From: a virus
IMG/VR virus record: IMGVR_UViG_3300031963_000009
Length of the DNA: 64,000 nt
Reading direction: 5' to 3' (one strand)
In this document: positions 1-64,000 of the stretch, piece by piece
Layout: every line of letters starts with the position of its first letter
Position numbering within the stretch: position 1 is the first letter of the stretch
The notes under the pieces: model-generated
Seen by the model: only the letters and a program-made list of their open reading frames with translations
Told to the model about the DNA's origin: nothing
The model's database searches: none
Translations under genes and position numbers: made by a program

Positions 1-1
1 T

Positions 2-223
2 TTAAATATTAAAAATTTACAAGCCGATCAAAGTCCAGAAAAAACATTTGTTTATAAGATAATAAACGATTATTATTCATTCCGTGCAGAAGAAATAAAA
101 GAATTGTGTGATCTTATAAATCAACATGATATTGAATTATCACTATCAGAAATGAACATTTTTAAAGAAATTGAATCTTGTTCGACAGTACACGAGCTAT
201 CTAAAATTAATTATGATCTCTGA
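2..223 (+). CDS. 3' end of a gene entering from the left edge (helical C-terminus, possibly DUF4376-like)
   Basis: Frame 2 is open from base 2 to TGA at 221-223 (...ELCDLINQHDIELSLSEMNIFKEIESCSTVHELSKINYDL*). The family guess is by resemblance only. Confidence 0.6.
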   Translation, partial: LNIKNLQADQSPEKTFVYKIINDYYSFRAEEIKELCDLINQHDIELSLSEMNIFKEIESCSTVHELSKINYDL

Positions 224-884
224 CTTTTTTTCATATAAAAATTCTTTAGATGATATCTATCAATTCCAAGTATTATCTAACGGATCAACTAGTGGATATT
301 GGTATTTAAATCCTAAAGAGACTGTAAGTTATTCAACAGAAGATAATATCTTTGGTCCTGAAGAAATAAGGGCAATTATCTTTATTTCAAAAAAACTAAA
401 AAAACAATATGGAACTGTTGGATCCGACGAAAAAGAAATTGTTATTAAGAAAATAAGAACATCTTCAATATGTTGGATGCCAATGAACTGCAATACAGAT
501 TGGATCTATAGAAGATTGACTGATTATGTCATTAATCACAACAAGACATATTTTGATTTTGATTTAACAAAAATAGAATCTTTACAATTTACAGAATATA
601 GAGGAGAAGAAACTGGACATTATTCCAAACATGTAGATCCAATGTTTTGGAATATACCAGAAGATCGAAAATTGAGTTTCGTAGTTCAACTATCCGATCC
701 TTCAACATATGAGGGAGGTGATTTATTATTATATTCTGGTATTTCTTCTGAACCAATAAAGATTGAAAAAAAGATAGGTAAAATAGTATTCTTTCCTTCC
801 AATGTTTTACACGAAGTAACTCCAGTAACTAAAGGAACTCGACATACTCTAGTGGGTTGGGTTCATGGTCCCAAATTGAGGTAA
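213..884 (+). CDS. 2OG-Fe(II) oxygenase (PKHD/prolyl-4-hydroxylase-like)
   Basis: HxD in HYSKHVD, YEGGDL, and distal His/Arg in HEVTPVTKGTRHTLVGW. The ATG at 213 overlaps the upstream stop; the ORF track start at 171 is less likely. Confidence 0.88.
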   Translation: MISDFFSYKNSLDDIYQFQVLSNGSTSGYWYLNPKETVSYSTEDNIFGPEEIRAIIFISKKLKKQYGTVGSDEKEIVIKKIRTSSICWMPMNCNTDWIYRRLTDYVINHNKTYFDFDLTKIESLQFTEYRGEETGHYSKHVDPMFWNIPEDRKLSFVVQLSDPSTYEGGDLLLYSGISSEPIKIEKKIGKIVFFPSNVLHEVTPVTKGTRHTLVGWVHGPKLR

Positions 885-890
885 TTTTCA

Positions 891-1469
891 ATGAGTTTTA
901 GTAAAAATGGTTATTATATTATAGAAAATTTTCTTAATCATGATTTTTTAAAATTTATAGAACAATATTTTTATACAAGAATTAAATCTGGATTCAATGT
1001 CACCTATGGTGATGATCAAGCTCCAGGTAGTTGTTCATTTTATGGTGACCCTCTGATAGATACCATATTAGAAAATTCTAAAGAACATCTTTCTAAAGTA
1101 ACAAATAAAATTTTGTTACCAACCTATAGTTACACAAGATTTTATGGTAAAGATGATGAACTTATAATTCATAGAGATAGGCCATCATGTGAAATATCCG
1201 CTACACTATCACTAGCAATTCCCAATGGAGAAGAAATATCTCCAATTTACTTTAGTGAAAATGAAGATAAAAGTAATGCTGCAGAGATATTACTAAAACC
1301 AGGAGATTTATGTCTTTATAGAGGATGTGATTTATATCACTGGAGAGAACCATTCACTCAAAGATGGTATTTACAATCTTTCTTACATTATGTCGATGCA
1401 GAAGGGCCACATGCAAAAAACATTTATGACGGTAGACCCTACTTAGGGTGTCCTCCCAAAAAAGACTAA
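891..1469 (+). CDS. Phage 2OG-Fe(II) oxygenase-like protein
   Basis: IHRDRPSCEISATL (HxD) and GCDLYHWREPF...FLHYV, typical of cyanophage 2OG oxygenases. Confidence 0.8.
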   Translation: MSFSKNGYYIIENFLNHDFLKFIEQYFYTRIKSGFNVTYGDDQAPGSCSFYGDPLIDTILENSKEHLSKVTNKILLPTYSYTRFYGKDDELIIHRDRPSCEISATLSLAIPNGEEISPIYFSENEDKSNAAEILLKPGDLCLYRGCDLYHWREPFTQRWYLQSFLHYVDAEGPHAKNIYDGRPYLGCPPKKD

Positions 1470-1501
1470 ATAAAGTGTCTGAGTTATTTTACCATTTAAA
1501 C

Positions 1502-1681
1502 ATGACCGAAGAAAAATCACAAAATATTGACGAAATGATTGCTGAGATCACCAAACAAATCGAAGATCTCAGAGAAGAACTGATTGAAACAGAAAGAACG
1601 TTCAATCTTAAAAAAGAACAGTTCATTAAACTTCAAGGAGCTCTAGAAGCTTTTGAAGTAGTAAAGACTAATAATCTTTGA
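1502..1681 (+). CDS. Small coiled-coil hypothetical protein
   Basis: MTEEKSQNIDEMIAEITKQIEDLREEL..., heptad pattern. Confidence 0.65.
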   Translation: MTEEKSQNIDEMIAEITKQIEDLREELIETERTFNLKKEQFIKLQGALEAFEVVKTNNL

Positions 1682-1695
1682 AACTGCACAGAGTT

Positions 1696-1757
1696 ATTAT
1701 AACCGCAATTGAAGGGGCTAGTCAACATTGACAATAGCCCCTTTTATTTTGTATAAT
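1696..1757. promoter_or_regulatory. Back-to-back sigma70-like promoters inside a terminator-like inverted repeat
   Basis: Plus strand: TTGACA(1728)-18-TATAAT(1752). Minus strand: TTGACT(1725-1720)-18-TATAAT(1701-1696). Flanking stem AAGGGGCTA/TAGCCCCTT followed by a T-run. Confidence 0.7.
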
Positions 1758-1767
1758 TATTGGATTT

Positions 1768-2046
1768 ATGGACGAAAAAAAATTACCAGAATTAATTGAT
1801 GAAAATCAATATCCAGACTTTTGGGAACAAATAAAATCTTTTCAAGAGTTTGCTAAAGATGTGGGTCAAGGTGCTGCGTCTGGAAATGGATTTTTAGCGT
1901 CTAAAGAATTACAAGAAAAAAGAATTGAAATTTGTAATGAATGTCCAGATTACAACAAAGATCAAAAAAGATGTTACAAATGTGGATGTTTTATGGAACA
2001 TAAGATAAAATTTGCAAATGTAAAATGTCCAGCATCTAAGTGGTAA
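1768..2046 (+). CDS. Cys-rich putative zinc-binding protein (DUF6171-like)
   Basis: ICNEC...RCYKCGCFM...KCPASKW pattern. Confidence 0.7.
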   Translation: MDEKKLPELIDENQYPDFWEQIKSFQEFAKDVGQGAASGNGFLASKELQEKRIEICNECPDYNKDQKRCYKCGCFMEHKIKFANVKCPASKW

Positions 2047-2047
2047 C

Positions 2048-3679
2048 ATGTGTGGTTTTGGTCTGGTATTATGTAAAAGAGATAAAATTGACTATGAGTT
2101 GATTCGTATTGCAGAAGATGATCTAGGTCTTCGTGGCCCATCTTCTGCGACTCACTATTTGAGTGAACAGGTTTATATGTATCAGTCAGTTCTTGCGATA
2201 CAAACTGAACCTAAACATGAAAAGTCAATTGCAAATCTACCAATAAATTACAAAGTTACGTTGTATAACGGTGAGATTTATGATGAGACAAAATACTCCA
2301 ATGACACAGATTACATTAAAAAAGAAGAGTTAGAAAAAATTCTACTCAACTGCGACGGAATGTTTTCTGTTGCGAATGTGGAAAAACATGGATCGTATTT
2401 CAACGTTGATGTTTATAGAGATGTGATTGGTGAAAAGAGGTGTTTTTACTACGATTCTCCTAGACTGTTTATCATATCCTCAACTCCATCTTTTATTAAG
2501 GATGTGTTGGAAAAATATGGAGTTCCAATTAGAGTTAATAAAGTTGCTTTAAAAGATTACTTTTTAACAAGACATTACATCTCAAATTCCACTTCAATTG
2601 AAGGAATTTATCAAGTACCGCCAGGCCATAAATTAACTTACAATAAACATTTAACTGTAGAAAGAGTTTGGTCTGGAAGAGATTATTTAAACACCGATCT
2701 AATATTTGAACTCAAGAATAAAAGTCAGCATGATTACACATTACAGGTAAATGAGTTATTGTTAAAAACTTTGCAAAAGATGCAAAAGTCTGTCCTTCCA
2801 CATGTAAAGGTGTATTCAGTAGTTTCTGGTGGTGTCGATTCTTCTATTGTTACTCATTTTTTAGAACAGGCTGGAGTGAATGTTGAACGTGCAATTACTC
2901 TGACATTTAACCAAAAGGATCCTGTAGCTTTATCATCAAATAGACTATTCAAGAATCTTTCGTCTTTACAACTACAGAGAAACATTGATATTGATGAGTA
3001 TTATGAATCTTACTTGGAATGTTTAAAGTTATGTTGTTCTCCGATTCCATCCCATGATTTCGCTTCTGCAAATATCATGTTTAGTATGGTCGAACCTGGA
3101 TCAATACTTTATGGAGGAGAAGGTGCGGATGAATTGTTTTTGGGATACAAATATTACGAAAGTTCAAATAAATCCCAATATACACTACCGATCAGAAATA
3201 ATTTTATTCTCTCATTTGAGAAAGAAATTGAAGAGGATTTTAATTATGTGAAAGACTTTTTTAAAAATCATGGATTTTCAGAAAGAGATTCTTCTATCAA
3301 AGCTTGTTCTTATGTAGATTTCTTTCATCAGATGCCTAATGCAACATTAATGTCAACAGATCTTATTGGATCAAGTCATGGTATTGAGTGTAGGACTCCC
3401 TTTACTCGTAAAGATATAGTAACTTTTGCTTTAAATTCTCCAGTTTCTTTACTTCTTGGTAAATCATCTTTAGTTAAACTATTTGAAACTTGCTTTAACA
3501 CAGTTCCGTTTGAAAAACGAGGTTTCTGTGGACATCCTAACGAGATGTTAAGGTACTTGCCTAACGGGCTCTGCAAGTCTTATAGTACTTTTGGTACGGA
3601 TAGGTTTGAATCCTCTGACAGAGATATTGCATGGAAGTATATCAATACTGAATTTTTCTTAAATAATGTAGCTGGATAA
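2048..3679 (+). CDS. asnB: Asparagine synthase (glutamine-hydrolysing)-like amidotransferase
   Basis: N-terminal MCGF (Ntn Cys2), RGP, NGEIY, PP-loop SGGVDSS, GEGADELFLGY, ECRTPF. Confidence 0.88.
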   Translation: MCGFGLVLCKRDKIDYELIRIAEDDLGLRGPSSATHYLSEQVYMYQSVLAIQTEPKHEKSIANLPINYKVTLYNGEIYDETKYSNDTDYIKKEELEKILLNCDGMFSVANVEKHGSYFNVDVYRDVIGEKRCFYYDSPRLFIISSTPSFIKDVLEKYGVPIRVNKVALKDYFLTRHYISNSTSIEGIYQVPPGHKLTYNKHLTVERVWSGRDYLNTDLIFELKNKSQHDYTLQVNELLLKTLQKMQKSVLPHVKVYSVVSGGVDSSIVTHFLEQAGVNVERAITLTFNQKDPVALSSNRLFKNLSSLQLQRNIDIDEYYESYLECLKLCCSPIPSHDFASANIMFSMVEPGSILYGGEGADELFLGYKYYESSNKSQYTLPIRNNFILSFEKEIEEDFNYVKDFFKNHGFSERDSSIKACSYVDFFHQMPNATLMSTDLIGSSHGIECRTPFTRKDIVTFALNSPVSLLLGKSSLVKLFETCFNTVPFEKRGFCGHPNEMLRYLPNGLCKSYSTFGTDRFESSDRDIAWKYINTEFFLNNVAG

Positions 3680-3684
3680 GTAAC

Positions 3685-4086
3685 ATGGGGATGTTTGACT
3701 ATTTCAGATCATCATACGATCTTGGTAAAGAATTTACGAATGTAGTATGTCAAACCAAGGATATTGAAGATGGTTATGGTGGCACAATGACCGATTACTG
3801 GTTAGATCCCTCGGGAAAGTTGTGGTATCCAAGTTATAGTGGTTGTTATACGATGGAAATCTTTGAAGAAGATCATCCAAAGTATGATCCAAAACGTAAA
3901 TGGATGAACTTTGAATGGGTTCGCACTGGCAGTCGTGGTAAAGTAATTCTGTGTTATATTACCAAATATATTGAAGTGTATCCAGAAAATTGGAAAGGTG
4001 AGTGGGAAGACTGGCCAAGAATGAGATTACACTTTAAGTATGGAATCATACAAGATTTCGAAAATGTCACAGGGAAATACAAATGA
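3685..4086 (+). CDS. Hypothetical phage protein
   Basis: 133-aa ORF MGMFDYFRSSYDLG..., coupled to the next gene by an ATGA overlap. Confidence 0.75.
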   Translation: MGMFDYFRSSYDLGKEFTNVVCQTKDIEDGYGGTMTDYWLDPSGKLWYPSYSGCYTMEIFEEDHPKYDPKRKWMNFEWVRTGSRGKVILCYITKYIEVYPENWKGEWEDWPRMRLHFKYGIIQDFENVTGKYK

Positions 4087-4463
4087 AATACCTACTTTTC
4101 TTACTACTACTTACTCCAACGCAAGTGTATTCACAACAAGTAAACGATTATCAAACTTGTACAAAGTATCGTGAAGTTTACACTCCTGGTTACTATGATA
4201 GATATGGTAATTATGTACAAGGAAATGTTTCTACTCAGTCATACCAAGTCCCTTGCGGAAATGGACCCGTCAATTATCAGCCACGTAGAGTTGATAATTA
4301 TGGGAACAATTATTATCGCCGCGGTTACTGTAATCCTACTCAGGCGACCCTAGGCGCACTTCTAGGGGGTGGTGTGGGTGCTGCACTATCTAGAGGTGAT
4401 GGACGTTGGTGGGCGATCCCTGTAGGCGCTGCCGTAGGTGGTACAATTTTTGGATGTAACTAA
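4083..4463 (+). CDS. Secreted/membrane glycine-zipper protein
   Basis: Signal-peptide-like N-terminus; C-terminal GALLGGGVGAAL...GAAVGGTIFG glycine zipper. Confidence 0.75.
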   Translation: MKYLLFLLLLTPTQVYSQQVNDYQTCTKYREVYTPGYYDRYGNYVQGNVSTQSYQVPCGNGPVNYQPRRVDNYGNNYYRRGYCNPTQATLGALLGGGVGAALSRGDGRWWAIPVGAAVGGTIFGCN

Positions 4464-4465
4464 AA

Positions 4466-4738
4466 ATGAATTTAATTAATTTTAAACACCGTGAAGACTT
4501 TGGACACGAATGGTATGTTCAGGTTCTAAATGCAAAAGGTTGGAGTTTGCTTCAAGCATCTGTAAGTTGGAATGATTATCCTGGATGGCCTTACATCAAG
4601 ATTAGTTCTGGAACTGGTTCTACTTTGAGTATTATGTTCTGGGCATATAAGTTTGGTTTTGATATTGGTATTATTGAACGCACTTGGAAGTGGGATTACT
4701 TAGAGGAACTAGATGAAAACGAAACTGAACTGGATTGA
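4466..4738 (+). CDS. Hypothetical protein
   Basis: 90-aa ORF in a tightly packed + strand run. Confidence 0.7.
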   Translation: MNLINFKHREDFGHEWYVQVLNAKGWSLLQASVSWNDYPGWPYIKISSGTGSTLSIMFWAYKFGFDIGIIERTWKWDYLEELDENETELD

Positions 4739-5051
4739 GTATTATTTCGGTCACTGCTTCCAGACTGGTTGGAGGGAGATGTGGAACAACTTCAAGATGT
4801 GGAGAGACCTCATTAGTGGAAATTATAAAGACTATGCCCTACTTTCAACTGATGACCCTTATGAAGAATGTTATCAATGGTTCTGGTGTAGTATCAATAT
4901 GGATGAAACTTATCCCAAAGAGTTTTTAGAATACTTGATGGAAATGTGTGATCGTATTGATCGTGGAGAAGAGAAATTGATTCCGTTGACTGAAGATTTT
5001 ATGGATGATTTGAAAAAAATGTTAGAAGAATCTAATGAAGAGGACACTTGA
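4713..5051 (+). CDS. Hypothetical protein
   Basis: 112-aa ORF; its stop lies inside the early element at 5042. Confidence 0.7.
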   Translation: MKTKLNWIEYYFGHCFQTGWREMWNNFKMWRDLISGNYKDYALLSTDDPYEECYQWFWCSINMDETYPKEFLEYLMEMCDRIDRGEEKLIPLTEDFMDDLKKMLEESNEEDT

Positions 5052-5098
5052 GGAACTGTCCATCGACCCTTGACTTTTACAACCAGAATCTTTATAGT
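5042..5098 (+). promoter_or_regulatory. Early element copy 1 (palindrome plus host-like promoter)
   Basis: GGACA-cttgaggaac-TGTCC, then TTGACT(5070)-17-TATAGT(5093); 50 bp from GAC to the -10. Confidence 0.8.
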
Positions 5099-5120
5099 AT
5101 GAATATACAAATCTAGATCA

Positions 5121-5678
5121 ATGACTTACAAAGCAACACTGAAAGTTCACTTTGATACTGAATGGACTCCTAGTTATGGTGGGTCTGGAATCTATGATGA
5201 TGAAACTCTTCCAGAGGAACATTATACCTTTGAGATTCCTTGTCATGACATCAATACCATTCAACTGTTCCGTTTCTTTGGAAATATTGCCCGAACAATG
5301 GGGCACTGTGAACAAGGTATTATGAAAGGAGCTTGTTCACTTGCATTTAATGATATGCGTGGTGAAGAAGAAATGCGTAAGGTTGCTGAAGAGTTTGATA
5401 TGAAACTTGCAGAAGATTATGCAAAAGAGTTTCGTAAGTTGGAAGATGAAATTTATGATCTGAAAGCTAAACTTTCTCGTCTCGAACAACCTGAGAATTC
5501 TCAATATACTGATGAAGAAATGGCAGCCATTACTCATCAGGAATGGAAAGGTCTTGTTCCTGGTAGCAATTCTGCTGTGATGAAGGGATGTAAGTGTCCT
5601 GTAATGGATAACGAAGAGATGCCTGAAGATCGTAAATGGGTAAATGGCGACTGCCCTCTACATGGTAAACAAAAATGA
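5121..5678 (+). CDS. Hypothetical multidomain protein with a C-terminal CxC...CxxH motif
   Basis: Directly downstream of the promoter; central coiled coil; GCKCPVMDN...DCPLHG. Confidence 0.75.
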   Translation: MTYKATLKVHFDTEWTPSYGGSGIYDDETLPEEHYTFEIPCHDINTIQLFRFFGNIARTMGHCEQGIMKGACSLAFNDMRGEEEMRKVAEEFDMKLAEDYAKEFRKLEDEIYDLKAKLSRLEQPENSQYTDEEMAAITHQEWKGLVPGSNSAVMKGCKCPVMDNEEMPEDRKWVNGDCPLHGKQK

Positions 5679-5860
5679 AACCTAACTTTCGTAAAGTCCT
5701 TAGTATGGCCCTTGAAGAAGGTGTCAGGTATGGATACAATCGTGCCCACAAACATGTAGAGAATCCACACGAAGATGCAGTGGTTGATCTAGTGGTTGAG
5801 GGTGCAATGAACTCTATCTACGAATGGTTTGAATTTGAGGAGAATCATGTCTCTGATTGA
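5675..5860 (+). CDS. Hypothetical protein
   Basis: MKPNFRKVLSMALEEGVRYGYNRAHKH; ATGA overlap. Confidence 0.7.
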   Translation: MKPNFRKVLSMALEEGVRYGYNRAHKHVENPHEDAVVDLVVEGAMNSIYEWFEFEENHVSD

Positions 5861-6194
5861 CACAATTAATCATTTCATTCAAGACCAAGAAGGACATCTT
5901 CAGTGTCTTGAATGGGATATTCGTGAAGAAACTAATCAAGAAGAACCACAACTTGATTGGTATTGTGAAGAGTATGACCTGTGTAAAGAACGCATAGAAC
6001 ATCTACAACAAATCAAATCTGAACTTGCTCGTCTTCAACGCTATGATGATGAACTTTCATCTGTAATGCCTGAGGACTACAAAGATTGGTGGCAGAACTC
6101 TAAGGAAGAGTGGCCTGAGGTTGCTAAAGGTTCTATTGAGAATCTACGTGAACGTGAAGAACTTGCTTGGAAACAACTGGAGGCACAACAATGA
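5847..6194 (+). CDS. Hypothetical protein; N-terminal half is a paralogue of 10702
   Basis: LEWDIREETN vs LSWEIREETN; GGAG upstream of the ATG at 5847. Confidence 0.7.
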   Translation: MSLIDTINHFIQDQEGHLQCLEWDIREETNQEEPQLDWYCEEYDLCKERIEHLQQIKSELARLQRYDDELSSVMPEDYKDWWQNSKEEWPEVAKGSIENLREREELAWKQLEAQQ

Positions 6195-6541
6195 GCGGCG
6201 GACACTTTAATGATTGTGGTTACGATTACTACAAGGTAGCACAGTTTGCTGATGAGTTGGAAGTAGAAATCCAAAACAACAACAAAAAACTGGATGAATA
6301 TGAGTATGCTCCCAATTTTTCACCAGAAACTATCAAGTATTTGAGGAAGCAACTTCGTCAGATGCGTAAGGTAGCAGAGATCATGAGGCATATTGATTAT
6401 CTGTATTCTGGTGATCATGGTGAAGATAGTTTTATGCATCGTGTAAAAGAAGTAGAGAAACACTGGGAGGAGATTGAAGAGATAGTTACACGCATGGATA
6501 ATCATCCAGATGGATGGAATGAAACTGGAGACGGTGTGTGA
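6191..6541 (+). CDS. Hypothetical protein
   Basis: MSGGHFNDCGYDYY...IDYLYSGDHGEDSF; GGAGG SD and ATGA overlap. Confidence 0.72.
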   Translation: MSGGHFNDCGYDYYKVAQFADELEVEIQNNNKKLDEYEYAPNFSPETIKYLRKQLRQMRKVAEIMRHIDYLYSGDHGEDSFMHRVKEVEKHWEEIEEIVTRMDNHPDGWNETGDGV

Positions 6542-6656
6542 AACTTCCATATGTGCTAAAATCGTGGTATTATCACATCACAGGATACTGGGAGAAGAAA
6601 CTACCACATCTGCCTGGTGCTAATTCTAAACAATTTTGGAACATTATTAACGGTAA

Positions 6657-6848
6657 TTGATTATGGTTGAGAAAGTAAAGTTTGTAACGGTCACTCGTGT
6701 GATTGATGACCGCAAAGGTATTCATTACCTGGATGCTATTGATGAGAATGGTATCCACTGGACTGCTGAATTGGATAACAAACAAGAGAAATGGTTAGTA
6801 TATACTAAACTATGGACTAGAGATCCTCAACATCCTTACGATTTATGA
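6657..6848 (+). CDS. Hypothetical protein
   Basis: 63-aa ORF coupled to the next gene. Confidence 0.6.
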   Translation: MIMVEKVKFVTVTRVIDDRKGIHYLDAIDENGIHWTAELDNKQEKWLVYTKLWTRDPQHPYDL

Positions 6849-7063
6849 AAAACTATCGTATCAAAAAAGTAACAGACGGACACTCAACCAGATATTATCC
6901 ACAACACAAAAGATATGGATTGTTTTGGTATAATCTATTTGTAGATGAATATAGGGATGGTGATTATTCTACATTTGAAGAAGCACAGTGGCACCTTTGC
7001 AACTATTTGAGAGAACCTGTGATAGAATATTTGTCCTTTGATTGTGATTGTGGAGAAAACTAA
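6845..7063 (+). CDS. Hypothetical protein (paralogue of 7382)
   Basis: YRI...YYPQ...F.EAQ...EPVIEY pattern shared with 7382-7585. Confidence 0.65.
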   Translation: MKNYRIKKVTDGHSTRYYPQHKRYGLFWYNLFVDEYRDGDYSTFEEAQWHLCNYLREPVIEYLSFDCDCGEN

Positions 7064-7163
7064 TGACTGAATGTGTGTCTGACCCAAAAACTTGGATTGA
7101 TGTGGCTCAACTAGCAGTTTTTATGGTTCCTGTCTCCATTTTTCTTTGGAGAGTATCACAATA

Positions 7164-7382
7164 ATGACCGACCTAAAACTCTGTAAGGATTGTAAGCACT
7201 ACAAGAAAGATTGGTTTGAGCATCTTACTGGTGGTGGAGACCGATTTGATATGTGCCTCAATCCAGTAGTGAGTGGCAATCTGGTGACTGGAAAAGTCAA
7301 AGGTGGTCGTTTTTGTGATATGATGAGATTGCCTTATGGTAGATGTGGTAATGAAGGTAAGTATTGGGAGGCACGGAAATAA
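7164..7382 (+). CDS. Small Cys-rich hypothetical protein
   Basis: CKDCKH...C...FCDMMR...CGNEGKYWE. Confidence 0.65.
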   Translation: MTDLKLCKDCKHYKKDWFEHLTGGGDRFDMCLNPVVSGNLVTGKVKGGRFCDMMRLPYGRCGNEGKYWEARK

Positions 7383-7585
7383 TGAAAGTTTATGATTACC
7401 GAATTGTAGAAGACCTCAATTTAAAAACTTTGAAACCTTATTTTTTCATTCAGTATTATCATCTTGCTGAAAAAAAATATATTCTTCACTCAGATGCTAC
7501 ATTCCAAACACTTCAAGAAGCACAAGAAGCAATACGACTACTGAGAAAATACAACGAACCTGTGTATCATTATGTTGAGGATTGA
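7382..7585 (+). CDS. Hypothetical protein
   Basis: TAATG overlap; GGAGG SD. Confidence 0.65.
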   Translation: MKVYDYRIVEDLNLKTLKPYFFIQYYHLAEKKYILHSDATFQTLQEAQEAIRLLRKYNEPVYHYVED

Positions 7586-7586
7586 A

Positions 7587-7760
7587 ATGATTGAAACTAA
7601 ACCAATTACGAACAGAAGACCAACAAAAGAAGATGCTAATGGATTTGGGTTAGTTCAGTATTATCGTAATGATTTTGGTGTATGGGGATATGATTACTGG
7701 TATAATGTAAGAACCGATGGTTGGGCACACACATCAAATTGGAGACCTCAAAATGATTGA
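7587..7760 (+). CDS. Hypothetical protein
   Basis: MIETKPITNRRPTKEDANGFGLVQY; GAGG SD. Confidence 0.6.
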   Translation: MIETKPITNRRPTKEDANGFGLVQYYRNDFGVWGYDYWYNVRTDGWAHTSNWRPQND

Positions 7761-7923
7761 AATTACCAAAAACTACAAACTCACACTCACAGAAGACCAA
7801 GCACGACAACTCCATTCTATGCTAAAAGCTAATAAGGAACTATTGGATATTGGGTCTGGGTATGACGAACTGCGACCACTTTATCGGGAACTAAAAGAAC
7901 TCTTTGATAATGGGATACGATGA
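7753..7923 (+). CDS. Hypothetical protein
   Basis: MIEITKNYKLTLTEDQARQL. Confidence 0.6.
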   Translation: MIEITKNYKLTLTEDQARQLHSMLKANKELLDIGSGYDELRPLYRELKELFDNGIR

Positions 7924-8096
7924 TTGAACCAACAGATACAGAAATCCTTGAGTTTCTACTCAATCAGTTCAAACCACATTCTCTTAAAATGAATGGTGAG
8001 AGTGATTGGGTGTTTATTAATAGTGGATTTCCTATGAATAGAGCAAAAGGTAAAAGTGCCCGTGATGCTGTGATTGCTGCTATGGAGGCAAAATGA
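7920..8096 (+). CDS. Hypothetical protein (58 aa, not in the ORF track)
   Basis: MIEPTDTEILEFLLNQF...AMEAK*; ATGA overlaps on both sides. Confidence 0.6.
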   Translation: MIEPTDTEILEFLLNQFKPHSLKMNGESDWVFINSGFPMNRAKGKSARDAVIAAMEAK

Positions 8097-8680
8097 CTGA
8101 AAGACTAAATCATAATCTTAATGTAGATACAATCAAAACAATTAAAGATGTGAAGAATATCTTTGATACTATGGAATTGGTTGCTTCTATGGATAAAGAT
8201 AATCCAAAATATGAAGTCGCAAAGGAATACTTTACAATTCCTTATGTTCCACCTGAACTTAAATTACCAACACCACGCAAGAGTATTGAAGAAATCCAAC
8301 AAGAACTGGATGAGAAGATTGATGCTCTCATAAAGGCAACAAAAGAAAAGTTTGATTGTTCCCAATATTTTGCTGGAAAAAGATATAACGAAAAGTTTGA
8401 TAGGATTATTCAGGACTTTGAGTATGCGAAGGAACACGGAAGCTTTCCACAAAAACTTACTCTTGGTTACTCCAAGTTTGATTACTCCAATTTTGTTGTG
8501 ACTGGTAGTTCTGTGGAATCCTCTTTTGTAATCAAACAGGGGAAAACCCACGAAGGTTATTATACGAATGGAAACCGTAGATATTTGAAGTATTATATGC
8601 CTGATAAACCGAATATGATTGTTCGTTTCTTTATGAAAACTTGTTTGGGCTTTGTGTGGGTTGATGAGAAGGACACTTGA
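8093..8680 (+). CDS. Hypothetical protein
   Basis: 195 aa; GGAGG SD; its stop lies inside early element 2. Confidence 0.75.
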   Translation: MTERLNHNLNVDTIKTIKDVKNIFDTMELVASMDKDNPKYEVAKEYFTIPYVPPELKLPTPRKSIEEIQQELDEKIDALIKATKEKFDCSQYFAGKRYNEKFDRIIQDFEYAKEHGSFPQKLTLGYSKFDYSNFVVTGSSVESSFVIKQGKTHEGYYTNGNRRYLKYYMPDKPNMIVRFFMKTCLGFVWVDEKDT

Positions 8681-8736
8681 AGAACTGGCACAGGGAGACC
8701 CCACAAGGTCTCCTATTGGTCTATAATACTCTCATA
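8671..8736 (+). promoter_or_regulatory. Early element copy 2
   Basis: GGACACTTGAAGAACTGGCACAGGGA, internal hairpin GGAGACC..GGTCTCC, TATAAT at 8722. Confidence 0.85.
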
Positions 8737-8749
8737 AGCAACCAAACCG

Positions 8750-9079
8750 ATGATTGACCTCTCTCAACTGAATGTAGAACAACTCAAAGAACTTGAACTT
8801 CAAATTCAGAAACATAAGGAACAACAGAAGACAAAGGATGCTCTGGAAAATCTACAAGGTTATAAAGTAACTTTTTATATTAGGTTTGACCCTGAAAAGC
8901 ATAAGGATCACGATATGCTTACAAATAAAGGGAAACTTGACCCGAACATTTTTGCTGATTATCTGTGTGATAATCTTGTTACAGACCTGATTAGGGATTT
9001 TGAATTGTATGGTTATGAGGATGTGAGTTATCCTAATGTGGAAGTAGCAACAAAACAAGAAATTGAAGAGAAGTTTTGA
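8750..9079 (+). CDS. Hypothetical protein
   Basis: A single gene flanked by elements 2 and 3. Confidence 0.75.
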   Translation: MIDLSQLNVEQLKELELQIQKHKEQQKTKDALENLQGYKVTFYIRFDPEKHKDHDMLTNKGKLDPNIFADYLCDNLVTDLIRDFELYGYEDVSYPNVEVATKQEIEEKF

Positions 9080-9145
9080 GGACACTTGAAGAACTGGCAC
9101 AGGGACACTCCAAAGCCCCCTGTGATGCCTTATAATACTCTCATA
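9080..9145 (+). promoter_or_regulatory. Early element copy 3
   Basis: First 26 bp identical to copy 2; TATAATACTCTCATA at 9131 is also shared. Confidence 0.85.
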
Positions 9146-9160
9146 CACAAAGGAACTCCA

Positions 9161-9382
9161 ATGACTATTGAAATCACCAACCAAGTTCGTATTCAACAAT
9201 ACGAAGATTTTTGGTATACAGTAGAAGACACTCACCTTGATGTGGGATGTGATGGTTGCACCATTTCTTATTGGGTATATGATGTTGAGAAAGGTGATAA
9301 ACGAGTACAACACATTTGTATGAATGAAGAACAAGCACTTGCTATTGCTGATGCCATCTACAAACTCTTCAAGAAGGACTGA
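9161..9382 (+). CDS. Hypothetical protein
   Basis: MTIEITNQVRI..., AAGGA SD. The ORF-track extension from 9086 runs through the promoter element. Confidence 0.7.
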   Translation: MTIEITNQVRIQQYEDFWYTVEDTHLDVGCDGCTISYWVYDVEKGDKRVQHICMNEEQALAIADAIYKLFKKD

Positions 9383-9386
9383 GATG

Positions 9387-9578
9387 ATGACTGAAGAACA
9401 AATCCTACAACTTGCTGAAAATTATCTAACTTTTGAAAAGTGGAATGATATTTGTTGGAAGGCAGATACTCTACAACTTTTGAACTTTGCCCGAGCAATG
9501 TATGATGAAGGTTATGACTATGGATATGATGAAGGTTACAGTAATTGTTCTATTGATATGGGAGATGAGAATGTATGA
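9387..9578 (+). CDS. Hypothetical protein, family A (paralogue of 9814)
   Basis: MTEEQILQLA...LLNFARAMYDEGYDYGYDEG. Confidence 0.68.
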   Translation: MTEEQILQLAENYLTFEKWNDICWKADTLQLLNFARAMYDEGYDYGYDEGYSNCSIDMGDENV

Positions 9579-9814
9579 CTAAACTTTCTACACAAACACA
9601 AGCAATCATAGATGCTGCCGATGAAGTATTTTCTCACGGAGGAACAATTAGAGAGGGTTTTGCTGCTTCTCTTCGTGTTCTTGCTGATAATGTTGCCCCT
9701 GAAAATTATGCCTGTTTTTCGGGGCATAGAGAATGGGATGAAGCACTTGAAACAAGAAATGAAAGTATTCGTGAGGCAATTTTAGATATTGCTACTGAAT
9801 TGGAGCAAACCTGA
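9575..9814 (+). CDS. Hypothetical protein, family B
   Basis: MTKLSTQTQAIIDA...AASLRVLAD...IATELEQT. Confidence 0.68.
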   Translation: MTKLSTQTQAIIDAADEVFSHGGTIREGFAASLRVLADNVAPENYACFSGHREWDEALETRNESIREAILDIATELEQT

Positions 9815-10032
9815 TGACTGACGCACAAATCCTAAAACTTGCTAAATCCTGTGGGTTTGATACATTCGTGGGTGAAAAAGATGATGGGACAAACTCCGAT
9901 TACTGGGAGTGTTGGGAACGACAACTCTTGAAGTTTGCTGCTCTAATCTACACAGAAGGCTTCAAAGTGGGTTATGATGAAGGTTGGGAAAGAAGTAATG
10001 TAAGCACCAAATGGAGTTCTGATGATGACTAA
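9814..10032 (+). CDS. Hypothetical protein, family A
   Basis: MTDAQILKLA...LLKFAALIYTEGFKVGYDEG. Confidence 0.68.
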   Translation: MTDAQILKLAKSCGFDTFVGEKDDGTNSDYWECWERQLLKFAALIYTEGFKVGYDEGWERSNVSTKWSSDDD

Positions 10033-10225
10033 ACTCACAGCACTTGATTTGATGGTAATTTCAGATACTTTGTATAGAACTCTTTCTATCGCAGGATTTG
10101 AGGGAACTCTTGGTGGATATACAAAAGAAGCAAGAGAAAATGTTGCGAATAAGGTTCAAACAATTTTGAGTAATATGGAAGTAGAACTAACTGTGGAGAA
10201 AACTGATGCCCAAGATGACTTATGA
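10025..10225 (+). CDS. Hypothetical protein, family C (paralogue of 10526)
   Basis: MTKLTALDL...TKEARE...MEVE. Confidence 0.68.
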   Translation: MTKLTALDLMVISDTLYRTLSIAGFEGTLGGYTKEARENVANKVQTILSNMEVELTVEKTDAQDDL

Positions 10226-10373
10226 AGAATGGTGTGAAAAAAATCCAATTGATTGGGATGAGATTGAAAAAAATGATAATCCAGATATGTTGATTACTAA
10301 AACAGGTGTAGAAATGATGCATTATCACCTATACTTGTGGGAATGTAAAAAAGAAGAAGAAACAAATGACTGA
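10215..10373 (+). CDS. Hypothetical protein (52 aa)
   Basis: MTYEEWCEKNPIDWDEIEK...; fills the gap between coupled genes. Confidence 0.5.
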   Translation: MTYEEWCEKNPIDWDEIEKNDNPDMLITKTGVEMMHYHLYLWECKKEEETND

Positions 10374-10533
10374 CAAACAACCAACTTGGGATGGGATTTA
10401 CAAATCTCTTAATGTAGGTATTGTGAATGTTTATGAACTCACCGAACACTTGGATACACTCTACACTAAAATTTCTGAACTTGAAGCACGATTGGATAAA
10501 GAGGAAGAATACCGACAGGAGCAAAATGACTAA
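10366..10533 (+). CDS. Hypothetical protein (55 aa)
   Basis: MTDKQPTWDGIYKSLN...; overlaps both neighbours. Confidence 0.55.
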   Translation: MTDKQPTWDGIYKSLNVGIVNVYELTEHLDTLYTKISELEARLDKEEEYRQEQND

Positions 10534-10702
10534 ACTCACATCATTAGATTTATACATTCTCACCGATACTGTGCTACACTCCATAAGTCACGGTGATTAT
10601 TGGACTGGTTCTGCTACAAAAGAAGCACGGGATGGTGTCATCAAAAAACTTCAAATGATTATGAATGAAATGGAAGTAGAAGTATCTGTGGGAGAAAACT
10701 GA
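10526..10702 (+). CDS. Hypothetical protein, family C
   Basis: MTKLTSLDL...TKEARD...MEVE; AGGAG SD. Confidence 0.68.
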   Translation: MTKLTSLDLYILTDTVLHSISHGDYWTGSATKEARDGVIKKLQMIMNEMEVEVSVGEN

Positions 10703-10896
10703 TGACTTTACTTGAAACACTTGAATACTTTCTCACAGAAACCGCAGCAGATATGGATGGTTTGTCTTGGGAAATCCGTGAGGAAACTAACTTTGAGGAC
10801 AACAACATAGACCATTTGACTGAATGTTATGATTTCAATAAACAACTTTATGATAATCTCAAACAAATCAAATCTATTATTGAGGAACTGAAATGA
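10702..10896 (+). CDS. Hypothetical protein, family D
   Basis: Similar to the N-terminus of 5847. Confidence 0.68.
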   Translation: MTLLETLEYFLTETAADMDGLSWEIREETNFEDNNIDHLTECYDFNKQLYDNLKQIKSIIEELK

Positions 10897-11129
10897 CTGA
10901 CAAAAAAGAAGTAGCACAAACACTAAAAGATGCTGTAAAAACACTTTATCAGGATGAGAAGTGTGCCGAAATGGGTTGGGAAACAGATAAACCTACTGTT
11001 ATTATTGTTCTCCGTGAGTTAGTAGCAGAACTCCAATACTATCAGTTTTGTAGAGAGGAAGGTGTGGAAGATATGGTGCTTGATGCCCGTGCTATACTTG
11101 ATGTATGTGATGAATTGGAGAACCTGTGA
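10893..11129 (+). CDS. Hypothetical protein, family B
   Basis: VLRELVAEL...ILDVCDELENL. Confidence 0.68.
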   Translation: MTDKKEVAQTLKDAVKTLYQDEKCAEMGWETDKPTVIIVLRELVAELQYYQFCREEGVEDMVLDARAILDVCDELENL

Positions 11130-11305
11130 TGAGACATCAACACAACCTCAAACAAACTAAAATGTTGATTGATGCTGTTGAGCATTACATTTACACTATC
11201 AAAGATGCTGCTCCTCAATATGCTGTGAAAGAATACCAAGAGTTGCTGAAAGAACTTGAAGAAGAGGAAGCTCTACTTGAAAGAACTATTAAGAGGGATT
11301 TGTAA
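11129..11305 (+). CDS. Hypothetical protein (58 aa)
   Basis: MRHQHNLKQTKMLIDAVEHYIY...; TGATG and TAATG overlaps. Confidence 0.55.
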   Translation: MRHQHNLKQTKMLIDAVEHYIYTIKDAAPQYAVKEYQELLKELEEEEALLERTIKRDL

Positions 11306-12027
11306 TGACTAACCTTAAATTCACATCACCAAGTGGAGAAACTACCATAAAAGTTGAAGATACTGGTAGATTGGGAACAGTAGCACCTAAAACACAACTA
11401 CACATTCGCAAAATGGATGAACCAGTGAAATATGAAACTCCTATGACTGAAATTGAAGAACTGAAAGCACAAATCAAAGTGCTTGAAAAGAAGCTCTCAT
11501 TCCTTGAAGAACTGGAAAAAACAAAATCACCAGTAGAAGAAGCATACAAAGATTGGTGGGGACAATATCCTAAATTAGAAACTGATTCCAAGTATGATGT
11601 TATAAGGTGGCAAGGTTTCCAAGCAGGATATAATGCTGCTTATGAAGAAAAGGTAAGTGAAACCGCACAAGAACGAGGAGAACGAGTTCATAATGAAATG
11701 GAAGAAACTATCAAAATCCACGATGGTTATGGTGTAGTTGATTACAAACCAACTCCACAAACACCAGAACAAGTTGCTGATGGATTGAAAGAAGCATTTA
11801 GAGAAGCAGTCAAACAAGGTGTAGTTTCATCTACTAAATCAAAAACACTCACAGACCTGATTTACGATTGGTGGGAAGATGTATTCACAACTCATAGTGA
11901 TTGGGATATGGAAACTTCCATTGATAATTTGGTAGATGAAATTAGTTTGTGGTTGCCTACAGAACACGATACTAACAGTTATAAGTGGAATGAGTGTATC
12001 CGAATGATTAGAGAGAAACTACGATGA
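11305..12027 (+). CDS. Hypothetical modular protein
   Basis: 240 aa; coiled coil plus KTKSPVEEAYKDWWG and KTLTDLIYDWWEDVF modules. Confidence 0.75.
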   Translation: MTNLKFTSPSGETTIKVEDTGRLGTVAPKTQLHIRKMDEPVKYETPMTEIEELKAQIKVLEKKLSFLEELEKTKSPVEEAYKDWWGQYPKLETDSKYDVIRWQGFQAGYNAAYEEKVSETAQERGERVHNEMEETIKIHDGYGVVDYKPTPQTPEQVADGLKEAFREAVKQGVVSSTKSKTLTDLIYDWWEDVFTTHSDWDMETSIDNLVDEISLWLPTEHDTNSYKWNECIRMIREKLR

Positions 12028-12206
12028 CTGAAAGAAACTTCAAACAAGAGCTCGTTCACTCCTGTTACTATGATATGGAGAATGGATACGACAGCGAAAC
12101 AATTGATTATGATTGTCTGATTGGTATTATCACTGAATTGTGTGATAGAATAGAGCAGTTGGAAAAGGACAACGAGCTCCTGAAATCTTATGCTTGGGAA
12201 CAATGA
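12024..12206 (+). CDS. Hypothetical protein
   Basis: 60 aa; ATGA overlaps. Confidence 0.6.
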   Translation: MTERNFKQELVHSCYYDMENGYDSETIDYDCLIGIITELCDRIEQLEKDNELLKSYAWEQ

Positions 12207-12988
12207 CTGAATACAATCTACCAGAAAAAGATGATGCTCCCTGGTTAAACACTACTTATGATGGATTTATGACCCACGAAGAAATGCTTGAAGTTGCCGC
12301 ACAACGAGAAGCAGCAAATGAAGTGATTGTTGCTAAGGTATCTGAGGAAGACTATCAGAAAGTTCAGAAAGAAGTGGCAAACAAAAAAGCATGGGAAGCA
12401 GTAAAAAAACTGTATGATGAGAATGGTGATGCTCTCCAACAACTTGCTGATATCGAAAAGGAGGAACGAATGGATGCTGTGAGAACTGCTATTGCTGGTA
12501 TTGATAAGTATTCTGATGCTCTCAAAGAACTTAATGAAACTGAAAAAGTAGAACTGCGAGCAGAGTTAGAAGCAAAGAAGAAAGAAAACTTTCAACTGGT
12601 TGCTGATGCTTGTATGAAAGAATATGAGCAGAAGTATCATCGTGATGTATTCCCTGTGGATGAACACTGGGTTTATATGGTTTCTGAATACTTTGGCACA
12701 GGTGAAGGTCAAACCGTGTGTATTATGATGACACAGGCAAATCCTGGTCATCCTGAAGATTTTGAAACATCTACCAATAAGTATGTTGCTTGCACCACTA
12801 AACAGTATCGTGCTGTGAGAGCATTCCATGAGCAGTTTGGCACTTGGCATCTTCATGGTCTCAGATTTCTCAGTAAAGAAGATTTCTTCAGCGAATATTC
12901 ATACTACATTCCTCCAGCGATGATGAAACTCCTCAATAGAAGTTGCTTCAAAGACTTCTACACTCGTGTTCACTACAACTTCTCATGA
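12203..12988 (+). CDS. Hypothetical protein (coiled-coil N-terminus, globular C-terminus)
   Basis: About 261 aa; VSEYFGTGEGQTVCIM motif. Confidence 0.75.
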   Translation: MTEYNLPEKDDAPWLNTTYDGFMTHEEMLEVAAQREAANEVIVAKVSEEDYQKVQKEVANKKAWEAVKKLYDENGDALQQLADIEKEERMDAVRTAIAGIDKYSDALKELNETEKVELRAELEAKKKENFQLVADACMKEYEQKYHRDVFPVDEHWVYMVSEYFGTGEGQTVCIMMTQANPGHPEDFETSTNKYVACTTKQYRAVRAFHEQFGTWHLHGLRFLSKEDFFSEYSYYIPPAMMKLLNRSCFKDFYTRVHYNFS

Positions 12989-13170
12989 CTAAACTTTCTC
13001 CAAAAGCAAAGGCAATTATGGATGTTTTTGATAATGAATATTATCATAAAGCAAAATTACGACAAGTTGCTATTGCTTCTACTCTTCGTGAGTTGATTAA
13101 AGAACTCAAGTATATTGGTATTACTGAAAAGAACATTCTTGAAATTGTTGATGAACTGGAGGCATTATGA
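12985..13170 (+). CDS. Hypothetical protein, family B
   Basis: MTKLSPKAKAIMD...IASTLRELI...IVDELEAL. Confidence 0.65.
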   Translation: MTKLSPKAKAIMDVFDNEYYHKAKLRQVAIASTLRELIKELKYIGITEKNILEIVDELEAL

Positions 13171-13370
13171 CTGATAAAGAGCTCTACAACCCTGATGAGT
13201 TTCTACTGGATAACATCAAAGGGTATCACTATGAGGTGATGGATGAAGGACATCATGTGTGGATGGCTTTCTATTTTGAGAATGGTAACACAGGGCACTT
13301 GAATGTCTTTCTGAATGATGGTAAGATTAACACACGTTATGAAGAGTGGGTGAATGACTTACAAACTTGA
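13167..13370 (+). CDS. Hypothetical protein
   Basis: GGAGG SD; HYEVMDEGHHVWMAFY. Confidence 0.65.
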   Translation: MTDKELYNPDEFLLDNIKGYHYEVMDEGHHVWMAFYFENGNTGHLNVFLNDGKINTRYEEWVNDLQT

Positions 13371-13659
13371 TGAAAACGCCAAAGCATTCTCTTATACCAA
13401 AGAAGAATTGTTTGATTGCATTACCCGTATTGTTGCACACCCACACACTGCCATTACACATCACGATAAAACTCGTGCTATGGCAATATTTCTTACGTTT
13501 GCCGATTATCTTGGAAACTATACTGAAAGCGACAACAACTTCGGTCATGTTATCTACGAATCAGATTCTACCGATTTTGAGGGACATGTTCTACAGTTGT
13601 TGGGTAAGAATAAGCCGATGGATTTTTATCAACCTGATGTTGATGAGTTACTGAAATGA
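13354..13659 (+). CDS. Hypothetical protein
   Basis: 101 aa, in the coupled run. Confidence 0.68.
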   Translation: MTYKLDENAKAFSYTKEELFDCITRIVAHPHTAITHHDKTRAMAIFLTFADYLGNYTESDNNFGHVIYESDSTDFEGHVLQLLGKNKPMDFYQPDVDELLK

Positions 13660-13862
13660 AAGAGTGGTTTGAAGATGCTTGGTGGTCTTGGACTAATTGT
13701 ATTAACTTTCGACTCGTCAAGTATGGTGACGAGATAGATCGTTTTGCCTTCTTTGAAGAATTAAACAACGGTTGGTATCACATGTATATCTACCCTTATG
13801 ATGACTGGTATCATCCGACTATCTCACAAGAACGAAAAAAGTTTTTAGGCCAAACACCATGA
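13656..13862 (+). CDS. Hypothetical Trp/Tyr-rich protein
   Basis: ATGA overlaps. Confidence 0.6.
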   Translation: MKEWFEDAWWSWTNCINFRLVKYGDEIDRFAFFEELNNGWYHMYIYPYDDWYHPTISQERKKFLGQTP

Positions 13863-14050
13863 CTACTAGAGCGTTACAAATCCTGGAATGTACGATGGAA
13901 CTTTCTATGCGTCCTAAAAGTGGCGATAGACAAAAGTTGATTGCTCGTGTAATTCGTGAGGTTGCTGATAGATTATGTACCGATTGGGGAGAACTTGAAG
14001 ACCCTATTGAGATTTTGCGTGAAATTGCTGATGAGGTGGAGGCACTCTAA
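13859..14050 (+). CDS. Hypothetical protein, family B
   Basis: IARVIREVAD...ILREIADEVEAL. Confidence 0.65.
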   Translation: MTTRALQILECTMELSMRPKSGDRQKLIARVIREVADRLCTDWGELEDPIEILREIADEVEAL

Positions 14051-14208
14051 TGTTTGAAACTGAAACAACTTGGTGGTTTGAAAAACAAGACCGCAAAACT
14101 TGGTTACATCGTGCTCAATCAAAACTTGAAGAAGTTGTAGAACGACATGATGATGATATTGAACAAATTGAGAAAAGACTTCGTTATTTGGAGGATAATT
14201 TATCGTGA
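14050..14208 (+). CDS. Hypothetical protein (52 aa)
   Basis: GGAGG SD and TAATG overlap; MFETETTWWFEKQDRK. Confidence 0.55.
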   Translation: MFETETTWWFEKQDRKTWLHRAQSKLEEVVERHDDDIEQIEKRLRYLEDNLS

Positions 14209-14457
14209 CTGAAGAACAAAAAACACTTCTTGAAATGGTTGCAGAGGAACTCGGTGGAAAACTTTACACGGTTCTAGTGGCTGATAAGTACAAAGAACAC
14301 AAAGAAATTGTAATTAGATATGATGAACAAAAACGATAAGAACCTAGAAGTTAGACTTTATTATTCTTACAAATAAAAAGTTAGATGTTGCAAAAGTTTT
14401 CAAAATGTTACAAGACAAGTCAGCTTCAGATCCAAAATATGTTACAATGTTTAAGGA

Positions 14458-14661
14458 ATGGAGATATTAAGAATGAATGTAACTGAATACAATGTAACTG
14501 ACTGGCAACTAACTCAAGATGAGTTTGCTGATGTGATTCATCTTGTAAAGAATGAAATGCAAAAACATTCTGATGATAAGTTCAAAGAACTTTATTATGG
14601 TTTGATTGCAGGAAAACTATTAATTATGAAGAATGAAACGCAACCGTTCTCAAATAACTGA
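14458..14661 (+). CDS. Hypothetical protein
   Basis: 67 aa; AAGGA upstream; start uncertain. Confidence 0.55.
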   Translation: MEILRMNVTEYNVTDWQLTQDEFADVIHLVKNEMQKHSDDKFKELYYGLIAGKLLIMKNETQPFSNN

Positions 14662-14803
14662 ATTTTATAAAGTTGGTTATATTCTAGACGAAGAACAAAA
14701 ATGGGCTTGTTATTTTGACTTTAATTGTGCTCAAGAAGCTATGATGAAGATGATTCGACTCGGTATAAATGTGACTGGAATGGAAACACAAATGATGGTG
14801 TGA
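14633..14803 (+). CDS. Hypothetical protein (56 aa)
   Basis: MKRNRSQITEFYKVGY...; its TGA is the TGA of GTGACAG in element 4. Confidence 0.5.
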   Translation: MKRNRSQITEFYKVGYILDEEQKWACYFDFNCAQEAMMKMIRLGINVTGMETQMMV

Positions 14804-14870
14804 CAGTCTGTTGGCTGTCCACTAACCACGCCGAAGGGGCTCAGATCTTGGTATCTTAGCCATGTTGAGA
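14798..14870 (+). promoter_or_regulatory. Early element copy 4
   Basis: GTGTGACAGTCTGTTGGCTGTCCAC..CGCCGA..CAGATCTTGG-TATCTT-AGCC-ATGTTGAGA. Confidence 0.88.
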
Positions 14871-14924
14871 CACGGATGTGGTCTTGACGCAACACAAACC
14901 CCTTTCAAGTAACTTCAAGACAAC

Positions 14925-15308
14925 ATGGCGACTCGTTCTCGCATTGGTGTTCAACTCAAGAATGGCTCTGTCCTTTCTGTGTATTGTCACTGGGATGGCT
15001 ATCCGGAGTGGAATGGTAAGAAACTGAAAGAATACTTCAACACTCGGCAGAAAGCTGCGGAATTGGTTGATGGTGGAGACATCAGTGCTCTGTGGACTGA
15101 TAAAGATTGGGATGGTAAAGAACAAGAGTTCGGTACTCTTTACTACGAAGGTCGTGGTGATGTAGACACTGAACCCAATTTGAGTGAATCTTTCCAAGAC
15201 TTTATCAAGTCCGTGAATGATTCTTGGGCGGATTATGCTTACCTCTTTGCCGATGGTGAGTGGAAGTGTTATACTCCTAAAGGTAATGAAGAAAAAATCC
15301 CTGCCTGA
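14925..15308 (+). CDS. Conserved phage hypothetical protein
   Basis: MATRSRIG...VYCHWDGYPEWNG...DYAYLF. Confidence 0.8.
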   Translation: MATRSRIGVQLKNGSVLSVYCHWDGYPEWNGKKLKEYFNTRQKAAELVDGGDISALWTDKDWDGKEQEFGTLYYEGRGDVDTEPNLSESFQDFIKSVNDSWADYAYLFADGEWKCYTPKGNEEKIPA

Positions 15309-15309
15309 T

Positions 15310-15447
15310 ATGGAAAACCTCATTCAAGTGAAGTATTACTTCAAGGAACATCCCAACACTACTCTCTCGGTGTTCCTTAAGACTAAAGAACAAGTTGAGG
15401 CTTTCAAGGCTAAACATCCCGACTATGTTTATGTGGAGGCTAAATGA
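15310..15447 (+). CDS. Hypothetical protein (45 aa)
   Basis: MENLIQVKYYFKEHPNTTLSVFLKT. Confidence 0.6.
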   Translation: MENLIQVKYYFKEHPNTTLSVFLKTKEQVEAFKAKHPDYVYVEAK

Positions 15448-15584
15448 TTTACGTTGTTGAACTTTATGTTGGCGGCACTGTCTTCAAAGAAGAAGTGATT
15501 GCTACTAATCCTAAAGATGCCCGCGAAACTGCTCTTGCTCGTAATCCCAAAGCAAAAGTTGTTGGTGTTAACGTTAAATTCTGA
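15444..15584 (+). CDS. Small hypothetical protein (46 aa)
   Basis: GGAGG SD; MIYVVELYVGGTVFKEEVIATNPKDARETALARNP. Confidence 0.65.
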   Translation: MIYVVELYVGGTVFKEEVIATNPKDARETALARNPKAKVVGVNVKF

Positions 15585-15592
15585 AAATTATT

Positions 15593-16000
15593 ATGACTAA
15601 ACAAAACGGATTTATTGACCCTGCTGTTGCTGCTATTGCTGTCGGTGTGGTTGTGATTGGTGGTCTCATCTTCATTGGTGGCCCACAATATAATGTGTGG
15701 CAACAATCTCTTGCTGGTAAGGCGGAACTGCAGAAAGCAGAATACACACGTCAGGTTGCTGTTCTTGAAGCACAAGCAAAGAAAGATAGTGCTCAACAAC
15801 TTGCTGATGCTGAAATCATTCGTGCTACTGGTGTTGCTAAAGCAAACCAAATCATCGGTGATAGTCTGAAAGATAACCGTGAGTATCTTCAGTACCTGTA
15901 TATCACTGGTATTGAAGATGGTGCCAAGAATGGTAACGTGACCATCTATGTTCCCACCGAAGGTGGTATGCCAGTTCCTACTCTTCAAATGAATAAGTGA
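15593..16000 (+). CDS. SPFH/band-7-like membrane protein
   Basis: N-terminal TM helix followed by an Ala-rich coiled coil (AEIIRATGVAKANQIIGDSL...YLQYLYI). Confidence 0.72.
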   Translation: MTKQNGFIDPAVAAIAVGVVVIGGLIFIGGPQYNVWQQSLAGKAELQKAEYTRQVAVLEAQAKKDSAQQLADAEIIRATGVAKANQIIGDSLKDNREYLQYLYITGIEDGAKNGNVTIYVPTEGGMPVPTLQMNK

Positions 16001-16386
16001 TGAAACATCTGTTGATTCTTGTGTCTCTGTTGGTAACTTCTCCTGCATTTGCACAAACAAAAGAAGTCACTAAACAGAAAGTATATCGTCCTTTTACATA
16101 CGAAACTGCATGTGCATTGGAAACTCCTCAAGAGTTTCAAGTAGATACATGTAAAGTTGTGGAAACTAGGGAGTCTACTGGTGCTCTTCGCACTCGTAAT
16201 ATCTTCTCTAATCGTTTCCGTCTTACCATCAAATCTCGTTTTGATAAAGAAAAGGGATTTGTAACTTGGGATTCTCACAATAAGTTTGAGTACAAGTTTG
16301 AATATAAAGTTGGTGGTGTAGATGGCCTTGGTGCCTGGTCTTATGTAATGCCAGGATTCTTACTTGAGAATGTCTCATGGGACTGA
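16000..16386 (+). CDS. Secreted hypothetical protein
   Basis: Signal peptide MKHLLILVSLLVTSPAFA. Confidence 0.72.
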   Translation: MKHLLILVSLLVTSPAFAQTKEVTKQKVYRPFTYETACALETPQEFQVDTCKVVETRESTGALRTRNIFSNRFRLTIKSRFDKEKGFVTWDSHNKFEYKFEYKVGGVDGLGAWSYVMPGFLLENVSWD

Positions 16387-16439
16387 TAAGGATCTTTGAT
16401 CAATCAGCCCTTGACTTTCTTCCGTTTTTTTCTTATTGT
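16386..16439 (+). promoter_or_regulatory. Sigma70-like promoter with an upstream ATAAGGATCYYTGATCAAT motif
   Basis: TTGACT(16411)-17-TATTGT(16434); the 19-mer at 16386 matches 18653 at 18 of 19 positions. Confidence 0.7.
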
Positions 16440-16462
16440 ACTTTTGTTCAACTGATTCACAC

Positions 16463-16609
16463 ATGAACGACGATTTCAATTTTGATTCCTTTGATGAAGG
16501 TGATCTCTATGAATCCTTGATGGAATCTAATCCAGAAGATTGGCTTCCTGATGCTGGTATCCGAGAAGAGTTTGATTCTGAAACTCTTGCCCTTCTACGG
16601 AACTTTTAG
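16463..16609 (+). CDS. Small acidic protein (48 aa)
   Basis: MNDDFNFDSFDEGDLYESLMESNPEDWLPD...; first ORF after the promoter. Confidence 0.55.
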   Translation: MNDDFNFDSFDEGDLYESLMESNPEDWLPDAGIREEFDSETLALLRNF

Positions 16610-16640
16610 TATAATAAAATGGGTAAGTAGGTGAGTGTTA

Positions 16641-17147
16641 ATGAAGGTTGTTGAAAGACACCGATACGAAAACGGAGAAATCTTTGAGACTAGATCTCTG
16701 AGGTTTCTCCCTTTTTATTACTCGGAAGAGATTGCTGAATCTCTGATGAAGATCATTCGTAATCAACTTACACCTGACTTGCTGACTAAAAAGTATCGCA
16801 AGGAGAATGAAACAAACCCAATGTACGGGCATTGTTATCATTCAACTCAAGCCCTATTTTATCTCATGGAACCTCACGATTTGATTCCAATGAGTGGAAT
16901 AGATTACAGAGGTGATACACACTGGTGGTTGTATGATGACCGAGGAGTTATCTATGACACAACCGCAGATCAGTATTACTCTGTGGGACAAGTTCCCCCA
17001 CATGCTGTTGGAAAGAAAACAGCTTGGTATGGTTGGAAACAACGACCACACCAAAGATCTCTCACTTTAATCATGAGAGTTCTTGATGCTTGTAACATTG
17101 AGTATTGTTACGAAACCATCAAACCTCAGACGGGGGGCTTGACATAG
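16641..17147 (+). CDS. Putative transglutaminase-like (Cys-His-Asp) protein
   Basis: YGHCYHSTQAL...THWWL...IYDTTADQY has catalytic-triad-like spacing. The fold call is an inference. Confidence 0.55.
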   Translation: MKVVERHRYENGEIFETRSLRFLPFYYSEEIAESLMKIIRNQLTPDLLTKKYRKENETNPMYGHCYHSTQALFYLMEPHDLIPMSGIDYRGDTHWWLYDDRGVIYDTTADQYYSVGQVPPHAVGKKTAWYGWKQRPHQRSLTLIMRVLDACNIEYCYETIKPQTGGLT

Positions 17148-17167
17148 TTCTTTGTCTGATCTATACT
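17139..17167 (+). promoter_or_regulatory. Host-like sigma70 promoter
   Basis: TTGACA-17-TATACT upstream of the DUF262-HNH gene. Confidence 0.8.
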
Positions 17168-17257
17168 CAAAACATCAAAGACACGGACACAATCCCAACT
17201 CTTAATTGAGACGGTCAAAACTCCAAGTCCTAGATGCAAACCTTACAAACAAAAACC

Positions 17258-18637
17258 ATGAAAACTAACACCAAAACGTACACTCTGACTGTATCTCAAC
17301 TGGCTTCTCTACAAAAGGACACCAAGATTTATCTTGATGAAGCCTTCCAGTCCAATACACGTTGGAATACTGCAATGAATCAAGCATACATTAAGTCTGT
17401 GCTTGAAGGTAAAGCAATTACCCCCATTACTTTAGGTAAAATCTCTGATCTTTTGAGTTCTATTGAACTTCATTATGGTCCTACTCATTCTGACTATCAA
17501 TTTTTTAGGGATCTTCTAGATCAAGATTTCATCTATATCACGATTGATGGAAATAATCGTGATAACTGCATCTGCAAGTTCCTGAACAATGAGTTTCCCC
17601 TCTCTGAAGGGAAATACTATATTGAACACAATAACATTGTGTACTTTGAAGCGACTAAGAACAACAAGTATTTCAAAGATCTAGATGCAGAAGTTCGCAA
17701 CTACATTGAGAACATTTCTCTGAACACTCTTGTAGTTTTGCAATCTGATCGTAAGGGTCTTGCTGAACTGTTCAGTAACATTAATGAGGGTCTTCCCCTT
17801 AATAATCAAGAGAAACGCAACGCTACTCCTTGTCGTTTCGGTGCTCTTGTTAGGAATCTTGTTCAAAGTCACTTGAATGGATTTTCTATGTTGTATAGTT
17901 CTAAGAACATCAATCGTCGTTATCCCGATGAATTGGTTGTGACAATTTCCACAATCGTTGCTCATGGGATAAAGAATCTGGATAAGAATACTCTAGATGC
18001 TGCTTATGGTGATTCTACGGTTGAGGTTATTTCTTTCAACAAAACCGCAACTATTGTTGAACAACTTTCTAAGATTGTTGTCAACTATGGTGCTGCTGGA
18101 TTTGATGTTGGTGGTAAGAAAAACTCTAACCTGATTGACTTTGCAATGTTGTTGAACTATCTCAACAATAACTCGATTGTCATCGAAGATTACGAAGCTT
18201 TCTACAACTGGTTCACTGAAAGTCAGGGAGAACGAATTGAAGATCCTACCATTCTCTACTATGGTAAAAAGGGTAATAATCCTCGTAGTTATGCTGGTCT
18301 TCTCCGTGGATCTTCTTCCAATTTCCTTCAAATCCGACTCAGTAAGTTGGTTGATTCCATCTCTTCTACACCAGACAACGTTCTGACCTTCCGTGACAAA
18401 GATCGCAAGTATGATCCTAAGATTCGATTCTCTCTTTGGAAATCTCAGGGTGGGCGATGTGCATTGACTGGTGAACCTATTGATGCACGTCACATCTACG
18501 ATGGATCTGTGACTCATATCGACCATAAAGATCCTTGGTCGAAAGGTGGACAAACTACAGTTGAAAATGCACAACTGGTATTTGCAAATGCAAATCTCCG
18601 TAAAGGTGCTCAACTCGTAGAAGTTCCCTCTCTTTGA
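17258..18637 (+). CDS. DUF262/ParB-like plus C-terminal HNH endonuclease (GmrSD-like architecture)
   Basis: ITIDGNNR (DGQQR-like), FSNINEGLPLNNQEKRNA, and HIDHKDPWSKGG.T.VENAQ...AN.RKG. Confidence 0.8.
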   Translation: MKTNTKTYTLTVSQLASLQKDTKIYLDEAFQSNTRWNTAMNQAYIKSVLEGKAITPITLGKISDLLSSIELHYGPTHSDYQFFRDLLDQDFIYITIDGNNRDNCICKFLNNEFPLSEGKYYIEHNNIVYFEATKNNKYFKDLDAEVRNYIENISLNTLVVLQSDRKGLAELFSNINEGLPLNNQEKRNATPCRFGALVRNLVQSHLNGFSMLYSSKNINRRYPDELVVTISTIVAHGIKNLDKNTLDAAYGDSTVEVISFNKTATIVEQLSKIVVNYGAAGFDVGGKKNSNLIDFAMLLNYLNNNSIVIEDYEAFYNWFTESQGERIEDPTILYYGKKGNNPRSYAGLLRGSSSNFLQIRLSKLVDSISSTPDNVLTFRDKDRKYDPKIRFSLWKSQGGRCALTGEPIDARHIYDGSVTHIDHKDPWSKGGQTTVENAQLVFANANLRKGAQLVEVPSL

Positions 18638-18652
18638 GAACTTATCTAATCC

Positions 18653-18718
18653 ATAAGGATCTCTGATCAATGGCCCTCTTGCCCCGCAACGGGTAAGAGG
18701 GTATTCTAGCTATGTTGA
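18653..18718 (+). promoter_or_regulatory. Variant early promoter (GATC-type upstream motif, hairpin, -10, ATGTTGA)
   Basis: ATAAGGATCTCTGATCAAT, stem CCCTCTTGCCC/GGGTAAGAGGG, TATTCT(18702)-AGCT-ATGTTGA. Confidence 0.72.
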
Positions 18719-18729
18719 AACGCAATTCA

Positions 18730-18870
18730 ATGAATCTCCGACCACACCAAGAACGTGCAGTTGAGGTAATGCAACTGCATAAAAAGGGTCAAATCATTGT
18801 TCCCACTGGTGGTGGTAAAACAATGAAGATGATCAAAGACGCAATGATTCAATTCCAGGAACAGAAATGA
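18730..18870 (+). CDS. N-terminal fragment of an SF2 helicase (Q-motif and Walker A), not in the ORF track
   Basis: MNLRPHQERAVEVMQLHKKGQIIVPTGGGKTMKMIKDAMIQFQEQK*; its stop overlaps the ATG at 18867. Confidence 0.78.
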   Translation: MNLRPHQERAVEVMQLHKKGQIIVPTGGGKTMKMIKDAMIQFQEQK

Positions 18871-19976
18871 TCGAAATGCAATCACAAACTGAAAAAACGA
18901 TTGTTGTTGTTGCTCCTCGTATTCTTCTCGCAGAACAACTTTGTTCCGAGTTTCTGGAGTTTATCACCAACGCAAGTGTGATGCACGTTCACAGTGGTGA
19001 AACTCATCACTTTTCGACTACCAAACCCCAAGAGATTTCTAACTGGTGGGTGAATACTCGTGGTCACAAACTAATCTTCACCACTTACAACTCTCTGGAG
19101 AGGTTGCAACAATCTCGCATCAAGGTTGACACCATTTACTTTGACGAAGCTCACAACTCCGTCAAACGCAACTTCTTCCCTGCAACTGAATACTTCAGTC
19201 AGGAAGCTGACCGTTGTTACTTCTTCACTGCGACTCCCAAACATTCACTCGCAGTTGGTAAGCCTGGGATGAATGATGTAGAAGTTTATGGCCAAGTCAT
19301 TTGTAATGTTCCTGCACCTGAACTTGTCGAAGGTGGTTACATCCTGCCTCCGAAAGTTATCGCAAAACAACTTCCGATGGTAAAGTCTGGTAAGATTCCT
19401 GCAGATCGTGACTGTGAGAATCTGATTGAGACTCTGGATGAATGTGGTAAGGGTAAAGTGTTGATCTGTGCGAAAGCTACCAAACAGATCTCTGCACTGA
19501 TGTCTGAGACTGACTTCATTCAACAACTGCAAGATCGCGGATTCTCTTACCTCTACATCACCGCAAAGACTGGTGCAATTATTGATGGTAAGAAGGTGAA
19601 TCGTGAGGTGTTCTTTGATACTCTCTCTGCATGGGGTAAGGATGACTCTAAGAAGTTCGTTGTTCTCCACCACTCCATCCTTTCTGAGGGTATCAATGTG
19701 TCAGGTCTGGAAGGTGTCATCTTTATGCGTTCGATGGACTACATTGGTATCTCCCAAACCATCGGCCGTGTGATTCGGATGCACCATGATGATGCAGCTC
19801 GCATCCATAGTGGTGAACTTGTCCCTGGTGATGTTGACAACTATACCAAATCTTTCGGTCTAGTTGTTGTTCCTGTCTTCAACAAAGTTGGGATCTCTAC
19901 TCACCAGAAGATCCAAGCTGTGGTGGATACGATCTTCCAAAAAGGAATGCCCGCTATTTCTGTCGTAAAACGATGA
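18867..19976 (+). CDS. SF2 (DEAD/DEAH, ResIII-like) helicase body lacking Walker A
   Basis: VVVAPRILLAEQL (Ia), YFDEAHN (II), FTATP (III), ILSEGINV (V), SQTIGRVIR (VI). Confidence 0.88.
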   Translation: MIEMQSQTEKTIVVVAPRILLAEQLCSEFLEFITNASVMHVHSGETHHFSTTKPQEISNWWVNTRGHKLIFTTYNSLERLQQSRIKVDTIYFDEAHNSVKRNFFPATEYFSQEADRCYFFTATPKHSLAVGKPGMNDVEVYGQVICNVPAPELVEGGYILPPKVIAKQLPMVKSGKIPADRDCENLIETLDECGKGKVLICAKATKQISALMSETDFIQQLQDRGFSYLYITAKTGAIIDGKKVNREVFFDTLSAWGKDDSKKFVVLHHSILSEGINVSGLEGVIFMRSMDYIGISQTIGRVIRMHHDDAARIHSGELVPGDVDNYTKSFGLVVVPVFNKVGISTHQKIQAVVDTIFQKGMPAISVVKR

Positions 19977-20527
19977 TGGAAAAGTGGGAAGTCTACGCTG
20001 AAGGCACCTTCAACAATATGAGGGCCAATGCACACAACTGGGAACGATCTTTCGATGACAAACGAAAGATCTCCCGTGATTTTTACTACGGGGTTTTTGA
20101 TGCAGGAAATCCCAACCCTACGAACCTGATCAGTGAACAAGCTTTGGAGAATCAACTCTCCAAACAATACAGGCTAAATACTCTGGATCACTACCACTCT
20201 CCACAATTTGTTGGTCGAATGATTATGGAGAATCGAGACAAATATCTAGAGGATTATGAAGAGTTCAAGAAGATCTTTCTGGTCTGCACACAACAAATTG
20301 TTGTGACCAAAAAGGAGAATGAATCTCTGTCATTCTTGACTGCACCTGACAAAGAAGATTATAAGGTTCTTGTACCTACCAATCTCAAGTACAACCATCT
20401 TGGTATCAGATTGTATCAGAGACAAGAGGGTAAAACTAGGTGGAAAAACTCCGATCCAATTGATTCCAACATTCTGGAGATTCCTGAAGATCTGTTAGAA
20501 TATGAGAAAAAGTATCTAGTAACGTAA
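19973..20527 (+). CDS. Hypothetical protein, possibly His-Me/HNH-like
   Basis: LDHYHSP...VVTKKEN spacing resembles betabetaalpha-metal nucleases; weak. Confidence 0.6.
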   Translation: MMEKWEVYAEGTFNNMRANAHNWERSFDDKRKISRDFYYGVFDAGNPNPTNLISEQALENQLSKQYRLNTLDHYHSPQFVGRMIMENRDKYLEDYEEFKKIFLVCTQQIVVTKKENESLSFLTAPDKEDYKVLVPTNLKYNHLGIRLYQRQEGKTRWKNSDPIDSNILEIPEDLLEYEKKYLVT

Positions 20528-20967
20528 TGAACTACAAGTTTATACCAGATAAGTACCAACTATGTAAAAATGTAACTTGGGAAGATGTAATCAATAAAAT
20601 GGATGTGGAGATCTACAATCAATCACACAAATTGATTGTAGACTATGGAATCGCTCCAACAATTATCTTACATGAAGACTATTATCCAGGATCTATTTCA
20701 TCTGCATTTAACGAAGTCCAGCAAGATCTAAATATTGAAGTTCTTCACATTTATACTTCTCTTGGTAGAAATGCCAAGACTTTTGGTAGACATTGTGATA
20801 CAATGGATGTAGTAATTGTTCAATCCATAGGGAGAATCTATTACGATTTTGATTGTGGATCTAGGGTAGAACTTAATCCAGGAGATGCACTCCACATTCC
20901 GAAAGGAATCTATCATAACCCCATTGTTTTTGAACCTAGAGTTACCCTGAGCTTTTCTTGGACATGA
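20527..20967 (+). CDS. Cupin/JmjC-like protein
   Basis: FGRHCDTMDV (HxD)...ELNPGDALHIPKGIYH. Confidence 0.8.
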   Translation: MNYKFIPDKYQLCKNVTWEDVINKMDVEIYNQSHKLIVDYGIAPTIILHEDYYPGSISSAFNEVQQDLNIEVLHIYTSLGRNAKTFGRHCDTMDVVIVQSIGRIYYDFDCGSRVELNPGDALHIPKGIYHNPIVFEPRVTLSFSWT

Positions 20968-21506
20968 CCGCAGACTATAATGATTACATGTTTTATGCAC
21001 CAATTTATCACTACGCAGTGAGAGATTGGAAGAATAAAAAAACTTCTTTGATGGAATTGTATAACAGGATTGATAGAAACTTAGAAAGAAAAGATGATGA
21101 CAGTGTGATTACAAATTATCATAAGGATTCACTTTCTATGATAGAAAGTATTTCCGAAATTTTTACTGATGAGATCAATTTGTTTTGTGGTAAAGTTCAA
21201 TCTCGATTCAAATTAGCCTGTGCATGGTTTGAATTGACTGATAAACATGCTTATCACTCAATGCACAATCATGGATGTACGGGATACAGTTCGGTGTGTT
21301 ACATCAAATACAATAGTGATGAACATAAACCCACACATTTTATGTCTCCTTTTCCAAACTTTTTAACTGGTCTTCAACTAACTTATACTCCAGAAGTTGA
21401 TGAAGGCTCAATTATATTTTTTCCATCATATATCAGTCACTTTACTGAACCTAATTTGTCTGATGAGAATAGACTAATCGTATCTTTTAATCTACAATCA
21501 GTTTGA
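20964..21506 (+). CDS. Putative 2OG-Fe(II) oxygenase
   Basis: HSMHNHG...SSVCYI...EGSIIFFPSYISHFTEPN...RLIVSFNL. Confidence 0.8.
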   Translation: MTADYNDYMFYAPIYHYAVRDWKNKKTSLMELYNRIDRNLERKDDDSVITNYHKDSLSMIESISEIFTDEINLFCGKVQSRFKLACAWFELTDKHAYHSMHNHGCTGYSSVCYIKYNSDEHKPTHFMSPFPNFLTGLQLTYTPEVDEGSIIFFPSYISHFTEPNLSDENRLIVSFNLQSV

Positions 21507-21507
21507 G

Positions 21508-21897
21508 ATGATGTACCCCAACACAAGTATTCTTGATCCCGACAATGGCCCTACTGGATTTACCACTCCAGACTTCCAATTTGCTGCTATTCCATTTGGA
21601 AAAGAATACATGATCATTGCAGATGGCCAACAACTTGAAGTAGTCAAAACAAGACAACTTGCAGAGATTCGGCTTGAACAATTAAAAAACTCGCATCGGA
21701 CTCTGAAGAAGGGTACTAAGACCCCTGCACCACCAAAATCACAAAAAAAGGCGAAAACGTCTAGTGGCCGCAAGGGGTCTCAGGGACCAAAGCCAAAGGC
21801 CACCAAGGGTTCTACCAAGTCTCCTAAATCTAAGAGTGTGACAGTCAAGAAACCGTACACTCTTCATCCAAATCCATTGATGGATGCACTACTCTAG
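21508..21897 (+). CDS. Hypothetical protein with a Lys/Ser/Pro-rich basic tail
   Basis: C-terminal TLKKGTKTPAPPKSQKKAKTSSGRKG...KSPKSKSVTVKK. Confidence 0.72.
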   Translation: MMYPNTSILDPDNGPTGFTTPDFQFAAIPFGKEYMIIADGQQLEVVKTRQLAEIRLEQLKNSHRTLKKGTKTPAPPKSQKKAKTSSGRKGSQGPKPKATKGSTKSPKSKSVTVKKPYTLHPNPLMDALL

Positions 21898-21912
21898 CTA
21901 TAGTTCAGAAAA

Positions 21913-22164
21913 ATGTCTATCGAAGAAAAACTCTTATCTTTGGGATTTGCATACAATGCAAAGGGGAATGTTCTATCAAAACGTGTCTTACGAAAAAGTC
22001 AAATCCCCATAGGTTGTTTCTTCAAATCCTTAGAAACTGGTGTTGAGTTTTACTCTCAAAATCCAGAAGATGATACTAAGTGGGATCATCTTATTATGAC
22101 AAGAGATTTTGAAGAAGTTCTACTTGACGAAACTGTTACTGCACAATCAATTCTTGAATTATGA
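21913..22164 (+). CDS. Hypothetical protein
   Basis: 83 aa. Confidence 0.65.
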   Translation: MSIEEKLLSLGFAYNAKGNVLSKRVLRKSQIPIGCFFKSLETGVEFYSQNPEDDTKWDHLIMTRDFEEVLLDETVTAQSILEL

Positions 22165-22379
22165 CCACAAAAACTAAAATGAAACGAGTTTGTGTTACTC
22201 CTCTCTCTAGTAAGGCTAAAAACCGATTCCATAACATTATGGATCAGTTTCATACCTGTACTGTTGAACAAGAGAAGACTATTGATGGAGTTCCACATTT
22301 GTTTCTAGTTTCGATGAATGGTCAATACTGTTTCTGGGTTCCGAATAAAGGTAACGAACACTGGAAAGTTGAAAAGTGA
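22161..22379 (+). CDS. Hypothetical protein
   Basis: RVCVTPLSSKAKNRFHNIMD; ATGA overlap. Confidence 0.7.
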   Translation: MTTKTKMKRVCVTPLSSKAKNRFHNIMDQFHTCTVEQEKTIDGVPHLFLVSMNGQYCFWVPNKGNEHWKVEK

Positions 22380-22660
22380 CAGTCGAACTTTTTCATAAAG
22401 CTCCTAATGGTTATCATTATGAACAAGAAAAAGATTTCAAGAGAAATGTTACTGCTATCTGGTTACATCATCATAGGAAGTATGACTTTAATCTTGGAAA
22501 ACCAGTTAAAACCATCTGGGGATTCTACAATACAAAAACCAGACAATTCCACGCACCAGTTAATAGTCAGACAGTGGGAAGTGTAGTTGAGATTGAAAAT
22601 ACTACCCCATATACGGCTATGCCTATCAAAATAACTCCACTTGAAGCTGCATTTGCATGA
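22376..22660 (+). CDS. Hypothetical protein
   Basis: GTG start overlapping the upstream stop; KTIWGFYNTKT...HAPVNS. Confidence 0.72.
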   Translation: MTVELFHKAPNGYHYEQEKDFKRNVTAIWLHHHRKYDFNLGKPVKTIWGFYNTKTRQFHAPVNSQTVGSVVEIENTTPYTAMPIKITPLEAAFA

Positions 22661-22833
22661 TTAAAAGTAAGAAAGAACTTATCAGGTATCTTGAAAACTA
22701 CCATGAATCGAGATGTAGTGATCTTGCATCTGAAGGTAGAGAAAAAGATGCAATGTCCATCTACAGTGAAATTATTGTAGATGAAGAAGATCCAGATTCC
22801 TATTTGTTTATTTCCCTCCACAAAGTATTATGA
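22657..22833 (+). CDS. Hypothetical protein (58 aa)
   Basis: MIKSKKELIRYLENYHESRC; ATGA overlaps on both ends. Confidence 0.6.
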   Translation: MIKSKKELIRYLENYHESRCSDLASEGREKDAMSIYSEIIVDEEDPDSYLFISLHKVL

Positions 22834-23225
22834 AGTACAAAGTTGATTGGACCTCTCCAACTCAGGGTGTTCGCTCTACTACAGTTGACGCACTGACTTT
22901 GAACACGGCTCGAGAACAAGTTGAGTCAATGTATAGGGATCTTAAAGGATTCAAAGTAGTTTGCATTTCTCCTGTTTTCGAGAAAAAGGAATACGAAGAA
23001 CCTGAGACTTACTCTACATCCAGTCAATCAGATAATCGTAGTTCTGATCCTGATGATTTTAATTTGAGTACGATTGTAGGAACTGCGGGCATTTGTATTG
23101 GTGCATTTATCGCACTTATTGGGTTGTTTAGTCTTCCTTCTGGTATCATCGCTCTAGTTATTGGTGGACTCATTGGCTGGGGTGGTATGCAACTCGGCTT
23201 CTGGATTAGTGACAGAGGTTGGTGA
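22830..23225 (+). CDS. Membrane protein with two C-terminal TM helices
   Basis: Hydrophobic Gly-rich C-terminus. Confidence 0.72.
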   Translation: MKYKVDWTSPTQGVRSTTVDALTLNTAREQVESMYRDLKGFKVVCISPVFEKKEYEEPETYSTSSQSDNRSSDPDDFNLSTIVGTAGICIGAFIALIGLFSLPSGIIALVIGGLIGWGGMQLGFWISDRGW

Positions 23226-23605
23226 TGGATTACATTACTCCAACGCATCAAGAAATTCTTGACGTATTAAATAGAGTCAACATTCAAATCATTGTTGACA
23301 ACCATCCTATCTGTGATAGTAAACAGTATGATGGCTTTGTTATGAGTACCAAAGATTCTCGTAATAGTTCTGATCGCACACAATTCTTGTTGTGTGTTGA
23401 GGCCATGCAACAGAACTATACTGATTGGATTGGAGAAGTGAATCGCACATTAGCTCATGAAGCTCTTCATGTAGCACAACTATGTAAATCTAAAGATGGT
23501 TTATTTTATCCTCTTGGATTTAGGAATGATGTAGAAAAAGAAGCTTTTGCGGTTCAAGAACAACCGAGAGAAGTTCTTCGTATTCTCAAAAAGTATTGTC
23601 TTTGA
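23225..23605 (+). CDS. Putative zincin metallopeptidase
   Basis: TLAHEALHVAQ (HExxH)...VEKEAF. Confidence 0.65.
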   Translation: MDYITPTHQEILDVLNRVNIQIIVDNHPICDSKQYDGFVMSTKDSRNSSDRTQFLLCVEAMQQNYTDWIGEVNRTLAHEALHVAQLCKSKDGLFYPLGFRNDVEKEAFAVQEQPREVLRILKKYCL

Positions 23606-23608
23606 CCA

Positions 23609-23637
23609 TTGACAAATACGGACAAAACCCTTACACT
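23609..23637 (+). promoter_or_regulatory. Host-like sigma70 promoter
   Basis: TTGACA-17-TACACT. Confidence 0.75.
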
Positions 23638-23660
23638 ATAAAAGTAATTCACAACTTACA

Positions 23661-23906
23661 ATGACACAAAAATTTCTTTACATCGTTGATCATTATGTTC
23701 CCTTTCCCTCTAGTGAGTATGGTGGGCTTTGGAATGTAGTTGCTACCGACGATGATGAATGTTTTGAGATGATTGTTGCTGAAGATGATGGCAATTTCAA
23801 TCAGCCATATTACAATAAACTTCGAGAAAACATTCTTAATTCCCGTACTTTTGCTCTTGCAGAAGATGGTCTAGATTCTTGCGTTGTAGAAAGTTTTACG
23901 ACATGA
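23661..23906 (+). CDS. Hypothetical protein
   Basis: YIVDHYVPFPSSEYGGLWNVVA. Confidence 0.72.
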   Translation: MTQKFLYIVDHYVPFPSSEYGGLWNVVATDDDECFEMIVAEDDGNFNQPYYNKLRENILNSRTFALAEDGLDSCVVESFTT

Positions 23907-24079
23907 TAAACTTTACTGAGCACGAATGTGGCATCATCAATGATGCAGTAAGATTTTATCAAATGAACAAAAGTACAACAGGAAGTAAATTGTACTGGGA
24001 TTGTGATTCTATTCTAAGAAAAGTTTTTCCATACAAAAAACTTGATGGTATAGAACCAGGATACAGATCAGATACATAA
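23903..24079 (+). CDS. Hypothetical protein
   Basis: MINFTEHECGII; ATGA overlap. Confidence 0.6.
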   Translation: MINFTEHECGIINDAVRFYQMNKSTTGSKLYWDCDSILRKVFPYKKLDGIEPGYRSDT

Positions 24080-24102
24080 TTGTTGTTAGTTTTTGAGTTT
24101 CT

Positions 24103-24264
24103 ATGTTAGATCCTAGATTCCAAGATCCGGAAAGACAAAAAAGATTAAGACAACAAAAAAGTGATGCTCTTAAGGTCATTATGAGTGAGATGTTGGATAA
24201 TCCATCCTCAAAGGAAAATCAACAATTAAAAGATGTAATAGAGTTTCTGGATAAAGTAGAATAG
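24103..24264 (+). CDS. Hypothetical protein (53 aa)
   Basis: MLDPRFQDPERQKRLRQ...; its stop abuts element 5. Confidence 0.5.
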   Translation: MLDPRFQDPERQKRLRQQKSDALKVIMSEMLDNPSSKENQQLKDVIEFLDKVE

Positions 24265-24266
24265 TA

Positions 24267-24335
24267 TGTGACGCTTTGAGAACTGTCACAGGGGCTCTTT
24301 ACAGAGCCCCTTTTTGCATGTATTGTGGCTACATG
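24267..24335 (+). promoter_or_regulatory. Early element copy 5 with an embedded terminator-like hairpin
   Basis: TGTGAC-gctttgagaact-GTCACA, GGGGCTCT-ttac-AGAGCCCC-TTTTT, TATTGT(24321), ATG 6 nt later. Confidence 0.8.
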
Positions 24336-25277
24336 AAGAACACTCACCTCGAACATCCCGAAGATTCTGTACTTCTCGGTAAGAAGGCTGTGCAGGATAC
24401 TATCAACTATCTGCGTAACTGCAAAGGTGATTGTAGTGTGAAGTATGATGGTGCTCCTGCCATTGTGTTTGGGACGCATCCTGTCACTAATCAATTCTTT
24501 GTAGGGACGAAAAGTGTATTCAATAAGAAGAAAGTTAAGGTTAATTATACTCACGCTGACATCGAAAAGAATCACGGTAATAATTCCAAAGTTGCAGGAA
24601 TACTTCACACTTGCCTTGAAGTATTGCCTAAGTTGGAGGGTGTTTACCAAGGTGATTTTATTGGGTTTGGTGGTACTAACCGATTCACCCCTAATACTAT
24701 CACTTATACCTTCAATACCGATAGCGATTCTTTTCGTAATTGTTCTGTGGTCTTTGCTGCTCATACACGGTATTCTGGAGATACGTCATGCGTTGAAGGT
24801 TCGGAGAACCCGCTCAACAAACTGAGTGCATCTTTTGATGTTCCTGAGTATCTCAAACACAACTTTATGTCAACTTACTTTGTGAATGGTGATGCACAAT
24901 TTACCTCCCGTCGTCGTAGGATTGATTACCTTCTTGGCCTTGCAAGTTTGGTTAGCAATTTTGTTAGATACCCTGAAGAAAAAGAAGTAGCAAATCTCAA
25001 AGTTGCGATCAATAAGTGCATCCGAGAGAATGTTCCTGTTGATTGTATTGACGGCAATCTTCTCCTGTTGTTCAACCTGTTGACCAAAGCCAAGGATTTG
25101 ATTGTAGAAGGAATCACCGTCACTGGTGATCAAGTTGATGCAGTGATTGATCTCGGTGTGGATTATGTTGCGTCTGGCCATGAAGGTTATGTTCACTCTA
25201 ATGATTATGGGACTTTCAAGTTAGTCAACCGTCGTATGTTCTCTTACTTTAACTTCACCAAACCAAAAGGTTGGTAG
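24333..25277 (+). CDS. Nucleotidyltransferase/ligase-like phage protein (DUF6267-like)
   Basis: MKNTHLEHPED, KYDGAPA (KxDG motif I), HEGYV, FKLVNR..FS..NF. Confidence 0.7.
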   Translation: MKNTHLEHPEDSVLLGKKAVQDTINYLRNCKGDCSVKYDGAPAIVFGTHPVTNQFFVGTKSVFNKKKVKVNYTHADIEKNHGNNSKVAGILHTCLEVLPKLEGVYQGDFIGFGGTNRFTPNTITYTFNTDSDSFRNCSVVFAAHTRYSGDTSCVEGSENPLNKLSASFDVPEYLKHNFMSTYFVNGDAQFTSRRRRIDYLLGLASLVSNFVRYPEEKEVANLKVAINKCIRENVPVDCIDGNLLLLFNLLTKAKDLIVEGITVTGDQVDAVIDLGVDYVASGHEGYVHSNDYGTFKLVNRRMFSYFNFTKPKGW

Positions 25278-25347
25278 GGACAGTTGCCTGGCTGTCCACC
25301 AGAGGCGCCAGGATCGTTCCTGGCATCGTATCTTAGCTATGTTGAGA
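25277..25347 (+). promoter_or_regulatory. Early element copy 6
   Basis: GGGACAGTTGCCTGGCTGTCCAC..GCCAGGA-tcgt-TCCTGGC..TATCTT-AGCT-ATGTTGAGA. Confidence 0.88.
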
Positions 25348-25356
25348 GGTTCACCC

Positions 25357-25530
25357 ATGACTCGTCTTGAAATCCAACAGGCACTGTATGAGACTCGCAA
25401 CAACTATCTCAAAGCAAAAGCTTCGGTAGAGTTCTATCGTAAGGAGATCATGTTCCTCAAGGAATGTGAAGCAAACCTGGACAAACCTGAAGGTTGGTTG
25501 TATCAAGAAATGTTCGGAGCTGAAGTATGA
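25357..25530 (+). CDS. Hypothetical protein
   Basis: MTRLEIQQALYETRNNY; the element ATG at 25339 is also in frame. Confidence 0.65.
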   Translation: MTRLEIQQALYETRNNYLKAKASVEFYRKEIMFLKECEANLDKPEGWLYQEMFGAEV

Positions 25531-25682
25531 AGGTTGAACTCACCGACTATCAGATCAATTTGATTCTTTATTGTCTTGAACAACAAACTTATGAGTTTAG
25601 TTGGGACGAAAAGAATGACTACACTGGTATCCTAAGGGCTATTGAGTCTGCTGCTAACTTTGAGTACGATTTCGGGTATTAA
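25527..25682 (+). CDS. Hypothetical protein (51 aa)
   Basis: MKVELTDYQINLILYCLEQ; GGAG SD. Confidence 0.55.
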   Translation: MKVELTDYQINLILYCLEQQTYEFSWDEKNDYTGILRAIESAANFEYDFGY

Positions 25683-25684
25683 AG

Positions 25685-25834
25685 ATGACTAACTTTATGA
25701 CTTGGGATAAGTTGAAAAAGCAGATGACGATTGAAGCTGTTGAATACTACATCTATCGGATGAAGGAAGACAACTGCAATCAAGCTGCGATTGATGTCTA
25801 CACAAAGTTTTTGGAGGAACTTGAATCGGAATGA
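25685..25834 (+). CDS. Hypothetical protein (49 aa)
   Basis: MTNFMTWDKLKKQMTIEAVEYYI. Confidence 0.55.
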   Translation: MTNFMTWDKLKKQMTIEAVEYYIYRMKEDNCNQAAIDVYTKFLEELESE

Positions 25835-26016
25835 CCTACACAATTTCAAAAGAAATTAGAATCCACAATGATCAAGATGGTTGGGAGTATGTATTTACAA
25901 CCGATGATTATGGAACTGTAAATGTGCAAGATAGTAATGGTCCTACATTTCAAACCATTCACATTCCTAGGGATTGTATTCAACACTTCATTGATGCTTT
26001 GGAAGAACTGAAATGA
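25831..26016 (+). CDS. Hypothetical protein
   Basis: GGAGG SD; ATGA overlap. Confidence 0.65.
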   Translation: MTYTISKEIRIHNDQDGWEYVFTTDDYGTVNVQDSNGPTFQTIHIPRDCIQHFIDALEELK

Positions 26017-26387
26017 ACTATCAATGTCCTCGTTGTCAAGAACGTGTAAAAGATTGGGAAGGTGATGATCCCAAATGTGGTTTTGATGAGAATGGCAACT
26101 TTCTAGAAAATAACTGGAATTGTGCTACTCTCAATGCTCTGCGTGAGAGAGCAGAAGAGAACACAGTGTGGAGTAACAATCAACAAAATGTTTCTGTCAT
26201 TCAAACATATGATGTAGGACATGCTATCCTCTCTTGGTATAAGTGGAGAGGTCAAACTGATGACTTCCGTGATGGTTACTTTGATCGTGGAACTCTAACG
26301 TATGCCCAACAGATTCTAGGTGATAGAGAACCTGACAATGGTTTTGATGGTTGGGAAGATTCTATTTTTGATGAGGATGAAGAATGA
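26013..26387 (+). CDS. Hypothetical protein with an N-terminal CxxC
   Basis: CPRCQER...PKCGF...NWNCATLNALR. Confidence 0.72.
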   Translation: MNYQCPRCQERVKDWEGDDPKCGFDENGNFLENNWNCATLNALRERAEENTVWSNNQQNVSVIQTYDVGHAILSWYKWRGQTDDFRDGYFDRGTLTYAQQILGDREPDNGFDGWEDSIFDEDEE

Positions 26388-26647
26388 CTAACTCAAATCT
26401 CTCTAAGATCCGTCCCAAACTGAGGACAACTGGGCGTGTTTCTGGTAACTTTGGACGAAACAAAGTTGTTAGTGGATCTCCCATAAATGATCTAGGTATT
26501 ACTAAAGTTGAAGTCGTCAAGTGTGCGACACAAGATGAATATCTTGCACGACTTTGGTACGCATTTGATAACACTGACGATGATAAACTTCGTCTTTTCC
26601 TACATCAAGAAATCCGCAAAATCCACATTCAACGAGGTACATGGTGA
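26384..26647 (+). CDS. Hypothetical protein
   Basis: KIRPKLRTTGRVSGNFGRNKV. Confidence 0.7.
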   Translation: MTNSNLSKIRPKLRTTGRVSGNFGRNKVVSGSPINDLGITKVEVVKCATQDEYLARLWYAFDNTDDDKLRLFLHQEIRKIHIQRGTW

Positions 26648-26862
26648 TGAGAAAAAAGTACAACTTCAATAACATGTCTCTTGCAGAGCTTCTGGGAATC
26701 TTTGTAGGTATCCTTGCAATCGTGTTTCTCTTTCTCAGTTTTGAAGCTTGGTTGCTTGGACTGATTCTATCTTGGTTTGCAGTTCAACTCACCTTCTGGC
26801 AATGTTTCGCTATTGTCTTTCTCATTCAGGCCATTTTGGGCTCTGCAAAGAGCAATAACTGA
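26647..26862 (+). CDS. Small membrane protein
   Basis: Two hydrophobic segments. Confidence 0.65.
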   Translation: MRKKYNFNNMSLAELLGIFVGILAIVFLFLSFEAWLLGLILSWFAVQLTFWQCFAIVFLIQAILGSAKSNN

Positions 26863-26866
26863 CCTA

Positions 26867-26938
26867 GTGTGACGGTTGGCGGACTGGACACCAAACCCGC
26901 CAACCGCAGCCAGATCCTGTATCTTGGCCATGTTGAGA
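26867..26938 (+). promoter_or_regulatory. Early element copy 7
   Basis: GTGTGACGGTTGGCGGACTGGACAC..CCGCCAA..CAGATCCTG-TATCTT-GGCC-ATGTTGAGA. Confidence 0.85.
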
Positions 26939-26948
26939 GATGAATCAA

Positions 26949-27110
26949 ATGCGAATCGACATCCGTTGTCCTGCTGCTCCCTGGGAGAATCACACCACTG
27001 ATCTAGACAGAGCATACGACATCGCATACAATTTGAGTGAAGAATACCAGTGTGATGTTGACCTCTACTACAACACCACTGGCACACTTTACACCACTGT
27101 TTCTGCCTGA
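26949..27110 (+). CDS. Small hypothetical protein (53 aa)
   Basis: MRIDIRCPAAPWENHTTDLDRAYDIAYNLSEEYQCDVDL. Confidence 0.65.
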   Translation: MRIDIRCPAAPWENHTTDLDRAYDIAYNLSEEYQCDVDLYYNTTGTLYTTVSA

Positions 27111-27113
27111 ACA

Positions 27114-27278
27114 ATGTCAGTATCTATTCTGCGTCCTGAACAACAATTCCTGTTCACACATGAACAGATGGGCTTAATTTATGATCTCTTGAGTGCATAT
27201 TTGGGAGAGACAAATCATCCTGATGAAGTTGCTCTCACTCAGGAAACTCTAGATGTTATCACCATTCAATCCGTATGA
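27114..27278 (+). CDS. Hypothetical protein (54 aa)
   Basis: MSVSILRPEQQFLFTHEQM. Confidence 0.5.
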   Translation: MSVSILRPEQQFLFTHEQMGLIYDLLSAYLGETNHPDEVALTQETLDVITIQSV

Positions 27279-27439
27279 TCTATAAAGTATTGATTGAGTT
27301 CACAGACAACAACTTTGAAGAAAAAATTATAGCATCTAATGCCTCAGCGGGAACTTTATGCGACAAGATTTTATGTCAAGATCGCATAGGTAAAATCCGA
27401 TCTGTAGAAGCAAATCCACTTAAATCTTTAGGAGAATAA
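27275..27439 (+). CDS. Hypothetical protein (54 aa)
   Basis: MIYKVLIEFTDNNFEEK; ATGA overlap. Confidence 0.5.
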   Translation: MIYKVLIEFTDNNFEEKIIASNASAGTLCDKILCQDRIGKIRSVEANPLKSLGE

Positions 27440-27441
27440 TT

Positions 27442-27579
27442 ATGTTCACATCCTTGACTATATTTGTTGCATGGTTTGCCTTTGGTTACTGTATTGCTGA
27501 CATTATCACGAATTGGCGTAGTCAAAAACAAATTGATGAGCTCGTCAAAGAGATTGTAAAAGAAGGCGATAAACAATGA
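27442..27579 (+). CDS. Small membrane protein (45 aa)
   Basis: AGGAG SD; N-terminal TM segment. Confidence 0.5.
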   Translation: MFTSLTIFVAWFAFGYCIADIITNWRSQKQIDELVKEIVKEGDKQ

Positions 27580-27881
27580 TCCTCGCTGGATTGATGTGTG
27601 GAATCGCAACATTTTATGGTGTTGGTGATGGATTCCACGGCCAAACAACTGCAAGCGGAAAATCATTCAATGCCTATGGTCTGACTGCTGCTCATCCATA
27701 CTTGAGAATGGGCAGCAAATTACGCATCACAAATCAGGATAACATGAAACAAGTTATCGTGACTGTGAATGATCGTGGACCGTACAGCCATGCGGATATT
27801 GATCTTTCGTATGGGGCTTTTAGGAGAATTGCTTCACCTTCACAAGGTAACGCAGTTGTATGTTTTAGGGTGATCGGTTAG
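27576..27881 (+). CDS. rlpA: RlpA-like double-psi beta-barrel lytic transglycosylase
   Basis: ATFYG..TASGKSFN...TAAHP.L..G..L.ITN...V.VTVNDRGPY...IDLSYGAF. Confidence 0.85.
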   Translation: MILAGLMCGIATFYGVGDGFHGQTTASGKSFNAYGLTAAHPYLRMGSKLRITNQDNMKQVIVTVNDRGPYSHADIDLSYGAFRRIASPSQGNAVVCFRVIG

Positions 27882-28061
27882 TTACAACAATTCATTTTTG
27901 ATGAATCTGATTGCAGGGGATGACCTAATCCCCTACTGGGGTAAAATTGCAGAAAAATCATTGTTTGCTCAAACTCAGATCCCTTGCCACGACAGGGATC
28001 TCAAAGAGAGATCGGTGCGACGCTTTGAGGGTTGGACAGATCAGAGGCAAACCGAGCCAGA

Positions 28062-28134
28062 GTGTGACAATCCCCAAACCGCACACCAATTCAACCAAAG
28101 GTGGCCATGAGGATGTATCTTAGCTATGTTGAGA
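28062..28134 (+). promoter_or_regulatory. Early element copy 8
   Basis: GTGTGACAATCCCCAAACCGCACAC...TATCTT(28116)-AGCT-ATGTTGAGA. Confidence 0.8.
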
Positions 28135-28150
28135 CAAACACACAAACCTC

Positions 28151-28372
28151 ATGACTTTCGTTGACGCACTGATTGCATCGGGTTATGTATTCGATGATGA
28201 GAATTATGATGGTTGTTATGTAAAACAAGATTCCGAAGGTTTCATTCATCTTTACCAGGAAAATGTGGATGATGATACTGACACTCTCTGGAATTATGTC
28301 AAGATGACTGATGATTTTGATGTGATTCATGAAGTAACTTTTGATCCTAATGTTGACACCATTGTTGAGTGA
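28151..28372 (+). CDS. Acidic hypothetical protein
   Basis: 73 aa, first gene after element 8. Confidence 0.68.
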   Translation: MTFVDALIASGYVFDDENYDGCYVKQDSEGFIHLYQENVDDDTDTLWNYVKMTDDFDVIHEVTFDPNVDTIVE

Positions 28373-28375
28373 ATC

Positions 28376-28540
28376 ATGAACGACAAAACTAAACTCATTC
28401 TCGCATTGATGCAAATTGATAACATCACCAACCTGATGAAAGAGAATGAGTATGAGCACTTTATGGTGTCGCATTTAATTCCTCTCAAAGTAGAAATGGA
28501 ACGACAATTAACTAACTTGAACCGACCCGAATCTAAATAA
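28376..28540 (+). CDS. Hypothetical protein (54 aa)
   Basis: MNDKTKLILALMQIDNITNLMKENEYEHFMVSHLIP. Confidence 0.6.
   Translation: MNDKTKLILALMQIDNITNLMKENEYEHFMVSHLIPLKVEMERQLTNLNRPESK
28533..28539 (+). promoter_or_regulatory. T4-type late promoter (CTAAATA)
   Basis: NATAAATA/CTAAATA-type motif 20 nt upstream of the MKTFQEF gene. Confidence 0.55.
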
Positions 28541-28558
28541 TTAAAAATTAGATTCAAG

Positions 28559-28765
28559 ATGAAAACCTTTCAAGAGTTCGTTGCTGAAATGGCCTATAAG
28601 GGAATGAGTAAAGAGAAAGAAAGTAGGATCAAAAAACAAATGACTGCGGCTAAAAAGTCATCGAAGAAAGCATCACAAGAAGGTGATGATGAGGCTGCAG
28701 AGAGACACGATCAAAGGCACAGAGCCCTGCGAGATAGAGTCAAACGCAGCGATCTGCCTTTCTGA
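28559..28765 (+). CDS. MKTFxEF-type small cyanophage protein (probably late)
   Basis: N-terminus MKTFQEFVAE; charged helical body. Confidence 0.7.
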   Translation: MKTFQEFVAEMAYKGMSKEKESRIKKQMTAAKKSSKKASQEGDDEAAERHDQRHRALRDRVKRSDLPF

Positions 28766-28773
28766 TGTAGCAA

Positions 28774-28845
28774 TGTGACAGTCTGCGGGCTGTCCACTGA
28801 TCGTGCCGAAGGGGGCTGTGGCCCTGTATCTTAGCCATGTTGAGA
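28774..28845 (+). promoter_or_regulatory. Early element copy 9
   Basis: TGTGACAGTCTGCGGGCTGTCCAC..TGCCGAAGGGGGCTGTGGCCCTG-TATCTT-AGCC-ATGTTGAGA. Confidence 0.88.
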
Positions 28846-28855
28846 GGAATCACTG

Positions 28856-29095
28856 ATGACTGACCGCAAGTTTCACAACATGAGCGTCGAAGATCGTGAG
28901 ATGTTTGCTTACAATGCAGCTTACGAGCGTCGTCAACAACAACTCGCTGCAGTTGCTCCTGAGCTGCGTATCAAATACTGCTTCGAGTTTCTGAAAGGTT
29001 ATGTTGCTGATGGTGATGATCTGATGTCAGCTCGTTGTTACGATGGCATCGCAAAGTACAGCGACAAACTTGACTGGTCTGAGGCACACTACTGA
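28856..29095 (+). CDS. Hypothetical protein
   Basis: 79 aa after element 9. Confidence 0.7.
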   Translation: MTDRKFHNMSVEDREMFAYNAAYERRQQQLAAVAPELRIKYCFEFLKGYVADGDDLMSARCYDGIAKYSDKLDWSEAHY

Positions 29096-29097
29096 TC

Positions 29098-29289
29098 ATG
29101 CACATTCCTTTTTTCACCAAGCTTAACATTGGTGTTGATAGTTTCAAGGATGCTCTTTACTGGTGGAATGAGAATGAAATGCCCGCCTTCTGGGTTGAAC
29201 TGAATAGTGGTTACTATCAGCTACATCCCCAACAATACGCTGAGGTTATGCTGGGGGAAGGTTATGCTGATGTTGTCTACACTAACTGA
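29098..29289 (+). CDS. Hypothetical protein
   Basis: TGA-TC-ATG junction. Confidence 0.6.
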   Translation: MHIPFFTKLNIGVDSFKDALYWWNENEMPAFWVELNSGYYQLHPQQYAEVMLGEGYADVVYTN

Positions 29290-29295
29290 TTCGGA

Positions 29296-29472
29296 ATGAC
29301 TTACAAAGAACTCCTGCAACAGCTTCAACAACTCACCGAAGATCAGCTCAACTCTGATGTTGCTATCTATGATGAAGGCACCGATGAGTATTATCAACTC
29401 AAAGTTGAGTTGGTATTTACTACCGGAGAATGTGATGTTCTTGATCCTGACCATCCTGTAATTCGTTTCTGA
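29296..29472 (+). CDS. Hypothetical protein (58 aa)
   Basis: MTYKELLQQLQQLTEDQLNSDVAIYD. Confidence 0.65.
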   Translation: MTYKELLQQLQQLTEDQLNSDVAIYDEGTDEYYQLKVELVFTTGECDVLDPDHPVIRF

Positions 29473-29696
29473 TGATGTACGCAACCCTAGCTGAGTTTTA
29501 CCGTTATGTTTATGCCTTCTATGGTCGTGGTGGTGTGTATCCCATGGGCGCAACTTTAGATGAGATTGAATCAGCAACTAAGATTCTCATTCGTGAGCTC
29601 ACCGCAACAGATAAAGACTTTGTGGGTGATAGCATTGATCGTGAGCTTGTGCGGGACATCCTCATTTCAGAATACGGCTTAGAGTTTCCTGACTAA
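29472..29696 (+). CDS. Hypothetical protein
   Basis: FYGRGGVYPMGAT...F.GDSIDRELVRD. Confidence 0.7.
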   Translation: MMYATLAEFYRYVYAFYGRGGVYPMGATLDEIESATKILIRELTATDKDFVGDSIDRELVRDILISEYGLEFPD

Positions 29697-29698
29697 GT

Positions 29699-29771
29699 AT
29701 GTGCCAGTTGGCGGGCTGTCCACCAAATCCGCCAAAGGGGCTCAGGGCCCTGTATCTTAGCCATGTTGAGA
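29699..29771 (+). promoter_or_regulatory. Early element copy 10
   Basis: GTGCCAGTTGGCGGGCTGTCCAC..CCGCCAAAGGGGCTCAGGGCCCTG-TATCTT-AGCC-ATGTTGAGA. Confidence 0.88.
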
Positions 29772-29783
29772 CAAACAAACGCA

Positions 29784-30062
29784 ATGAGTCAATTCATTTG
29801 TATCACTTTCGGTCCTCGCAATGATGATCCTGCACAATTCTGGAATGAGCGTACTTTCTGGGATCGTCAATCACAAGCAGAAAAGTGGGGTCTCAAGTCT
29901 CTCTCGATTGCAGGAACTTTCGGTTATGTTGTGATCGAAGATTGTGAAGATTCGTGGGAGATTGTTGATGAGTGCGGAGCACCTGATCATGCTGTGAGTA
30001 TTTCCTGCGACAGACTTGGCACCTATTCTGTTCAACCTGCACCTAAACTCATTCTGATCTGA
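29784..30062 (+). CDS. Hypothetical protein
   Basis: MSQFICITFGP...; the element ATG at 29763 is in frame. Confidence 0.7.
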   Translation: MSQFICITFGPRNDDPAQFWNERTFWDRQSQAEKWGLKSLSIAGTFGYVVIEDCEDSWEIVDECGAPDHAVSISCDRLGTYSVQPAPKLILI

Positions 30063-30220
30063 TGAACAAACAAATGGAAATGATCGACATTCTGCAAGAA
30101 GAATGCCGCAAAGATTCTGAACTCCTCGATATGATCATTGAGGAATATGTGATGGGGCTAAATGCTTTTGAAGAAGCAAATCTTGAAGATTTTATTGTCA
30201 ACAACTTCGGAGATCTTTGA
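30062..30220 (+). CDS. Small acidic protein (52 aa)
   Basis: TGATG overlap; MNKQMEMIDILQEEC. Confidence 0.55.
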   Translation: MNKQMEMIDILQEECRKDSELLDMIIEEYVMGLNAFEEANLEDFIVNNFGDL

Positions 30221-30222
30221 TC

Positions 30223-30492
30223 ATGGCTGCTAACAACACTCTCGCACATCTCCGTGATCGTGTGCAGCGTTTGATTGAACAACAGGGAGAAGATGCTCCT
30301 GCTGCTGCATTTATCTTTACCAATGCAGATGTATTCATTTGGGATGAAGGTGACGGAGATCAAATGCCTGTAGAACGTCAAATTGCTTCCGACATTCTCA
30401 ATGAGATTGAGGACTATGATCACATTTACACTGAGGTATTTGATCTGATCGAAGAAGAACTCAAGGCTCGCAATCTTATCGAAAATGACTGA
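30223..30492 (+). CDS. Hypothetical protein
   Basis: LIEQQGEDAPAAAFIFTNADVF. Confidence 0.7.
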   Translation: MAANNTLAHLRDRVQRLIEQQGEDAPAAAFIFTNADVFIWDEGDGDQMPVERQIASDILNEIEDYDHIYTEVFDLIEEELKARNLIEND

Positions 30493-30685
30493 GCACACTG
30501 GTTACACTTTCAACCGAGTTAAGTTCACCAAAGATGAGGAAACTTGTCTCTTACGTTTGCTGTTCCAAGCACGAGATTGTGGGAACTGTAATGTTGATGA
30601 AGAATGGCTGCCTTTGTGTAATGATCTGATCACAAAGTATTACAACAGCCAGATCAAAGAAGCTCAACCTATCCAAACTCTCTGA
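30485..30685 (+). CDS. Hypothetical protein
   Basis: MTEHTGYTFNRVKFT. Confidence 0.65.
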   Translation: MTEHTGYTFNRVKFTKDEETCLLRLLFQARDCGNCNVDEEWLPLCNDLITKYYNSQIKEAQPIQTL

Positions 30686-30692
30686 AATTATC

Positions 30693-30848
30693 ATGGTCGT
30701 TCACTTCTATGAAGGTCAGTCTTACTCTTGGGAGTATTCCAACCGCAGCTATGATGATAGCGGATGCTGGGAGGATTATCTGACTGCCGATGAGTATGAA
30801 GATGCTCTAGATCGTAAGCGGTTTGAGCAATCAAATCGAGACTGGTAG
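30693..30848 (+). CDS. Small acidic protein (51 aa)
   Basis: MVVHFYEGQSYSWEYSNR...; its TAG abuts element 11. Confidence 0.55.
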   Translation: MVVHFYEGQSYSWEYSNRSYDDSGCWEDYLTADEYEDALDRKRFEQSNRDW

Positions 30849-30916
30849 GCCAATTCACTGGCTGCACACTAAAGCTGCCGAGTGCAGCCAGAACCTGTAT
30901 CTTGGCCATGTTGAGA
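30848..30916 (+). promoter_or_regulatory. Early element copy 11
   Basis: GGCCAATTCACTGGCTGCACAC..TGCCGA..CAGCCAGAACCTG-TATCTT-GGCC-ATGTTGAGA. Confidence 0.85.
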
Positions 30917-30930
30917 GGAATCGCTCCCCA

Positions 30931-31074
30931 ATGTTTGACGAACTCTGGTCCGAGATTGCTGATGCTCCTGGTGAGATCTTCGACCGTCCGATGACAGCAG
31001 AAGAACGAGCTGAGTTTCAGAGAGTCTGTGAAATGTCTGAAGAAGAGTATTACTATTACATGGAAGCTGCCTGA
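30931..31074 (+). CDS. Small acidic protein (47 aa)
   Basis: MFDELWSEIADAPGEIFD. Confidence 0.6.
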   Translation: MFDELWSEIADAPGEIFDRPMTAEERAEFQRVCEMSEEEYYYYMEAA

Positions 31075-31075
31075 A

Positions 31076-31255
31076 ATGATGAACGATCTCCGTCAACGTT
31101 GTATGGATCTCGCCGATGAAATGTCGGCCGAGATCAATGGCAACCTGTTCTATGTTCCCGACGAAGACATAGAGAACTGCCTCAAAGCTCTGACTGAGGA
31201 TAACATCCAAGATGTCGCAGCTGAACTTGCAAACCTAGCTCACTGGTTTAACTGA
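31076..31255 (+). CDS. Hypothetical protein
   Basis: MMNDLRQRCMDLADEM. Confidence 0.6.
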   Translation: MMNDLRQRCMDLADEMSAEINGNLFYVPDEDIENCLKALTEDNIQDVAAELANLAHWFN

Positions 31256-31257
31256 TC

Positions 31258-31455
31258 ATGAATCTGAACACTCTTGAATTGCTCATTGCTGACTGCTTTG
31301 AGTACATCAATGACAACGATCCCAAAGCTGGTGCGTATTGGAGCAACCAACTCTTCACCAAGCAAGGTGACATCAAACGTCATATGATTACTGAGATGAC
31401 GCTTCAGCGGCTAGAGAACATCGCTGCTGAACTCTGCGACTATCAGGAAGTCTGA
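31258..31455 (+). CDS. Hypothetical protein
   Basis: TGA-TC-ATG junction; 65 aa. Confidence 0.62.
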   Translation: MNLNTLELLIADCFEYINDNDPKAGAYWSNQLFTKQGDIKRHMITEMTLQRLENIAAELCDYQEV

Positions 31456-31483
31456 TTAACACAAACACAACACACACAAAACA

Positions 31484-31810
31484 ATGGAACTGACCAAAGC
31501 TTTCCCTCCCGCTGACGATCTGATCATGAAACTGCAAGAGATTGATTACAGCAAACACTTCCACAAATACATGGACATTGTTGAAACTATTGTGGTGTGG
31601 ATTGCCGCAATCGCTACTATCATCTTCGAGAAGCTGCAGACGATGCGATTCAAAACTCCCGACACGATTGCTGACTACTTCTACTTCAACATCAACATGA
31701 TTGCTGCTCCTGGTGATGAGATTGTGGGTCTGAGTGTAGGCAATCGTTACATCGGTTTCTATGGCGACTCTCTGAACTGGGGTGTGCTCGACGAGAACGG
31801 CTGCCTTTGA
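31484..31810 (+). CDS. Hypothetical protein with a central TM segment
   Basis: FPPADDLIMKLQEIDY...IVVWIAAIATIIF. Confidence 0.7.
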   Translation: MELTKAFPPADDLIMKLQEIDYSKHFHKYMDIVETIVVWIAAIATIIFEKLQTMRFKTPDTIADYFYFNINMIAAPGDEIVGLSVGNRYIGFYGDSLNWGVLDENGCL

Positions 31811-31839
31811 TTTGAGCGAACAATTAAATTGATTTAATT

Positions 31840-31881
31840 CTGGCTGCATGGAGTGATCCAACCTACCATGCAGCCAGTTTT
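31840..31881 (+). terminator. Strong intrinsic terminator
   Basis: Perfect 12-bp stem CTGGCTGCATGG/CCATGCAGCCAG followed by TTTT. Confidence 0.72.
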
Positions 31882-31983
31882 AACGCTTTTTCCGGTTTCT
31901 GCCGTAGTGGTGGCCATGAGTCTCACCGCTTGCGACTTGAGACTGGCTGGGGGCTGGGTCAGATCCTACCAAACCTGGCCGGT

Positions 31984-32052
31984 GTGTGACAATCGGGTGG
32001 CTGTCCACTGATCCCGCCGAGAGGGCCCGTTAGGCCCTATATTGGCCACATG
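31984..32052 (+). promoter_or_regulatory. Early element copy 12
   Basis: GTGTGACAATCGGGTGGCTGTCCAC..CCGCCGA..TATATT-GGCCAC-ATG. Confidence 0.85.
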
Positions 32053-32100
32053 AGGGAGAGGGAACGACCTCCCCCCACCAAACCATTCTCCGCTCAAACC

Positions 32101-32415
32101 ATGCGTAAGATCGAAACTCTGATGAACCAGGCCATCCAGAAAGAAATCGACTGGAAGCTGGACAACACTGAAGTAATCAGCTGCTCCAACGTTTCTGATG
32201 TCTACCTGCATGGCAACCTGATTGCTCGTATCGGTGAAACTTGGATGGAACTGTTTGACGGTGGCTGGCAGACTGCTACCACCAAGTCCCGTCTGAATGC
32301 TATTCTCTCTGCACACGGCTGCCCTGGTGAGCGTGTCTTCCAACAGAAAGGCCAGTGGTTCATCACCATCAACGGAGCTAAGGTTCCTTTCTTCTCGGGT
32401 ATGCGTCTGAACTGA
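32101..32415 (+). CDS. Conserved phage hypothetical protein
   Basis: MRKIETLMNQAI...VYLHGNLIA...DGGWQTATTKSRLNAIL; an in-frame upstream ATG exists at 32050. Confidence 0.75.
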   Translation: MRKIETLMNQAIQKEIDWKLDNTEVISCSNVSDVYLHGNLIARIGETWMELFDGGWQTATTKSRLNAILSAHGCPGERVFQQKGQWFITINGAKVPFFSGMRLN

Positions 32416-32456
32416 TGGCTAGAACCAAAACGCTAACATTCAAGTCACCAAACAAA

Positions 32457-32573
32457 ATGAAAACAATTGGCCTGATCTTTGTGATAGCGTTTCTGATCTT
32501 TCCATCAGTTCGCTACACCACTGGGAGCATTCTGCACTCCACTGGTGACTTCATTCAATCCACAGCTGATTGA
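32457..32573 (+). CDS. Small membrane peptide (38 aa)
   Basis: MKTIGLIFVIAFLIFPSVRYTTG. Confidence 0.5.
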   Translation: MKTIGLIFVIAFLIFPSVRYTTGSILHSTGDFIQSTAD

Positions 32574-32578
32574 TTACG

Positions 32579-32740
32579 ATGAAGCACACCAACACAGTTC
32601 GCATCATTGACCGCCTCGGCTTGTTCCCTGAAACTAGAGGAAAAGCCCGCTACATCTCGGTCAAAACTTATGCTCATGCAATGGAGATTGTCGATGAGCA
32701 AAACAAACTTGGCAACACAGCCACACTGATTAACTGGTAA
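32579..32740 (+). CDS. Hypothetical protein (53 aa)
   Basis: MKHTNTVRIIDRLGLFPETRGKARYISVKT. Confidence 0.58.
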   Translation: MKHTNTVRIIDRLGLFPETRGKARYISVKTYAHAMEIVDEQNKLGNTATLINW

Positions 32741-32746
32741 CAAATT

Positions 32747-32914
32747 ATGGCTAAAGATTCTACAATGGTTGAAACTGAATACTACGAGCTTCCGCTTGAT
32801 TTTTATCTGAAGTGTGAGTTCATTGCTGCTCAATTAGAGGTCACAGTTGATTACCTTCTGGAGGAGTTTTACGATGATGGTGAACTCATTGTGCCAAACT
32901 TTGTGCAGGAATGA
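32747..32914 (+). CDS. Small acidic protein (55 aa)
   Basis: CEFIAAQLEVTVDYLLEEF. Confidence 0.55.
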   Translation: MAKDSTMVETEYYELPLDFYLKCEFIAAQLEVTVDYLLEEFYDDGELIVPNFVQE

Positions 32915-32923
32915 GCAACAATA

Positions 32924-32992
32924 GGACAGTCTGATGGCTGTCCACTAAATACGCCGCACCCAGCCAGAACTGGTATCTTAGCCATGTTGAGA
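32924..32992 (+). promoter_or_regulatory. Early element copy 13
   Basis: GGACAGTCTGATGGCTGTCCAC..CGCCGCA..CAGCCAGAACTGG-TATCTT-AGCC-ATGTTGAGA. Confidence 0.88.
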
Positions 32993-33010
32993 GATTCAAC
33001 CGAACCCCAA

Positions 33011-33142
33011 ATGTTCACAATCACCTATCAAGTTCCCTACAACAACTGTGAGTGGCGGACTCAAAGCTTCAAGACTCTCGCTGAAGCAGAGTCGATGATA
33101 GCTTTCTACCGCTCCTGTGGTTCACCTGCTAAACTTGTCTGA
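33011..33142 (+). CDS. Small hypothetical protein (43 aa)
   Basis: MFTITYQVPYNNCEWRTQSFKTLAEAESMIAFYRSCGSPAKLV. Confidence 0.62.
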   Translation: MFTITYQVPYNNCEWRTQSFKTLAEAESMIAFYRSCGSPAKLV

Positions 33143-33144
33143 TC

Positions 33145-33381
33145 ATGAAAACTTTAACTCTTCAAGTTACAGACGTTGAGTTTGATTTTGATGATGAAGA
33201 TTTTACGATTGAAGAGCAACTAGAAGTTATCAGCTCTGTCGTTGGTAACACCTTTGAGGTTGAAGTTGATGATGACGATGATGATGAAGCCATCGCACAT
33301 TGTCTAGTTGAAGAGGTGACAGATGCCACTGGTTGGTGTGTCTTCTCTCTTAATTTTGTTCACATTCTTAACACTCACTGA
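33145..33381 (+). CDS. Highly acidic hypothetical protein
   Basis: VTDVEFDFDDEDF...EVDDDDDDE...EEVTDATGWCV. Confidence 0.7.
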   Translation: MKTLTLQVTDVEFDFDDEDFTIEEQLEVISSVVGNTFEVEVDDDDDDEAIAHCLVEEVTDATGWCVFSLNFVHILNTH

Positions 33382-33382
33382 C

Positions 33383-33529
33383 ATGCGAATCGCTCTTCTG
33401 ATTGCTACTCTTGCTCTTGGGCTGAAGACTGGTCTTGCTGCTCATGCGACTGTGAATGCTTATCAAGAAGCACAAGCCGAACGGATGTGCCAGATTGATC
33501 CAAGCTACTGCGGACTGAAGCAAAAATAG
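33383..33529 (+). CDS. Small secreted/membrane peptide (48 aa)
   Basis: MRIALLIATLALG...CQIDPSYC; its TAG abuts element 14. Confidence 0.58.
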   Translation: MRIALLIATLALGLKTGLAAHATVNAYQEAQAERMCQIDPSYCGLKQK

Positions 33530-33594
33530 GACAGTTGGATGGCTGTCCACTCAATCCGCCGAACCGACCCGTTTGGCCCTATATTGGCCACATG
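33529..33594 (+). promoter_or_regulatory. Early element copy 14
   Basis: GGACAGTTGGATGGCTGTCCAC..CCGCCGA..TATATT-GGCCAC-ATGAAGAAC. Confidence 0.88.
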
Positions 33595-33918
33595 AAGAAC
33601 GAAACCGCTCAAATGTCACTTTTCTCCCAAGGCTGGAAAGCTGAAGTCTACTTCGGTAGCGAGTTGACTGCTCATCATATGAACACCCGTTCGGTGTATC
33701 GTTTCAAGGAGAATGCCAATGTGAGCATCACTCACTCCGGAAAGTATGCTGAGAATGGAACTGTGGATGTGTTCGCAGTTTCTATTCGTGAGGAGATCAA
33801 TCCTCGTCACTCTGTGACACAAACTGTTGAGACTTTTGATAACTGGTTGGACGCATACTACTGCGGTGTTCAGTGTGTCAACAATCTGAACAGCGACATT
33901 CTCGCTGCTCAATGCTGA
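33592..33918 (+). CDS. Hypothetical protein (probably leaderless)
   Basis: The ATG is 6 nt after the -10; MKNETAQMSLFSQGW. Confidence 0.7.
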   Translation: MKNETAQMSLFSQGWKAEVYFGSELTAHHMNTRSVYRFKENANVSITHSGKYAENGTVDVFAVSIREEINPRHSVTQTVETFDNWLDAYYCGVQCVNNLNSDILAAQC

Positions 33919-33934
33919 TCGGTTAGGGTTAGGT

Positions 33935-34004
33935 GGGACAGTCATCTGGCTGTCCACCAAATCCGCCGAGACCAGCCACCTGATGTATTCTAGCCATGTT
34001 GAGA
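33935..34004 (+). promoter_or_regulatory. Early element copy 15
   Basis: GGGACAGTCATCTGGCTGTCCAC..CCGCCGA..TATTCT-AGCC-ATGTTGAGA. Confidence 0.88.
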
Positions 34005-34018
34005 GGAATCCGAACCGA

Positions 34019-34195
34019 ATGAAAGTCTACGCTGTGATCGCTGGAATTGATTACGAAGGCGAAGTGTTTGATACTCTGCGCCTGTTCGATTGCAAGTCTG
34101 CCGCAGAAGCATATGAGGCAGAACTTGATGCAAACTATGATTATACCCTGATGGAAGCCCGTGAGGTGATCATGGAATCTGCAATCGCTGCTTGA
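34019..34195 (+). CDS. Hypothetical protein (58 aa)
   Basis: MKVYAVIAGIDYEGEVFDTLRLFDCKSAA. Confidence 0.68.
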   Translation: MKVYAVIAGIDYEGEVFDTLRLFDCKSAAEAYEAELDANYDYTLMEAREVIMESAIAA

Positions 34196-34197
34196 TC

Positions 34198-34359
34198 ATG
34201 AAAAACTATCGAGTTCGTGTTGAGACTTATGATGGCTGTGTCACGATTTGGTATGAGAAATCCAAGGCCAAATCCGCAGACAAATTGATTCTCAATCGTG
34301 TCTACAATCAGCTCTGTGGGCTGAATGTCAAAGAAATCGAAGTTACTCCTTCCGTCTGA
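34198..34359 (+). CDS. Hypothetical protein (53 aa)
   Basis: MKNYRVRVETYDGCVTIWYEKSK. Confidence 0.62.
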   Translation: MKNYRVRVETYDGCVTIWYEKSKAKSADKLILNRVYNQLCGLNVKEIEVTPSV

Positions 34360-34386
34360 ACTTTTCACACTAATTAACACAAACTC

Positions 34387-34560
34387 ATGAATCGCCAAGA
34401 ACTTCAAGATCAGCTCATTCAGACAATCCTCGATGGTATGGATCTGAAATGTTTGCTTCAAATGTGTTACGATGTGATGGATGAGAATTATGATAAGTAT
34501 TCGGATGAAGAATTGATTACTGAATGTGAAGAATACTATCCCGAACTTCTAGAGGGCTGA
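34387..34560 (+). CDS. Small acidic protein (57 aa)
   Basis: MNRQELQDQLIQTILDGMDLKCL...EEYYPELLEG. Confidence 0.62.
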   Translation: MNRQELQDQLIQTILDGMDLKCLLQMCYDVMDENYDKYSDEELITECEEYYPELLEG

Positions 34561-34631
34561 TTCGCCATTCGCAAATAGAGAATGAGATGCGCTCTAAAGA
34601 CACTCAAACTCACCAACACCAACACACTCAA

Positions 34632-34757
34632 ATGATCGCAACTCGTAAAGACTTCTTCATCGCTGTGCTTGATCAGTTTGCTACTAATGGTAACGAACTT
34701 CTGCAACTTCTGGATGACATTGTGAACGGCGAATGTGAATGCTATCTTGAAGACTGA
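34632..34757 (+). CDS. Small protein (41 aa), paralogue of 34797
   Basis: ATNGNELLQLLDDI. Confidence 0.55.
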   Translation: MIATRKDFFIAVLDQFATNGNELLQLLDDIVNGECECYLED

Positions 34758-34796
34758 TTAACTGTTCATTTCTTACACTTTTTCTTCTTTTCTCTC

Positions 34797-34964
34797 ATGA
34801 CTCTTCAATCTGCAATCGCTCAACTTCGCGCTGCTCGCAACGGCGCTGAAATGCTCCAAGTTCTCGACATGCTCGCACAAGACTCTGTAGGTTACACCTA
34901 TGCCGAGTCCCCACAAATCGCCAAGGTTCTCGGAGTGCCCACACTTGAAGCTGTAGAGCTCTGA
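34797..34964 (+). CDS. Small protein (55 aa)
   Basis: ARNGAEMLQVLDML. Confidence 0.55.
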   Translation: MTLQSAIAQLRAARNGAEMLQVLDMLAQDSVGYTYAESPQIAKVLGVPTLEAVEL

Positions 34965-34973
34965 TGGTATAAT

Positions 34974-35000
34974 AAAGGGGGCTCACATCCCCCCCTTTTT
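34974..35000 (+). terminator. Intrinsic terminator-like hairpin
   Basis: AAAGGGGG-ctcacatc-CCCCCTTTTTT. Confidence 0.6.
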
Positions 35001-35002
35001 GT

Positions 35003-35167
35003 ATGACTGATACGGAGAAACTTCTCGAACTTTCAGAGTTAATCAGACAGATCATCTTTGCTCTAGAGATGACACAATACGAAATCTCCGATTCACAACA
35101 AAAGAATAATGTTCTAGAACTCTCTGAGATCTATCACCAGAAGATGATTGCTATTCTAACCACATGA
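35003..35167 (+). CDS. Hypothetical protein (54 aa)
   Basis: MTDTEKLLELSELIRQIIFALEMTQYEI. Confidence 0.5.
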   Translation: MTDTEKLLELSELIRQIIFALEMTQYEISDSQQKNNVLELSEIYHQKMIAILTT

Positions 35168-35473
35168 AGAAACACCATCTGATTGTTGCTTCAATCATCC
35201 CAGCTATCCTACTCACATTCGCAACGATTCGTGATAGCTGCGCAAACCCCGATTATGCCAATTACTTCACAGAATCATGCAAAACAAAGTAGAAAACTGG
35301 GTGGACAATCTAACACTCACACAACAACAAAAAGTTTACAACGAGATCGTGGATTATTTCACAAGTGAGGTGATTAAAGAGGTGTTATCAAAGTATGACA
35401 ATTCTCTTGACATTGAACATCTAAACGTATAAAATAGTAACGTACTTTCATTCACACTTAAGGACACACACTT

Positions 35474-35659
35474 ATGCAAACCATCAACAACAAAGTTACA
35501 CGTTACAGAGTTACCTTGGACTTTACAGTTGATACATCTAACTGTGTAAGTCCTAAAGAATGGAATTGGGCTTCACTTCTCGAACTCGGTAACAACGAAT
35601 CAGTCAATGAGGTTTATGTAGAGAACCTCGGAGAATATACCACTCGTAGGAGTAAGTAA
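35474..35659 (+). CDS. Hypothetical protein
   Basis: AAGGA SD; RYRVTLDFTVD...PKEWNWASLLEL. Confidence 0.68.
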   Translation: MQTINNKVTRYRVTLDFTVDTSNCVSPKEWNWASLLELGNNESVNEVYVENLGEYTTRRSK

Positions 35660-35808
35660 TGGACCTCACTACCGCTCACCCTTACGGGGAAGAAAGTTTG
35701 TTCGATTTTGAACAAGAGATCAATGATCAGTATGCTGCTCAGTATGATGAAGATATGATCTTCGATGATTACTCTAGTGGCATAGATGCTGAGAGTTATG
35801 ATCCTTGA
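35659..35808 (+). CDS. Small acidic protein (49 aa)
   Basis: TAATG overlap; AGGAG SD. Confidence 0.5.
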   Translation: MDLTTAHPYGEESLFDFEQEINDQYAAQYDEDMIFDDYSSGIDAESYDP

Positions 35809-35831
35809 TTGATCTCTGATTGTTTATACTG

Positions 35832-36137
35832 TTTTCCACAGCTTTATGATACCTTTGTGGAAAAAGCTGTGGAAAACAAGCCATTAAAAAAAGGCTAAAA
35901 AAATCAAGCTTGTGTGAAAGCTTTCTCGTTTATGTTCTCTCTGTGGCCCCTCTGATGGCTTATAAAAAAGCCTCTGAGACCTTGTAATCTTAGCGGGCAG
36001 GCTATCACACGACCGCATAAATGTCAAGAGACCCCCCACATAAGTCTCCGGGACCACACAGTTTGAGCAACATAAGGTCTCACAGTTTCTTATAGTTTTC
36101 CACAGCACTTGTGGAAAAAGTCTATAAGTTTTCCACA
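35832..36137. promoter_or_regulatory. Cluster of six perfect TTTTCCACA (cyanobacterial DnaA-box) nonamers
   Basis: 35832(+), 35856(-), 35868(-), 36096(+), 36110(-), 36129(+), all in non-coding DNA. Confidence 0.75.
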
Positions 36138-36174
36138 GTCTTATGAGCACTCTAAGTCCCCCACATCTCGGAGC

Positions 36175-36203
36175 TTGACATAAGCTCTCTGAGGCCTTAT
36201 AAT
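36175..36203 (+). promoter_or_regulatory. Perfect consensus sigma70 promoter
   Basis: TTGACA-17-TATAAT; the -35 sits inside the inverted repeat GAGCTT-gacat-AAGCTC. Confidence 0.85.
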
Positions 36204-36206
36204 AAC

Positions 36207-36283
36207 TCTGTGGGAGTGCATAAAGGGGCTGAGTGCTTAAGCTCTTTGAGCCGGCTTAAGTAAAGCTCAAGCCACAAAGACTC
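36207..36283 (+). ncRNA. Candidate structured small RNA or leader
   Basis: Non-coding, directly after the consensus promoter; nested pairings TGTGG/CCACA, GCTGAG/CTCAAGC and TGCTTAAGC/GCTTAAGTA. Confidence 0.35.
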
Positions 36284-36323
36284 ATGAGCCTACCATAGAA
36301 CCTTGACAACTGAGATACACAAT

Positions 36324-36392
36324 GGACACTTATCTAACTGGCCACAGAATGTGCCAGAGGGAGCCAGATCCCGTATATTAGCCATGTTGAGA
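36324..36392 (+). promoter_or_regulatory. Early element copy 16
   Basis: GGACACTTATCTAACTGGCCAC..TGCCAGA..GCCAGATCCCG-TATATT-AGCC-ATGTTGAGA. Confidence 0.85.
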
Positions 36393-36401
36393 GGAACACA
36401 C

Positions 36402-36647
36402 ATGAGCACCACCCAAACCACTCAAGCTACCTACAACGGTTATGCTAACTATGAGACCTGGAATGCTGCTCTGTGGATTGGCAATGAGTACAGTCTGTAT
36501 AAGATTGCTCTTCGTTGTGAAGATTATGCCGAGTTCCAAGAGCTTATGATTGATCACTACGGTATGAGCTGCACCCCTGATGGTGTACTCTGGAACGACT
36601 CTGAGCTTAACCACGATGAGCTCGACGAAGTGATCAAAGAACTCTGA
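36402..36647 (+). CDS. Conserved phage hypothetical protein
   Basis: YNGYANYETWNAALWIGNEY...TPDGVLW.D. Confidence 0.78.
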   Translation: MSTTQTTQATYNGYANYETWNAALWIGNEYSLYKIALRCEDYAEFQELMIDHYGMSCTPDGVLWNDSELNHDELDEVIKEL

Positions 36648-36685
36648 GCTTCGTCTATTCTAACCGTTCACCACACACTAACACC

Positions 36686-36931
36686 ATGAGCACCATTAAC
36701 GTCGCAACCGCTACCAAACTCGACCTGCTGATTGCTGATACTCAAGGGCAGATTAAGTACACCGTGCTCCCCACCCGTAAGGCTCGGAAATCTGAACTGC
36801 TCATGAGCCGCACGAATGGCGTCCGCACCAACACTAACCGTAAGGGTCAGGCATACAGCGGACATGCCACACATGCACAGAATGCTGTGATGGAGGGCAA
36901 TGCTGCTGCGTATTTCAAGACCAGCGGCTGA
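36686..36931 (+). CDS. Basic hypothetical protein
   Basis: IKYTVLPTRKARKSEL...TNTNRKGQAYSGH. Confidence 0.68.
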   Translation: MSTINVATATKLDLLIADTQGQIKYTVLPTRKARKSELLMSRTNGVRTNTNRKGQAYSGHATHAQNAVMEGNAAAYFKTSG

Positions 36932-37389
36932 TGGGGTAGAGTGTGCGTCCCCTCTGAGGCTTATGAGCACTTGGAGGGGACACGAATACAGGGTAGACGA
37001 GCAGCGGTGTTCGTGATCTTATGAGCACTTTGAGCAGTTGTTTATGCGCCCGTTTGTTATAGCGCGGGGCGCGGTGGCCCCCTATTTCAAAAAACGCTCA
37101 CTACCCTAATCTATAACGACCCCAAAAAGCGCTCATAAAGCTTCACACGACTCAAAATTTTTTTCGCCAGCCAAAAACACTCAAAACCCCCTTTCATAAA
37201 TTCTTAGAGATACTTTGAGTAATCATGAAAAGTCCCCTTCGATATCTTTATGAGAATGTGTATGGTACAGATATTACAATTGTTGATGAATGTACATATA
37301 TCTTGATCTGTATTCAAGAGTGTGTTAGAATCTTATGGTCTAAAAAGACGAAATGAATATATAATGTTTGAGATGAACATTCAGAATAC

Positions 37390-37539
37390 ATGGAATTACA
37401 AATAGATCACTACGAAAAGGATTTACTTATTGATTGTATTCAACATCGTTTGGATACTGATAAGATTTTAATTATCAATGATTCTCTAAAGTCTGAGATT
37501 GAGGACCTGCTTGCAAAAGTAGAAGAGGAGTGTGTATAA
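37390..37539 (+). CDS. Hypothetical protein (49 aa)
   Basis: MELQIDHYEKDLLIDCIQHRLDTDK. Confidence 0.55.
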   Translation: MELQIDHYEKDLLIDCIQHRLDTDKILIINDSLKSEIEDLLAKVEEECV

Positions 37540-37666
37540 TATACTTGTAGATGGTTATGTAATTGCACAGAATGTTTCGAAGTGTGATTTGAAACATAAG
37601 GTGGAGATCATCAGAGCATACTGTAATCTTGAAGAAGATCTCAGATTTGCTAAGGTTACATACGTT

Positions 37667-37673
37667 CTAAATA
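37667..37673 (+). promoter_or_regulatory. Putative T4-type late promoter
   Basis: CTAAATA 65 nt upstream of 37738. Confidence 0.45.
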
Positions 37674-37737
37674 ATCCAGAAACCATTGCATGAATTGATT
37701 TGTAGTGGTAGAATAATTACGTCGCAATTCTAGTTTT

Positions 37738-38490
37738 ATGTCAAAAGGATTTACAATTAAAGCAAACGCTCCGACTCCAAAGAAAAACGAGGATGATTTT
37801 GATATTGAAGCCGCGAAGGAAATGATTCGTGGTAAATCGATTATCTTCTGTCTTCCTGGACGTGGATGTTCATATATTTTTCTGAAGAATTTCGTACAGT
37901 TGTGTTTTGATCTTGTGCAGTCTGGTGCAAGTATTCAAATTTCACAGGACTATTCTTCCATGGTTAACTTTGCACGTTGCAAAGTACTAGGTGCAAATGT
38001 TCTTCGTGGACCAAAGCAGATTCCTTGGGATGGAAGACTGCAGTATGATTATCAACTGTGGATTGATAATGACATTGTATTCAACACTGAGGCATTCTAT
38101 CGTCTTGTAGCAATGGATCGTGACATTGCGGCTGGTTGGTACATGACTGAAGATGGTCAGACTACTTCAGTTGCTCATTGGCTTGAGGAAGATGACTTCA
38201 AGAAGAATGGTGGAGTCATGAATCATGAGACTGGTGATACGATGAGTAAGCGTCGTAAGCCATTCACAGTAGACTACACTGGTTTTGGTTGGGTATTGAT
38301 TAAGAAGGGTGTATTTGAGTCTCTAGAGTATCCTTGGTTCGCTCCGAAGATGCAAGTGTTTGACTCTGGAGAAGTTCAGGATATGTGTGGAGAAGACGTA
38401 TCCTTCTGTCTTGATGCAAAGGCAGCGGGCTTTGAGATCTGGTGCGATCCTAAGATTCGCGTTGGACACGAGAAGACTCGTATTATCTGA
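37738..38490 (+). CDS. Conserved cyanophage protein with a GT-A glycosyltransferase-like fold
   Basis: FCLPG, NFARC, LWIDNDIVF (DxD), GFGWVLIKKGVFE, GEDVSFC, DPKIRVGHEK. Confidence 0.78.
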   Translation: MSKGFTIKANAPTPKKNEDDFDIEAAKEMIRGKSIIFCLPGRGCSYIFLKNFVQLCFDLVQSGASIQISQDYSSMVNFARCKVLGANVLRGPKQIPWDGRLQYDYQLWIDNDIVFNTEAFYRLVAMDRDIAAGWYMTEDGQTTSVAHWLEEDDFKKNGGVMNHETGDTMSKRRKPFTVDYTGFGWVLIKKGVFESLEYPWFAPKMQVFDSGEVQDMCGEDVSFCLDAKAAGFEIWCDPKIRVGHEKTRII

Positions 38491-38552
38491 TCTTCGGCGC
38501 GTTAAAAAATCAATTTTTGGCGCGTATGTAAAACAATTGTGAGGTATTCAAA

Positions 38553-38699
38553 ATGGCAACAAAAAAATCATCGTCTAACAAGGTAGTCATTGAATCGACA
38601 CCTAAGAAAAGTCGTCAAGGAACTGGAAAGCATACTAAATATGCTGCCACCAGTCGAAATGGGGCACGTAAACGTTACCGTGGTCAAGGGAAAGGTTGA
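38553..38699 (+). CDS. Small very basic protein (48 aa)
   Basis: GAGG SD; ...TPKKSRQGTGKHTKYAATSRNGARKRYRGQGKG. Confidence 0.72.
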   Translation: MATKKSSSNKVVIESTPKKSRQGTGKHTKYAATSRNGARKRYRGQGKG

Positions 38700-38718
38700 T
38701 ATCAACCAAAGGAAAAGT

Positions 38719-38725
38719 CTAAATA
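38719..38725 (+). promoter_or_regulatory. Putative T4-type late promoter
   Basis: CTAAATA 25 nt upstream of the ATG at 38750. Confidence 0.55.
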
Positions 38726-38749
38726 ATTCAAATTAATCTAATTATACAG

Positions 38750-38896
38750 ATGGCTGATTCAGATCCAAAAACATCACCTAATGCGGAACCAGAAGCACCT
38801 TCTGAAGCCAATGTTTTTTCTTATGATGTTGCTTCACAAGTTAAAGCCGCTCCAGAAGTAAAGCCAAATCCAAACTCTCCCCTAGCTGCAGGTTGA
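38750..38896 (+). CDS. Small Pro/Ala-rich protein (48 aa)
   Basis: MADSDPKTSPNAEPEAPSEANVFSYDV. Confidence 0.6.
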   Translation: MADSDPKTSPNAEPEAPSEANVFSYDVASQVKAAPEVKPNPNSPLAAG

Positions 38897-38897
38897 T

Positions 38898-39365
38898 ATG
38901 ACCGAAAAAGAAGCGTATATTCATGAGTGGATCGCTGAAGTATCTAAACAACGTTTAGAATTAGGTGGTTTCGCCGTTTGTCCATACGCTTCTAATTCAA
39001 AAACTAGCATTGTAGAGACTCCTATCGATGACATCGTACCTGAGCCAGGTCATGATGTCATCGTTTTTATTGTAGAAAGTTTTTGGAGACCTGATCAAAT
39101 TCAAAAATGGGTAGAATTTTACAACGAAAAGTTTACCTATTACAAATTCTTTGAAGATTTGTCAACAAAAGATACTTATATCAATGGCGTAAAGACTAAT
39201 AATTCAAAATATAATTTAATTTTGTGTCAATCGAAGATTAAATTAAGTAAGATTCGTAAACAATTATCAAAATCAGAGTACTATAATTACTGGAATGAGG
39301 AATATTTGAAGGAAATCCTTGGTGATGACTACGAACTAGTAAAAGAAGACGACATTTCGGGATAG
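38898..39365 (+). CDS. Conserved cyanophage hypothetical protein
   Basis: WIAEVSKQRLELGGFAVCPYA...RKQLSKSEYYNYWNEEYLKEIL. Confidence 0.75.
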   Translation: MTEKEAYIHEWIAEVSKQRLELGGFAVCPYASNSKTSIVETPIDDIVPEPGHDVIVFIVESFWRPDQIQKWVEFYNEKFTYYKFFEDLSTKDTYINGVKTNNSKYNLILCQSKIKLSKIRKQLSKSEYYNYWNEEYLKEILGDDYELVKEDDISG

Positions 39366-39408
39366 CAACCCCGTAAAAAGTTCTGATTTTTACAATCAGG
39401 AGCTAAAA

Positions 39409-39648
39409 ATGTCCAATTTTCCAGTAGATAGAGACAAAAATTACATGTTTCAAACGTGGGGAACTACTAAACTCGTCACAGATTATAGTCCTCTTACAGA
39501 AAAAAAGGTTCTACAAGAGATCGTTCATGATACTGCACCCAATCACGATCTAAAGAAACAAACTGAACTGCATGAGAAGATCCGTAATGACCAAGATTAC
39601 GATGATTGGGAGTATGGAACAGAACCAACTTACGGTAAAAAGTGGTAA
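39409..39648 (+). CDS. Hypothetical protein
   Basis: AGGAG SD; HEKIRNDQDYDDWEYGTEPTYG. Confidence 0.72.
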   Translation: MSNFPVDRDKNYMFQTWGTTKLVTDYSPLTEKKVLQEIVHDTAPNHDLKKQTELHEKIRNDQDYDDWEYGTEPTYGKKW

Positions 39649-39662
39649 AAAAGTCTTATAGA

Positions 39663-39670
39663 TATAATAA
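39663..39670 (+). promoter_or_regulatory. T4 late promoter
   Basis: Exact TATAAATA 19 nt upstream of gp25. Confidence 0.8.
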
Positions 39671-39688
39671 ATACCCTTAGTTTAAGTA

Positions 39689-40087
39689 ATGGTAAGGATT
39701 TCTCGCAAATTCAAAGATATTAGTCTGTCATTTGTGAGAAATCCTGTGACAAATGATATTCTTGCAATTACTGATTCTGATGCGATTAAAAAATCTATCA
39801 TTAATTTAGTTAGAACTAGAGTTGGTGAGAGATTTTTTAATGATTTGTTGGGTACTAATGTTGATAGTTCTATTTTTGAACTCCAAAGTCCTGAAGTTGC
39901 ATACCAACTTGAACTTGAAATTTCGACTCTATTAAAAAATTATGAGCCAAGAATAAATCAATCTACAGTTTTAGTTACATATACAGAAGAGTCGAATGAT
40001 TTGAATATTAGAATTTCATATGATATAGTTGGGTTACCAATACCAACACAAAGTATAGAATTTATTTTACAACCCACTAGAGTCTAA
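39689..40087 (+). CDS. gp25: Baseplate wedge subunit gp25
   Basis: FKDISLSF..NPVTND...AIKKSI.NLV.T..GERFF...G...E...YEPRI. Confidence 0.92.
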   Translation: MVRISRKFKDISLSFVRNPVTNDILAITDSDAIKKSIINLVRTRVGERFFNDLLGTNVDSSIFELQSPEVAYQLELEISTLLKNYEPRINQSTVLVTYTEESNDLNIRISYDIVGLPIPTQSIEFILQPTRV

Positions 40088-41958
40088 TGTCATTCAATCA
40101 GTTTACCAACTTAGATTTTAATGATCTAAGAACACAAATTAAAGATTACCTTAGATCCAACAGTGATTTTACTGATTTTGATTTTGAAGGGTCTAATTTT
40201 TCTACGCTGATTGATTTACTCGCATATAATAGCTACGTTACCGCCTTTAATACAAACATGGCGGTTAATGAAGTATTTTTGGACAGTGCAACACTAAGAG
40301 AAAATATTGTTTCTCTTGCACGTAACATTGGATATACACCAAGATCGAGAAGATCTGCAAAAGCTAGAATAAGTTTTAATGTTGACTTAACTACATCAAG
40401 TGCGGCTAGAACTTTAAAGATTCAAGCAGGTCAAGTAGCACTTGGAGCTGTAAGAGATGGTAATTATATTTTTTCTATTCCAGAGGATGTAACAACTCCA
40501 GTTGATAATAACGGTATTGCTACATTTGAGAACCTAGAAATCTATGAAGGGGTTTATTTAACAAGTACTTTTACAGTAGATTCATCCCAGAAAAATCAAA
40601 GATTTATTTTACCTAATGTAAATATTGATACTACAACAATTAGGGTATCAGTAAGAAACTCAGTAACAGAACAATATACTCTTTATACTGATATTCTGAA
40701 TGTTGGTCCAGATACAAGAATGTTTCTTATTGAAGAAGTAGCTGACCAAAAATATGAAATTCGTTTTGGTGACGGTATCTTAGGAAAAAAACCTGCATCC
40801 GGTAGTGACATTATAGTGACCTACATTGTGACTAATGGTAGTTTAGGTAACAGTGCTTCTAATTTTACTTTTGCAGGGGTTCTAAGGGATAATAACCAGG
40901 CTGCAGTATCAACTGGCATCTCCCTACTCAGAACACTTTCTGCGTCCCAAAACGGCGATGAAATAGAAAGTGTAGACTCTATCAAGTACCTAGCGCCAAG
41001 AGTTTATGCATCCCAGTTCCGTGCAGTTACTGCAAATGATTTCAAAGGATTAGTTCCTTATGTATACAGTAATGTGGAATCTGTTACTGCATATGGTGGT
41101 GAAGAATTAGATCCTCCAGAATATGGAAAAGTTTTTATTTCTATTAAACCTAGAAATGGTACTTTTCTATCGCAAATTACAAAAGAAGATATTTTAAGAA
41201 ATTTAAAACAATATTCTATTGCAGGAATCAGACCAGAAATAATAGACCTTTCATATCTGTATATTGAACTTGATACTACAGTTTATTACAATGTAAACCA
41301 AGTATCAAGTGCAGATGGATTACGCACTAAAGTATTAAATACTCTTACATCATATGCTAGATCTAGTGATGTAAATAGTTTTGGTGGAAGATTTAAATTC
41401 AGTAAAATCAATACTTTGATTGATGGAACTGATCAAGCAATCACTTCCAACATTACTAAAGTTAGAATGAGGAGAGATTTTACTCCTGCTTATAATACTT
41501 TTGCAACGTATGAAGTTTGTTTTGGTAATAGAGTTCACATCAAACGAGGCGGTTATTCAGTAAAATCTACTGGATTTACTATAAGTGGAGTTGATGAAAC
41601 TCTATATATGGGGGATACCCAGATTGATGATATTAGTGGAAGAATTTTCTTCTTTAAAGTGGAAAATAATGTTCCTGTAATAATTAAAGCCAATGCTGGA
41701 ACAATAAATTATAAGAGTGGAGAAATATTATTGGACGTTGTAAATATAACTGGATCTTCTCTTCAAAATGGATTTATTGAGGTTCAGGCAGTTCCAGAAT
41801 CAAATGATATTATTGGATTAAAAGATCTTTACTTACAAATTGATGTTCAAAATTCTGTGGTAAATACTATAGAAGATATTATTACATCAGGTGAAAATAC
41901 AGCAGCTACATTGTTTACACCGACTTCAAGTTATTTAAACGGAAAGTACACTAGATAA
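40087..41958 (+). CDS. gp6: Baseplate wedge subunit gp6
   Basis: LDFNDLRTQIKDYL..FTDFDFEGSN..LIDLLAYN, FLDSATLRENIVSLARNIGY.PRS, FGDG..G, RAVTANDF. Confidence 0.93.
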   Translation: MSFNQFTNLDFNDLRTQIKDYLRSNSDFTDFDFEGSNFSTLIDLLAYNSYVTAFNTNMAVNEVFLDSATLRENIVSLARNIGYTPRSRRSAKARISFNVDLTTSSAARTLKIQAGQVALGAVRDGNYIFSIPEDVTTPVDNNGIATFENLEIYEGVYLTSTFTVDSSQKNQRFILPNVNIDTTTIRVSVRNSVTEQYTLYTDILNVGPDTRMFLIEEVADQKYEIRFGDGILGKKPASGSDIIVTYIVTNGSLGNSASNFTFAGVLRDNNQAAVSTGISLLRTLSASQNGDEIESVDSIKYLAPRVYASQFRAVTANDFKGLVPYVYSNVESVTAYGGEELDPPEYGKVFISIKPRNGTFLSQITKEDILRNLKQYSIAGIRPEIIDLSYLYIELDTTVYYNVNQVSSADGLRTKVLNTLTSYARSSDVNSFGGRFKFSKINTLIDGTDQAITSNITKVRMRRDFTPAYNTFATYEVCFGNRVHIKRGGYSVKSTGFTISGVDETLYMGDTQIDDISGRIFFFKVENNVPVIIKANAGTINYKSGEILLDVVNITGSSLQNGFIEVQAVPESNDIIGLKDLYLQIDVQNSVVNTIEDIITSGENTAATLFTPTSSYLNGKYTR

Positions 41959-41959
41959 A

Positions 41960-44900
41960 ATGACAGATATCAAGAGAGTTAGAATCAACGACATCGTGGA
42001 ATCTCAGATTCCAGAGTTTTTAAATGAGGAATCTCCTTTATTTAAAGTTTTTTTGAAGTCTTACTATAATTCTTTAGATCATAAGTCTGGTGCTATAGAT
42101 TTAGTTGATAACATAAAGTTTTATAAAAGTGTAGAGGCTTTTAATAATAATGATTTAGTTCAGTCAACGACTTTAAATGGGTACATTTATGCGTCAGATA
42201 GTACCATTAATGTCGATAGTACTGATTCTTGGCCAGAAAAATATGGACTATTAAAGATAGATGATGAAATTATAACTTATACTGAAAAAACTGCCACATC
42301 TTTTATCGGATGTATAAGAGGATTTAGTGGAATAGATCAAATAAAATCCACACAAAATTCAGAGTTTTTACAATTTCAGAAAACAGAAGCAGAAGAACAC
42401 GAAGATAACTCTATTGTATATAATTTAAGTAATTTATTTTTAGTAGAATTCTTTGAAAAGTTTAAATATGAATTTGTACCTGGATTTGAATCAAGATCTT
42501 TTTCTGAAGGAATTTCCTCAGAAAATATTTTAACAAGAATTAAAGATTTTTATAGATCCAAAGGAACAAATTCATCATATGAAATTTTATTCAAAATTTT
42601 ATATGGTAAAGATATTCAAATAATTAAACCACAAGATTATACACTAGTACCTTCATCTAATAGCTATTTTGTAACAAAAAATATTTTAGTAGAAAAAATT
42701 TCTGGAGGAGATCCAACAGAAACAAAAGGAAATTTTTTATACCAAAATCTTCCTGGTATAGGTACAGTTAGTGCTTCGATTTATAACGTAGAATATAGAC
42801 CTATAGGAAATAAACTATTTTATGAAATATCTTTAGACTCTACTTCTTTTAGTGGAGTATTTCAAGTTTCTGGTAAAACTAAAGTATTAGAATATACTCC
42901 TGCAGGTTCAAATAGTATTCTTGTAGACTCTACTATTGGATTTTCTAAATCTGGAAAACTTTTAGTAAAACCAAAAGATTCTAATTATATAGAAATTACT
43001 TACTCTGATAAGAGTAGCAATCAATTTTTAGGAGTTAGTGGAGTTACTAAGCCTCTTGACTTTTCTTTGGATATTGTAGAAGAGAAATTTGCTTACAGTT
43101 ACATTGGTGTTGGTAATACATCTAAAGTAGATTTTAGAGTTATCAATGTAATTGATTCTATAGATTTCTCAGAAACTTCCAATTTAAAAGTAGGTGATAA
43201 GATAAGACTATCAGGTTTTGGTAAGGATATGTCTTCTAGCTATCAATTTAGTAGCTGGATATACAATGTTCCAACAAATCACAATATAAAAAATGTATCT
43301 CAGGTAGATTCCGATAAGTATAGGATAATATTATATGATGAGGTTTCTTTTTATAAAGAACAGACTATAAAACTGGAAGATATCTTAGGAAATATTTCTG
43401 ATGCTACCATTCTAGATGTAGAGTATCCAGCTGGAGATACAATTAAAAAGTATACTAATAGAATTCTAGTTCAAGTTACTGGGTCTACTTTTAATGTTTT
43501 GGATTCTAAAATATTAAAAACTTTAATCATAAAATCTAGTCATTTTTCCAATGATTATTCATATATTAATATTATCCCATCCGGAGTACAAAATACCTAT
43601 ATTGATTTTAAAGAACAAAATTTTTATGTAACTTCTACTGGTTTACCAAATTATACTATTGAGGCTTCTGATACTAAAAAAACAATCTCGGTAGTAGGAG
43701 CTTCTTCCACAAGTTTAATTTATTGTCCAAGACATAATATACAAACTGGAGAATCTGTTTATTATGATCCAGGTACTAATTCCACTTCAGGGTTATCTAC
43801 TGGATTTTATTTTGTAACTAGAGTAGATTTAGATAACATAAAATTATCTTTCAGTAAAAATGATATTTTCTCCAAGAAGTATATTACACTGAATCCATTA
43901 ACTGGTAATTTAGATTTTATCTATAAATCTGGATATCAAAATAAAATCATAAAAAATCAAAAGATATTTAAAAAGTTTGATCTTACTGGTAGAAAGAAAA
44001 TTTTTGATGATAAGAATAAAAGATCTACCAATAATAAACAAATAGGACTTTTATCAAATGGAGTTGAGATACTATCTCCAACATTATTTGACGAAAATAT
44101 TTACTATGGAAAGTTGAGTTCAATTGAGGTAACTAATTCTGGAAAAGATTATGATGTTGTAAATGTTCCACAAATAATAATTCAAGATGAACAAGGATCT
44201 AATGCAAAAGCTCACTTAAATTTAAGTGGTGAAGTAAAATCTATTAAAGTTATTAATCCAGGAATTGGATATCAAACAAAACCAAAAATTACTATAACTG
44301 GCGGAAATGGTAGTGGATGCGTATTAGAATCAAATTTAGTAAAGTCAAGGATTACTGTTGGTTTTAGACCAAGTATATCTGTAGATGTTGGATCAAACTC
44401 TATTACCTTTATTAATAATCATAATCTCGTAGACGGCGAAGAAATAATTTACAATTCAAATGGAAACGCTAACATAATTGGATTAGTAGATAAATCTCAT
44501 TATTTTGTTGGGGTTTCTTCTGAAAAAATTATTAAGCTATATAATACCTTCACAGATGCAGTTGATAAAACAAATGAAATAAACATAACTGGTATTAGTT
44601 CTGGTTCTCATTCTTTAGAAACACTAAAAAATAAAAATACTATTACTAGGGTTTATGTAAAGGATCCCGGTAAAGGTTATTCTAACAGAGCAGTAAGAAT
44701 TCCATCGCAATTTACAACAGGAGAAACTGTAGGTATCAACACTTTTGATTCTTACATTTTTGCGACTAAACATGGATTTAATGATGGTGAATTAGTAACA
44801 TATAATCATACTGGAACTCCAATTTCAGGATTATCGACATCAATTAATTATTATGTAAAAGTTTTAGATGCAAATAGATTTAAGTTATCTGTAGCTGGTA

Positions 44901-47900
44901 TTGGAACTACTCTTTCCAAAGAAGATTTTTCAAATAAAAAATATGTTAAGTTTTCTAGTGTAGGCCTTGGTACACATATAATTGCATATCCGCCAATTAC
45001 AATTAATGTAGAAACTATTTCCGAAATTGGTGAAAGTAGTATAGTGACTCCCATTCTACAACCTGTGGTTTTGGGATCAATATCTGATGTTTATCTTGAA
45101 GATGGTGGCATTGGATATGGTTGCACAGATATTTTAAATTTCCATAGAAGACCTTTGGTTACAGTTCAGACCGTAACTTCTGAGTGTGTATTAAAACCTA
45201 TTATTCTTGGTGGTTCTATTATAGATGTAAAGATAATAAACAGTGGAAATGGATATAGAGCTGACTCAGATATTGTAATAAGTGGAGATGGATCTTTTGC
45301 TGAAATTGACCCAATAGTTACGAATGGTAGAGTAACTGGTGTCAATGTATTACGTGGAGGTGTTGGATATGCATCTTCTAATACCGTATTAACTGTTGTT
45401 AATAGAGGTAAAGATGCTAAGTTCCTAGCAAATGTTAATGAATGGAAAATTAATCAGGTAATTAAACTTTCTGGACAAATTTCCAATGAAGATGATGGAG
45501 TATTGTTCCCCAGTAAAAATGAAGATCTTGGATTACAATTTATAAATTTCTATGCACCTAAAAAGTTAAGATATCAATTAGATGATAACTTTACCGAAAC
45601 AAATAAAGAAAGTCCAAATAATAAAGTACACTCTCCAATACTAGGATTTTCTTATGATGGATATCCTATTTACGGACCATATGGCTATGATCCATTAGTT
45701 GGTGGTACTATAAGACTATTAAAAACAAGTTATGAACTTCAACCTGATTTAACGCCAGGAATTAGACCTCCAGGGTTTATTGCAGGGTATTTCATTGATG
45801 ACTATATTTTTACCGGATCCGGAGATTTAGATCAATATAATGGAAGATGGTGTAAAACTCCACAGTATCCTAATGGAACTTATGCTTACTTTAGTTCAAT
45901 AACTGTTGATCCTACTGGCAAATCCTCTCCAACATATCCATATATTATTGGAAAATATTTTAGAGGTACTCCAATAGAGGACAATTTCTTACAAAAAATA
46001 AATCAAGATACGGATCTATCTTCATATAGAATAACAAGAAATATTGGCCCATATTATATTAATAGTAATAATTCTGGATATGATTTGATTGATAAAATTT
46101 CTGATACTTATAAACAAGAATTTAGAGTTAAGGAAGTTCAGGATTCCGGTATTGAGAGTGCAGTTATATTTTCTCCTGGGGACAATTATAGAATAAATGA
46201 TAGACTTTTAATTAATAATAAGAATACATCTGGAACTGGAGCAAATATTGTAGTAGATTCTTTAAAAGGAAAAGAAATAGAATCTTTTATGATCGAGGAT
46301 GTAAAAATAGAAAATGTTACATTCTTATTTAAAAATGATGTAGTAGTCGTCCAAACAACAGAACCACATGAACTTTCTAATGGTGAAGTGATAACGATAA
46401 CTGGTGTTTCTACCATAACTGCTTCTGAATTGGAAGGTAACTGGAAAGTATCAGTAGAAAATAAAACAGTTCAATTATCTGAAAATATTACAGTTGCTGC
46501 TTCTGGTGTTACCACTTTTATTGGTGTTAAGGACATAAACGGATTTAATGTTAATGATGTTATTGGCATAGGAACAGAAATTTTAAGGATAGTTGACATA
46601 TCTGCTCCTAGATCTGGATTTTATGTTAATAGGTTAGCAAATCCAGGAATTCATACAGCAGGAATAGATAATGTTAGGTTATTGCCAACAAGTTTTGAGT
46701 TTGTACCAAAGAGTCCTGTAACTCAAGCTACCTTTGAAAATAGTGTAACATTTTTCAATCCAAAAGAAACTGTAGGTACAGGAACAGATAAAACTATAAG
46801 ATATATTGTCGGTATTGGAACCAGCACTGTTGAAGCCAGGGTTATCCCATCCAGATCCATTTATATACCAAATCATAGATTTTACACTGGTGAACCTCTT
46901 TTATATGGTCCAGGTTTAGGTGGAACTAGTTTATATTTTAATAATGTGGGTAGTGGAGTAAGTATTCCACTTTTAGATGGTCAAATAGTTTATGCCGTTA
47001 ATTTGGGTAAAGATCATATTGGATTATCGACACTTGGATTTACCACAACTAGTGGTATAGGAACTAATTTAAATTCAGTAGAATTTGTTAATTTTGATTA
47101 CTCATTTAGTATAATTGGTTCAGCACACTCACTGACAACATTATATCCAGAAATAAAAGGATCTATTTCCAAACATAATGGTATAGTAACTACTACTAGT
47201 AGTCATGGATTAAGTAATAATGATATAGTTAATCTCAGTATTAATAATAGAGAACTAGATGAAGTAAAGATTCTTTATAATCCTGAAATAAGAAAATTAA
47301 CAACTGCAAAAATACCTTTCGCTAATACTGATGTTTCTATTGCTGATAATACAATAGGTATTGGGTCAGCTATTTTAAAAACTGGAGATAAAGTAGTTTA
47401 TCATACTGAGGGAAGTACTGTTGGTGGATTGCAAAATAATAGTACTTATTATATTTTAAGACTAAATCTGAATAGAATTCAACTTTGTGAATATGAATCT
47501 GATATTAAGAACTCCAATGTAATAGATCTTACATCAACTGGACATGTATCGCATGGTTTTTATCTAATAAACCCTCCATTGAATTTTGTCGAAGGTAGTA
47601 TTATAAAATTTGATTTGTCTGATCCAAGTCTTCTTGAAATGGATCTACAATTCTATGAAGATCCCGATTTCCAAAATACTGTAGAGGTTATTGGAAATGA
47701 TATTGATAACTTTGTTATTTCTAGAACTTTGGAATCACCAGGAACTTTTGGATCTTACGTTACTTTAGATTCATCTAATAAACAATACCCTAAATTACTG
47801 TATTATAATTTAATCGCTAAAAATCCACTAGATCTTAGAAAAAAAGAAATAACATCCGATAGAGAAGTAAAAGGAAATAATAAATTAACGGTAACTAAAC

Positions 47901-50900
47901 ACTCTTTAGATAAGAGTTATATAGTTTCAGTGCCAAATGATACTACATTTACTTTCAATCTAAGTCAAAAATTAACTAAGCTTGAAGAACAGGCATATAT
48001 TTCTTCTAATGAAAATGTTACTTATACTACAAAATCTAAAACGGCTTTAGGTCCAATAAATTCTCTTAAAATTAATTTCCCAGGAAGAGGTTATAAAAAA
48101 TTACCTTTTGTTGAAGGAATTGACACGCAATTTGGTGAAAATGCTATTATTAAACTCAAATCTTCCAAAATAGGTAGAGTCGAAGATTATGAGAGAATCA
48201 AAGATGGATTTGATTATCCAACAGATCCAACTTTAACTCCTTCTTTAAGTGTACCAACAGTTATTGGAATAAGAGATATTTTAACTATAGATTCTGTTGG
48301 TATTTTAACTGGAGGTAGAGGATATAATACTGCTCCGACTTTATTTGTAAAGGATAACCCATCAATAAAATTAAAAGCTGATATAACTGGAGGTTCAGTA
48401 ACAAAAGTCACTATAGTTAACAACTCAACTTCTTTGAGTTCACCACTACAAATTTCCTCAATTTATAATTCTAATGGATATGATATTGATAATGTTTCTG
48501 TTTCTGGAAATGATGTAACTTTAGAATTATTAGATACTAATTTTATTAATGTTGGTTTTGGGAATACACAAATTGATTTTCCTTTCGCAGTTGGAGATGA
48601 AATTTTTATTGAAGGTTGCCGACTGACTAATTCCACTTCATCCAAGGCAAACTTTAATTCTAAATCATATGGATATAGATTCTTTAAAATTACTTCCACT
48701 AGCGTAGAAAATAAAACCATTACTTATAGTATGTCTGGTATTTCTACGGGAGATTTTGGTACTTATGATGATACCATTACTTTGGGATATGTAGTTAATA
48801 AAAAATCTATGCCATCATTTGAGATGATCTTAAATGATAATGTTAACTATCTGTCTGGAGAAAGAGTAACTTCTAGAGTCTTCTCTGGAAATGTAATGGA
48901 GGGTGGATGGGATAATGAACTAAACCAGTTGAGAATAAATGATTCTGCTGGAAGTTTGATAGTTGGAGACAGAATATTTGGAGAAAATTCCAAAATAAAT
49001 GGAGTAGTTGAATATTTTGATACTTTTAATCTAAACTCTACTTTAGGAGTTTCCAGAGATAAAGTTGGAGTGATAGACAATGCTGTTGGAATATTAAATG
49101 ATTTCCAACAAAGAATTTCAGATAATTTCTATTATCAAAAGTTTTCTTATGCTATTAAGAGCGAAATACCTTATGATTCTTGGAGAGAATCTGTAAGATC
49201 CTTGGTGCATCCATCCGGATTTAAAGAATTTTCAGACTTAGAAATCGTTACCGAGGCTACTCAACCCGAAGTTCAAATTGGTATATCAAAATCTACAGAT
49301 CTAAGACCAACAGTTTTAGAATCAGCATCATCATTCCTAGTTAATGTTGATAATAAAATTTCTATTGGTGAAAGAAGTAATTTTAATTTAGTTTATGAGG
49401 AAGATTTTCTTGATGATGGTTCTGTAGAGAAGGTATTCTTTAATGAAGGTATTGCTTTAAGAAATTATATTTTAAATAAAACAAATAAAGTTGTAACAAT
49501 AGATGACATTAGTAGTCAATTTGATGGATCATCAATTCAAACTCTTGATGGAACTTATGCTGATGCTTCTGATCTATTAGATGGAAACAAAGCTTTTATT
49601 CAGCAAGAAGTAGTTGGATTTATCACTGCAACTTATCCTGGAATAGTTACCAGTGTTGGATGGAGTAAAACCAGTTTTACTGAAGAAATAGGAAATGTTG
49701 TAGATGCTATATCTCATGACATTAAGTACAATTCTAACAATAAATCAGTAGGCCAGGGACTGGATTATTGGTCTGGTATTGGAACAAGTTATATTTCTGG
49801 CATCACCACTGAAAGATTATCTGCTTATAATTACATAACAGATATATCAAAATACATTATTAATAATGTTGGAGTTAAAACTTCATATCAACTTGGAACT
49901 CCATTTGCAATAACAACTTCATCTTATAATAATGTTACTGGAATTCAGACTATTAGATTAACTCCCGCAAATATAGTTAATTTAAATGCCTCTGTTGGTG
50001 ATTACGTTGTAGTTAAAAATCTAGTTTTTTCTTGCAACTCTGGTGGAGGAATAAGTACTGCAATATTCCCAAATCTTGGTGCAGGTTTGGATGGAAACGG
50101 CCCATTATCACCAAAAGGATTTGTATATGAAATTATTGGAATAGGTTTGAGTACGATAGAAATAAATCCAGGAATATCTACTATTGATCACACATATGTT
50201 GGTGGCGGCACGGTAGAAAAAGCATTTATATCTACCAGTCAGTACTATAATTTTTCAATTTTAGCAGATTCGGATTGTAGTGTATCTTATAGTTCTAGTT
50301 GTTGTGCTAATGTTCAATCTTCAATTGTGAATTATGTTGGAATTATTACTACAATAATAGGATTAGGAACAGCCTCTAGTCCAGAAATAACCTATCCATC
50401 CATAACAAGAGGTGGAGTTATAGTAGGTTTAACCACATTTAAATTAACATCAAATGGAAATCCACTATTTAAGAGAGAGTTTAGTGGATCTGATTCAAAT
50501 GTAATTAAGATTGACACTGATACTTTTATTTTCAATAATCACAATTTCCAAAGTGGTCAAGAACTGATTTATACCTATTCTGGAACTCCAATTGGAATAG
50601 CAACTACTTCATATACCACTGAAATTAAAGATATTTTAATGCAGGTTGGTAATTATAATGGAACATCAATTTATGAAAATGGGTATGGTGCTGCTATTAC
50701 AACATCAATAACTGGAATTTCTACGGTATTAGTTCCAGCAGGTCCAACAACGCAATTATTTAATGATGTAGTAGGAACCAGTACTTCTGGTGGAATTAAT
50801 GCTGTGTTCGATGTAGTAGTTTCGTATTCTGCAACAACAGGACAACCATTATCAACATCAATTTCTCTGGTTTCAGGTGGAAAAGGATTTGCCGTTGGAC

Positions 50901-53900
50901 AAACAGTATCTATAGCTGGTACTTATTTTAAAGGATCTAATCCAACAAATAATCTCTCATTTGTAGTAAGTTCAACTGGACCAACAGTAATTCAAGCGGC
51001 AGCAAATCAAACCTATTCAAATGTTCCCTCTTTGGATGTAAATGGAGCTACATTTAGTGTTTCTAGAAACAATGATGGAGAAATAAGTTCAATACAAGTT
51101 ACCAATGGCGGATCTGGATATGCATCTACCTCCGTAATTTCTATTGCAGGCACTTACATAGGTGGTTCTAATTCTAACGATAATGTTTCATTTACACCTA
51201 TTGTTCTTGGATCGAATAAACTTCCAAAATCTGTATTTGTCACTAAATTGGATGATAGTAAGTTTAAATTATCAGGATTATCTACTGCAACTATACTCAA
51301 TATAGTTGGTTTTGGTACTGGAATCCATTCATTTGAGTACAAAGAACCCAATACAAGTTCTATTATCACCATAGATGGAGTTATTCAGACTCCAATTAGA
51401 AGTAAATCATTATCCATAACTTTAGGTTCCCCTGTTTCTTCAGCTTCTACAACTTTAATACAAGTTTTAACTGGAATATCTTCTCTTTATACTGGTGACA
51501 TCATTAATATGAATTCCGAATATGTTGTTGTTAAGAATATCGGTGTCGCAGGAACTGATATTATTAAAGTAGAAAGGGGATATTTGGGAACTTCTGCAGG
51601 AGTCCATACTGTTGGAGTAGCTTGTACCGTATTAACTGGTGATTATAATATTGTAGGAGATGTAATTTACTTCACTACAGCACCATATGGAAAAATTGGT
51701 CCAGTAGGATTAAAAACTGGATCTATATTTGGTGGAAGAGTTTTCTCTAGACAATTTGATCCTGGTGAACCTGAAGATAAGAATATTATTTTGGATGATA
51801 TATCTTTATCATTTACTGGAATAGCCGCTACAGAGTTTACTGCAAAAACTAAAGGATCTACAACAACTGCTCTATTCAATAATACTAATTCATCAACAAA
51901 TATCAATAATAATCCTATAATTTTAATTAATAATGTTTTCCAACGTCCTAGAACGGATTATGATATAGACGGTACTTCCGAAAATGTAATTAAGTTTTTA
52001 ACTGGAACTCCTAGTGCGGGTAAAATAGTTAAAGTCGGTGTGACTACTGGATATGGATATTATCCTTTATTGGGCGCGAGTGCAGTGGCTAATGTTTCTG
52101 CAGCTGGAACTATTTCTTCTTTAACTCTTACTGGAAGTGGATCTGGATATAGATTACCTCCAACTGTAGGCATTTATTCTACTGTTGGTTCTGGAGCAAG
52201 TATAACTGCATCAGTTAGTGCAGCCGGTACAATAACCGGGTTCACAATTGTTAACGCTGGATCTGGTTACACTACAACCTCCATCCCAGAAGTTGTAATA
52301 GGAATACCTACTGCCTATAGTAATTTGGGAGTAGCATATACTGGCGGTTCTTCTGGAGTAGGCCAGGGTGCAAAAATTTCAGTTACTGTTGGTCAAGGAT
52401 CTAGTATTATTGATTATAAAATAGATAACCCTGGAATTGGATATAAAGTAGGTGATATATTAAAAGTACCAAATTTACTGATAAATTCTGGATTATCTAC
52501 TGTTTTCCAAGAATTTAGACTAACTGTTAGAGAAGTTCAAACCGATAAGTTTTCTGGTTTTTATCCTGGACAGTTTATATTATTCGATGATTTTTCTGAT
52601 AGATTCAATGGATTCCGTAAAAAGTTTACACTATCCGTTACTAATAACAATGTTAGAGAAATTCTGAGTTTAAAAACTCTCGCTGGAACTGATTTAAACT
52701 TAGAAAATAATCTTTTCATCTATATTAATGATATTTTACAAATTCCTGGAGTTTCTTATACGTTCTCTGGATCTAGAGTTTTATTTACTGAAGCTCCAAA
52801 ACAAAATTCCACCTGCACAGTTTTATATTACAGAGGATCTTCTATAGATGTAGAGGAGGTAACTCCACCACCTACCCTTAAAGAAGGTGACACTATTATT
52901 ATTAAAGAAAATGAGTTTGATCTTTTTGATACTGATCAATTGGAAAGAATTGTCAAAAAAATATCTGCTTCAGATCAAATAGACACTTTTACTTATAATA
53001 GTGTTGGAATAATTACTGATCCAAATAAAAATAGACCTCTAACTTGGATTAAACAGGAATATGATAGAATCATTAGCGGACAACTTTATTCTAAGTCAAG
53101 ATTAAGTTTAAAGAGTAGTATTAGACCTGTTGCTAAACTAATTAAGTCTGTAACTGAAACCGATTCTGTAATTTACGTTGATAATGCGTTCCCAATTTTT
53201 AGTGATGTTGACTTATTAAGTGAAGATAAGAGAAATGTTGTTATAAGTGAAGTTAAAAATATATCAGCAGCAATCTGTACATCTATAGTTTCAAGTTCTT
53301 CAACAATTTCTTCTATTAGTGTTGTTGATGGTGGAGTTGGTTATGCCTATACTCAAAACCCTGTCATCAGTATTTCTAAGTCATTGATTTCTAGAAAAGA
53401 TCCAATTAAAGACTGGAAACCTTCTACAGGAATTACCACAGGATATGAATTAAACTCATTAATTTATGGAAATACTTTGGTTGCTGTTGGATCCTCTTCT
53501 CTATATGCCACAAGTATTGATGCTGAAAGTTGGTCTACAGGATCTATCGGATTTGGTGGAACAATAAACTTTACTTCCGTATCTTGTGGTGGAACAAATG
53601 TTTATATGGCTGTTGGTGAATATGGTATAGTTTCTAAATCACTTGGATATGGAAGTACAGTTGGTCCATGGACTTTAATAAACCTTCTGGAGGAAAGTGT
53701 AGTTCCTGGTTTAGGACTTATAACTAGATTCCCAACAACTTACACGGGAACTCTAAATGACATAGTTTATTCTCCAAATTTAGATTCATGGACTGCTGTT
53801 GGAGCTGCAGGATCAATATTTGGTGGAGTTGGTATAGGATCTACAATGTTAATTAGTAGATTCTCAGGAACACTTCAAAATATTAATAGTATAACTTATT

Positions 53901-55078
53901 CTCCAAGTGGACTTGTTGCAGTAGGTGACAATGGCGTAATATTATCTTCCGCTAATAATGTAATTTGGGATTCAAATAGTAGTCCAACATCCTTTAATTT
54001 AAATAAAGTCATTTATGTAAATGGTAATTATGTAGTCGTAGGAGACTTTGGAGTAGTATTAAAGGGTATGAATCCTAGTTCTCTGCAATTAATGCCTGTT
54101 AATATTTCTGAAAATCTAGTAGATGTTTATTATAATGATTTTTACGTTGCTATCACTTCTAATGGCGACTTGTATTACTCTTTTGATCTATCTACATGGA
54201 TTTATAGAGATACCAATCAACCTAATAATTTAAAGGACATTTTACAGGTTCCAACATTAGGTTTAGAGGGAAGATATATTTCTGTAGGATCTGCAGGAAC
54301 CGCAATTTATAGTGATCCTATTTTCAATAGAGCCACTGCTATTGGTTATGTTTCTTCAGGAATATTAACTTCCGTCGAAGTTACAAATGGTGGATTTGGT
54401 TATCAACAAGATAATGAGCCTCCAGTTTTAGTTGAACCAGACATTGTTAAGATAGAAACTATTAAATCATTTAAAGTTATCGGTGATTTCGGAACTATTA
54501 TCGGAATTAATACTTTTGTTGCAGGTACTCCAGGAATAGGAACAACTTCTCCAAAAATAGAATTTATACTGAAGTCTGAGACTTATGATAATAGTACATT
54601 AGGTATTGGGTATTCATCTCTTAATAATTTTGGAGTCGATTCCAGTCAACTTTCTAAGGGAGATTATTTCATTATTACTGATAGTAATGTAACTGTTGGA
54701 CATGCATTAACGGGCATTACTACAAGTTTGGGTGGTATGTCTAACTATCCAAACTCCAGAGTTGGTACTGCATATACCTACTTGGATGGAGTTTACAGGG
54801 TAGAGTCCGTAACTACCGCTAGTGTTGGAATTGTAACTGTAAGTTGCAATTTTGCTCCATTAGAATCTCCTGCAGGAAATTACATAGAAGTTTATAAGAG
54901 AGGTGAAGATGTAAGTGGTGTTAATACAAATGGATTCTACGGAAGATATAGTTGGAGTAAAATATATGATTATCAAAATAGGGCATTAGGAACTCCAGAA
55001 GCTTTTGATATTAATACAAATAATGGTTTGACCGGACTTTCCACAGCACCACAAGTTACTAGAACGATATCAGTCTAA
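41960..55078 (+). CDS. Giant (4372 aa) virion structural protein at the gp7 position
   Basis: Lies between gp6 and gp8; N-terminal ESQIPEF..E..PLF..FL..YY and IKDFYRSKGT..S..ILFKILYG; many GxGY repeats, a YHYH-like segment and a beta-propeller-like segment. Confidence 0.85.
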   Translation: MTDIKRVRINDIVESQIPEFLNEESPLFKVFLKSYYNSLDHKSGAIDLVDNIKFYKSVEAFNNNDLVQSTTLNGYIYASDSTINVDSTDSWPEKYGLLKIDDEIITYTEKTATSFIGCIRGFSGIDQIKSTQNSEFLQFQKTEAEEHEDNSIVYNLSNLFLVEFFEKFKYEFVPGFESRSFSEGISSENILTRIKDFYRSKGTNSSYEILFKILYGKDIQIIKPQDYTLVPSSNSYFVTKNILVEKISGGDPTETKGNFLYQNLPGIGTVSASIYNVEYRPIGNKLFYEISLDSTSFSGVFQVSGKTKVLEYTPAGSNSILVDSTIGFSKSGKLLVKPKDSNYIEITYSDKSSNQFLGVSGVTKPLDFSLDIVEEKFAYSYIGVGNTSKVDFRVINVIDSIDFSETSNLKVGDKIRLSGFGKDMSSSYQFSSWIYNVPTNHNIKNVSQVDSDKYRIILYDEVSFYKEQTIKLEDILGNISDATILDVEYPAGDTIKKYTNRILVQVTGSTFNVLDSKILKTLIIKSSHFSNDYSYINIIPSGVQNTYIDFKEQNFYVTSTGLPNYTIEASDTKKTISVVGASSTSLIYCPRHNIQTGESVYYDPGTNSTSGLSTGFYFVTRVDLDNIKLSFSKNDIFSKKYITLNPLTGNLDFIYKSGYQNKIIKNQKIFKKFDLTGRKKIFDDKNKRSTNNKQIGLLSNGVEILSPTLFDENIYYGKLSSIEVTNSGKDYDVVNVPQIIIQDEQGSNAKAHLNLSGEVKSIKVINPGIGYQTKPKITITGGNGSGCVLESNLVKSRITVGFRPSISVDVGSNSITFINNHNLVDGEEIIYNSNGNANIIGLVDKSHYFVGVSSEKIIKLYNTFTDAVDKTNEINITGISSGSHSLETLKNKNTITRVYVKDPGKGYSNRAVRIPSQFTTGETVGINTFDSYIFATKHGFNDGELVTYNHTGTPISGLSTSINYYVKVLDANRFKLSVAGIGTTLSKEDFSNKKYVKFSSVGLGTHIIAYPPITINVETISEIGESSIVTPILQPVVLGSISDVYLEDGGIGYGCTDILNFHRRPLVTVQTVTSECVLKPIILGGSIIDVKIINSGNGYRADSDIVISGDGSFAEIDPIVTNGRVTGVNVLRGGVGYASSNTVLTVVNRGKDAKFLANVNEWKINQVIKLSGQISNEDDGVLFPSKNEDLGLQFINFYAPKKLRYQLDDNFTETNKESPNNKVHSPILGFSYDGYPIYGPYGYDPLVGGTIRLLKTSYELQPDLTPGIRPPGFIAGYFIDDYIFTGSGDLDQYNGRWCKTPQYPNGTYAYFSSITVDPTGKSSPTYPYIIGKYFRGTPIEDNFLQKINQDTDLSSYRITRNIGPYYINSNNSGYDLIDKISDTYKQEFRVKEVQDSGIESAVIFSPGDNYRINDRLLINNKNTSGTGANIVVDSLKGKEIESFMIEDVKIENVTFLFKNDVVVVQTTEPHELSNGEVITITGVSTITASELEGNWKVSVENKTVQLSENITVAASGVTTFIGVKDINGFNVNDVIGIGTEILRIVDISAPRSGFYVNRLANPGIHTAGIDNVRLLPTSFEFVPKSPVTQATFENSVTFFNPKETVGTGTDKTIRYIVGIGTSTVEARVIPSRSIYIPNHRFYTGEPLLYGPGLGGTSLYFNNVGSGVSIPLLDGQIVYAVNLGKDHIGLSTLGFTTTSGIGTNLNSVEFVNFDYSFSIIGSAHSLTTLYPEIKGSISKHNGIVTTTSSHGLSNNDIVNLSINNRELDEVKILYNPEIRKLTTAKIPFANTDVSIADNTIGIGSAILKTGDKVVYHTEGSTVGGLQNNSTYYILRLNLNRIQLCEYESDIKNSNVIDLTSTGHVSHGFYLINPPLNFVEGSIIKFDLSDPSLLEMDLQFYEDPDFQNTVEVIGNDIDNFVISRTLESPGTFGSYVTLDSSNKQYPKLLYYNLIAKNPLDLRKKEITSDREVKGNNKLTVTKHSLDKSYIVSVPNDTTFTFNLSQKLTKLEEQAYISSNENVTYTTKSKTALGPINSLKINFPGRGYKKLPFVEGIDTQFGENAIIKLKSSKIGRVEDYERIKDGFDYPTDPTLTPSLSVPTVIGIRDILTIDSVGILTGGRGYNTAPTLFVKDNPSIKLKADITGGSVTKVTIVNNSTSLSSPLQISSIYNSNGYDIDNVSVSGNDVTLELLDTNFINVGFGNTQIDFPFAVGDEIFIEGCRLTNSTSSKANFNSKSYGYRFFKITSTSVENKTITYSMSGISTGDFGTYDDTITLGYVVNKKSMPSFEMILNDNVNYLSGERVTSRVFSGNVMEGGWDNELNQLRINDSAGSLIVGDRIFGENSKINGVVEYFDTFNLNSTLGVSRDKVGVIDNAVGILNDFQQRISDNFYYQKFSYAIKSEIPYDSWRESVRSLVHPSGFKEFSDLEIVTEATQPEVQIGISKSTDLRPTVLESASSFLVNVDNKISIGERSNFNLVYEEDFLDDGSVEKVFFNEGIALRNYILNKTNKVVTIDDISSQFDGSSIQTLDGTYADASDLLDGNKAFIQQEVVGFITATYPGIVTSVGWSKTSFTEEIGNVVDAISHDIKYNSNNKSVGQGLDYWSGIGTSYISGITTERLSAYNYITDISKYIINNVGVKTSYQLGTPFAITTSSYNNVTGIQTIRLTPANIVNLNASVGDYVVVKNLVFSCNSGGGISTAIFPNLGAGLDGNGPLSPKGFVYEIIGIGLSTIEINPGISTIDHTYVGGGTVEKAFISTSQYYNFSILADSDCSVSYSSSCCANVQSSIVNYVGIITTIIGLGTASSPEITYPSITRGGVIVGLTTFKLTSNGNPLFKREFSGSDSNVIKIDTDTFIFNNHNFQSGQELIYTYSGTPIGIATTSYTTEIKDILMQVGNYNGTSIYENGYGAAITTSITGISTVLVPAGPTTQLFNDVVGTSTSGGINAVFDVVVSYSATTGQPLSTSISLVSGGKGFAVGQTVSIAGTYFKGSNPTNNLSFVVSSTGPTVIQAAANQTYSNVPSLDVNGATFSVSRNNDGEISSIQVTNGGSGYASTSVISIAGTYIGGSNSNDNVSFTPIVLGSNKLPKSVFVTKLDDSKFKLSGLSTATILNIVGFGTGIHSFEYKEPNTSSIITIDGVIQTPIRSKSLSITLGSPVSSASTTLIQVLTGISSLYTGDIINMNSEYVVVKNIGVAGTDIIKVERGYLGTSAGVHTVGVACTVLTGDYNIVGDVIYFTTAPYGKIGPVGLKTGSIFGGRVFSRQFDPGEPEDKNIILDDISLSFTGIAATEFTAKTKGSTTTALFNNTNSSTNINNNPIILINNVFQRPRTDYDIDGTSENVIKFLTGTPSAGKIVKVGVTTGYGYYPLLGASAVANVSAAGTISSLTLTGSGSGYRLPPTVGIYSTVGSGASITASVSAAGTITGFTIVNAGSGYTTTSIPEVVIGIPTAYSNLGVAYTGGSSGVGQGAKISVTVGQGSSIIDYKIDNPGIGYKVGDILKVPNLLINSGLSTVFQEFRLTVREVQTDKFSGFYPGQFILFDDFSDRFNGFRKKFTLSVTNNNVREILSLKTLAGTDLNLENNLFIYINDILQIPGVSYTFSGSRVLFTEAPKQNSTCTVLYYRGSSIDVEEVTPPPTLKEGDTIIIKENEFDLFDTDQLERIVKKISASDQIDTFTYNSVGIITDPNKNRPLTWIKQEYDRIISGQLYSKSRLSLKSSIRPVAKLIKSVTETDSVIYVDNAFPIFSDVDLLSEDKRNVVISEVKNISAAICTSIVSSSSTISSISVVDGGVGYAYTQNPVISISKSLISRKDPIKDWKPSTGITTGYELNSLIYGNTLVAVGSSSLYATSIDAESWSTGSIGFGGTINFTSVSCGGTNVYMAVGEYGIVSKSLGYGSTVGPWTLINLLEESVVPGLGLITRFPTTYTGTLNDIVYSPNLDSWTAVGAAGSIFGGVGIGSTMLISRFSGTLQNINSITYSPSGLVAVGDNGVILSSANNVIWDSNSSPTSFNLNKVIYVNGNYVVVGDFGVVLKGMNPSSLQLMPVNISENLVDVYYNDFYVAITSNGDLYYSFDLSTWIYRDTNQPNNLKDILQVPTLGLEGRYISVGSAGTAIYSDPIFNRATAIGYVSSGILTSVEVTNGGFGYQQDNEPPVLVEPDIVKIETIKSFKVIGDFGTIIGINTFVAGTPGIGTTSPKIEFILKSETYDNSTLGIGYSSLNNFGVDSSQLSKGDYFIITDSNVTVGHALTGITTSLGGMSNYPNSRVGTAYTYLDGVYRVESVTTASVGIVTVSCNFAPLESPAGNYIEVYKRGEDVSGVNTNGFYGRYSWSKIYDYQNRALGTPEAFDINTNNGLTGLSTAPQVTRTISV

Positions 55079-55084
55079 TTTACA

Positions 55085-55092
55085 AATAAATA
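55085..55092 (+). promoter_or_regulatory. Late promoter upstream of gp8
   Basis: AATAAATA within AAATAAATAAATAAA. Confidence 0.6.
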
Positions 55093-55113
55093 AATAAAAA
55101 CCAGTTATTTAAA

Positions 55114-56709
55114 ATGCCTGCTATTATATCAGATCAATTTAGAATATTGAATGCTGAAAATTTTGTAAAGAATCTTACTGGTGCAGCTAGTACTACTGAT
55201 AAGTATTATACATTTATCGGTATGCCTAATGCACTCAATCCTCTTGCAGGAGGTAGTCCAACTTGGAATACCAATGTTCCATCTCCTTTGGATGGATTTA
55301 AAGAAGAGGCTCAAATAAAAGAATCTATTATAGCAATGAAACAAATTACATCTCAGGATGTAAGAAGATTGGTTAGAAAAATAGAATGGGTTGCAGGAAA
55401 TAGTTATGAAATGTATAGACATGATTATAATGTTTATAATTTAACTCCTGTAACTAATTCATCTTCTCTTTACCAATCAAATTATTATGTCGTAAATGAA
55501 GATCTGAGAGTTTATATCTGTTTACAGAATGGAACTGATCCTGAGAACCCTAAAGGAAGACCTTCTTACGATCAACCATCCTTTATTGACTTAGAACCAA
55601 GAGCTGCAGGAACTTCTGGAGATGGATATATTTGGAAATATCTTTATACAATTAAACCATCCGAAATAGTTAAATTTGATTCTGTTGAATATATTCCAGT
55701 TCCAGAAGAATGGGGTCAGTCTGGAGAAAGCATAGCGACAAAAAATAATGCTATTGACGGAAAAATTGAAGTAATATTAATCAATAATAGAGGTTCTAAT
55801 TATCAACCAATTTCCACATCTTTCTCTAATGTCCCTATTTTAGGAGATGGTAGTGGAGGAAAAGCTACGATAACTATAGACTCTTTTGGTAAAGTTTCTG
55901 AAGTTTTTGTTACTGATGGTGGAAAAGATTATACTTATGGTACTATTCAATTTTATCCAGGAGCTCCTGGTTCTCAAGTTGGAGGACCAATTAATAATTT
56001 AAGTAATACCGGTATAGGTACGACATCTGTAGCTTCATTTAATGTTATTATTCCACCAAAAGGTGGTCATGGATATGATGTTTATCGTGAACTTGGTGCT
56101 TATCGAGTTTTATTGTATTCTAGATTTGAAACTTTAGAAACAAATCCAGACGTAATTCTTGGTAATGATTTTGCTAGAGTTGGAATATTAAAAAATCCAA
56201 CTATTCCAAATAGTAATGTGGAAGTTCTTAATACTTCAATGGTTAGTGGTTTACAATCATTAAAATTATCTGGAGTTACTACAAATACGACCTATGCTGT
56301 CGATTCTATAATTAAACAAACAGTAGGTCTTGGATCTACTGCTATTGGTTTTGTTGCTTCTTGGGACAATGTAACTGGTGTTTTAAAATATTATCAACCA
56401 ACTGGATTGGCATCCAGTGAAACTGGATTTAAGATTTTGAAATTTACTTCAAATCCTGACGCTGGATATGGTACAACAATTAATTGTTCTTCTATTGTAG
56501 GTCCTGCTTTATCTATAGATACAAATTTCAACGGTATTACTACTACAATAAATAATAAAATATACCAATTAGGGATAGATTTTGTTTCTGGTATAGGTTC
56601 TGCCGAATTCAATAAAAAGTCTGGTGAAGTTATCTACATAGATAATAGGCAACCAATTCCTAGATCTGCTAGCCAAAAAGAAGATATCAAAGTTGTACTG
56701 GAGTTCTAA
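55114..56709 (+). CDS. gp8: Baseplate wedge subunit gp8
   Basis: MPAIISDQFRILNAENFV, W..G..YEMYRHDY, YYVVNEDLRVYICLQNG, DGYIWKYLYTI, GEVIYIDNR..I.RS..QKEDIK. Confidence 0.92.
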   Translation: MPAIISDQFRILNAENFVKNLTGAASTTDKYYTFIGMPNALNPLAGGSPTWNTNVPSPLDGFKEEAQIKESIIAMKQITSQDVRRLVRKIEWVAGNSYEMYRHDYNVYNLTPVTNSSSLYQSNYYVVNEDLRVYICLQNGTDPENPKGRPSYDQPSFIDLEPRAAGTSGDGYIWKYLYTIKPSEIVKFDSVEYIPVPEEWGQSGESIATKNNAIDGKIEVILINNRGSNYQPISTSFSNVPILGDGSGGKATITIDSFGKVSEVFVTDGGKDYTYGTIQFYPGAPGSQVGGPINNLSNTGIGTTSVASFNVIIPPKGGHGYDVYRELGAYRVLLYSRFETLETNPDVILGNDFARVGILKNPTIPNSNVEVLNTSMVSGLQSLKLSGVTTNTTYAVDSIIKQTVGLGSTAIGFVASWDNVTGVLKYYQPTGLASSETGFKILKFTSNPDAGYGTTINCSSIVGPALSIDTNFNGITTTINNKIYQLGIDFVSGIGSAEFNKKSGEVIYIDNRQPIPRSASQKEDIKVVLEF

Positions 56710-56715
56710 GTTAAC

Positions 56716-59700
56716 ATGGCACAAAATACCAACCTAAATGCATCTCCATATTTTGATGATTTTGATGCTACTAAAAATTATCAAAGGGTACTGTTTAAAC
56801 CAGGAACTCCAATACAGGCTAGAGAACTAACAACTCTACAATCTATTCTACAGAGCCAAATAGAAAAGTTTGGTAAGCACTTTTTTAAAGAAGGATCTGT
56901 AGTTATTCCTGGACAAATTGCTTACGACCCCGATTATTTTTACGTTCAAATTGACCCCAGCCACTTAGGTATACCAGTATCTCTTTATATTTCCGAATTA
57001 GTAGGAAAATATATAAAAGGCGAGACTAGTGGAGTTAGAGCTTTAGTACAAGGATATATTACTGATCAAGAGTCTACTAACGGTAACTATACTCTTTATG
57101 TAAAATATCAAAGTAGTAGTGAAATAGATTTTTCGACCAACTCCTTTGTTAATGGTGAAAATTTAATCTTATTGCAAGATCTAGAATACTCTCTTTCTAC
57201 AATTAGATCGGATTCCACTTTTGCTACAACTATCGTAACAGATGCTGTTGGATCTGCTTCTGCTGCTAAAATTGAAAATGGTGTTTATTTTATAAGAGGA
57301 TTTTTTGTAGATGTTAGTGCTCAATCAATAATTTTAGATCAATATTCTAGTTTTCCATCATATAGAGTTGGATTATTAATAAATGAGTCTATTGTTGTAG
57401 CTTCTCAACAAAATCCTGATCTATTTGATAATGCTAGGGGATTCTCTAATTTTGCGGCTCCTGGAGCTGATAGATTTAAGATAACAGCAACTCTAATTAA
57501 AAAATCTTTGAATGATTTAAATGATGAAGATTTTATTGAGTTAATGCGACTTGAAGATGGAATCATTCAAAAGTTCGTTAAAGAAACTAACTCAACATTG
57601 ATTAGGGATGAATTAGCTAGAAGAACTTATGATGAATCTGGGGATTATTATATAAATCCGTTTACAGTAAACATAAAAGAATCCCTAAACGACAATATGG
57701 GGAATGGTGGAGTATTCGGTGAAGGTCAAATTACGAAATCGGGGAATCTTCCATCTGAAGATTTGATGTCTATTCAAATATCCCCAGGTAAAGCTTATGT
57801 AAGGGGATATGAAATAGAAACCATCAATACAATTTCGGTTGATTTAGAAAAAACTAGAACAACTGAAAAAGTACAAAACTCTTCAGTACCCTTTACTTTA
57901 GGTAGACAATTAGAACTTAACAATGTTCATGGGTCTGTGCCAATAGGATTTGATTCTACTTCTACTGTCAAATTTTATTCAAATAGAACAGTTTCGGGTG
58001 GAAGTGCATCTGGACTAGAAATTGGTGTTGGTAGAGTATATGATTTTAAATTAAAAAGTTCAGAATATGTCAATAATTCAACTGTATATGAAACTTCACT
58101 ATATGATATTCAGACATATGTTTATTTAAATTTAAATGCAACTATCACACTTCAAGCACCTGCATTTATTGAAGGCAAAAACAGCAATGCATCTGGATAC
58201 TTAGTACAAAATGCCACAGAAACGAATCAGTTAATACTTTATCAAGTTTCTGGTACATTTGCTCAAAATGAAGAAATAAAAATTAATGGTATAGATGCAT
58301 CTAGAACTATTAAATCCGTAAGAGATTATAGTATTTCCGATATCAAACAAGTAGTTGGTAACGGTGTTACTTTTAGTGCAGATACTGTTCTTTCCAGGGG
58401 AATAGATCTTTCTCCACAAGGTTCTACTTTTACAATTACCGGCAGTTCTGGAGGAGTTAGTACAGTAACTACATCAAGTTCAACATTTTATGTTGGTGTT
58501 AGTACTGGTGATATAATCTCATACAGTTCTTCAGGAAACACTGTACCTACTTATAATAGAGTAAAAGAAGTTGTAGCAACTTCAAATTCTATTATTATTG
58601 AGCCTACCACCGATGTTGTGGGAGTTTCTTCTGGATCTTTACCAGGAAGTACAATAAACACCACTAATCTGATAAAAGTTACTCCTCAGATTTTAAATAC
58701 AAATCAGGCATACTTATATACAGAATTGGAGTATGACAACGTTGCTGAAACTGATCTTACTGGATCTTCTATTGTAATTAGAAAGTCATATTCAGTCACA
58801 GTTTCTTCTGGTGGACTAAATCAAGTATTAGAAACTGATACTTCTTTAACTTTAGAACCATACGATGAAGAATATTACAACCTTTCTTTTGCGAATGGGG
58901 ATGTTGAACAACTTAACAATCAAAAACTAACTGTATCGGGAAGAACTGTAAGTCTGCAAAATATAAGTCAAGACGGACCTGCAAGATTGACCGTCACATT
59001 TTTAAAAGAAGATTTAAAACCAAAAAATAAAGTTTATAATAGATGTAGTGAACTTATAGTAAGTGGATCATCAAACACTTCTTCTGGTGTAGCCGGAACA
59101 TCACTAGCTGATGGTTTGACATATAATTCCTTATATGGAACTAGAGTTCAAGATAAAAATATATGTTTAAATGTACCTGATGTAGAAGAGCTACTGGCTG
59201 TTTATGAATCTTCGGATTCTAATGATCCAGATCTGCCAAGACTTGTTCTAACAAATTTAAATGCAAATATACTTAATTCAATAAAAGGTGAATTAGTTTT
59301 TGGACAAGCAAGTAGAGCAGCAGCTAGATTAGTATCCAATAATAGTACAAATGAGGTTGAGGTTGTCTTTTTAAATGAAAAAACTTTTGTAACCGGAGAA
59401 AGAGTTACATTTAAAGAATCTCAAATAACAGCTATTGTCTCTTCCTTTGTTCAAGGTGATAGAGATATAACTTCTAGTTTTGTTTTAAATCCAAATCAAA
59501 AGCCGGAGTATTCTGATTATTCGTATGTAACAAGAAGATCTGATGATTCTCCTCCAACTAAAAAGTTAAAAATAATTTTCAATAATTATACCATTGATTC
59601 TAATGATAATGGTCACTTCGTTACTGTAGATTCATACGCTAAGGATAGATATACTTCAGATTTACCAATTATTTCAAATATTGCCGCTAGTGATATTATT

Positions 59701-62700
59701 GATGTAAGACCAAGAGTAGTTCCATTTAACGTTTCTACTGCAACTAAATCTCCATTTGAATTTGGATCAAGAGTCTTCACCACCGGTTCAAATTCCAGTC
59801 CCTATAATTTTGCAAAAGGTAGATCGATAAATCTAGGTTATTCATATTATTTGGGAAGAATTGACAAATTGTATTTGAGTAAAGATGGAAAGTTCTTTGT
59901 AAATGCTGGAGTACCTTCATTAGAACCAAAAGAACCAAATCCTGTAGATAATTGTCTTGAAATATCAACTATAGTCATACCTCCATATGTCTATGATGTT
60001 TCAGATGTTAAAAATATTTTATCATCTCATAAGAGATATAGAATGAAAGATATTTCCAATTTGGAAGATAGATTGAAAAATGTAGAGTATTATACTTCAC
60101 TCTCTCTATTGGAAACGGATACCAAAAATTTAACTCTACGAGATGAACAAACTCAGTTAGATAGATTTAAATGTGGATTTTTTGTAGACAACTTTAAATC
60201 TATTTTTGGTGGTGGGTTAGGAAACCCTGCCTATAAATGTAGTATAGACACAGCGAATGGATATTTAAGACCACAACATTATACTACTTCATTAGATCTT
60301 CTTTTAGGTTCTGAAGCAGTAATTGGTGTAGGAAATACATCTAATCCTGACGCAGATCTTAGATTTGTAACTGATCTTGGATCCCCAAATACAAAAAAAG
60401 TAGGTGATGTAGTTTGTCTGAACTATACAGATGTTGTTTATTTTAGAAATAATTTTGCAACTAGATCTGAAAATGTAAATCCTTTTGCTGTTGTTAACTG
60501 GATTGGATCAATTGATTTGAGTCCAGCTTCCGATACTTGGGTAGAAACAAGAGTCACCGAAAAAGTTGAAGATCGTGACGGCAACTATCAATCAACTATT
60601 GATCAGTTAGGTATAGACAGTAATACTGGACTTTCTCCAGTCAATTGGGGTGCATGGGAAACAAACTGGACGGGTTCTCGTGAAGCCGGTAGACAAACAG
60701 TAGAAACCATAAAAACTGGTAGTACAGTTCTGTCTACAGATGTTTCTAAAATTCCAAAAAAGAAAAAAAATAACAATAAAAATAAAAACAATAAAGCTAA
60801 GAAAAAAGGTAAAGGTAAGTCACTAGTTACCACTACTATTGAAGAAGAATTTACAACGTTTGAGAATGTCTCTACAATAACAACTACTAATCAATCTAGA
60901 AGTGGTATACAGTATAAAGTTAATGAAAGATGGGACAGTGTTAATGTAGGAGACAGAGTAGTTTCTACTGACATAATTCATACGATGAGAAGTAGAAACA
61001 TTGAATTTGTTGCAAGAAGAATGAAACCAAATGGATTAGTATATCCATTTTTTGATAACGTTGACATGTCATCGTATATAATTCCAAAACTTCTTGAAGT
61101 TACCATGGCTTCTGGAACATTCTCTGTAGGAGAAACTGTAACTGGAGTTTCTGGATCTGTAAGTGTTAGATTTAGATTAGCAAGTCCTAATCACAAATAT
61201 GGTCCATATAACAGTCCAACACAAACTTATTCGCAAAACCCTTATAATACAACTGAAGTAGTACCAACTTCATATTCTACTACATCTACTATTTTGAATG
61301 TAGATACCGCTAGTTTAGAGTTACAGTCAAATTCTGCTTTCTATGGCAATATTATTGTTGGAATGACTCTTACTGGAGCTTCTAGTGGAGCTGTAGCTAA
61401 TATTACAAATATTAGACTTATTGCTGATAATACTGGCGCAATAATAGGATCTCTCTTTATTCCAGATCCAACATTACCATCAACTCCTAAGTTCGAAACT
61501 GGAACTAAAACCTTTACACTTACATCAAGTAAGACTAACGCCACAATAATTGGAACAACAGATAGCACTGCAGAAACAAACTTCTCTTCTTCTGGAACAT
61601 TAGCTAATGTAGAAAATCTTACAATAAGAACAAGAAATGCAGATGTAGAAAGACTTACTCAATCTGATGAAAGAGAAGAATCTGAAACTACTACTGAATT
61701 GCAAGCCGCAACTTCTACAGAAGTAGTGACTTCAGAAGAAGTAGTTAGAACCAGATCAATACAAACTCCTGCAAATCAAAAACCACAAAAGAAACAACCA
61801 AAAGCAAATCAAAAACCAGAAAAGAAACAAAAACAACAACAAGCTAAGTGTAAAGAGTTAAAAAATAGAGGAAAAAATCAAAAGAGATTTGTTGATCCTT
61901 TAGCACAATCTTTTGAAGTAGTAGAAACTAACGGTGTTTATATCACAAAAGTTGAAGTTTTCTTTAGATCTAAAGATACTACTGGACTCCCTGTTACGAT
62001 GCAAATTCGTACAATGCAAACTGGTTTACCAACACAAACCATAGTACCTTTTGGTGAAATTGTTTTAGATCCGGAACAGGTTAATGTTTCCGATGATGCA
62101 AGTGTACCAACAGCTTTTACTTTCCCATCCCCAGTTTATTTAGCTCCAGATAGTCAATATTCCGTTGTCTTACTATCAGCATCTAATTCCTACAATGTTT
62201 GGATTTCTAGAATGGGTGAAAAAGACATTTCAACCATTAATAGATCTGAGTCTGAACAGATTATTGTTTCTCAACAACCATTATTAGGATCCCTATTTAA
62301 GTCCCAAAACGGAGCAACGTGGGATCCAAGTCAATTGGAAGATTTAAAACTGGTTGTATATAGAGCGGAATTTTTCAATGGAACTTCTACAGTACGATTC
62401 TATAATCCAGATTTGAATATTGGTAATAATCAAATTGCATCATTACAAGTCAATCCAATTGAAACAATATCTAAGACTGTTTTAGTTGGTATTGGTAGAA
62501 GTCTAACCAATTCTGAAGTTACTACACTGACTCCTGGATTAACAATTTTACAGTATGGTAACTCCGGATTTAGTGGAAAACTACGGAATGTTATTGGAGC
62601 AATAGGAATTTCTAGTACGTTAACTTTAACTTCTCCTGGAACTGGTTTTACATCAAATTATACAGTATATTCAAATGTTAATTTACTACCTATTACTGGT

Positions 62701-64000
62701 AGAGGTAGTGGAGGAAAAGTTAATATTGCTGTTTCTGGTGGAGTAGCTATAGCCGCAACTGTTTCTGTTGGTGGAACTGGATATTCTTATGGAGATACTC
62801 TGACAGTAGATTACTCTCAGACGGGTGGATTTGGAAAAAATCTTCTACTATCAATACCAAATAATGTTGGAATCATATCATCATTCAACACCTTATTATT
62901 GGATAATGTTCAAGGTAATGTAGTCGTAGATAGCTCATCGAATTTAATTTTTGTTGGTTCTGGTGGAACAAGTTTACTGGCCGGTGCTAATGTCAGTTAT
63001 TCTGAAGTTGTCACTGATGGATTACATTTTAAAGTAAAACATTCCAATCATGGAATGTATGCCACAAATAATTTTGTAACTCTTTCTTCTATACAATCTG
63101 ACCAAAGACCACAAACCATAAATTCTAGTTATACTTCAACTTCTACATCGGACATTGTTCTGAGTTCTGTAGGAATATTCACTAGTTTTGAAAACGTTCC
63201 AGTTTCTAACACCAATCCTGGATATATTCTTATTGGAGATGAGATTATAAGATATACTGGAGTGACTACATCTACAAATGTACTTAGTGGCATTACTAGA
63301 GGTATAGATTCAACAGTACCTTCAAATTATGCTGCATTAGAACAAGTATTTAAATATGAACTTAATGGAGTTTCTTTAAGAAGAATAAACAAAACACATG
63401 GTTTTGCTGATACTAATTTTTCCAAGTATCCAATAGATTTAGATCATTATTACTTAAAAGTAGGTGTAAGTACCAATGGTCCAGATAGATCTGAAGGTAA
63501 TGGTAATGGATTCCCAGCTTTAGCATTTAATGAAACAAAATCTTGCGGTTCTTATGATGCTTTACAACTAATAAATTCTTATAAGACTCCAAAAGCTACG
63601 CAAAATATACCATTTAGCGTAATTACTCCAAACATTGCTATAGCTACTCCACAAGGTACAACTGTATCTGCAAGAATAAGAACATTTTCTGGAGGTTCAC
63701 CAAATAATAATAGTATTACCCCATTCGTTGACCAGGGATTTGAGGACATAGCACTAGACACAACAAATTATCTTTCCAGTCCAAGGATAATATGTTCAGA
63801 GGTAAATGAAAATAATTATTTGCAAGATTATCCAGGTAAAAAATCTTTCACAATGGAAGTTAGTTTAATTACCAGCGATTCTAGAGTTTCTCCTCTTATT
63901 GATTTGGATAGAGTTAATATAATTACTACTGGAAATAGAATGAATTCTACAGTTTCAAATTATGCTACAAATCCATTAGTAAATTCTCTCTTAAATGACC
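56716..64000 (+). CDS. DUF4815/VrlC-like large virion structural protein (3'-truncated by the window; absent from the ORF track)
   Basis: MAQNTNLNASPYFDDFD..KNYQRVLFKPG.PIQARELTTLQSILQ, APGADRFKI, LARRTYDESGDY, RYRMKDISNLEDRLKNVEYYTSLSLLE, DPLAQSF; the sampled segments are all in the same frame. Confidence 0.9.
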   Translation, partial: MAQNTNLNASPYFDDFDATKNYQRVLFKPGTPIQARELTTLQSILQSQIEKFGKHFFKEGSVVIPGQIAYDPDYFYVQIDPSHLGIPVSLYISELVGKYIKGETSGVRALVQGYITDQESTNGNYTLYVKYQSSSEIDFSTNSFVNGENLILLQDLEYSLSTIRSDSTFATTIVTDAVGSASAAKIENGVYFIRGFFVDVSAQSIILDQYSSFPSYRVGLLINESIVVASQQNPDLFDNARGFSNFAAPGADRFKITATLIKKSLNDLNDEDFIELMRLEDGIIQKFVKETNSTLIRDELARRTYDESGDYYINPFTVNIKESLNDNMGNGGVFGEGQITKSGNLPSEDLMSIQISPGKAYVRGYEIETINTISVDLEKTRTTEKVQNSSVPFTLGRQLELNNVHGSVPIGFDSTSTVKFYSNRTVSGGSASGLEIGVGRVYDFKLKSSEYVNNSTVYETSLYDIQTYVYLNLNATITLQAPAFIEGKNSNASGYLVQNATETNQLILYQVSGTFAQNEEIKINGIDASRTIKSVRDYSISDIKQVVGNGVTFSADTVLSRGIDLSPQGSTFTITGSSGGVSTVTTSSSTFYVGVSTGDIISYSSSGNTVPTYNRVKEVVATSNSIIIEPTTDVVGVSSGSLPGSTINTTNLIKVTPQILNTNQAYLYTELEYDNVAETDLTGSSIVIRKSYSVTVSSGGLNQVLETDTSLTLEPYDEEYYNLSFANGDVEQLNNQKLTVSGRTVSLQNISQDGPARLTVTFLKEDLKPKNKVYNRCSELIVSGSSNTSSGVAGTSLADGLTYNSLYGTRVQDKNICLNVPDVEELLAVYESSDSNDPDLPRLVLTNLNANILNSIKGELVFGQASRAAARLVSNNSTNEVEVVFLNEKTFVTGERVTFKESQITAIVSSFVQGDRDITSSFVLNPNQKPEYSDYSYVTRRSDDSPPTKKLKIIFNNYTIDSNDNGHFVTVDSYAKDRYTSDLPIISNIAASDIIDVRPRVVPFNVSTATKSPFEFGSRVFTTGSNSSPYNFAKGRSINLGYSYYLGRIDKLYLSKDGKFFVNAGVPSLEPKEPNPVDNCLEISTIVIPPYVYDVSDVKNILSSHKRYRMKDISNLEDRLKNVEYYTSLSLLETDTKNLTLRDEQTQLDRFKCGFFVDNFKSIFGGGLGNPAYKCSIDTANGYLRPQHYTTSLDLLLGSEAVIGVGNTSNPDADLRFVTDLGSPNTKKVGDVVCLNYTDVVYFRNNFATRSENVNPFAVVNWIGSIDLSPASDTWVETRVTEKVEDRDGNYQSTIDQLGIDSNTGLSPVNWGAWETNWTGSREAGRQTVETIKTGSTVLSTDVSKIPKKKKNNNKNKNNKAKKKGKGKSLVTTTIEEEFTTFENVSTITTTNQSRSGIQYKVNERWDSVNVGDRVVSTDIIHTMRSRNIEFVARRMKPNGLVYPFFDNVDMSSYIIPKLLEVTMASGTFSVGETVTGVSGSVSVRFRLASPNHKYGPYNSPTQTYSQNPYNTTEVVPTSYSTTSTILNVDTASLELQSNSAFYGNIIVGMTLTGASSGAVANITNIRLIADNTGAIIGSLFIPDPTLPSTPKFETGTKTFTLTSSKTNATIIGTTDSTAETNFSSSGTLANVENLTIRTRNADVERLTQSDEREESETTTELQAATSTEVVTSEEVVRTRSIQTPANQKPQKKQPKANQKPEKKQKQQQAKCKELKNRGKNQKRFVDPLAQSFEVVETNGVYITKVEVFFRSKDTTGLPVTMQIRTMQTGLPTQTIVPFGEIVLDPEQVNVSDDASVPTAFTFPSPVYLAPDSQYSVVLLSASNSYNVWISRMGEKDISTINRSESEQIIVSQQPLLGSLFKSQNGATWDPSQLEDLKLVVYRAEFFNGTSTVRFYNPDLNIGNNQIASLQVNPIETISKTVLVGIGRSLTNSEVTTLTPGLTILQYGNSGFSGKLRNVIGAIGISSTLTLTSPGTGFTSNYTVYSNVNLLPITGRGSGGKVNIAVSGGVAIAATVSVGGTGYSYGDTLTVDYSQTGGFGKNLLLSIPNNVGIISSFNTLLLDNVQGNVVVDSSSNLIFVGSGGTSLLAGANVSYSEVVTDGLHFKVKHSNHGMYATNNFVTLSSIQSDQRPQTINSSYTSTSTSDIVLSSVGIFTSFENVPVSNTNPGYILIGDEIIRYTGVTTSTNVLSGITRGIDSTVPSNYAALEQVFKYELNGVSLRRINKTHGFADTNFSKYPIDLDHYYLKVGVSTNGPDRSEGNGNGFPALAFNETKSCGSYDALQLINSYKTPKATQNIPFSVITPNIAIATPQGTTVSARIRTFSGGSPNNNSITPFVDQGFEDIALDTTNYLSSPRIICSEVNENNYLQDYPGKKSFTMEVSLITSDSRVSPLIDLDRVNIITTGNRMNSTVSNYATNPLVNSLLND
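61771..61830 (+). repeat. 33-nt tandem duplication encoding ANQKP[Q/E]KKQ
   Basis: GCAAATCAAAAACCACAAAAGAAACAA at 61771 and GCAAATCAAAAACCAGAAAAGAAACAA at 61804. Confidence 0.8.

Follow-up and report, generated by a model that had tools for sequence, protein, structure and literature searches.

T4-like cyanophages destroy a large proportion of the picocyanobacteria in the ocean and in lakes, and we know of no factor that reads their early promoters. An early-gene regulatory element was reportedly described by Doron et al. in 2016 in two of these phages, Syn9 and P-TIM40. The MotA/AsiA-dependent middle promoters of T4 and the NtcA-type promoters of cyanobacteria offer a possible parallel to the units analysed here, as in both a -10 box is paired with an upstream protein site that replaces the -35 box. 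Neither matches the phage dyad described below in sequence or position: -30 is the position of the MotA box, and -41.5 that of the centre of GTA-N8-TAC, the NtcA site. The motA and asiA genes are absent from T4-like cyanophages (PMC5780444).

Two further systems are close to the present one. In marine picocyanobacteria, the yfr2 small-RNA promoters carry CGRE1, a site for the regulator PlmA (PMM1637); in vitro binding was demonstrated in pull-down and gel-shift assays, and the half-site nearer the promoter ends about 55–57 nt upstream of the transcription start (Lambrecht et al. 2018, PMC6191309). In T4-type coliphages and vibriophages, PeSLs combine a stem-loop terminator with a near-consensus TTGACA-N17-TATAAT promoter (Arbiol 2010, PMC2839356; Comeau 2014, PMC4122927).

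Anatomy and inventory of the repeated unit

The window, the whole stretch of 64,000 nucleotides that was analysed, is part of a contig of 111 kb, estimated to be 52% complete, from an uncultured T4-like cyanophage. A previous sequence-only reading had listed 16 copies of a promoter-like repeat, each heading a group of small genes. All 16 are present on the + strand and precede + strand small-gene groups. Absent from the list were a full but degenerate copy (21837), a partial one (18702) and a leftward promoter. Twelve of the + strand units are near-identical (class A) and four are divergent. An HMM built from the 12 tight copies recovered exactly those 12 across the 111-kb contig (E 1e-16 to 1e-22), with no further match at E<0.05 in the whole contig. 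Using a scoring matrix trained on the dyads of relatives only, the tight copies score 20–38 bits and the divergent copies 9–20 bits, against a background in which the per-genome maximum over 20 shuffled genomes had a mean of 11.9 bits and a top of 19.2. A TAnnnT box lies 52–54 nt past the matrix start in all copies.

Class A units consist, in order, of a dyad (GTGMCAG-N8-CTGKMCAC), a GC-rich spacer of 29 nt, a -10 box (TATCTT, mostly with TG upstream) and a 13-nt leader, RGCYATGTTGAGA. Of 88 instances, 75 have TG directly before this box. The dyad centre is about 40 nt 5′ of the -10 box, or roughly -53 relative to the predicted start. The distance of 49–51 bp previously given between the left arm and the -10 box is true only when counted from GGACAG; from the GTG of the left arm it is 52–53 nt. 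That the units lack a TTGACA -35 box is supported, and a scan with the sigma-70 consensus brought only two units to 9/12, those at 24267 (TTTACA-17-TATTGT) and 36324 (GTGCCA-17-TATATT). The -35 substitute proposed earlier, CCGCC[G/A]A, reduces to a CGCC(A/G) that is moderately conserved in the clade, with about 1.5 bits at two C positions. The suggestion that the spacer is often a hairpin is not borne out as a general feature: folding gave a mean z of -0.36 relative to shuffled sequences, with z<-1.5 in only 10% of 88 instances. In the clade alignment the right arm is the best-conserved part of the dyad, and the left-arm consensus is tgtG(A/C)CAgTT.

The class A unit at 14799..14870 (+ strand; E 1.8e-20, 33.0 bits) has the dyad TGTGACAGT-N6-GGCTGTCCAC, TATCTT at 14852 and the leader AGCCATGTTGAGA. 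Further + strand units of this class lie at 25276..25347 (31.8 bits), which has a genuine spacer hairpin (CCAGGA/TCCTGG, z -2.99), at 26868..26938 (31.2 bits), at 28063..28134 (24.1 bits), where the right arm, CCGCACAC, is weaker, at 28774..28845 (36.6 bits), at 29700..29771 (37.9 bits), whose left arm, GTGCCAGTTG, matches the CGRE1 half-site of the host letter for letter, at 30846..30916 (found by HMM and matrix), at 32922..32992 (31.3 bits) and at 33934..34004 (33.0 bits; -10 box TATTCT). Three + strand units combine a class A dyad with TATATT. The first, at 31985..32056 (matrix), carries a second leader type, GGCCACATGAGGG, at whose ATG the ORF 32050-32415 begins; the second, at 33527..33598 (HMM and matrix), has the leader GGCCACATGAAGA; and the third, at 36322..36392 (HMM and matrix), shares its dyad (36322-36345) with a promoter facing the other way. 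This leftward promoter (36274..36292, - strand) has the -10 box TAGGCT (36292-36287), which is 53 nt away from the start of the dyad's matrix match on the minus strand, and the leader CATGAGTCTTTGT. The same shared-dyad layout is found at 10 loci of relatives.

The divergent form, at 5042, 8671, 9080 and 24267, has a canonical 22-bp dyad (GGACACTT-N4-AACTGKCAC or GTGACGCTT-N4-AACTGTCAC) and a TATAAT, TATAGT or TATTGT box, and lacks the leader ATGTTGAGA. On the + strand, the unit at 5040..5098 (18.4 bits) reads GGACACTT-GAGG-AACTGTCC with TATAGT at 5093 and no class A leader. The unit at 8669..8727 (also + strand; its matrix score is 14.7 bits on the minus strand) reads GGACACTT-GAAG-AACTGGCAC, with TATAAT at 8722 and a spacer hairpin of 7 bp; its dyad contains the stop codon of the ORF upstream. 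At 9078..9136 (+ strand; 20.5 bits on the minus strand) TATAAT lies at 9131, and at 24267..24326 the dyad GTGACGCTT-TGAG-AACTGTCAC is followed by a terminator-like hairpin with a T run (24290-24311) and TATTGT at 24321. The degenerate 17th copy (21837..21908, + strand, 24.7 bits) comprises TGTGACAGTCAAGAAACCGTACAC, TACTCT at 21890 and AGCTATAGTTCAGA. In the partial copy (18702..18720, + strand), TATTCT and AGCTATGTTGAAA stand behind a hairpin and the dyad is absent.

Units in relatives and in known cyanophages

About 45 IMG/VR contigs share the conserved class A leader, and the exact 19-mer of -10 box plus leader occurs in 64 IMG/VR stretches. The dyad stands at the fixed distance in 76 of 78 distinct instances of this 19-mer; searching in reverse from the dyad, TAnnnT was found at 50–56 nt in 112 of 121 dyads of relatives. 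The canonical 22-bp dyad occurs in >120 IMG/VR stretches, with TAnnnT at 50–54 nt in 61 of 73 distinct dyads.

Syn9 has copies at 43113, 44774, 46292, 47204, 48558, 49078 and 52994, which score 10–23 bits with the matrix of this clade, have TAnnnT at 52–55 nt and occupy a syntenic position. S-PM2 likewise has several + strand matrix matches with TAnnnT at 52–55 nt, for example at 16226, 16509, 19355, 20116, 20397, 22260 and 23418. In both phages the units sit in the small-gene region syntenic with that of the window. The comparison with Syn9 proposed earlier yields a common architecture of dyad, distance and position, and the assignment to a cyanophage early-promoter class is upheld by both genomes. 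Because Syn9 and S-PM2 share this architecture in a syntenic region, the units are, as judged from Syn9's own sequence, probably of the early-gene element type of Doron et al. They agree with it in phage type (T4-like) and host range, in preceding small genes upstream of the gp25/gp6 baseplate genes, and in pairing a dyad with a -10 box at a fixed 52–53 nt without TTGACA. They differ in the clade's own -10 box (TATCTT) and CGCC box, and in the 13-nt leader RGCYATGTTGAGA, where Syn9 has the downstream box ATAAGAGTCAAAG. The earlier suggestion that the leader and CGCC box may go beyond the published motif is partly borne out, in that both are specific to this clade relative to the sequence of Syn9 (ATAAGAGTCAAAG downstream). 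With the window comes a derived version of the unit, from a clade that looks freshwater or estuarine, and this separates fixed parts (dyad, distance and -10 box) from drifting ones (leader and -35 slot).

Similarity to the host CGRE1 site

We compared the units with 44 yfr2 promoters from 34 host genomes. In most of them the phage matrix picks a site 58–64 nt ahead of the start of the Rfam match, and nine yfr2 loci score higher than any of 117,000 background positions. Counting from GTGAGG, 23 of the 44 promoters have the forward half-site between -63 and -69, against a background of 1 per kb, and the -10 signal of the host has its maxima at -12 and -14. The phage left arm corresponds to the promoter-proximal half-site of CGRE1, GTG[A/C]CAGTT[G] (9–10 nt), in the same orientation; the distance from the start of the half-site down to the -10 box is 51–53 nt in the host and 52–53 nt in the phage, and a canonical -35 box is absent from both.

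The second arm is where the two sites diverge. CGRE1 (CAACTGKCAC-N1-2-GTGMCAGTTG, 21–22 nt) has its partner half upstream, so that the GTG ends meet centrally, whereas the phage dyad (GTGMCAGTT-N4-(R)RCTGKCAC, 22–23 nt) has it downstream, with the GTG ends outward. The phage dyad is not the CGRE1 inverted repeat: its arms face outward, and one rigid dimer could not bind both arrangements. The right arm has no counterpart in most host yfr2 promoters, but four of them do have a partner arm at -52/-53, placed as in the phage. Five host genomes show no enrichment of the complete phage dyad. In the literature searched, no paper connects CGRE1 with phages.

We consider it probable, from the sequence comparisons above, that the units are T4-like cyanophage early-class promoters used by host RNA polymerase together with a dimer bound at the dyad, for which PlmA is the best candidate. 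The polymerase, carrying the primary sigma factor, would recognize the extended -10 box, and a dimeric protein available from the onset of infection would bind the dyad at about -53 and substitute for the missing -35 contact; PlmA, a host regulator of the GntR family, could be that protein. The conserved leader would be located at the predicted start site and would provide a GAGAGG ribosome-binding stretch 18–21 nt upstream of most start codons. A fuller scenario is put forward more tentatively: host PlmA may turn on early transcription of T4-like cyanophages from a half-site copied from the yfr2 promoter at its exact register, to which a second arm was added on the promoter side, and in this clade the conserved 13-nt leader may add a second control, at the RNA level or at the start site. 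If so, the first minutes of infection would be tied to the nitrogen, carbon and light status of the host through the PII-PipX-PlmA axis. The promoter type itself appears to have been reported already for T4-like cyanobacterial viruses; the PlmA half-site link is a candidate early-gene switch. With half-site and register shared with a host promoter whose binding protein is known, the question of which factor reads the early promoters becomes one of a few bench experiments.

Alternative explanations

The dyad could instead be read by a phage protein, virion-delivered or made early, which activates early promoters or later silences them; the likeness to the host half-site would then reflect convergence or an ancient borrowing, and PlmA would play no part today. 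We regard this as rather unlikely. The outward-facing layout with 14-bp half-site spacing is at or below chance level in the five host genomes and abundant in viral contigs, the right arm is the part most conserved, and the dyad has clade-specific variants (TGTCCAC versus TGTCAC) such as co-evolution with a phage protein would produce. Early genes also need to be switched off, a task that a site-specific phage repressor would serve. However, early promoters have to fire ahead of any phage protein synthesis, and no GntR domain was found in the contig, which is 52% complete. Half-site, orientation and the 51–53 nt register agree with host yfr2 promoters, and the four host promoters with a phage-side partner arm also count against a purely viral reader.

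The sequence-only reading had likened the units to PeSLs and proposed that they double as recombination substrates. Such promoter-terminator cassettes, chiefly shuffling gene modules among related phages, are an improbable account of these units. Both are repeated intergenic promoter units in variable small-gene regions of T4-like genomes, and some cassette differences among relatives stop at units. Gene order varies among relatives, with certain junctions falling at units; the relative L058 has unit-cassette-unit opposite the window's unit at 30885-30924, where a single unit is found here; homology to relatives restarts exactly at 26868 and 33934; and L042, L046 and L057 have the genes at 27104 and 33139 side by side. 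Among relatives 70–90% identical, homology breakpoints at units are enriched 3 times by length (38 versus 12 expected), but their density per bp (0.0165) does not exceed that of ordinary junctions between genes where no unit lies (0.0141); a substrate role is conjectural. The PeSL analogy also fails on its defining features, since the TTGACA box is missing, with CGCC(A/G) in the -35 slot, and no significant stem-loop is present, a terminator-like hairpin occurring only at copy 24267. The strong conservation, as sequence, of arms, fixed distance and leader points to a transcription signal foremost. Neither the hairpin idea nor the recombination idea gains support from the window.

Least probable is that the palindrome works at the level of RNA or single-stranded DNA, where it would form a hairpin that processes or terminates read-through transcripts from the upstream cassette: the dyad region does fold better than shuffled sequence (mean z -1.96), as any palindrome would, and frequently overlaps the upstream stop codon, but the dyad is not followed by a T run, the whole window is free of matches to Rfam families, a G-A mismatch occupies columns 24/43 in 27 of 88 instances, and there are no compensatory changes between the arms (pairs at columns 25/42: A-T 31, C-T 18, A-G 14, A-C 12, C-C 11, C-G 2). 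Since the arms vary independently, they indicate a protein site rather than a hairpin. Of the upstream activator site proposed earlier, a two-armed, sequence-specific site without covariation stands, and the protein that binds it may be an activator or a repressor; the pattern of the arms fits a dimeric DNA-binding protein.

Copies and architecture of the promoter unit

All 16 copies of the ~70-bp unit listed in the sequence-only reading were recovered on the + strand, and they align almost without gaps. An HMM built from the 12 tight copies, near-identical units with a 13-nt leader (class A), found those 12 in the contig and nothing else, with E values of 1e-16 to 1e-22. The four divergent copies, at 5042, 8671, 9080 and 24267, combine TATAAT-like boxes with the dyad GTGMCAGTT-N4-AACTGKCAC, the canonical 22-bp form, or with a version differing from it by one mismatch; the class A leader is missing from all four. 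When the window was scored with a matrix made from relatives' dyads only, the tight copies reached 20–38 bits and the divergent ones 9–20, the highest score in 20 shuffled genomes being 19. Beyond these 16, the window has a full though degenerate copy at 21837, and at 18702 a partial copy that lacks a dyad. The partial copy is immediately 5′ of the gene for an SF2 helicase (18730–19976; ResIII/DEAD/Helicase_C), which stands inside the small-gene region along with a 467-aa protein that has a C-terminal HNH domain (17234–18637).

The consensus of 88 distinct instances begins with the dyad tgtG(A/C)CAgT(T/C)-N4-(G/A)(G/A)CTGt(C/A)CAC and continues with ..aa...cgCC(a/g), a spacer of about 61% G+C, (T/G)G, TATCTT and (A/G)GC(C/T)ATGTTGAGA. 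TG directly precedes the −10 box in 75/88 instances, a combination that resembles extended −10 promoters, and TTGACA was not present at the −35 slot in either the consensus or a promoter scan. Within the dyad, columns 25 and 42 pair as A-T in 31 instances, C-T in 18, A-G in 14, A-C in 12, C-C in 11 and C-G in 2, columns 24 and 43 form a G-A mismatch in 27 of the 88, and no compensatory arm changes were found among the 88 instances. Since one arm changes without compensation in the other, a role as an RNA hairpin was rejected and a cruciform is disfavoured; the dyad fits a pair of half-sites that would be read by a protein.

The variable spacer had been described as often a hairpin. As a general feature this did not hold: folding was no better than that of shuffled sequence (mean z −0.36), and a real hairpin occurs in only a few copies (25276, 33527, 31985, 8669 and 24267), of which only 24267 is terminator-like. 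In the PeSL cassettes of T4-type phages, a near-consensus sigma-70 promoter is coupled to a stem-loop terminator (Arbiol 2010, PMC2839356; Comeau 2014, PMC4122927), whereas neither feature characterizes the window units.

Conservation among T4-like cyanophages

The gene content of the window is of the T4-like cyanophage type, with 2OG-Fe(II) oxygenases, an SF2 helicase, a DUF6267 protein and about 110 small + strand ORFs, followed by gp25, gp6 and giant structural ORFs. Its gene order matches Syn9 at 43–61 kb and S-PM2 at 2–29 kb, and the closest cultured relatives by DNA, over short stretches only, are the Synechococcus phages DSL-LC02, S-CREM1 and S-PM2. No psbA gene and no encoded GntR domain were found in the contig (111 kb, of which bases 40205–104204 form the window; estimated completeness 52%), and the window has no Rfam family matches.

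An exact 19-mer comprising the −10 box and leader is present in 64 IMG/VR stretches on about 45 contigs. Although this query contains no part of the dyad, a dyad stood at equal distance in 76 of 78 distinct instances. Searching for the dyad first gave TAnnnT at 50–56 nt in 112 of 121 dyads from relatives; about 75 of these have the leader RGCYATGTTGAGA, about 12 have RGCCACATGARRA, which also occurs in the window at 31985 and 33527, and about 8 have a leftward TAGGCT with CATGAKYCTYTGT. The perfect canonical dyad was present in more than 120 IMG/VR stretches at least. Among the matches listed, TAnnnT occurs at 50–54 nt on at least one side in 61 of 73 distinct canonical dyads and on both sides in 18, and the offsets peak sharply at 51–53.

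Syn9 has copies at 43113, 44774, 46292, 47204, 48558, 49078 and 52994, with the downstream box ATAAGAGTCAAAG. In S-PM2, the small-gene region contains several on the + strand, at ~16.2–23.4 kb. From this conservation across Syn9, S-PM2 and IMG/VR, a dyad followed 52 ± 1 nt later by a −10 box is a signal common to the T4-like cyanophages as a class. Clade-specific are the leader and the CGCC box. A novel element regulating the early genes of Syn9 and P-TIM40, and abundant in T4-like cyanophages generally, was reportedly described by Doron et al. 2016. The proposed comparison with Syn9 bore out a relationship, in that Syn9's own sequence carries the unit in the syntenic region. On this basis we file the window units as putative members of the Doron et al. 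2016 class, matched through the Syn9 sequence. The cassette is a genuine promoter element belonging to a known class, of which it forms a new member with a clade-specific leader.

A half-site shared with host yfr2 promoters

Host genomes were found via Syn9 PsbA, and 44 yfr2 genes were collected from 34 picocyanobacterial genomes with Rfam Cyano-1 (RF01701); RF01116 and RF01117 were discarded as models, being Yfr1 and a microRNA, respectively. The collected promoters contain a palindrome of 21–22 nt, CAACTG(G/T)CAC-N1-2-GTG(A/C)CAGTTG, that agrees with the PlmA site CGRE1 as described by Lambrecht et al. 2018 (PMC6191309), where CGRE1 DNA pulled down PMM1637/PlmA, which shifted it. The CGRE1 half-site equals the left arm of the phage dyad, exactly so at 29700 (arm GTGCCAGTTG). 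With the phage matrix, the best match lay 58–64 nt 5′ of the Rfam match start in most of the 44 host loci, and nine loci scored higher than any of 117,000 background positions. In 23/44 promoters, counting from the conserved GTGAGG, a forward half-site with no more than one mismatch was found at −63 to −69, against 1 per kb elsewhere; on the same count, the host −10 signal has its maxima at −12 and −14. The distance from half-site start to −10 box is therefore 51–53 nt in host yfr2 promoters, as compared with 52–53 nt in the phage unit.

The partner half-site is arranged differently, lying upstream in CGRE1 (7 loci) but downstream in the phage. Four host promoters have a partner arm at the phage position (−52/−53), one (locus L195) has a direct repeat and many have a single half-site. 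In five host genomes the 23-bp form of the full phage dyad gave no matches and the 22-bp form was at chance level, no commoner than a control pattern, so that the phage dyad was rejected as an exact copy of the host site. One rigid dimer could not bind both arm arrangements. Taken from these sequence comparisons, PlmA is a well-founded candidate for the reader of the phage dyad, and the window units bring a testable hypothesis of a host factor. No paper linking CGRE1 to phages was found in the literature searched.

A second class of yfr2 promoter was seen in marine Synechococcus (loci L159, L162, L163, L165, L166, L178 and L197), in which a complete CGRE1 occupies about −40 to −19 relative to GTGAGG. 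Here CGRE1 overlaps the −35 region, and several of these promoters have a half-site or phage-like dyad farther upstream. At host yfr2 promoters, a single regulator may act as activator or as repressor depending on the position of its site.

The leader

Start codons lie mostly 18–21 nt past the leader ATG because of their spacing from GAGAGG, a stretch that is thus at Shine-Dalgarno distance. The downstream ORF shares the frame of the leader ATG in 75/123 instances; counted by protein family, the figure is 16 of 26 (p 0.003 vs one third). The 18–21 nt spacing from GAGAGG by itself predicts ~50% in frame. Use of this ATG as a leaderless start codon was unsupported as a rule, as orthologues change frame within families; for ORF 32050 it is the start. 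Candidate roles for the invariant ATGTTGAGA are a start site with initial transcribed sequence, a shut-off operator, or a site bound by a translational repressor, for example RegA. A 7-mer common to the phage leader and the Prochlorococcus Yfr2 loop, GTTGAGA, was judged a chance match.

Cassette boundaries

Against relatives of 70–90% identity, most of the gene order is collinear, and some of the many differences in cassettes end at units (30885–30924, 26868 and 33934). The unit had been proposed to double as a recombination substrate, and breakpoints at units numbered 38 vs 12 expected by length (p 3e-10). Set against ordinary gene junctions, this enrichment vanished: junctions with a unit had 3.0 endpoints per 182 bp and those without 1.46 per 104 bp, an equal density. 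A recombination role for the units is possible.

Variant dyads and the distal early region

The variant dyad GGACACTTGAAGAACTGGCAC occurs in the window at 8669–8692, 9078–9101 and 5040–5063, and in S-PM2 (NC_006820) at ~5099, 8596, 9876 and 11370. The S-PM2 copies sit at gene ends in the ORFanage region with no −10 box after them on the scoring strand; in two window copies, the upstream ORF ends at a TGA that falls within CTTGA.

The early region carries at its distal end two near-perfect host-type sigma-70 promoters, TTGACA-17-TAAAAT at 35407–35435 and TTGACA-17-TATAAT at 36175–36203. Middle genes of Syn9 are reportedly driven by promoters of this kind. Between the two, in 306 bp (35832–36137) of a region that has no + strand ORF, TTTTCCACA, the cyanobacterial DnaA-box consensus, occurs six times; matches in the whole window number 7 vs 1.46 expected, and no shuffle reached 7. 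The dyad at 36322 is shared with a predicted leftward promoter (− strand, within the stretch 36157–36292), in which TAGGCT lies at the equal 53-nt distance and is followed by CATGAGTCTTTGT. In 10 relatives' loci this promoter recurs together with its leader and ~125 nt of the sequence that follows, and the predicted stem shows almost no covariation. The leftward transcript would overlap, in antisense, the rightward-firing promoter at 36175–36203 (+), whose TTGACA-N17-TATAAT is perfect, and the two promoters look like a small-RNA or antisense pair adjoining the DnaA-box cluster.

Follow-up and report, generated by a model that had tools for sequence, protein, structure and literature searches.

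The oriC regions of Synechococcus elongatus PCC 7942, Anabaena PCC 7120 and Cyanothece 51142 share a published nine-base DnaA box, TTTTCCACA (PMC4674748). This nonamer accounts for 7 of the 11 repeats in PCC 7942 and is bound by domain IV of Cyanothece DnaA in electrophoretic mobility shift assays (EMSA), and the oriC oligonucleotide used carries two tandem boxes 11 bp apart with a G after each (PMC4674748). Basal unwinding of oriC follows an ordered layout—a DnaA box, a spacer of 0–16 bp, at least three NAN trios and AT-rich DNA (PMC8287927). The phage array described here uses the identical 9-mer and resembles the cyanobacterial origins (PMC4674748) in its tandem boxes ~11 bp apart, its G after the box and its AT-rich neighbour. 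Unlike them, it sits in a lytic phage, adjoins neither dnaN nor dnaA, lacks the box–spacer–trio layout (PMC8287927), and is neither equalled in its density of perfect boxes nor copied at any locus in nine picocyanobacterial genomes.

A second point of comparison is phage T4, whose oriF and oriG consist of a promoter and a downstream unwinding element at which the transcript forms an R-loop primer, and whose oriE holds iterons of unknown role (PMC3016281). The hub containing our array resembles these origins (PMC3016281) in being non-coding, with a promoter-like element leading into a meltable stretch and repeats beside it, and in lying at a boundary between transcription blocks in the same type of phage; the array also shares with them that it is optional and not conserved between relatives. 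The T4 origins differ in having no DnaA boxes and in needing no host initiator, and nothing at the hub evidently corresponds to the MotA-dependent middle promoters of T4. T4-type replication as such needs no DnaA, and to our knowledge a replication origin has been mapped in no cyanomyovirus.

DnaA-box clusters outside origins are already known, as are DnaA boxes in plasmid and temperate-phage replicons. Escherichia coli datA and the Bacillus subtilis clusters are like the array in being non-origin groups of high-affinity boxes able to hold many DnaA molecules; the array differs in being viral, and phage replication would multiply it. The datA locus is defined by its IHF dependence and by DnaA-ATP hydrolysis. 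P1 oriR, F, pSC101, RK2 and the R-loop origin of pBR322 make use of the host initiator by way of a few consensus boxes beside iterons, AT-rich DNA or an R-loop, and such plasmid and phage replicons encode their own Rep protein or use the host helicase, whereas T4-like phages bring a full replisome. In phage T5, the injection stop signal is said to carry DnaA boxes, which would make T5 a strictly lytic phage with such boxes in a repeat-rich non-coding region (bioRxiv 10.64898/2026.01.13.699316). Our literature search returned no description of DnaA boxes in cyanomyoviruses or other T4-like phages. We also know of no two-step injection in cyanomyoviruses.

The window (the whole 64,000-nucleotide stretch analysed, from IMG/VR record IMGVR_UViG_3300031963_000009) belongs to a T4-like cyanomyovirus (Kyanoviridae) with best matches to Synechococcus phages; psbA is absent from this record. 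A series of small early genes lies upstream of the hub, most of those neighbouring the array having no known function, and p250 is followed by gp25, gp6, a gp7-like protein and gp8 (Table 1). The gp7-like product is a very large baseplate or structural protein of 4,372 amino acids, encoded by a single ORF between gp6 and gp8 (41960–55078). Between 25000 and 39000, a region spanning the small early genes and the hub, G+C is 0.40–0.49 against 0.27–0.39 in the flanks, falling sharply between ~37 and 39 kb; its appearance is that of a mosaic block derived from a cyanophage lineage of higher GC.

Table 1 Coordinates of the array and of neighbouring features in the window.
Feature	Position	Strand	Description
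Non-coding hub	35809..36401		593 bp, between the small early genes and the p250-gp25-gp6-gp7-gp8 baseplate module
Left triplet	35832..35876		perfect TTTTCCACA at 35832 (+), 35856 (−) and 35868 (−); start-to-start spacings 24 and 12 bp
AT-rich spacer	35883..35923		two A7 runs (35886–35892, 35897–35903), then hairpin AAGCTT-GTGTGA-AAGCTT (35906–35923)
Conserved central element	35974..36030	−	CTGAGACCTTGTAATCTTAGCGGGCAGGCTATCACACGACCGCATAAATGTCAAGAG, that is CTTGTAATCTTAGCGGGCAGGCTATCAC...AAATGTCAAG
Right triplet	36096..36137		perfect TTTTCCACA at 36096 (+), 36110 (−) and 36129 (+); spacings 14 and 19 bp
Rightward promoter	36175..36203	+	perfect sigma-70-type TTGACA-17-TATAAT, facing the baseplate module
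DUF7249 gene	36402..36647		downstream of the hub; weaker promoter-like site of its own at 36351–36379
p250	37738..38490		250-aa protein, phrog_1574; downstream of the hub

An initial annotation, made from the sequence alone, had reported six perfect nonamers within 306 bp in two triplets, and all six are present with the positions and strands it gave. Its statement that no perfect copy occurs elsewhere was wrong, as a stray seventh lies at 2377–2385 (−). The genome-wide rarity that it had set as a check is borne out: the whole 111,083-bp record (judged ~52% complete) contains only seven copies, six of them clustered. Shuffling the window with dinucleotides preserved yields on average 1.46 copies per 64 kb, with seven or more in 0 of 100 shuffles, and a Poisson estimate for at least six within 306 bp is ~1e-16. 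One-mismatch versions of the nonamer show no enrichment over the window as a whole (43 against an expected 34.8). The array has the marks of a DnaA-box cluster, namely an exact 9-mer match, clustering beyond chance and rarity elsewhere in the record.

The surroundings described in the initial annotation also stand. The hub has no family-supported ORF and no Rfam match, the A-rich tract between the triplets extends over 35883–35905 with its two A7 runs, and the consensus promoter at 36175 is perfect. The left triplet begins 24 bp past the stop codon of the upstream ORF (35659–35808). The rightward promoter is retained in L128, weaker in the related contigs L132, L133 and L106, and followed by a ~190-nt leader; a structured leader or small RNA at 36208–36345 was ruled out, there being no excess stability (z +0.63). 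Two further short motifs are concentrated in the hub. CTTAT[AG]/[CT]ATAAG occurs eight times (35959–36201) against a window mean of 0.88 per 600 bp (s.d. 1.2), frequently as ACATAAG-N-TCTC, and CCACA half-boxes are enriched at 13 copies, six of them within the boxes. Both motifs may be sites for a second protein.

Scanning IMG/VR with the pattern TTTTCCACA-N3-30-TGTGGAAAA recovered at least 120 loci, and many of the matches listed have 3–8 perfect boxes in 400 bp. Among these listed matches, 75 of 120 are cyanomyoviruses with genes in common with the window, and in about 60 of the 75 the cluster lies 0.7–6 kb upstream of the p250-gp25-gp6 module, a synteny that persists down to 34% gp6 identity. 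Because this sample was selected by the motif itself, we drew a second one by p250 homology alone. In the second sample, the 249 kb upstream of p250 contain 66 perfect boxes and the 512 kb downstream contain 5, with a cluster in 9 of the 34 loci that have more than 3 kb of upstream sequence (about a quarter); some three quarters of the sampled relatives have none. Clusters upstream of the module range from two to eight perfect boxes. Small clusters are present in 5 of 14 complete cultured genomes (S-PM2, with three boxes, Syn9, S-SM2, P-TIM68 and DSL-LC02), the other nine having scattered single copies or zero; the Syn9 equivalent lies at ~52.6 kb. Clusters therefore recur in the syntenic regions of relatives, and from these counts the array is real, conserved in place and patchy in presence.

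Several observations accompany these searches. Upstream of p250, some box-less relatives carry other repeats: ten copies of ACTATCAC-type repeats in L167, seven of a ~20-mer in L154, five of a repeat in L193, and five to six of ATCTCGACGAGA in L195 and L199. In L149 (4360–4520), about eight TTCGTTATA-like repeats stand next to eight perfect DnaA boxes, an arrangement that recalls plasmid origins in which iterons adjoin DnaA boxes. A microvirus contig (L012, encoding an F capsid and a Rep-like protein) has three perfect TTTTCCACA at 2279–2318, just upstream of its replication protein gene, and L037 has the same box triplet and flanking motif at 4399–4438. Two high-GC matches, L086 and L114, were considered as host oriC fragments and rejected, L114 encoding a phage capsid protein. 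In S-PM2, the record annotates tRNA-Asn and tRNA-Leu over the box triplet (NC_006820, 19177–19333); ARAGORN found no tRNA there (L311 1678–1834), and the tRNA coordinates in the record therefore look displaced.

The hub as a whole is 75–78% identical over ~590 bp in four related contigs (L106, L128, L132 and L133), and close relatives retain the number of boxes while their positions shift. L027, whose p250 is 79% identical, repeats the order of the window (left boxes, spacer, central element, right boxes, forward promoter), and L148 has five copies of a variant, TTCTCCACA, at the equivalent place. The best-conserved non-coding piece among close relatives is the central element, which also occurs in distant loci, including the box-less L143, L145 and L151. 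Its k-mers tend to occur together with arrays (TCTTAGC is present in 21 of 60 clusters and in 6 of 322 background chunks), and boxes lie on one fixed side of it in 54 cases against 14. Ten or more distinct loci have a gap of 57–59 bp between boxes and element; the gap measures 56 bp in S-PM2, 76 bp in Syn9 and 111 bp in the window, with an AT content of 61–75% in the relatives shown and 61% in this window. Boxes, an AT-rich spacer and a promoter-like element form a fixed module, of which some box-less relatives keep the element.

On its minus strand, the central element reads TTGACA (36027–36022), 17 bp and TGn-TAGCCT (36004–35999). Its conservation suggests a leftward promoter, which would fire into the AT-rich spacer and the left boxes. 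The putative −10 is weak, being TAGCCT here and TAAGAC in marine types, without the final T. In RNA folding, the minus strand of the spacer resembles a terminator, and a transcript from the putative promoter would meet an AAGCUU hairpin and then U7.

Spacing, flanks and mismatches were compiled over 89 distinct clusters, comprising ~270 sites and 184 adjacent box pairs. Tandem pairs, a class not imposed by the search pattern, peak at 11–12, 21–22 and 42–44 bp, convergent pairs at 13–14, 23–24 and 34–35 bp, and divergent pairs at 13 and 19 bp, a phasing of ~10.5–11 bp that follows the DNA helical repeat. All four spacings in the window (24, 12, 14 and 19) fall on these family peaks, and the S-PM2 triplet has the same order as our left triplet (+, −, −) with spacings of 13 and 12. 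Flanking bases are preferred as well, with A at −2 (61%), G at −1 (67%) and G or A at +1 (96%) across the 89 clusters. One-mismatch sites are 3.6-fold enriched inside clusters, and the 25 such sites depart from the consensus at positions 1, 3 and 6, with 4, 8 and 9 always intact, whereas mismatches outside clusters are spread over all positions. Compared with TT(A/T)TNCACA, the position-6 changes are unexpected, and the numbers are small. In their phasing, flanks, mismatch pattern and shifting positions, the boxes behave as protein sites on duplex DNA.

These properties bear on an account in which no protein reads the 9-mer and the repeats serve as hairpins only, whether terminators, RNA-stabilising stems or the stem-loops of a mobile early-promoter cassette. 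Boxes 1 and 3 can form a 16-bp stem directly after the stop codon in plus-strand RNA (z −4.0) and boxes 4 and 5 a 9-bp stem, and the sole Rfam matches across 35300–36800 are weak ones to hairpin-type miRNA precursor families, which arise because the boxes are inverted. A pure hairpin reading fails because 64 of the 184 adjacent pairs are tandem and unable to pair. The same nine bases appear in every arrangement, whereas for a hairpin any complementary sequence would do; phasing at 10.5 bp belongs to duplex DNA, and no compensatory changes that preserve pairing while altering the 9-mer were seen in relatives. We regard hairpins alone as a most improbable explanation.

Complete picocyanobacterial genomes, reached via Syn9 psbA, supplied nine host chromosomes for comparison. 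Each of five marine Synechococcus chromosomes contains 8–28 perfect boxes, a number not above that for a reversed control pattern, with two at most in any 400 bp; four further picocyanobacterial genomes (one a freshwater Cyanobium) have 0–2 close pairs. Upstream of dnaN (in WH7803, MIT S9451 and MIT S9507), only one-mismatch boxes are found. The array is therefore not a copied host origin, a possibility we rejected since at most two perfect boxes stand together in the nine genomes and the dnaN-upstream boxes are degenerate.

A convergent perfect pair 44 bp apart is the one feature that recurs in the hosts, seen in three Synechococcus loci (L302, L304 and L305) and in two of the four further genomes (G007 and G008). 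In the three loci, TTCTCCACA lies ~170 bp off. The WH7803 pair (L302 3200–3421; 1,819,200–1,819,420) has a murD-like gene nearby and adjoins a DUF1818 gene, at a distance from both dnaN and dnaA. Such a pair might represent an oriC not recognised so far, or else a site of the datA or DARS type.

As to the protein that reads the array, the name given in the initial annotation, a cyanobacterial DnaA box, agrees with the published consensus and with EMSA binding by Cyanothece DnaA domain IV (PMC4674748). DnaA of Synechococcus WH7803, taken as a stand-in for the host of this phage, aligns to solved domain IV structures and keeps the DHTTV motif. All nine bases of the host consensus are intact at the ~270 sites, which come from divergent phages. 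A phage-encoded DnaA was discarded as the binder, as a search of this record and of five complete box-bearing phages for the DnaA-like DNA-binding domain PF08299 gave no match. Host DnaA, in our view, probably binds the array.

A different binder, a phage early protein or another host factor for which identity to the DnaA box would be coincidence or mimicry, would fit the flank preference, which extends past the 9-mer (A at −2, G at −1, purine at +1). The five TTCTCCACA of L148 could be a concerted change tracking a co-evolving binder, and most of the neighbouring small genes lack a known function. Full conservation of the consensus at so many sites in divergent phages speaks for DnaA itself, as do the spacing and the +1 G, found also in a real cyanobacterial oriC oligonucleotide (PMC4674748). 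The variant TTCTCCACA also accompanies the conserved perfect pair in three Synechococcus genomes, and no DnaA-like domain turned up in the phages checked. We consider another binder distinctly unlikely.

One purpose offered in the initial annotation was a datA-like sink that stops host replication. On our account of it, the boxes of multiplying phage genomes, hundreds of perfect copies wherever they lie in the genome, would soak up DnaA, prevent new rounds of host chromosome replication and spare nucleotides for the phage. Given how sparse boxes are in the host chromosomes, the phage array, denser in perfect boxes than any locus in the nine genomes, would be the strongest DnaA site in the cell, and its patchy, optional distribution would suit an accessory takeover function. 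That density stands in favour of the idea; the fixed position and geometry do not fit it, for a sink needs no set place, side or 57–59 bp distance to another element. Many arrays, moreover, have only two or three boxes, and one incoming genome would bind few DnaA molecules, so a sink would take effect late. Cyanomyoviruses degrade host DNA anyway. We think a sink unlikely.

DnaA might also act here as a transcription factor or roadblock only, with no replication role. The right triplet would then tune divergent promoters (leftward 36027–35999, rightward 36175–36203), and the left triplet would block read-through between the upstream early operon and the hub. In E. coli, several promoters are known to be activated or repressed by DnaA, and RNA polymerase can be halted at DnaA-box complexes, which supports such a role. 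The right-triplet boxes do lie between the two promoters, with centres at about −110, −96 and −77 from the expected start of the 36175 promoter, and in ~32 of 40 related clusters the array is succeeded by a strong forward promoter, with a strong reverse one inside it in ~12 of 40. Box-to-forward-promoter distances across relatives range from 4 to 250 bp, which is unlike a set arrangement for activation; the −35 and −10 of the 36175 promoter are both clear of boxes, and the rightward leader has no clear product. We rejected promoter proximity as evidence of regulation, since the early region has a promoter every few hundred bases and the distances vary so widely. For the promoter control suggested in the initial annotation, three boxes do sit at about −77 to −110, but the variable distance in a promoter-dense region weakens the idea. 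A purely transcriptional role seems to us improbable.

The initial annotation had also proposed a DnaA-assisted early origin. Taken as a mimic of oriC, this finds no support. Reading the orientation rule from E. coli oriC, in which AT-rich DNA lies 3′ on the box strand, we found no oriC-type unwinding layout in the window: along the strand of boxes 35856 (−) and 35868 (−), the A-tract comes 5′ of them, on the other side of the tandem boxes, and the remaining boxes face GC-rich DNA or a minimal run of three trios. With the orientation wrong, and with no host locus of more than two perfect boxes in the nine genomes, we do not favour an oriC mimic; a T4-style origin of promoter and AT tract, with DnaA as an accessory, may still apply.

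The reading that we favour, and hold tentatively, is accordingly of the T4 kind, with host DnaA docking in cis and gating a cassette of promoter and AT tract as a candidate replication start. The six nonamers would be high-affinity host DnaA sites and the accessory part of a three-part non-coding module, to which this phage adds the second box triplet and the perfect rightward early promoter. At each triplet, DnaA molecules would sit side by side on one helix face, next to the meltable spacer and ~100 bp downstream of the putative leftward promoter, where they may open the spacer or stall RNA polymerase in it. An RNA–DNA hybrid would thereby be favoured and would prime the first round of replication, as in T4-type phages, tying the start of phage replication to the level of the host initiator. 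We infer DnaA binding in vivo, the leftward promoter and the action of the cassette as an origin from the features set out above. A link to the growth-, cell-cycle- or light-dependent initiation state of the host is speculation.

Resemblance of the hub to T4 oriF and oriG favours an origin here, as do the other iteron-like repeats that box-less relatives carry at this place. Counting against a DnaA-linked origin, the array is optional, and L143, L145 and L151 have the element without boxes. These phages encode their own helicase loader, gp59. GC skew, put forward in the initial annotation as a check on an origin, is flat, with no turn at the hub; skew in T4-like phages tracks transcription. 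As a statement about T4-like cyanophages, that they recruit DnaA to a promoter and AT-tract module to start or time their first replication round is doubtful on present evidence.

Cyanomyoviruses kill a large share of marine and lake picocyanobacteria, and T4-type phages are regarded as indifferent to the host initiator. The regulatory hub studied here contains a real and conserved array of sites at which host DnaA very probably docks, in a layout common to many related viruses, including S-PM2 and Syn9. The array in the tractable pair S-PM2/WH7803 and in Syn9 offers a concrete handle on its role. If the favoured reading is true, T4-type phages would have here their first origin assisted by DnaA, coupling viral DNA synthesis to the level of the host initiator. 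The phage might use DnaA to begin replicating, read it as an indicator of the state of the host, or withdraw it so as to stop the host, and each of these would be a new kind of link between phage and host.
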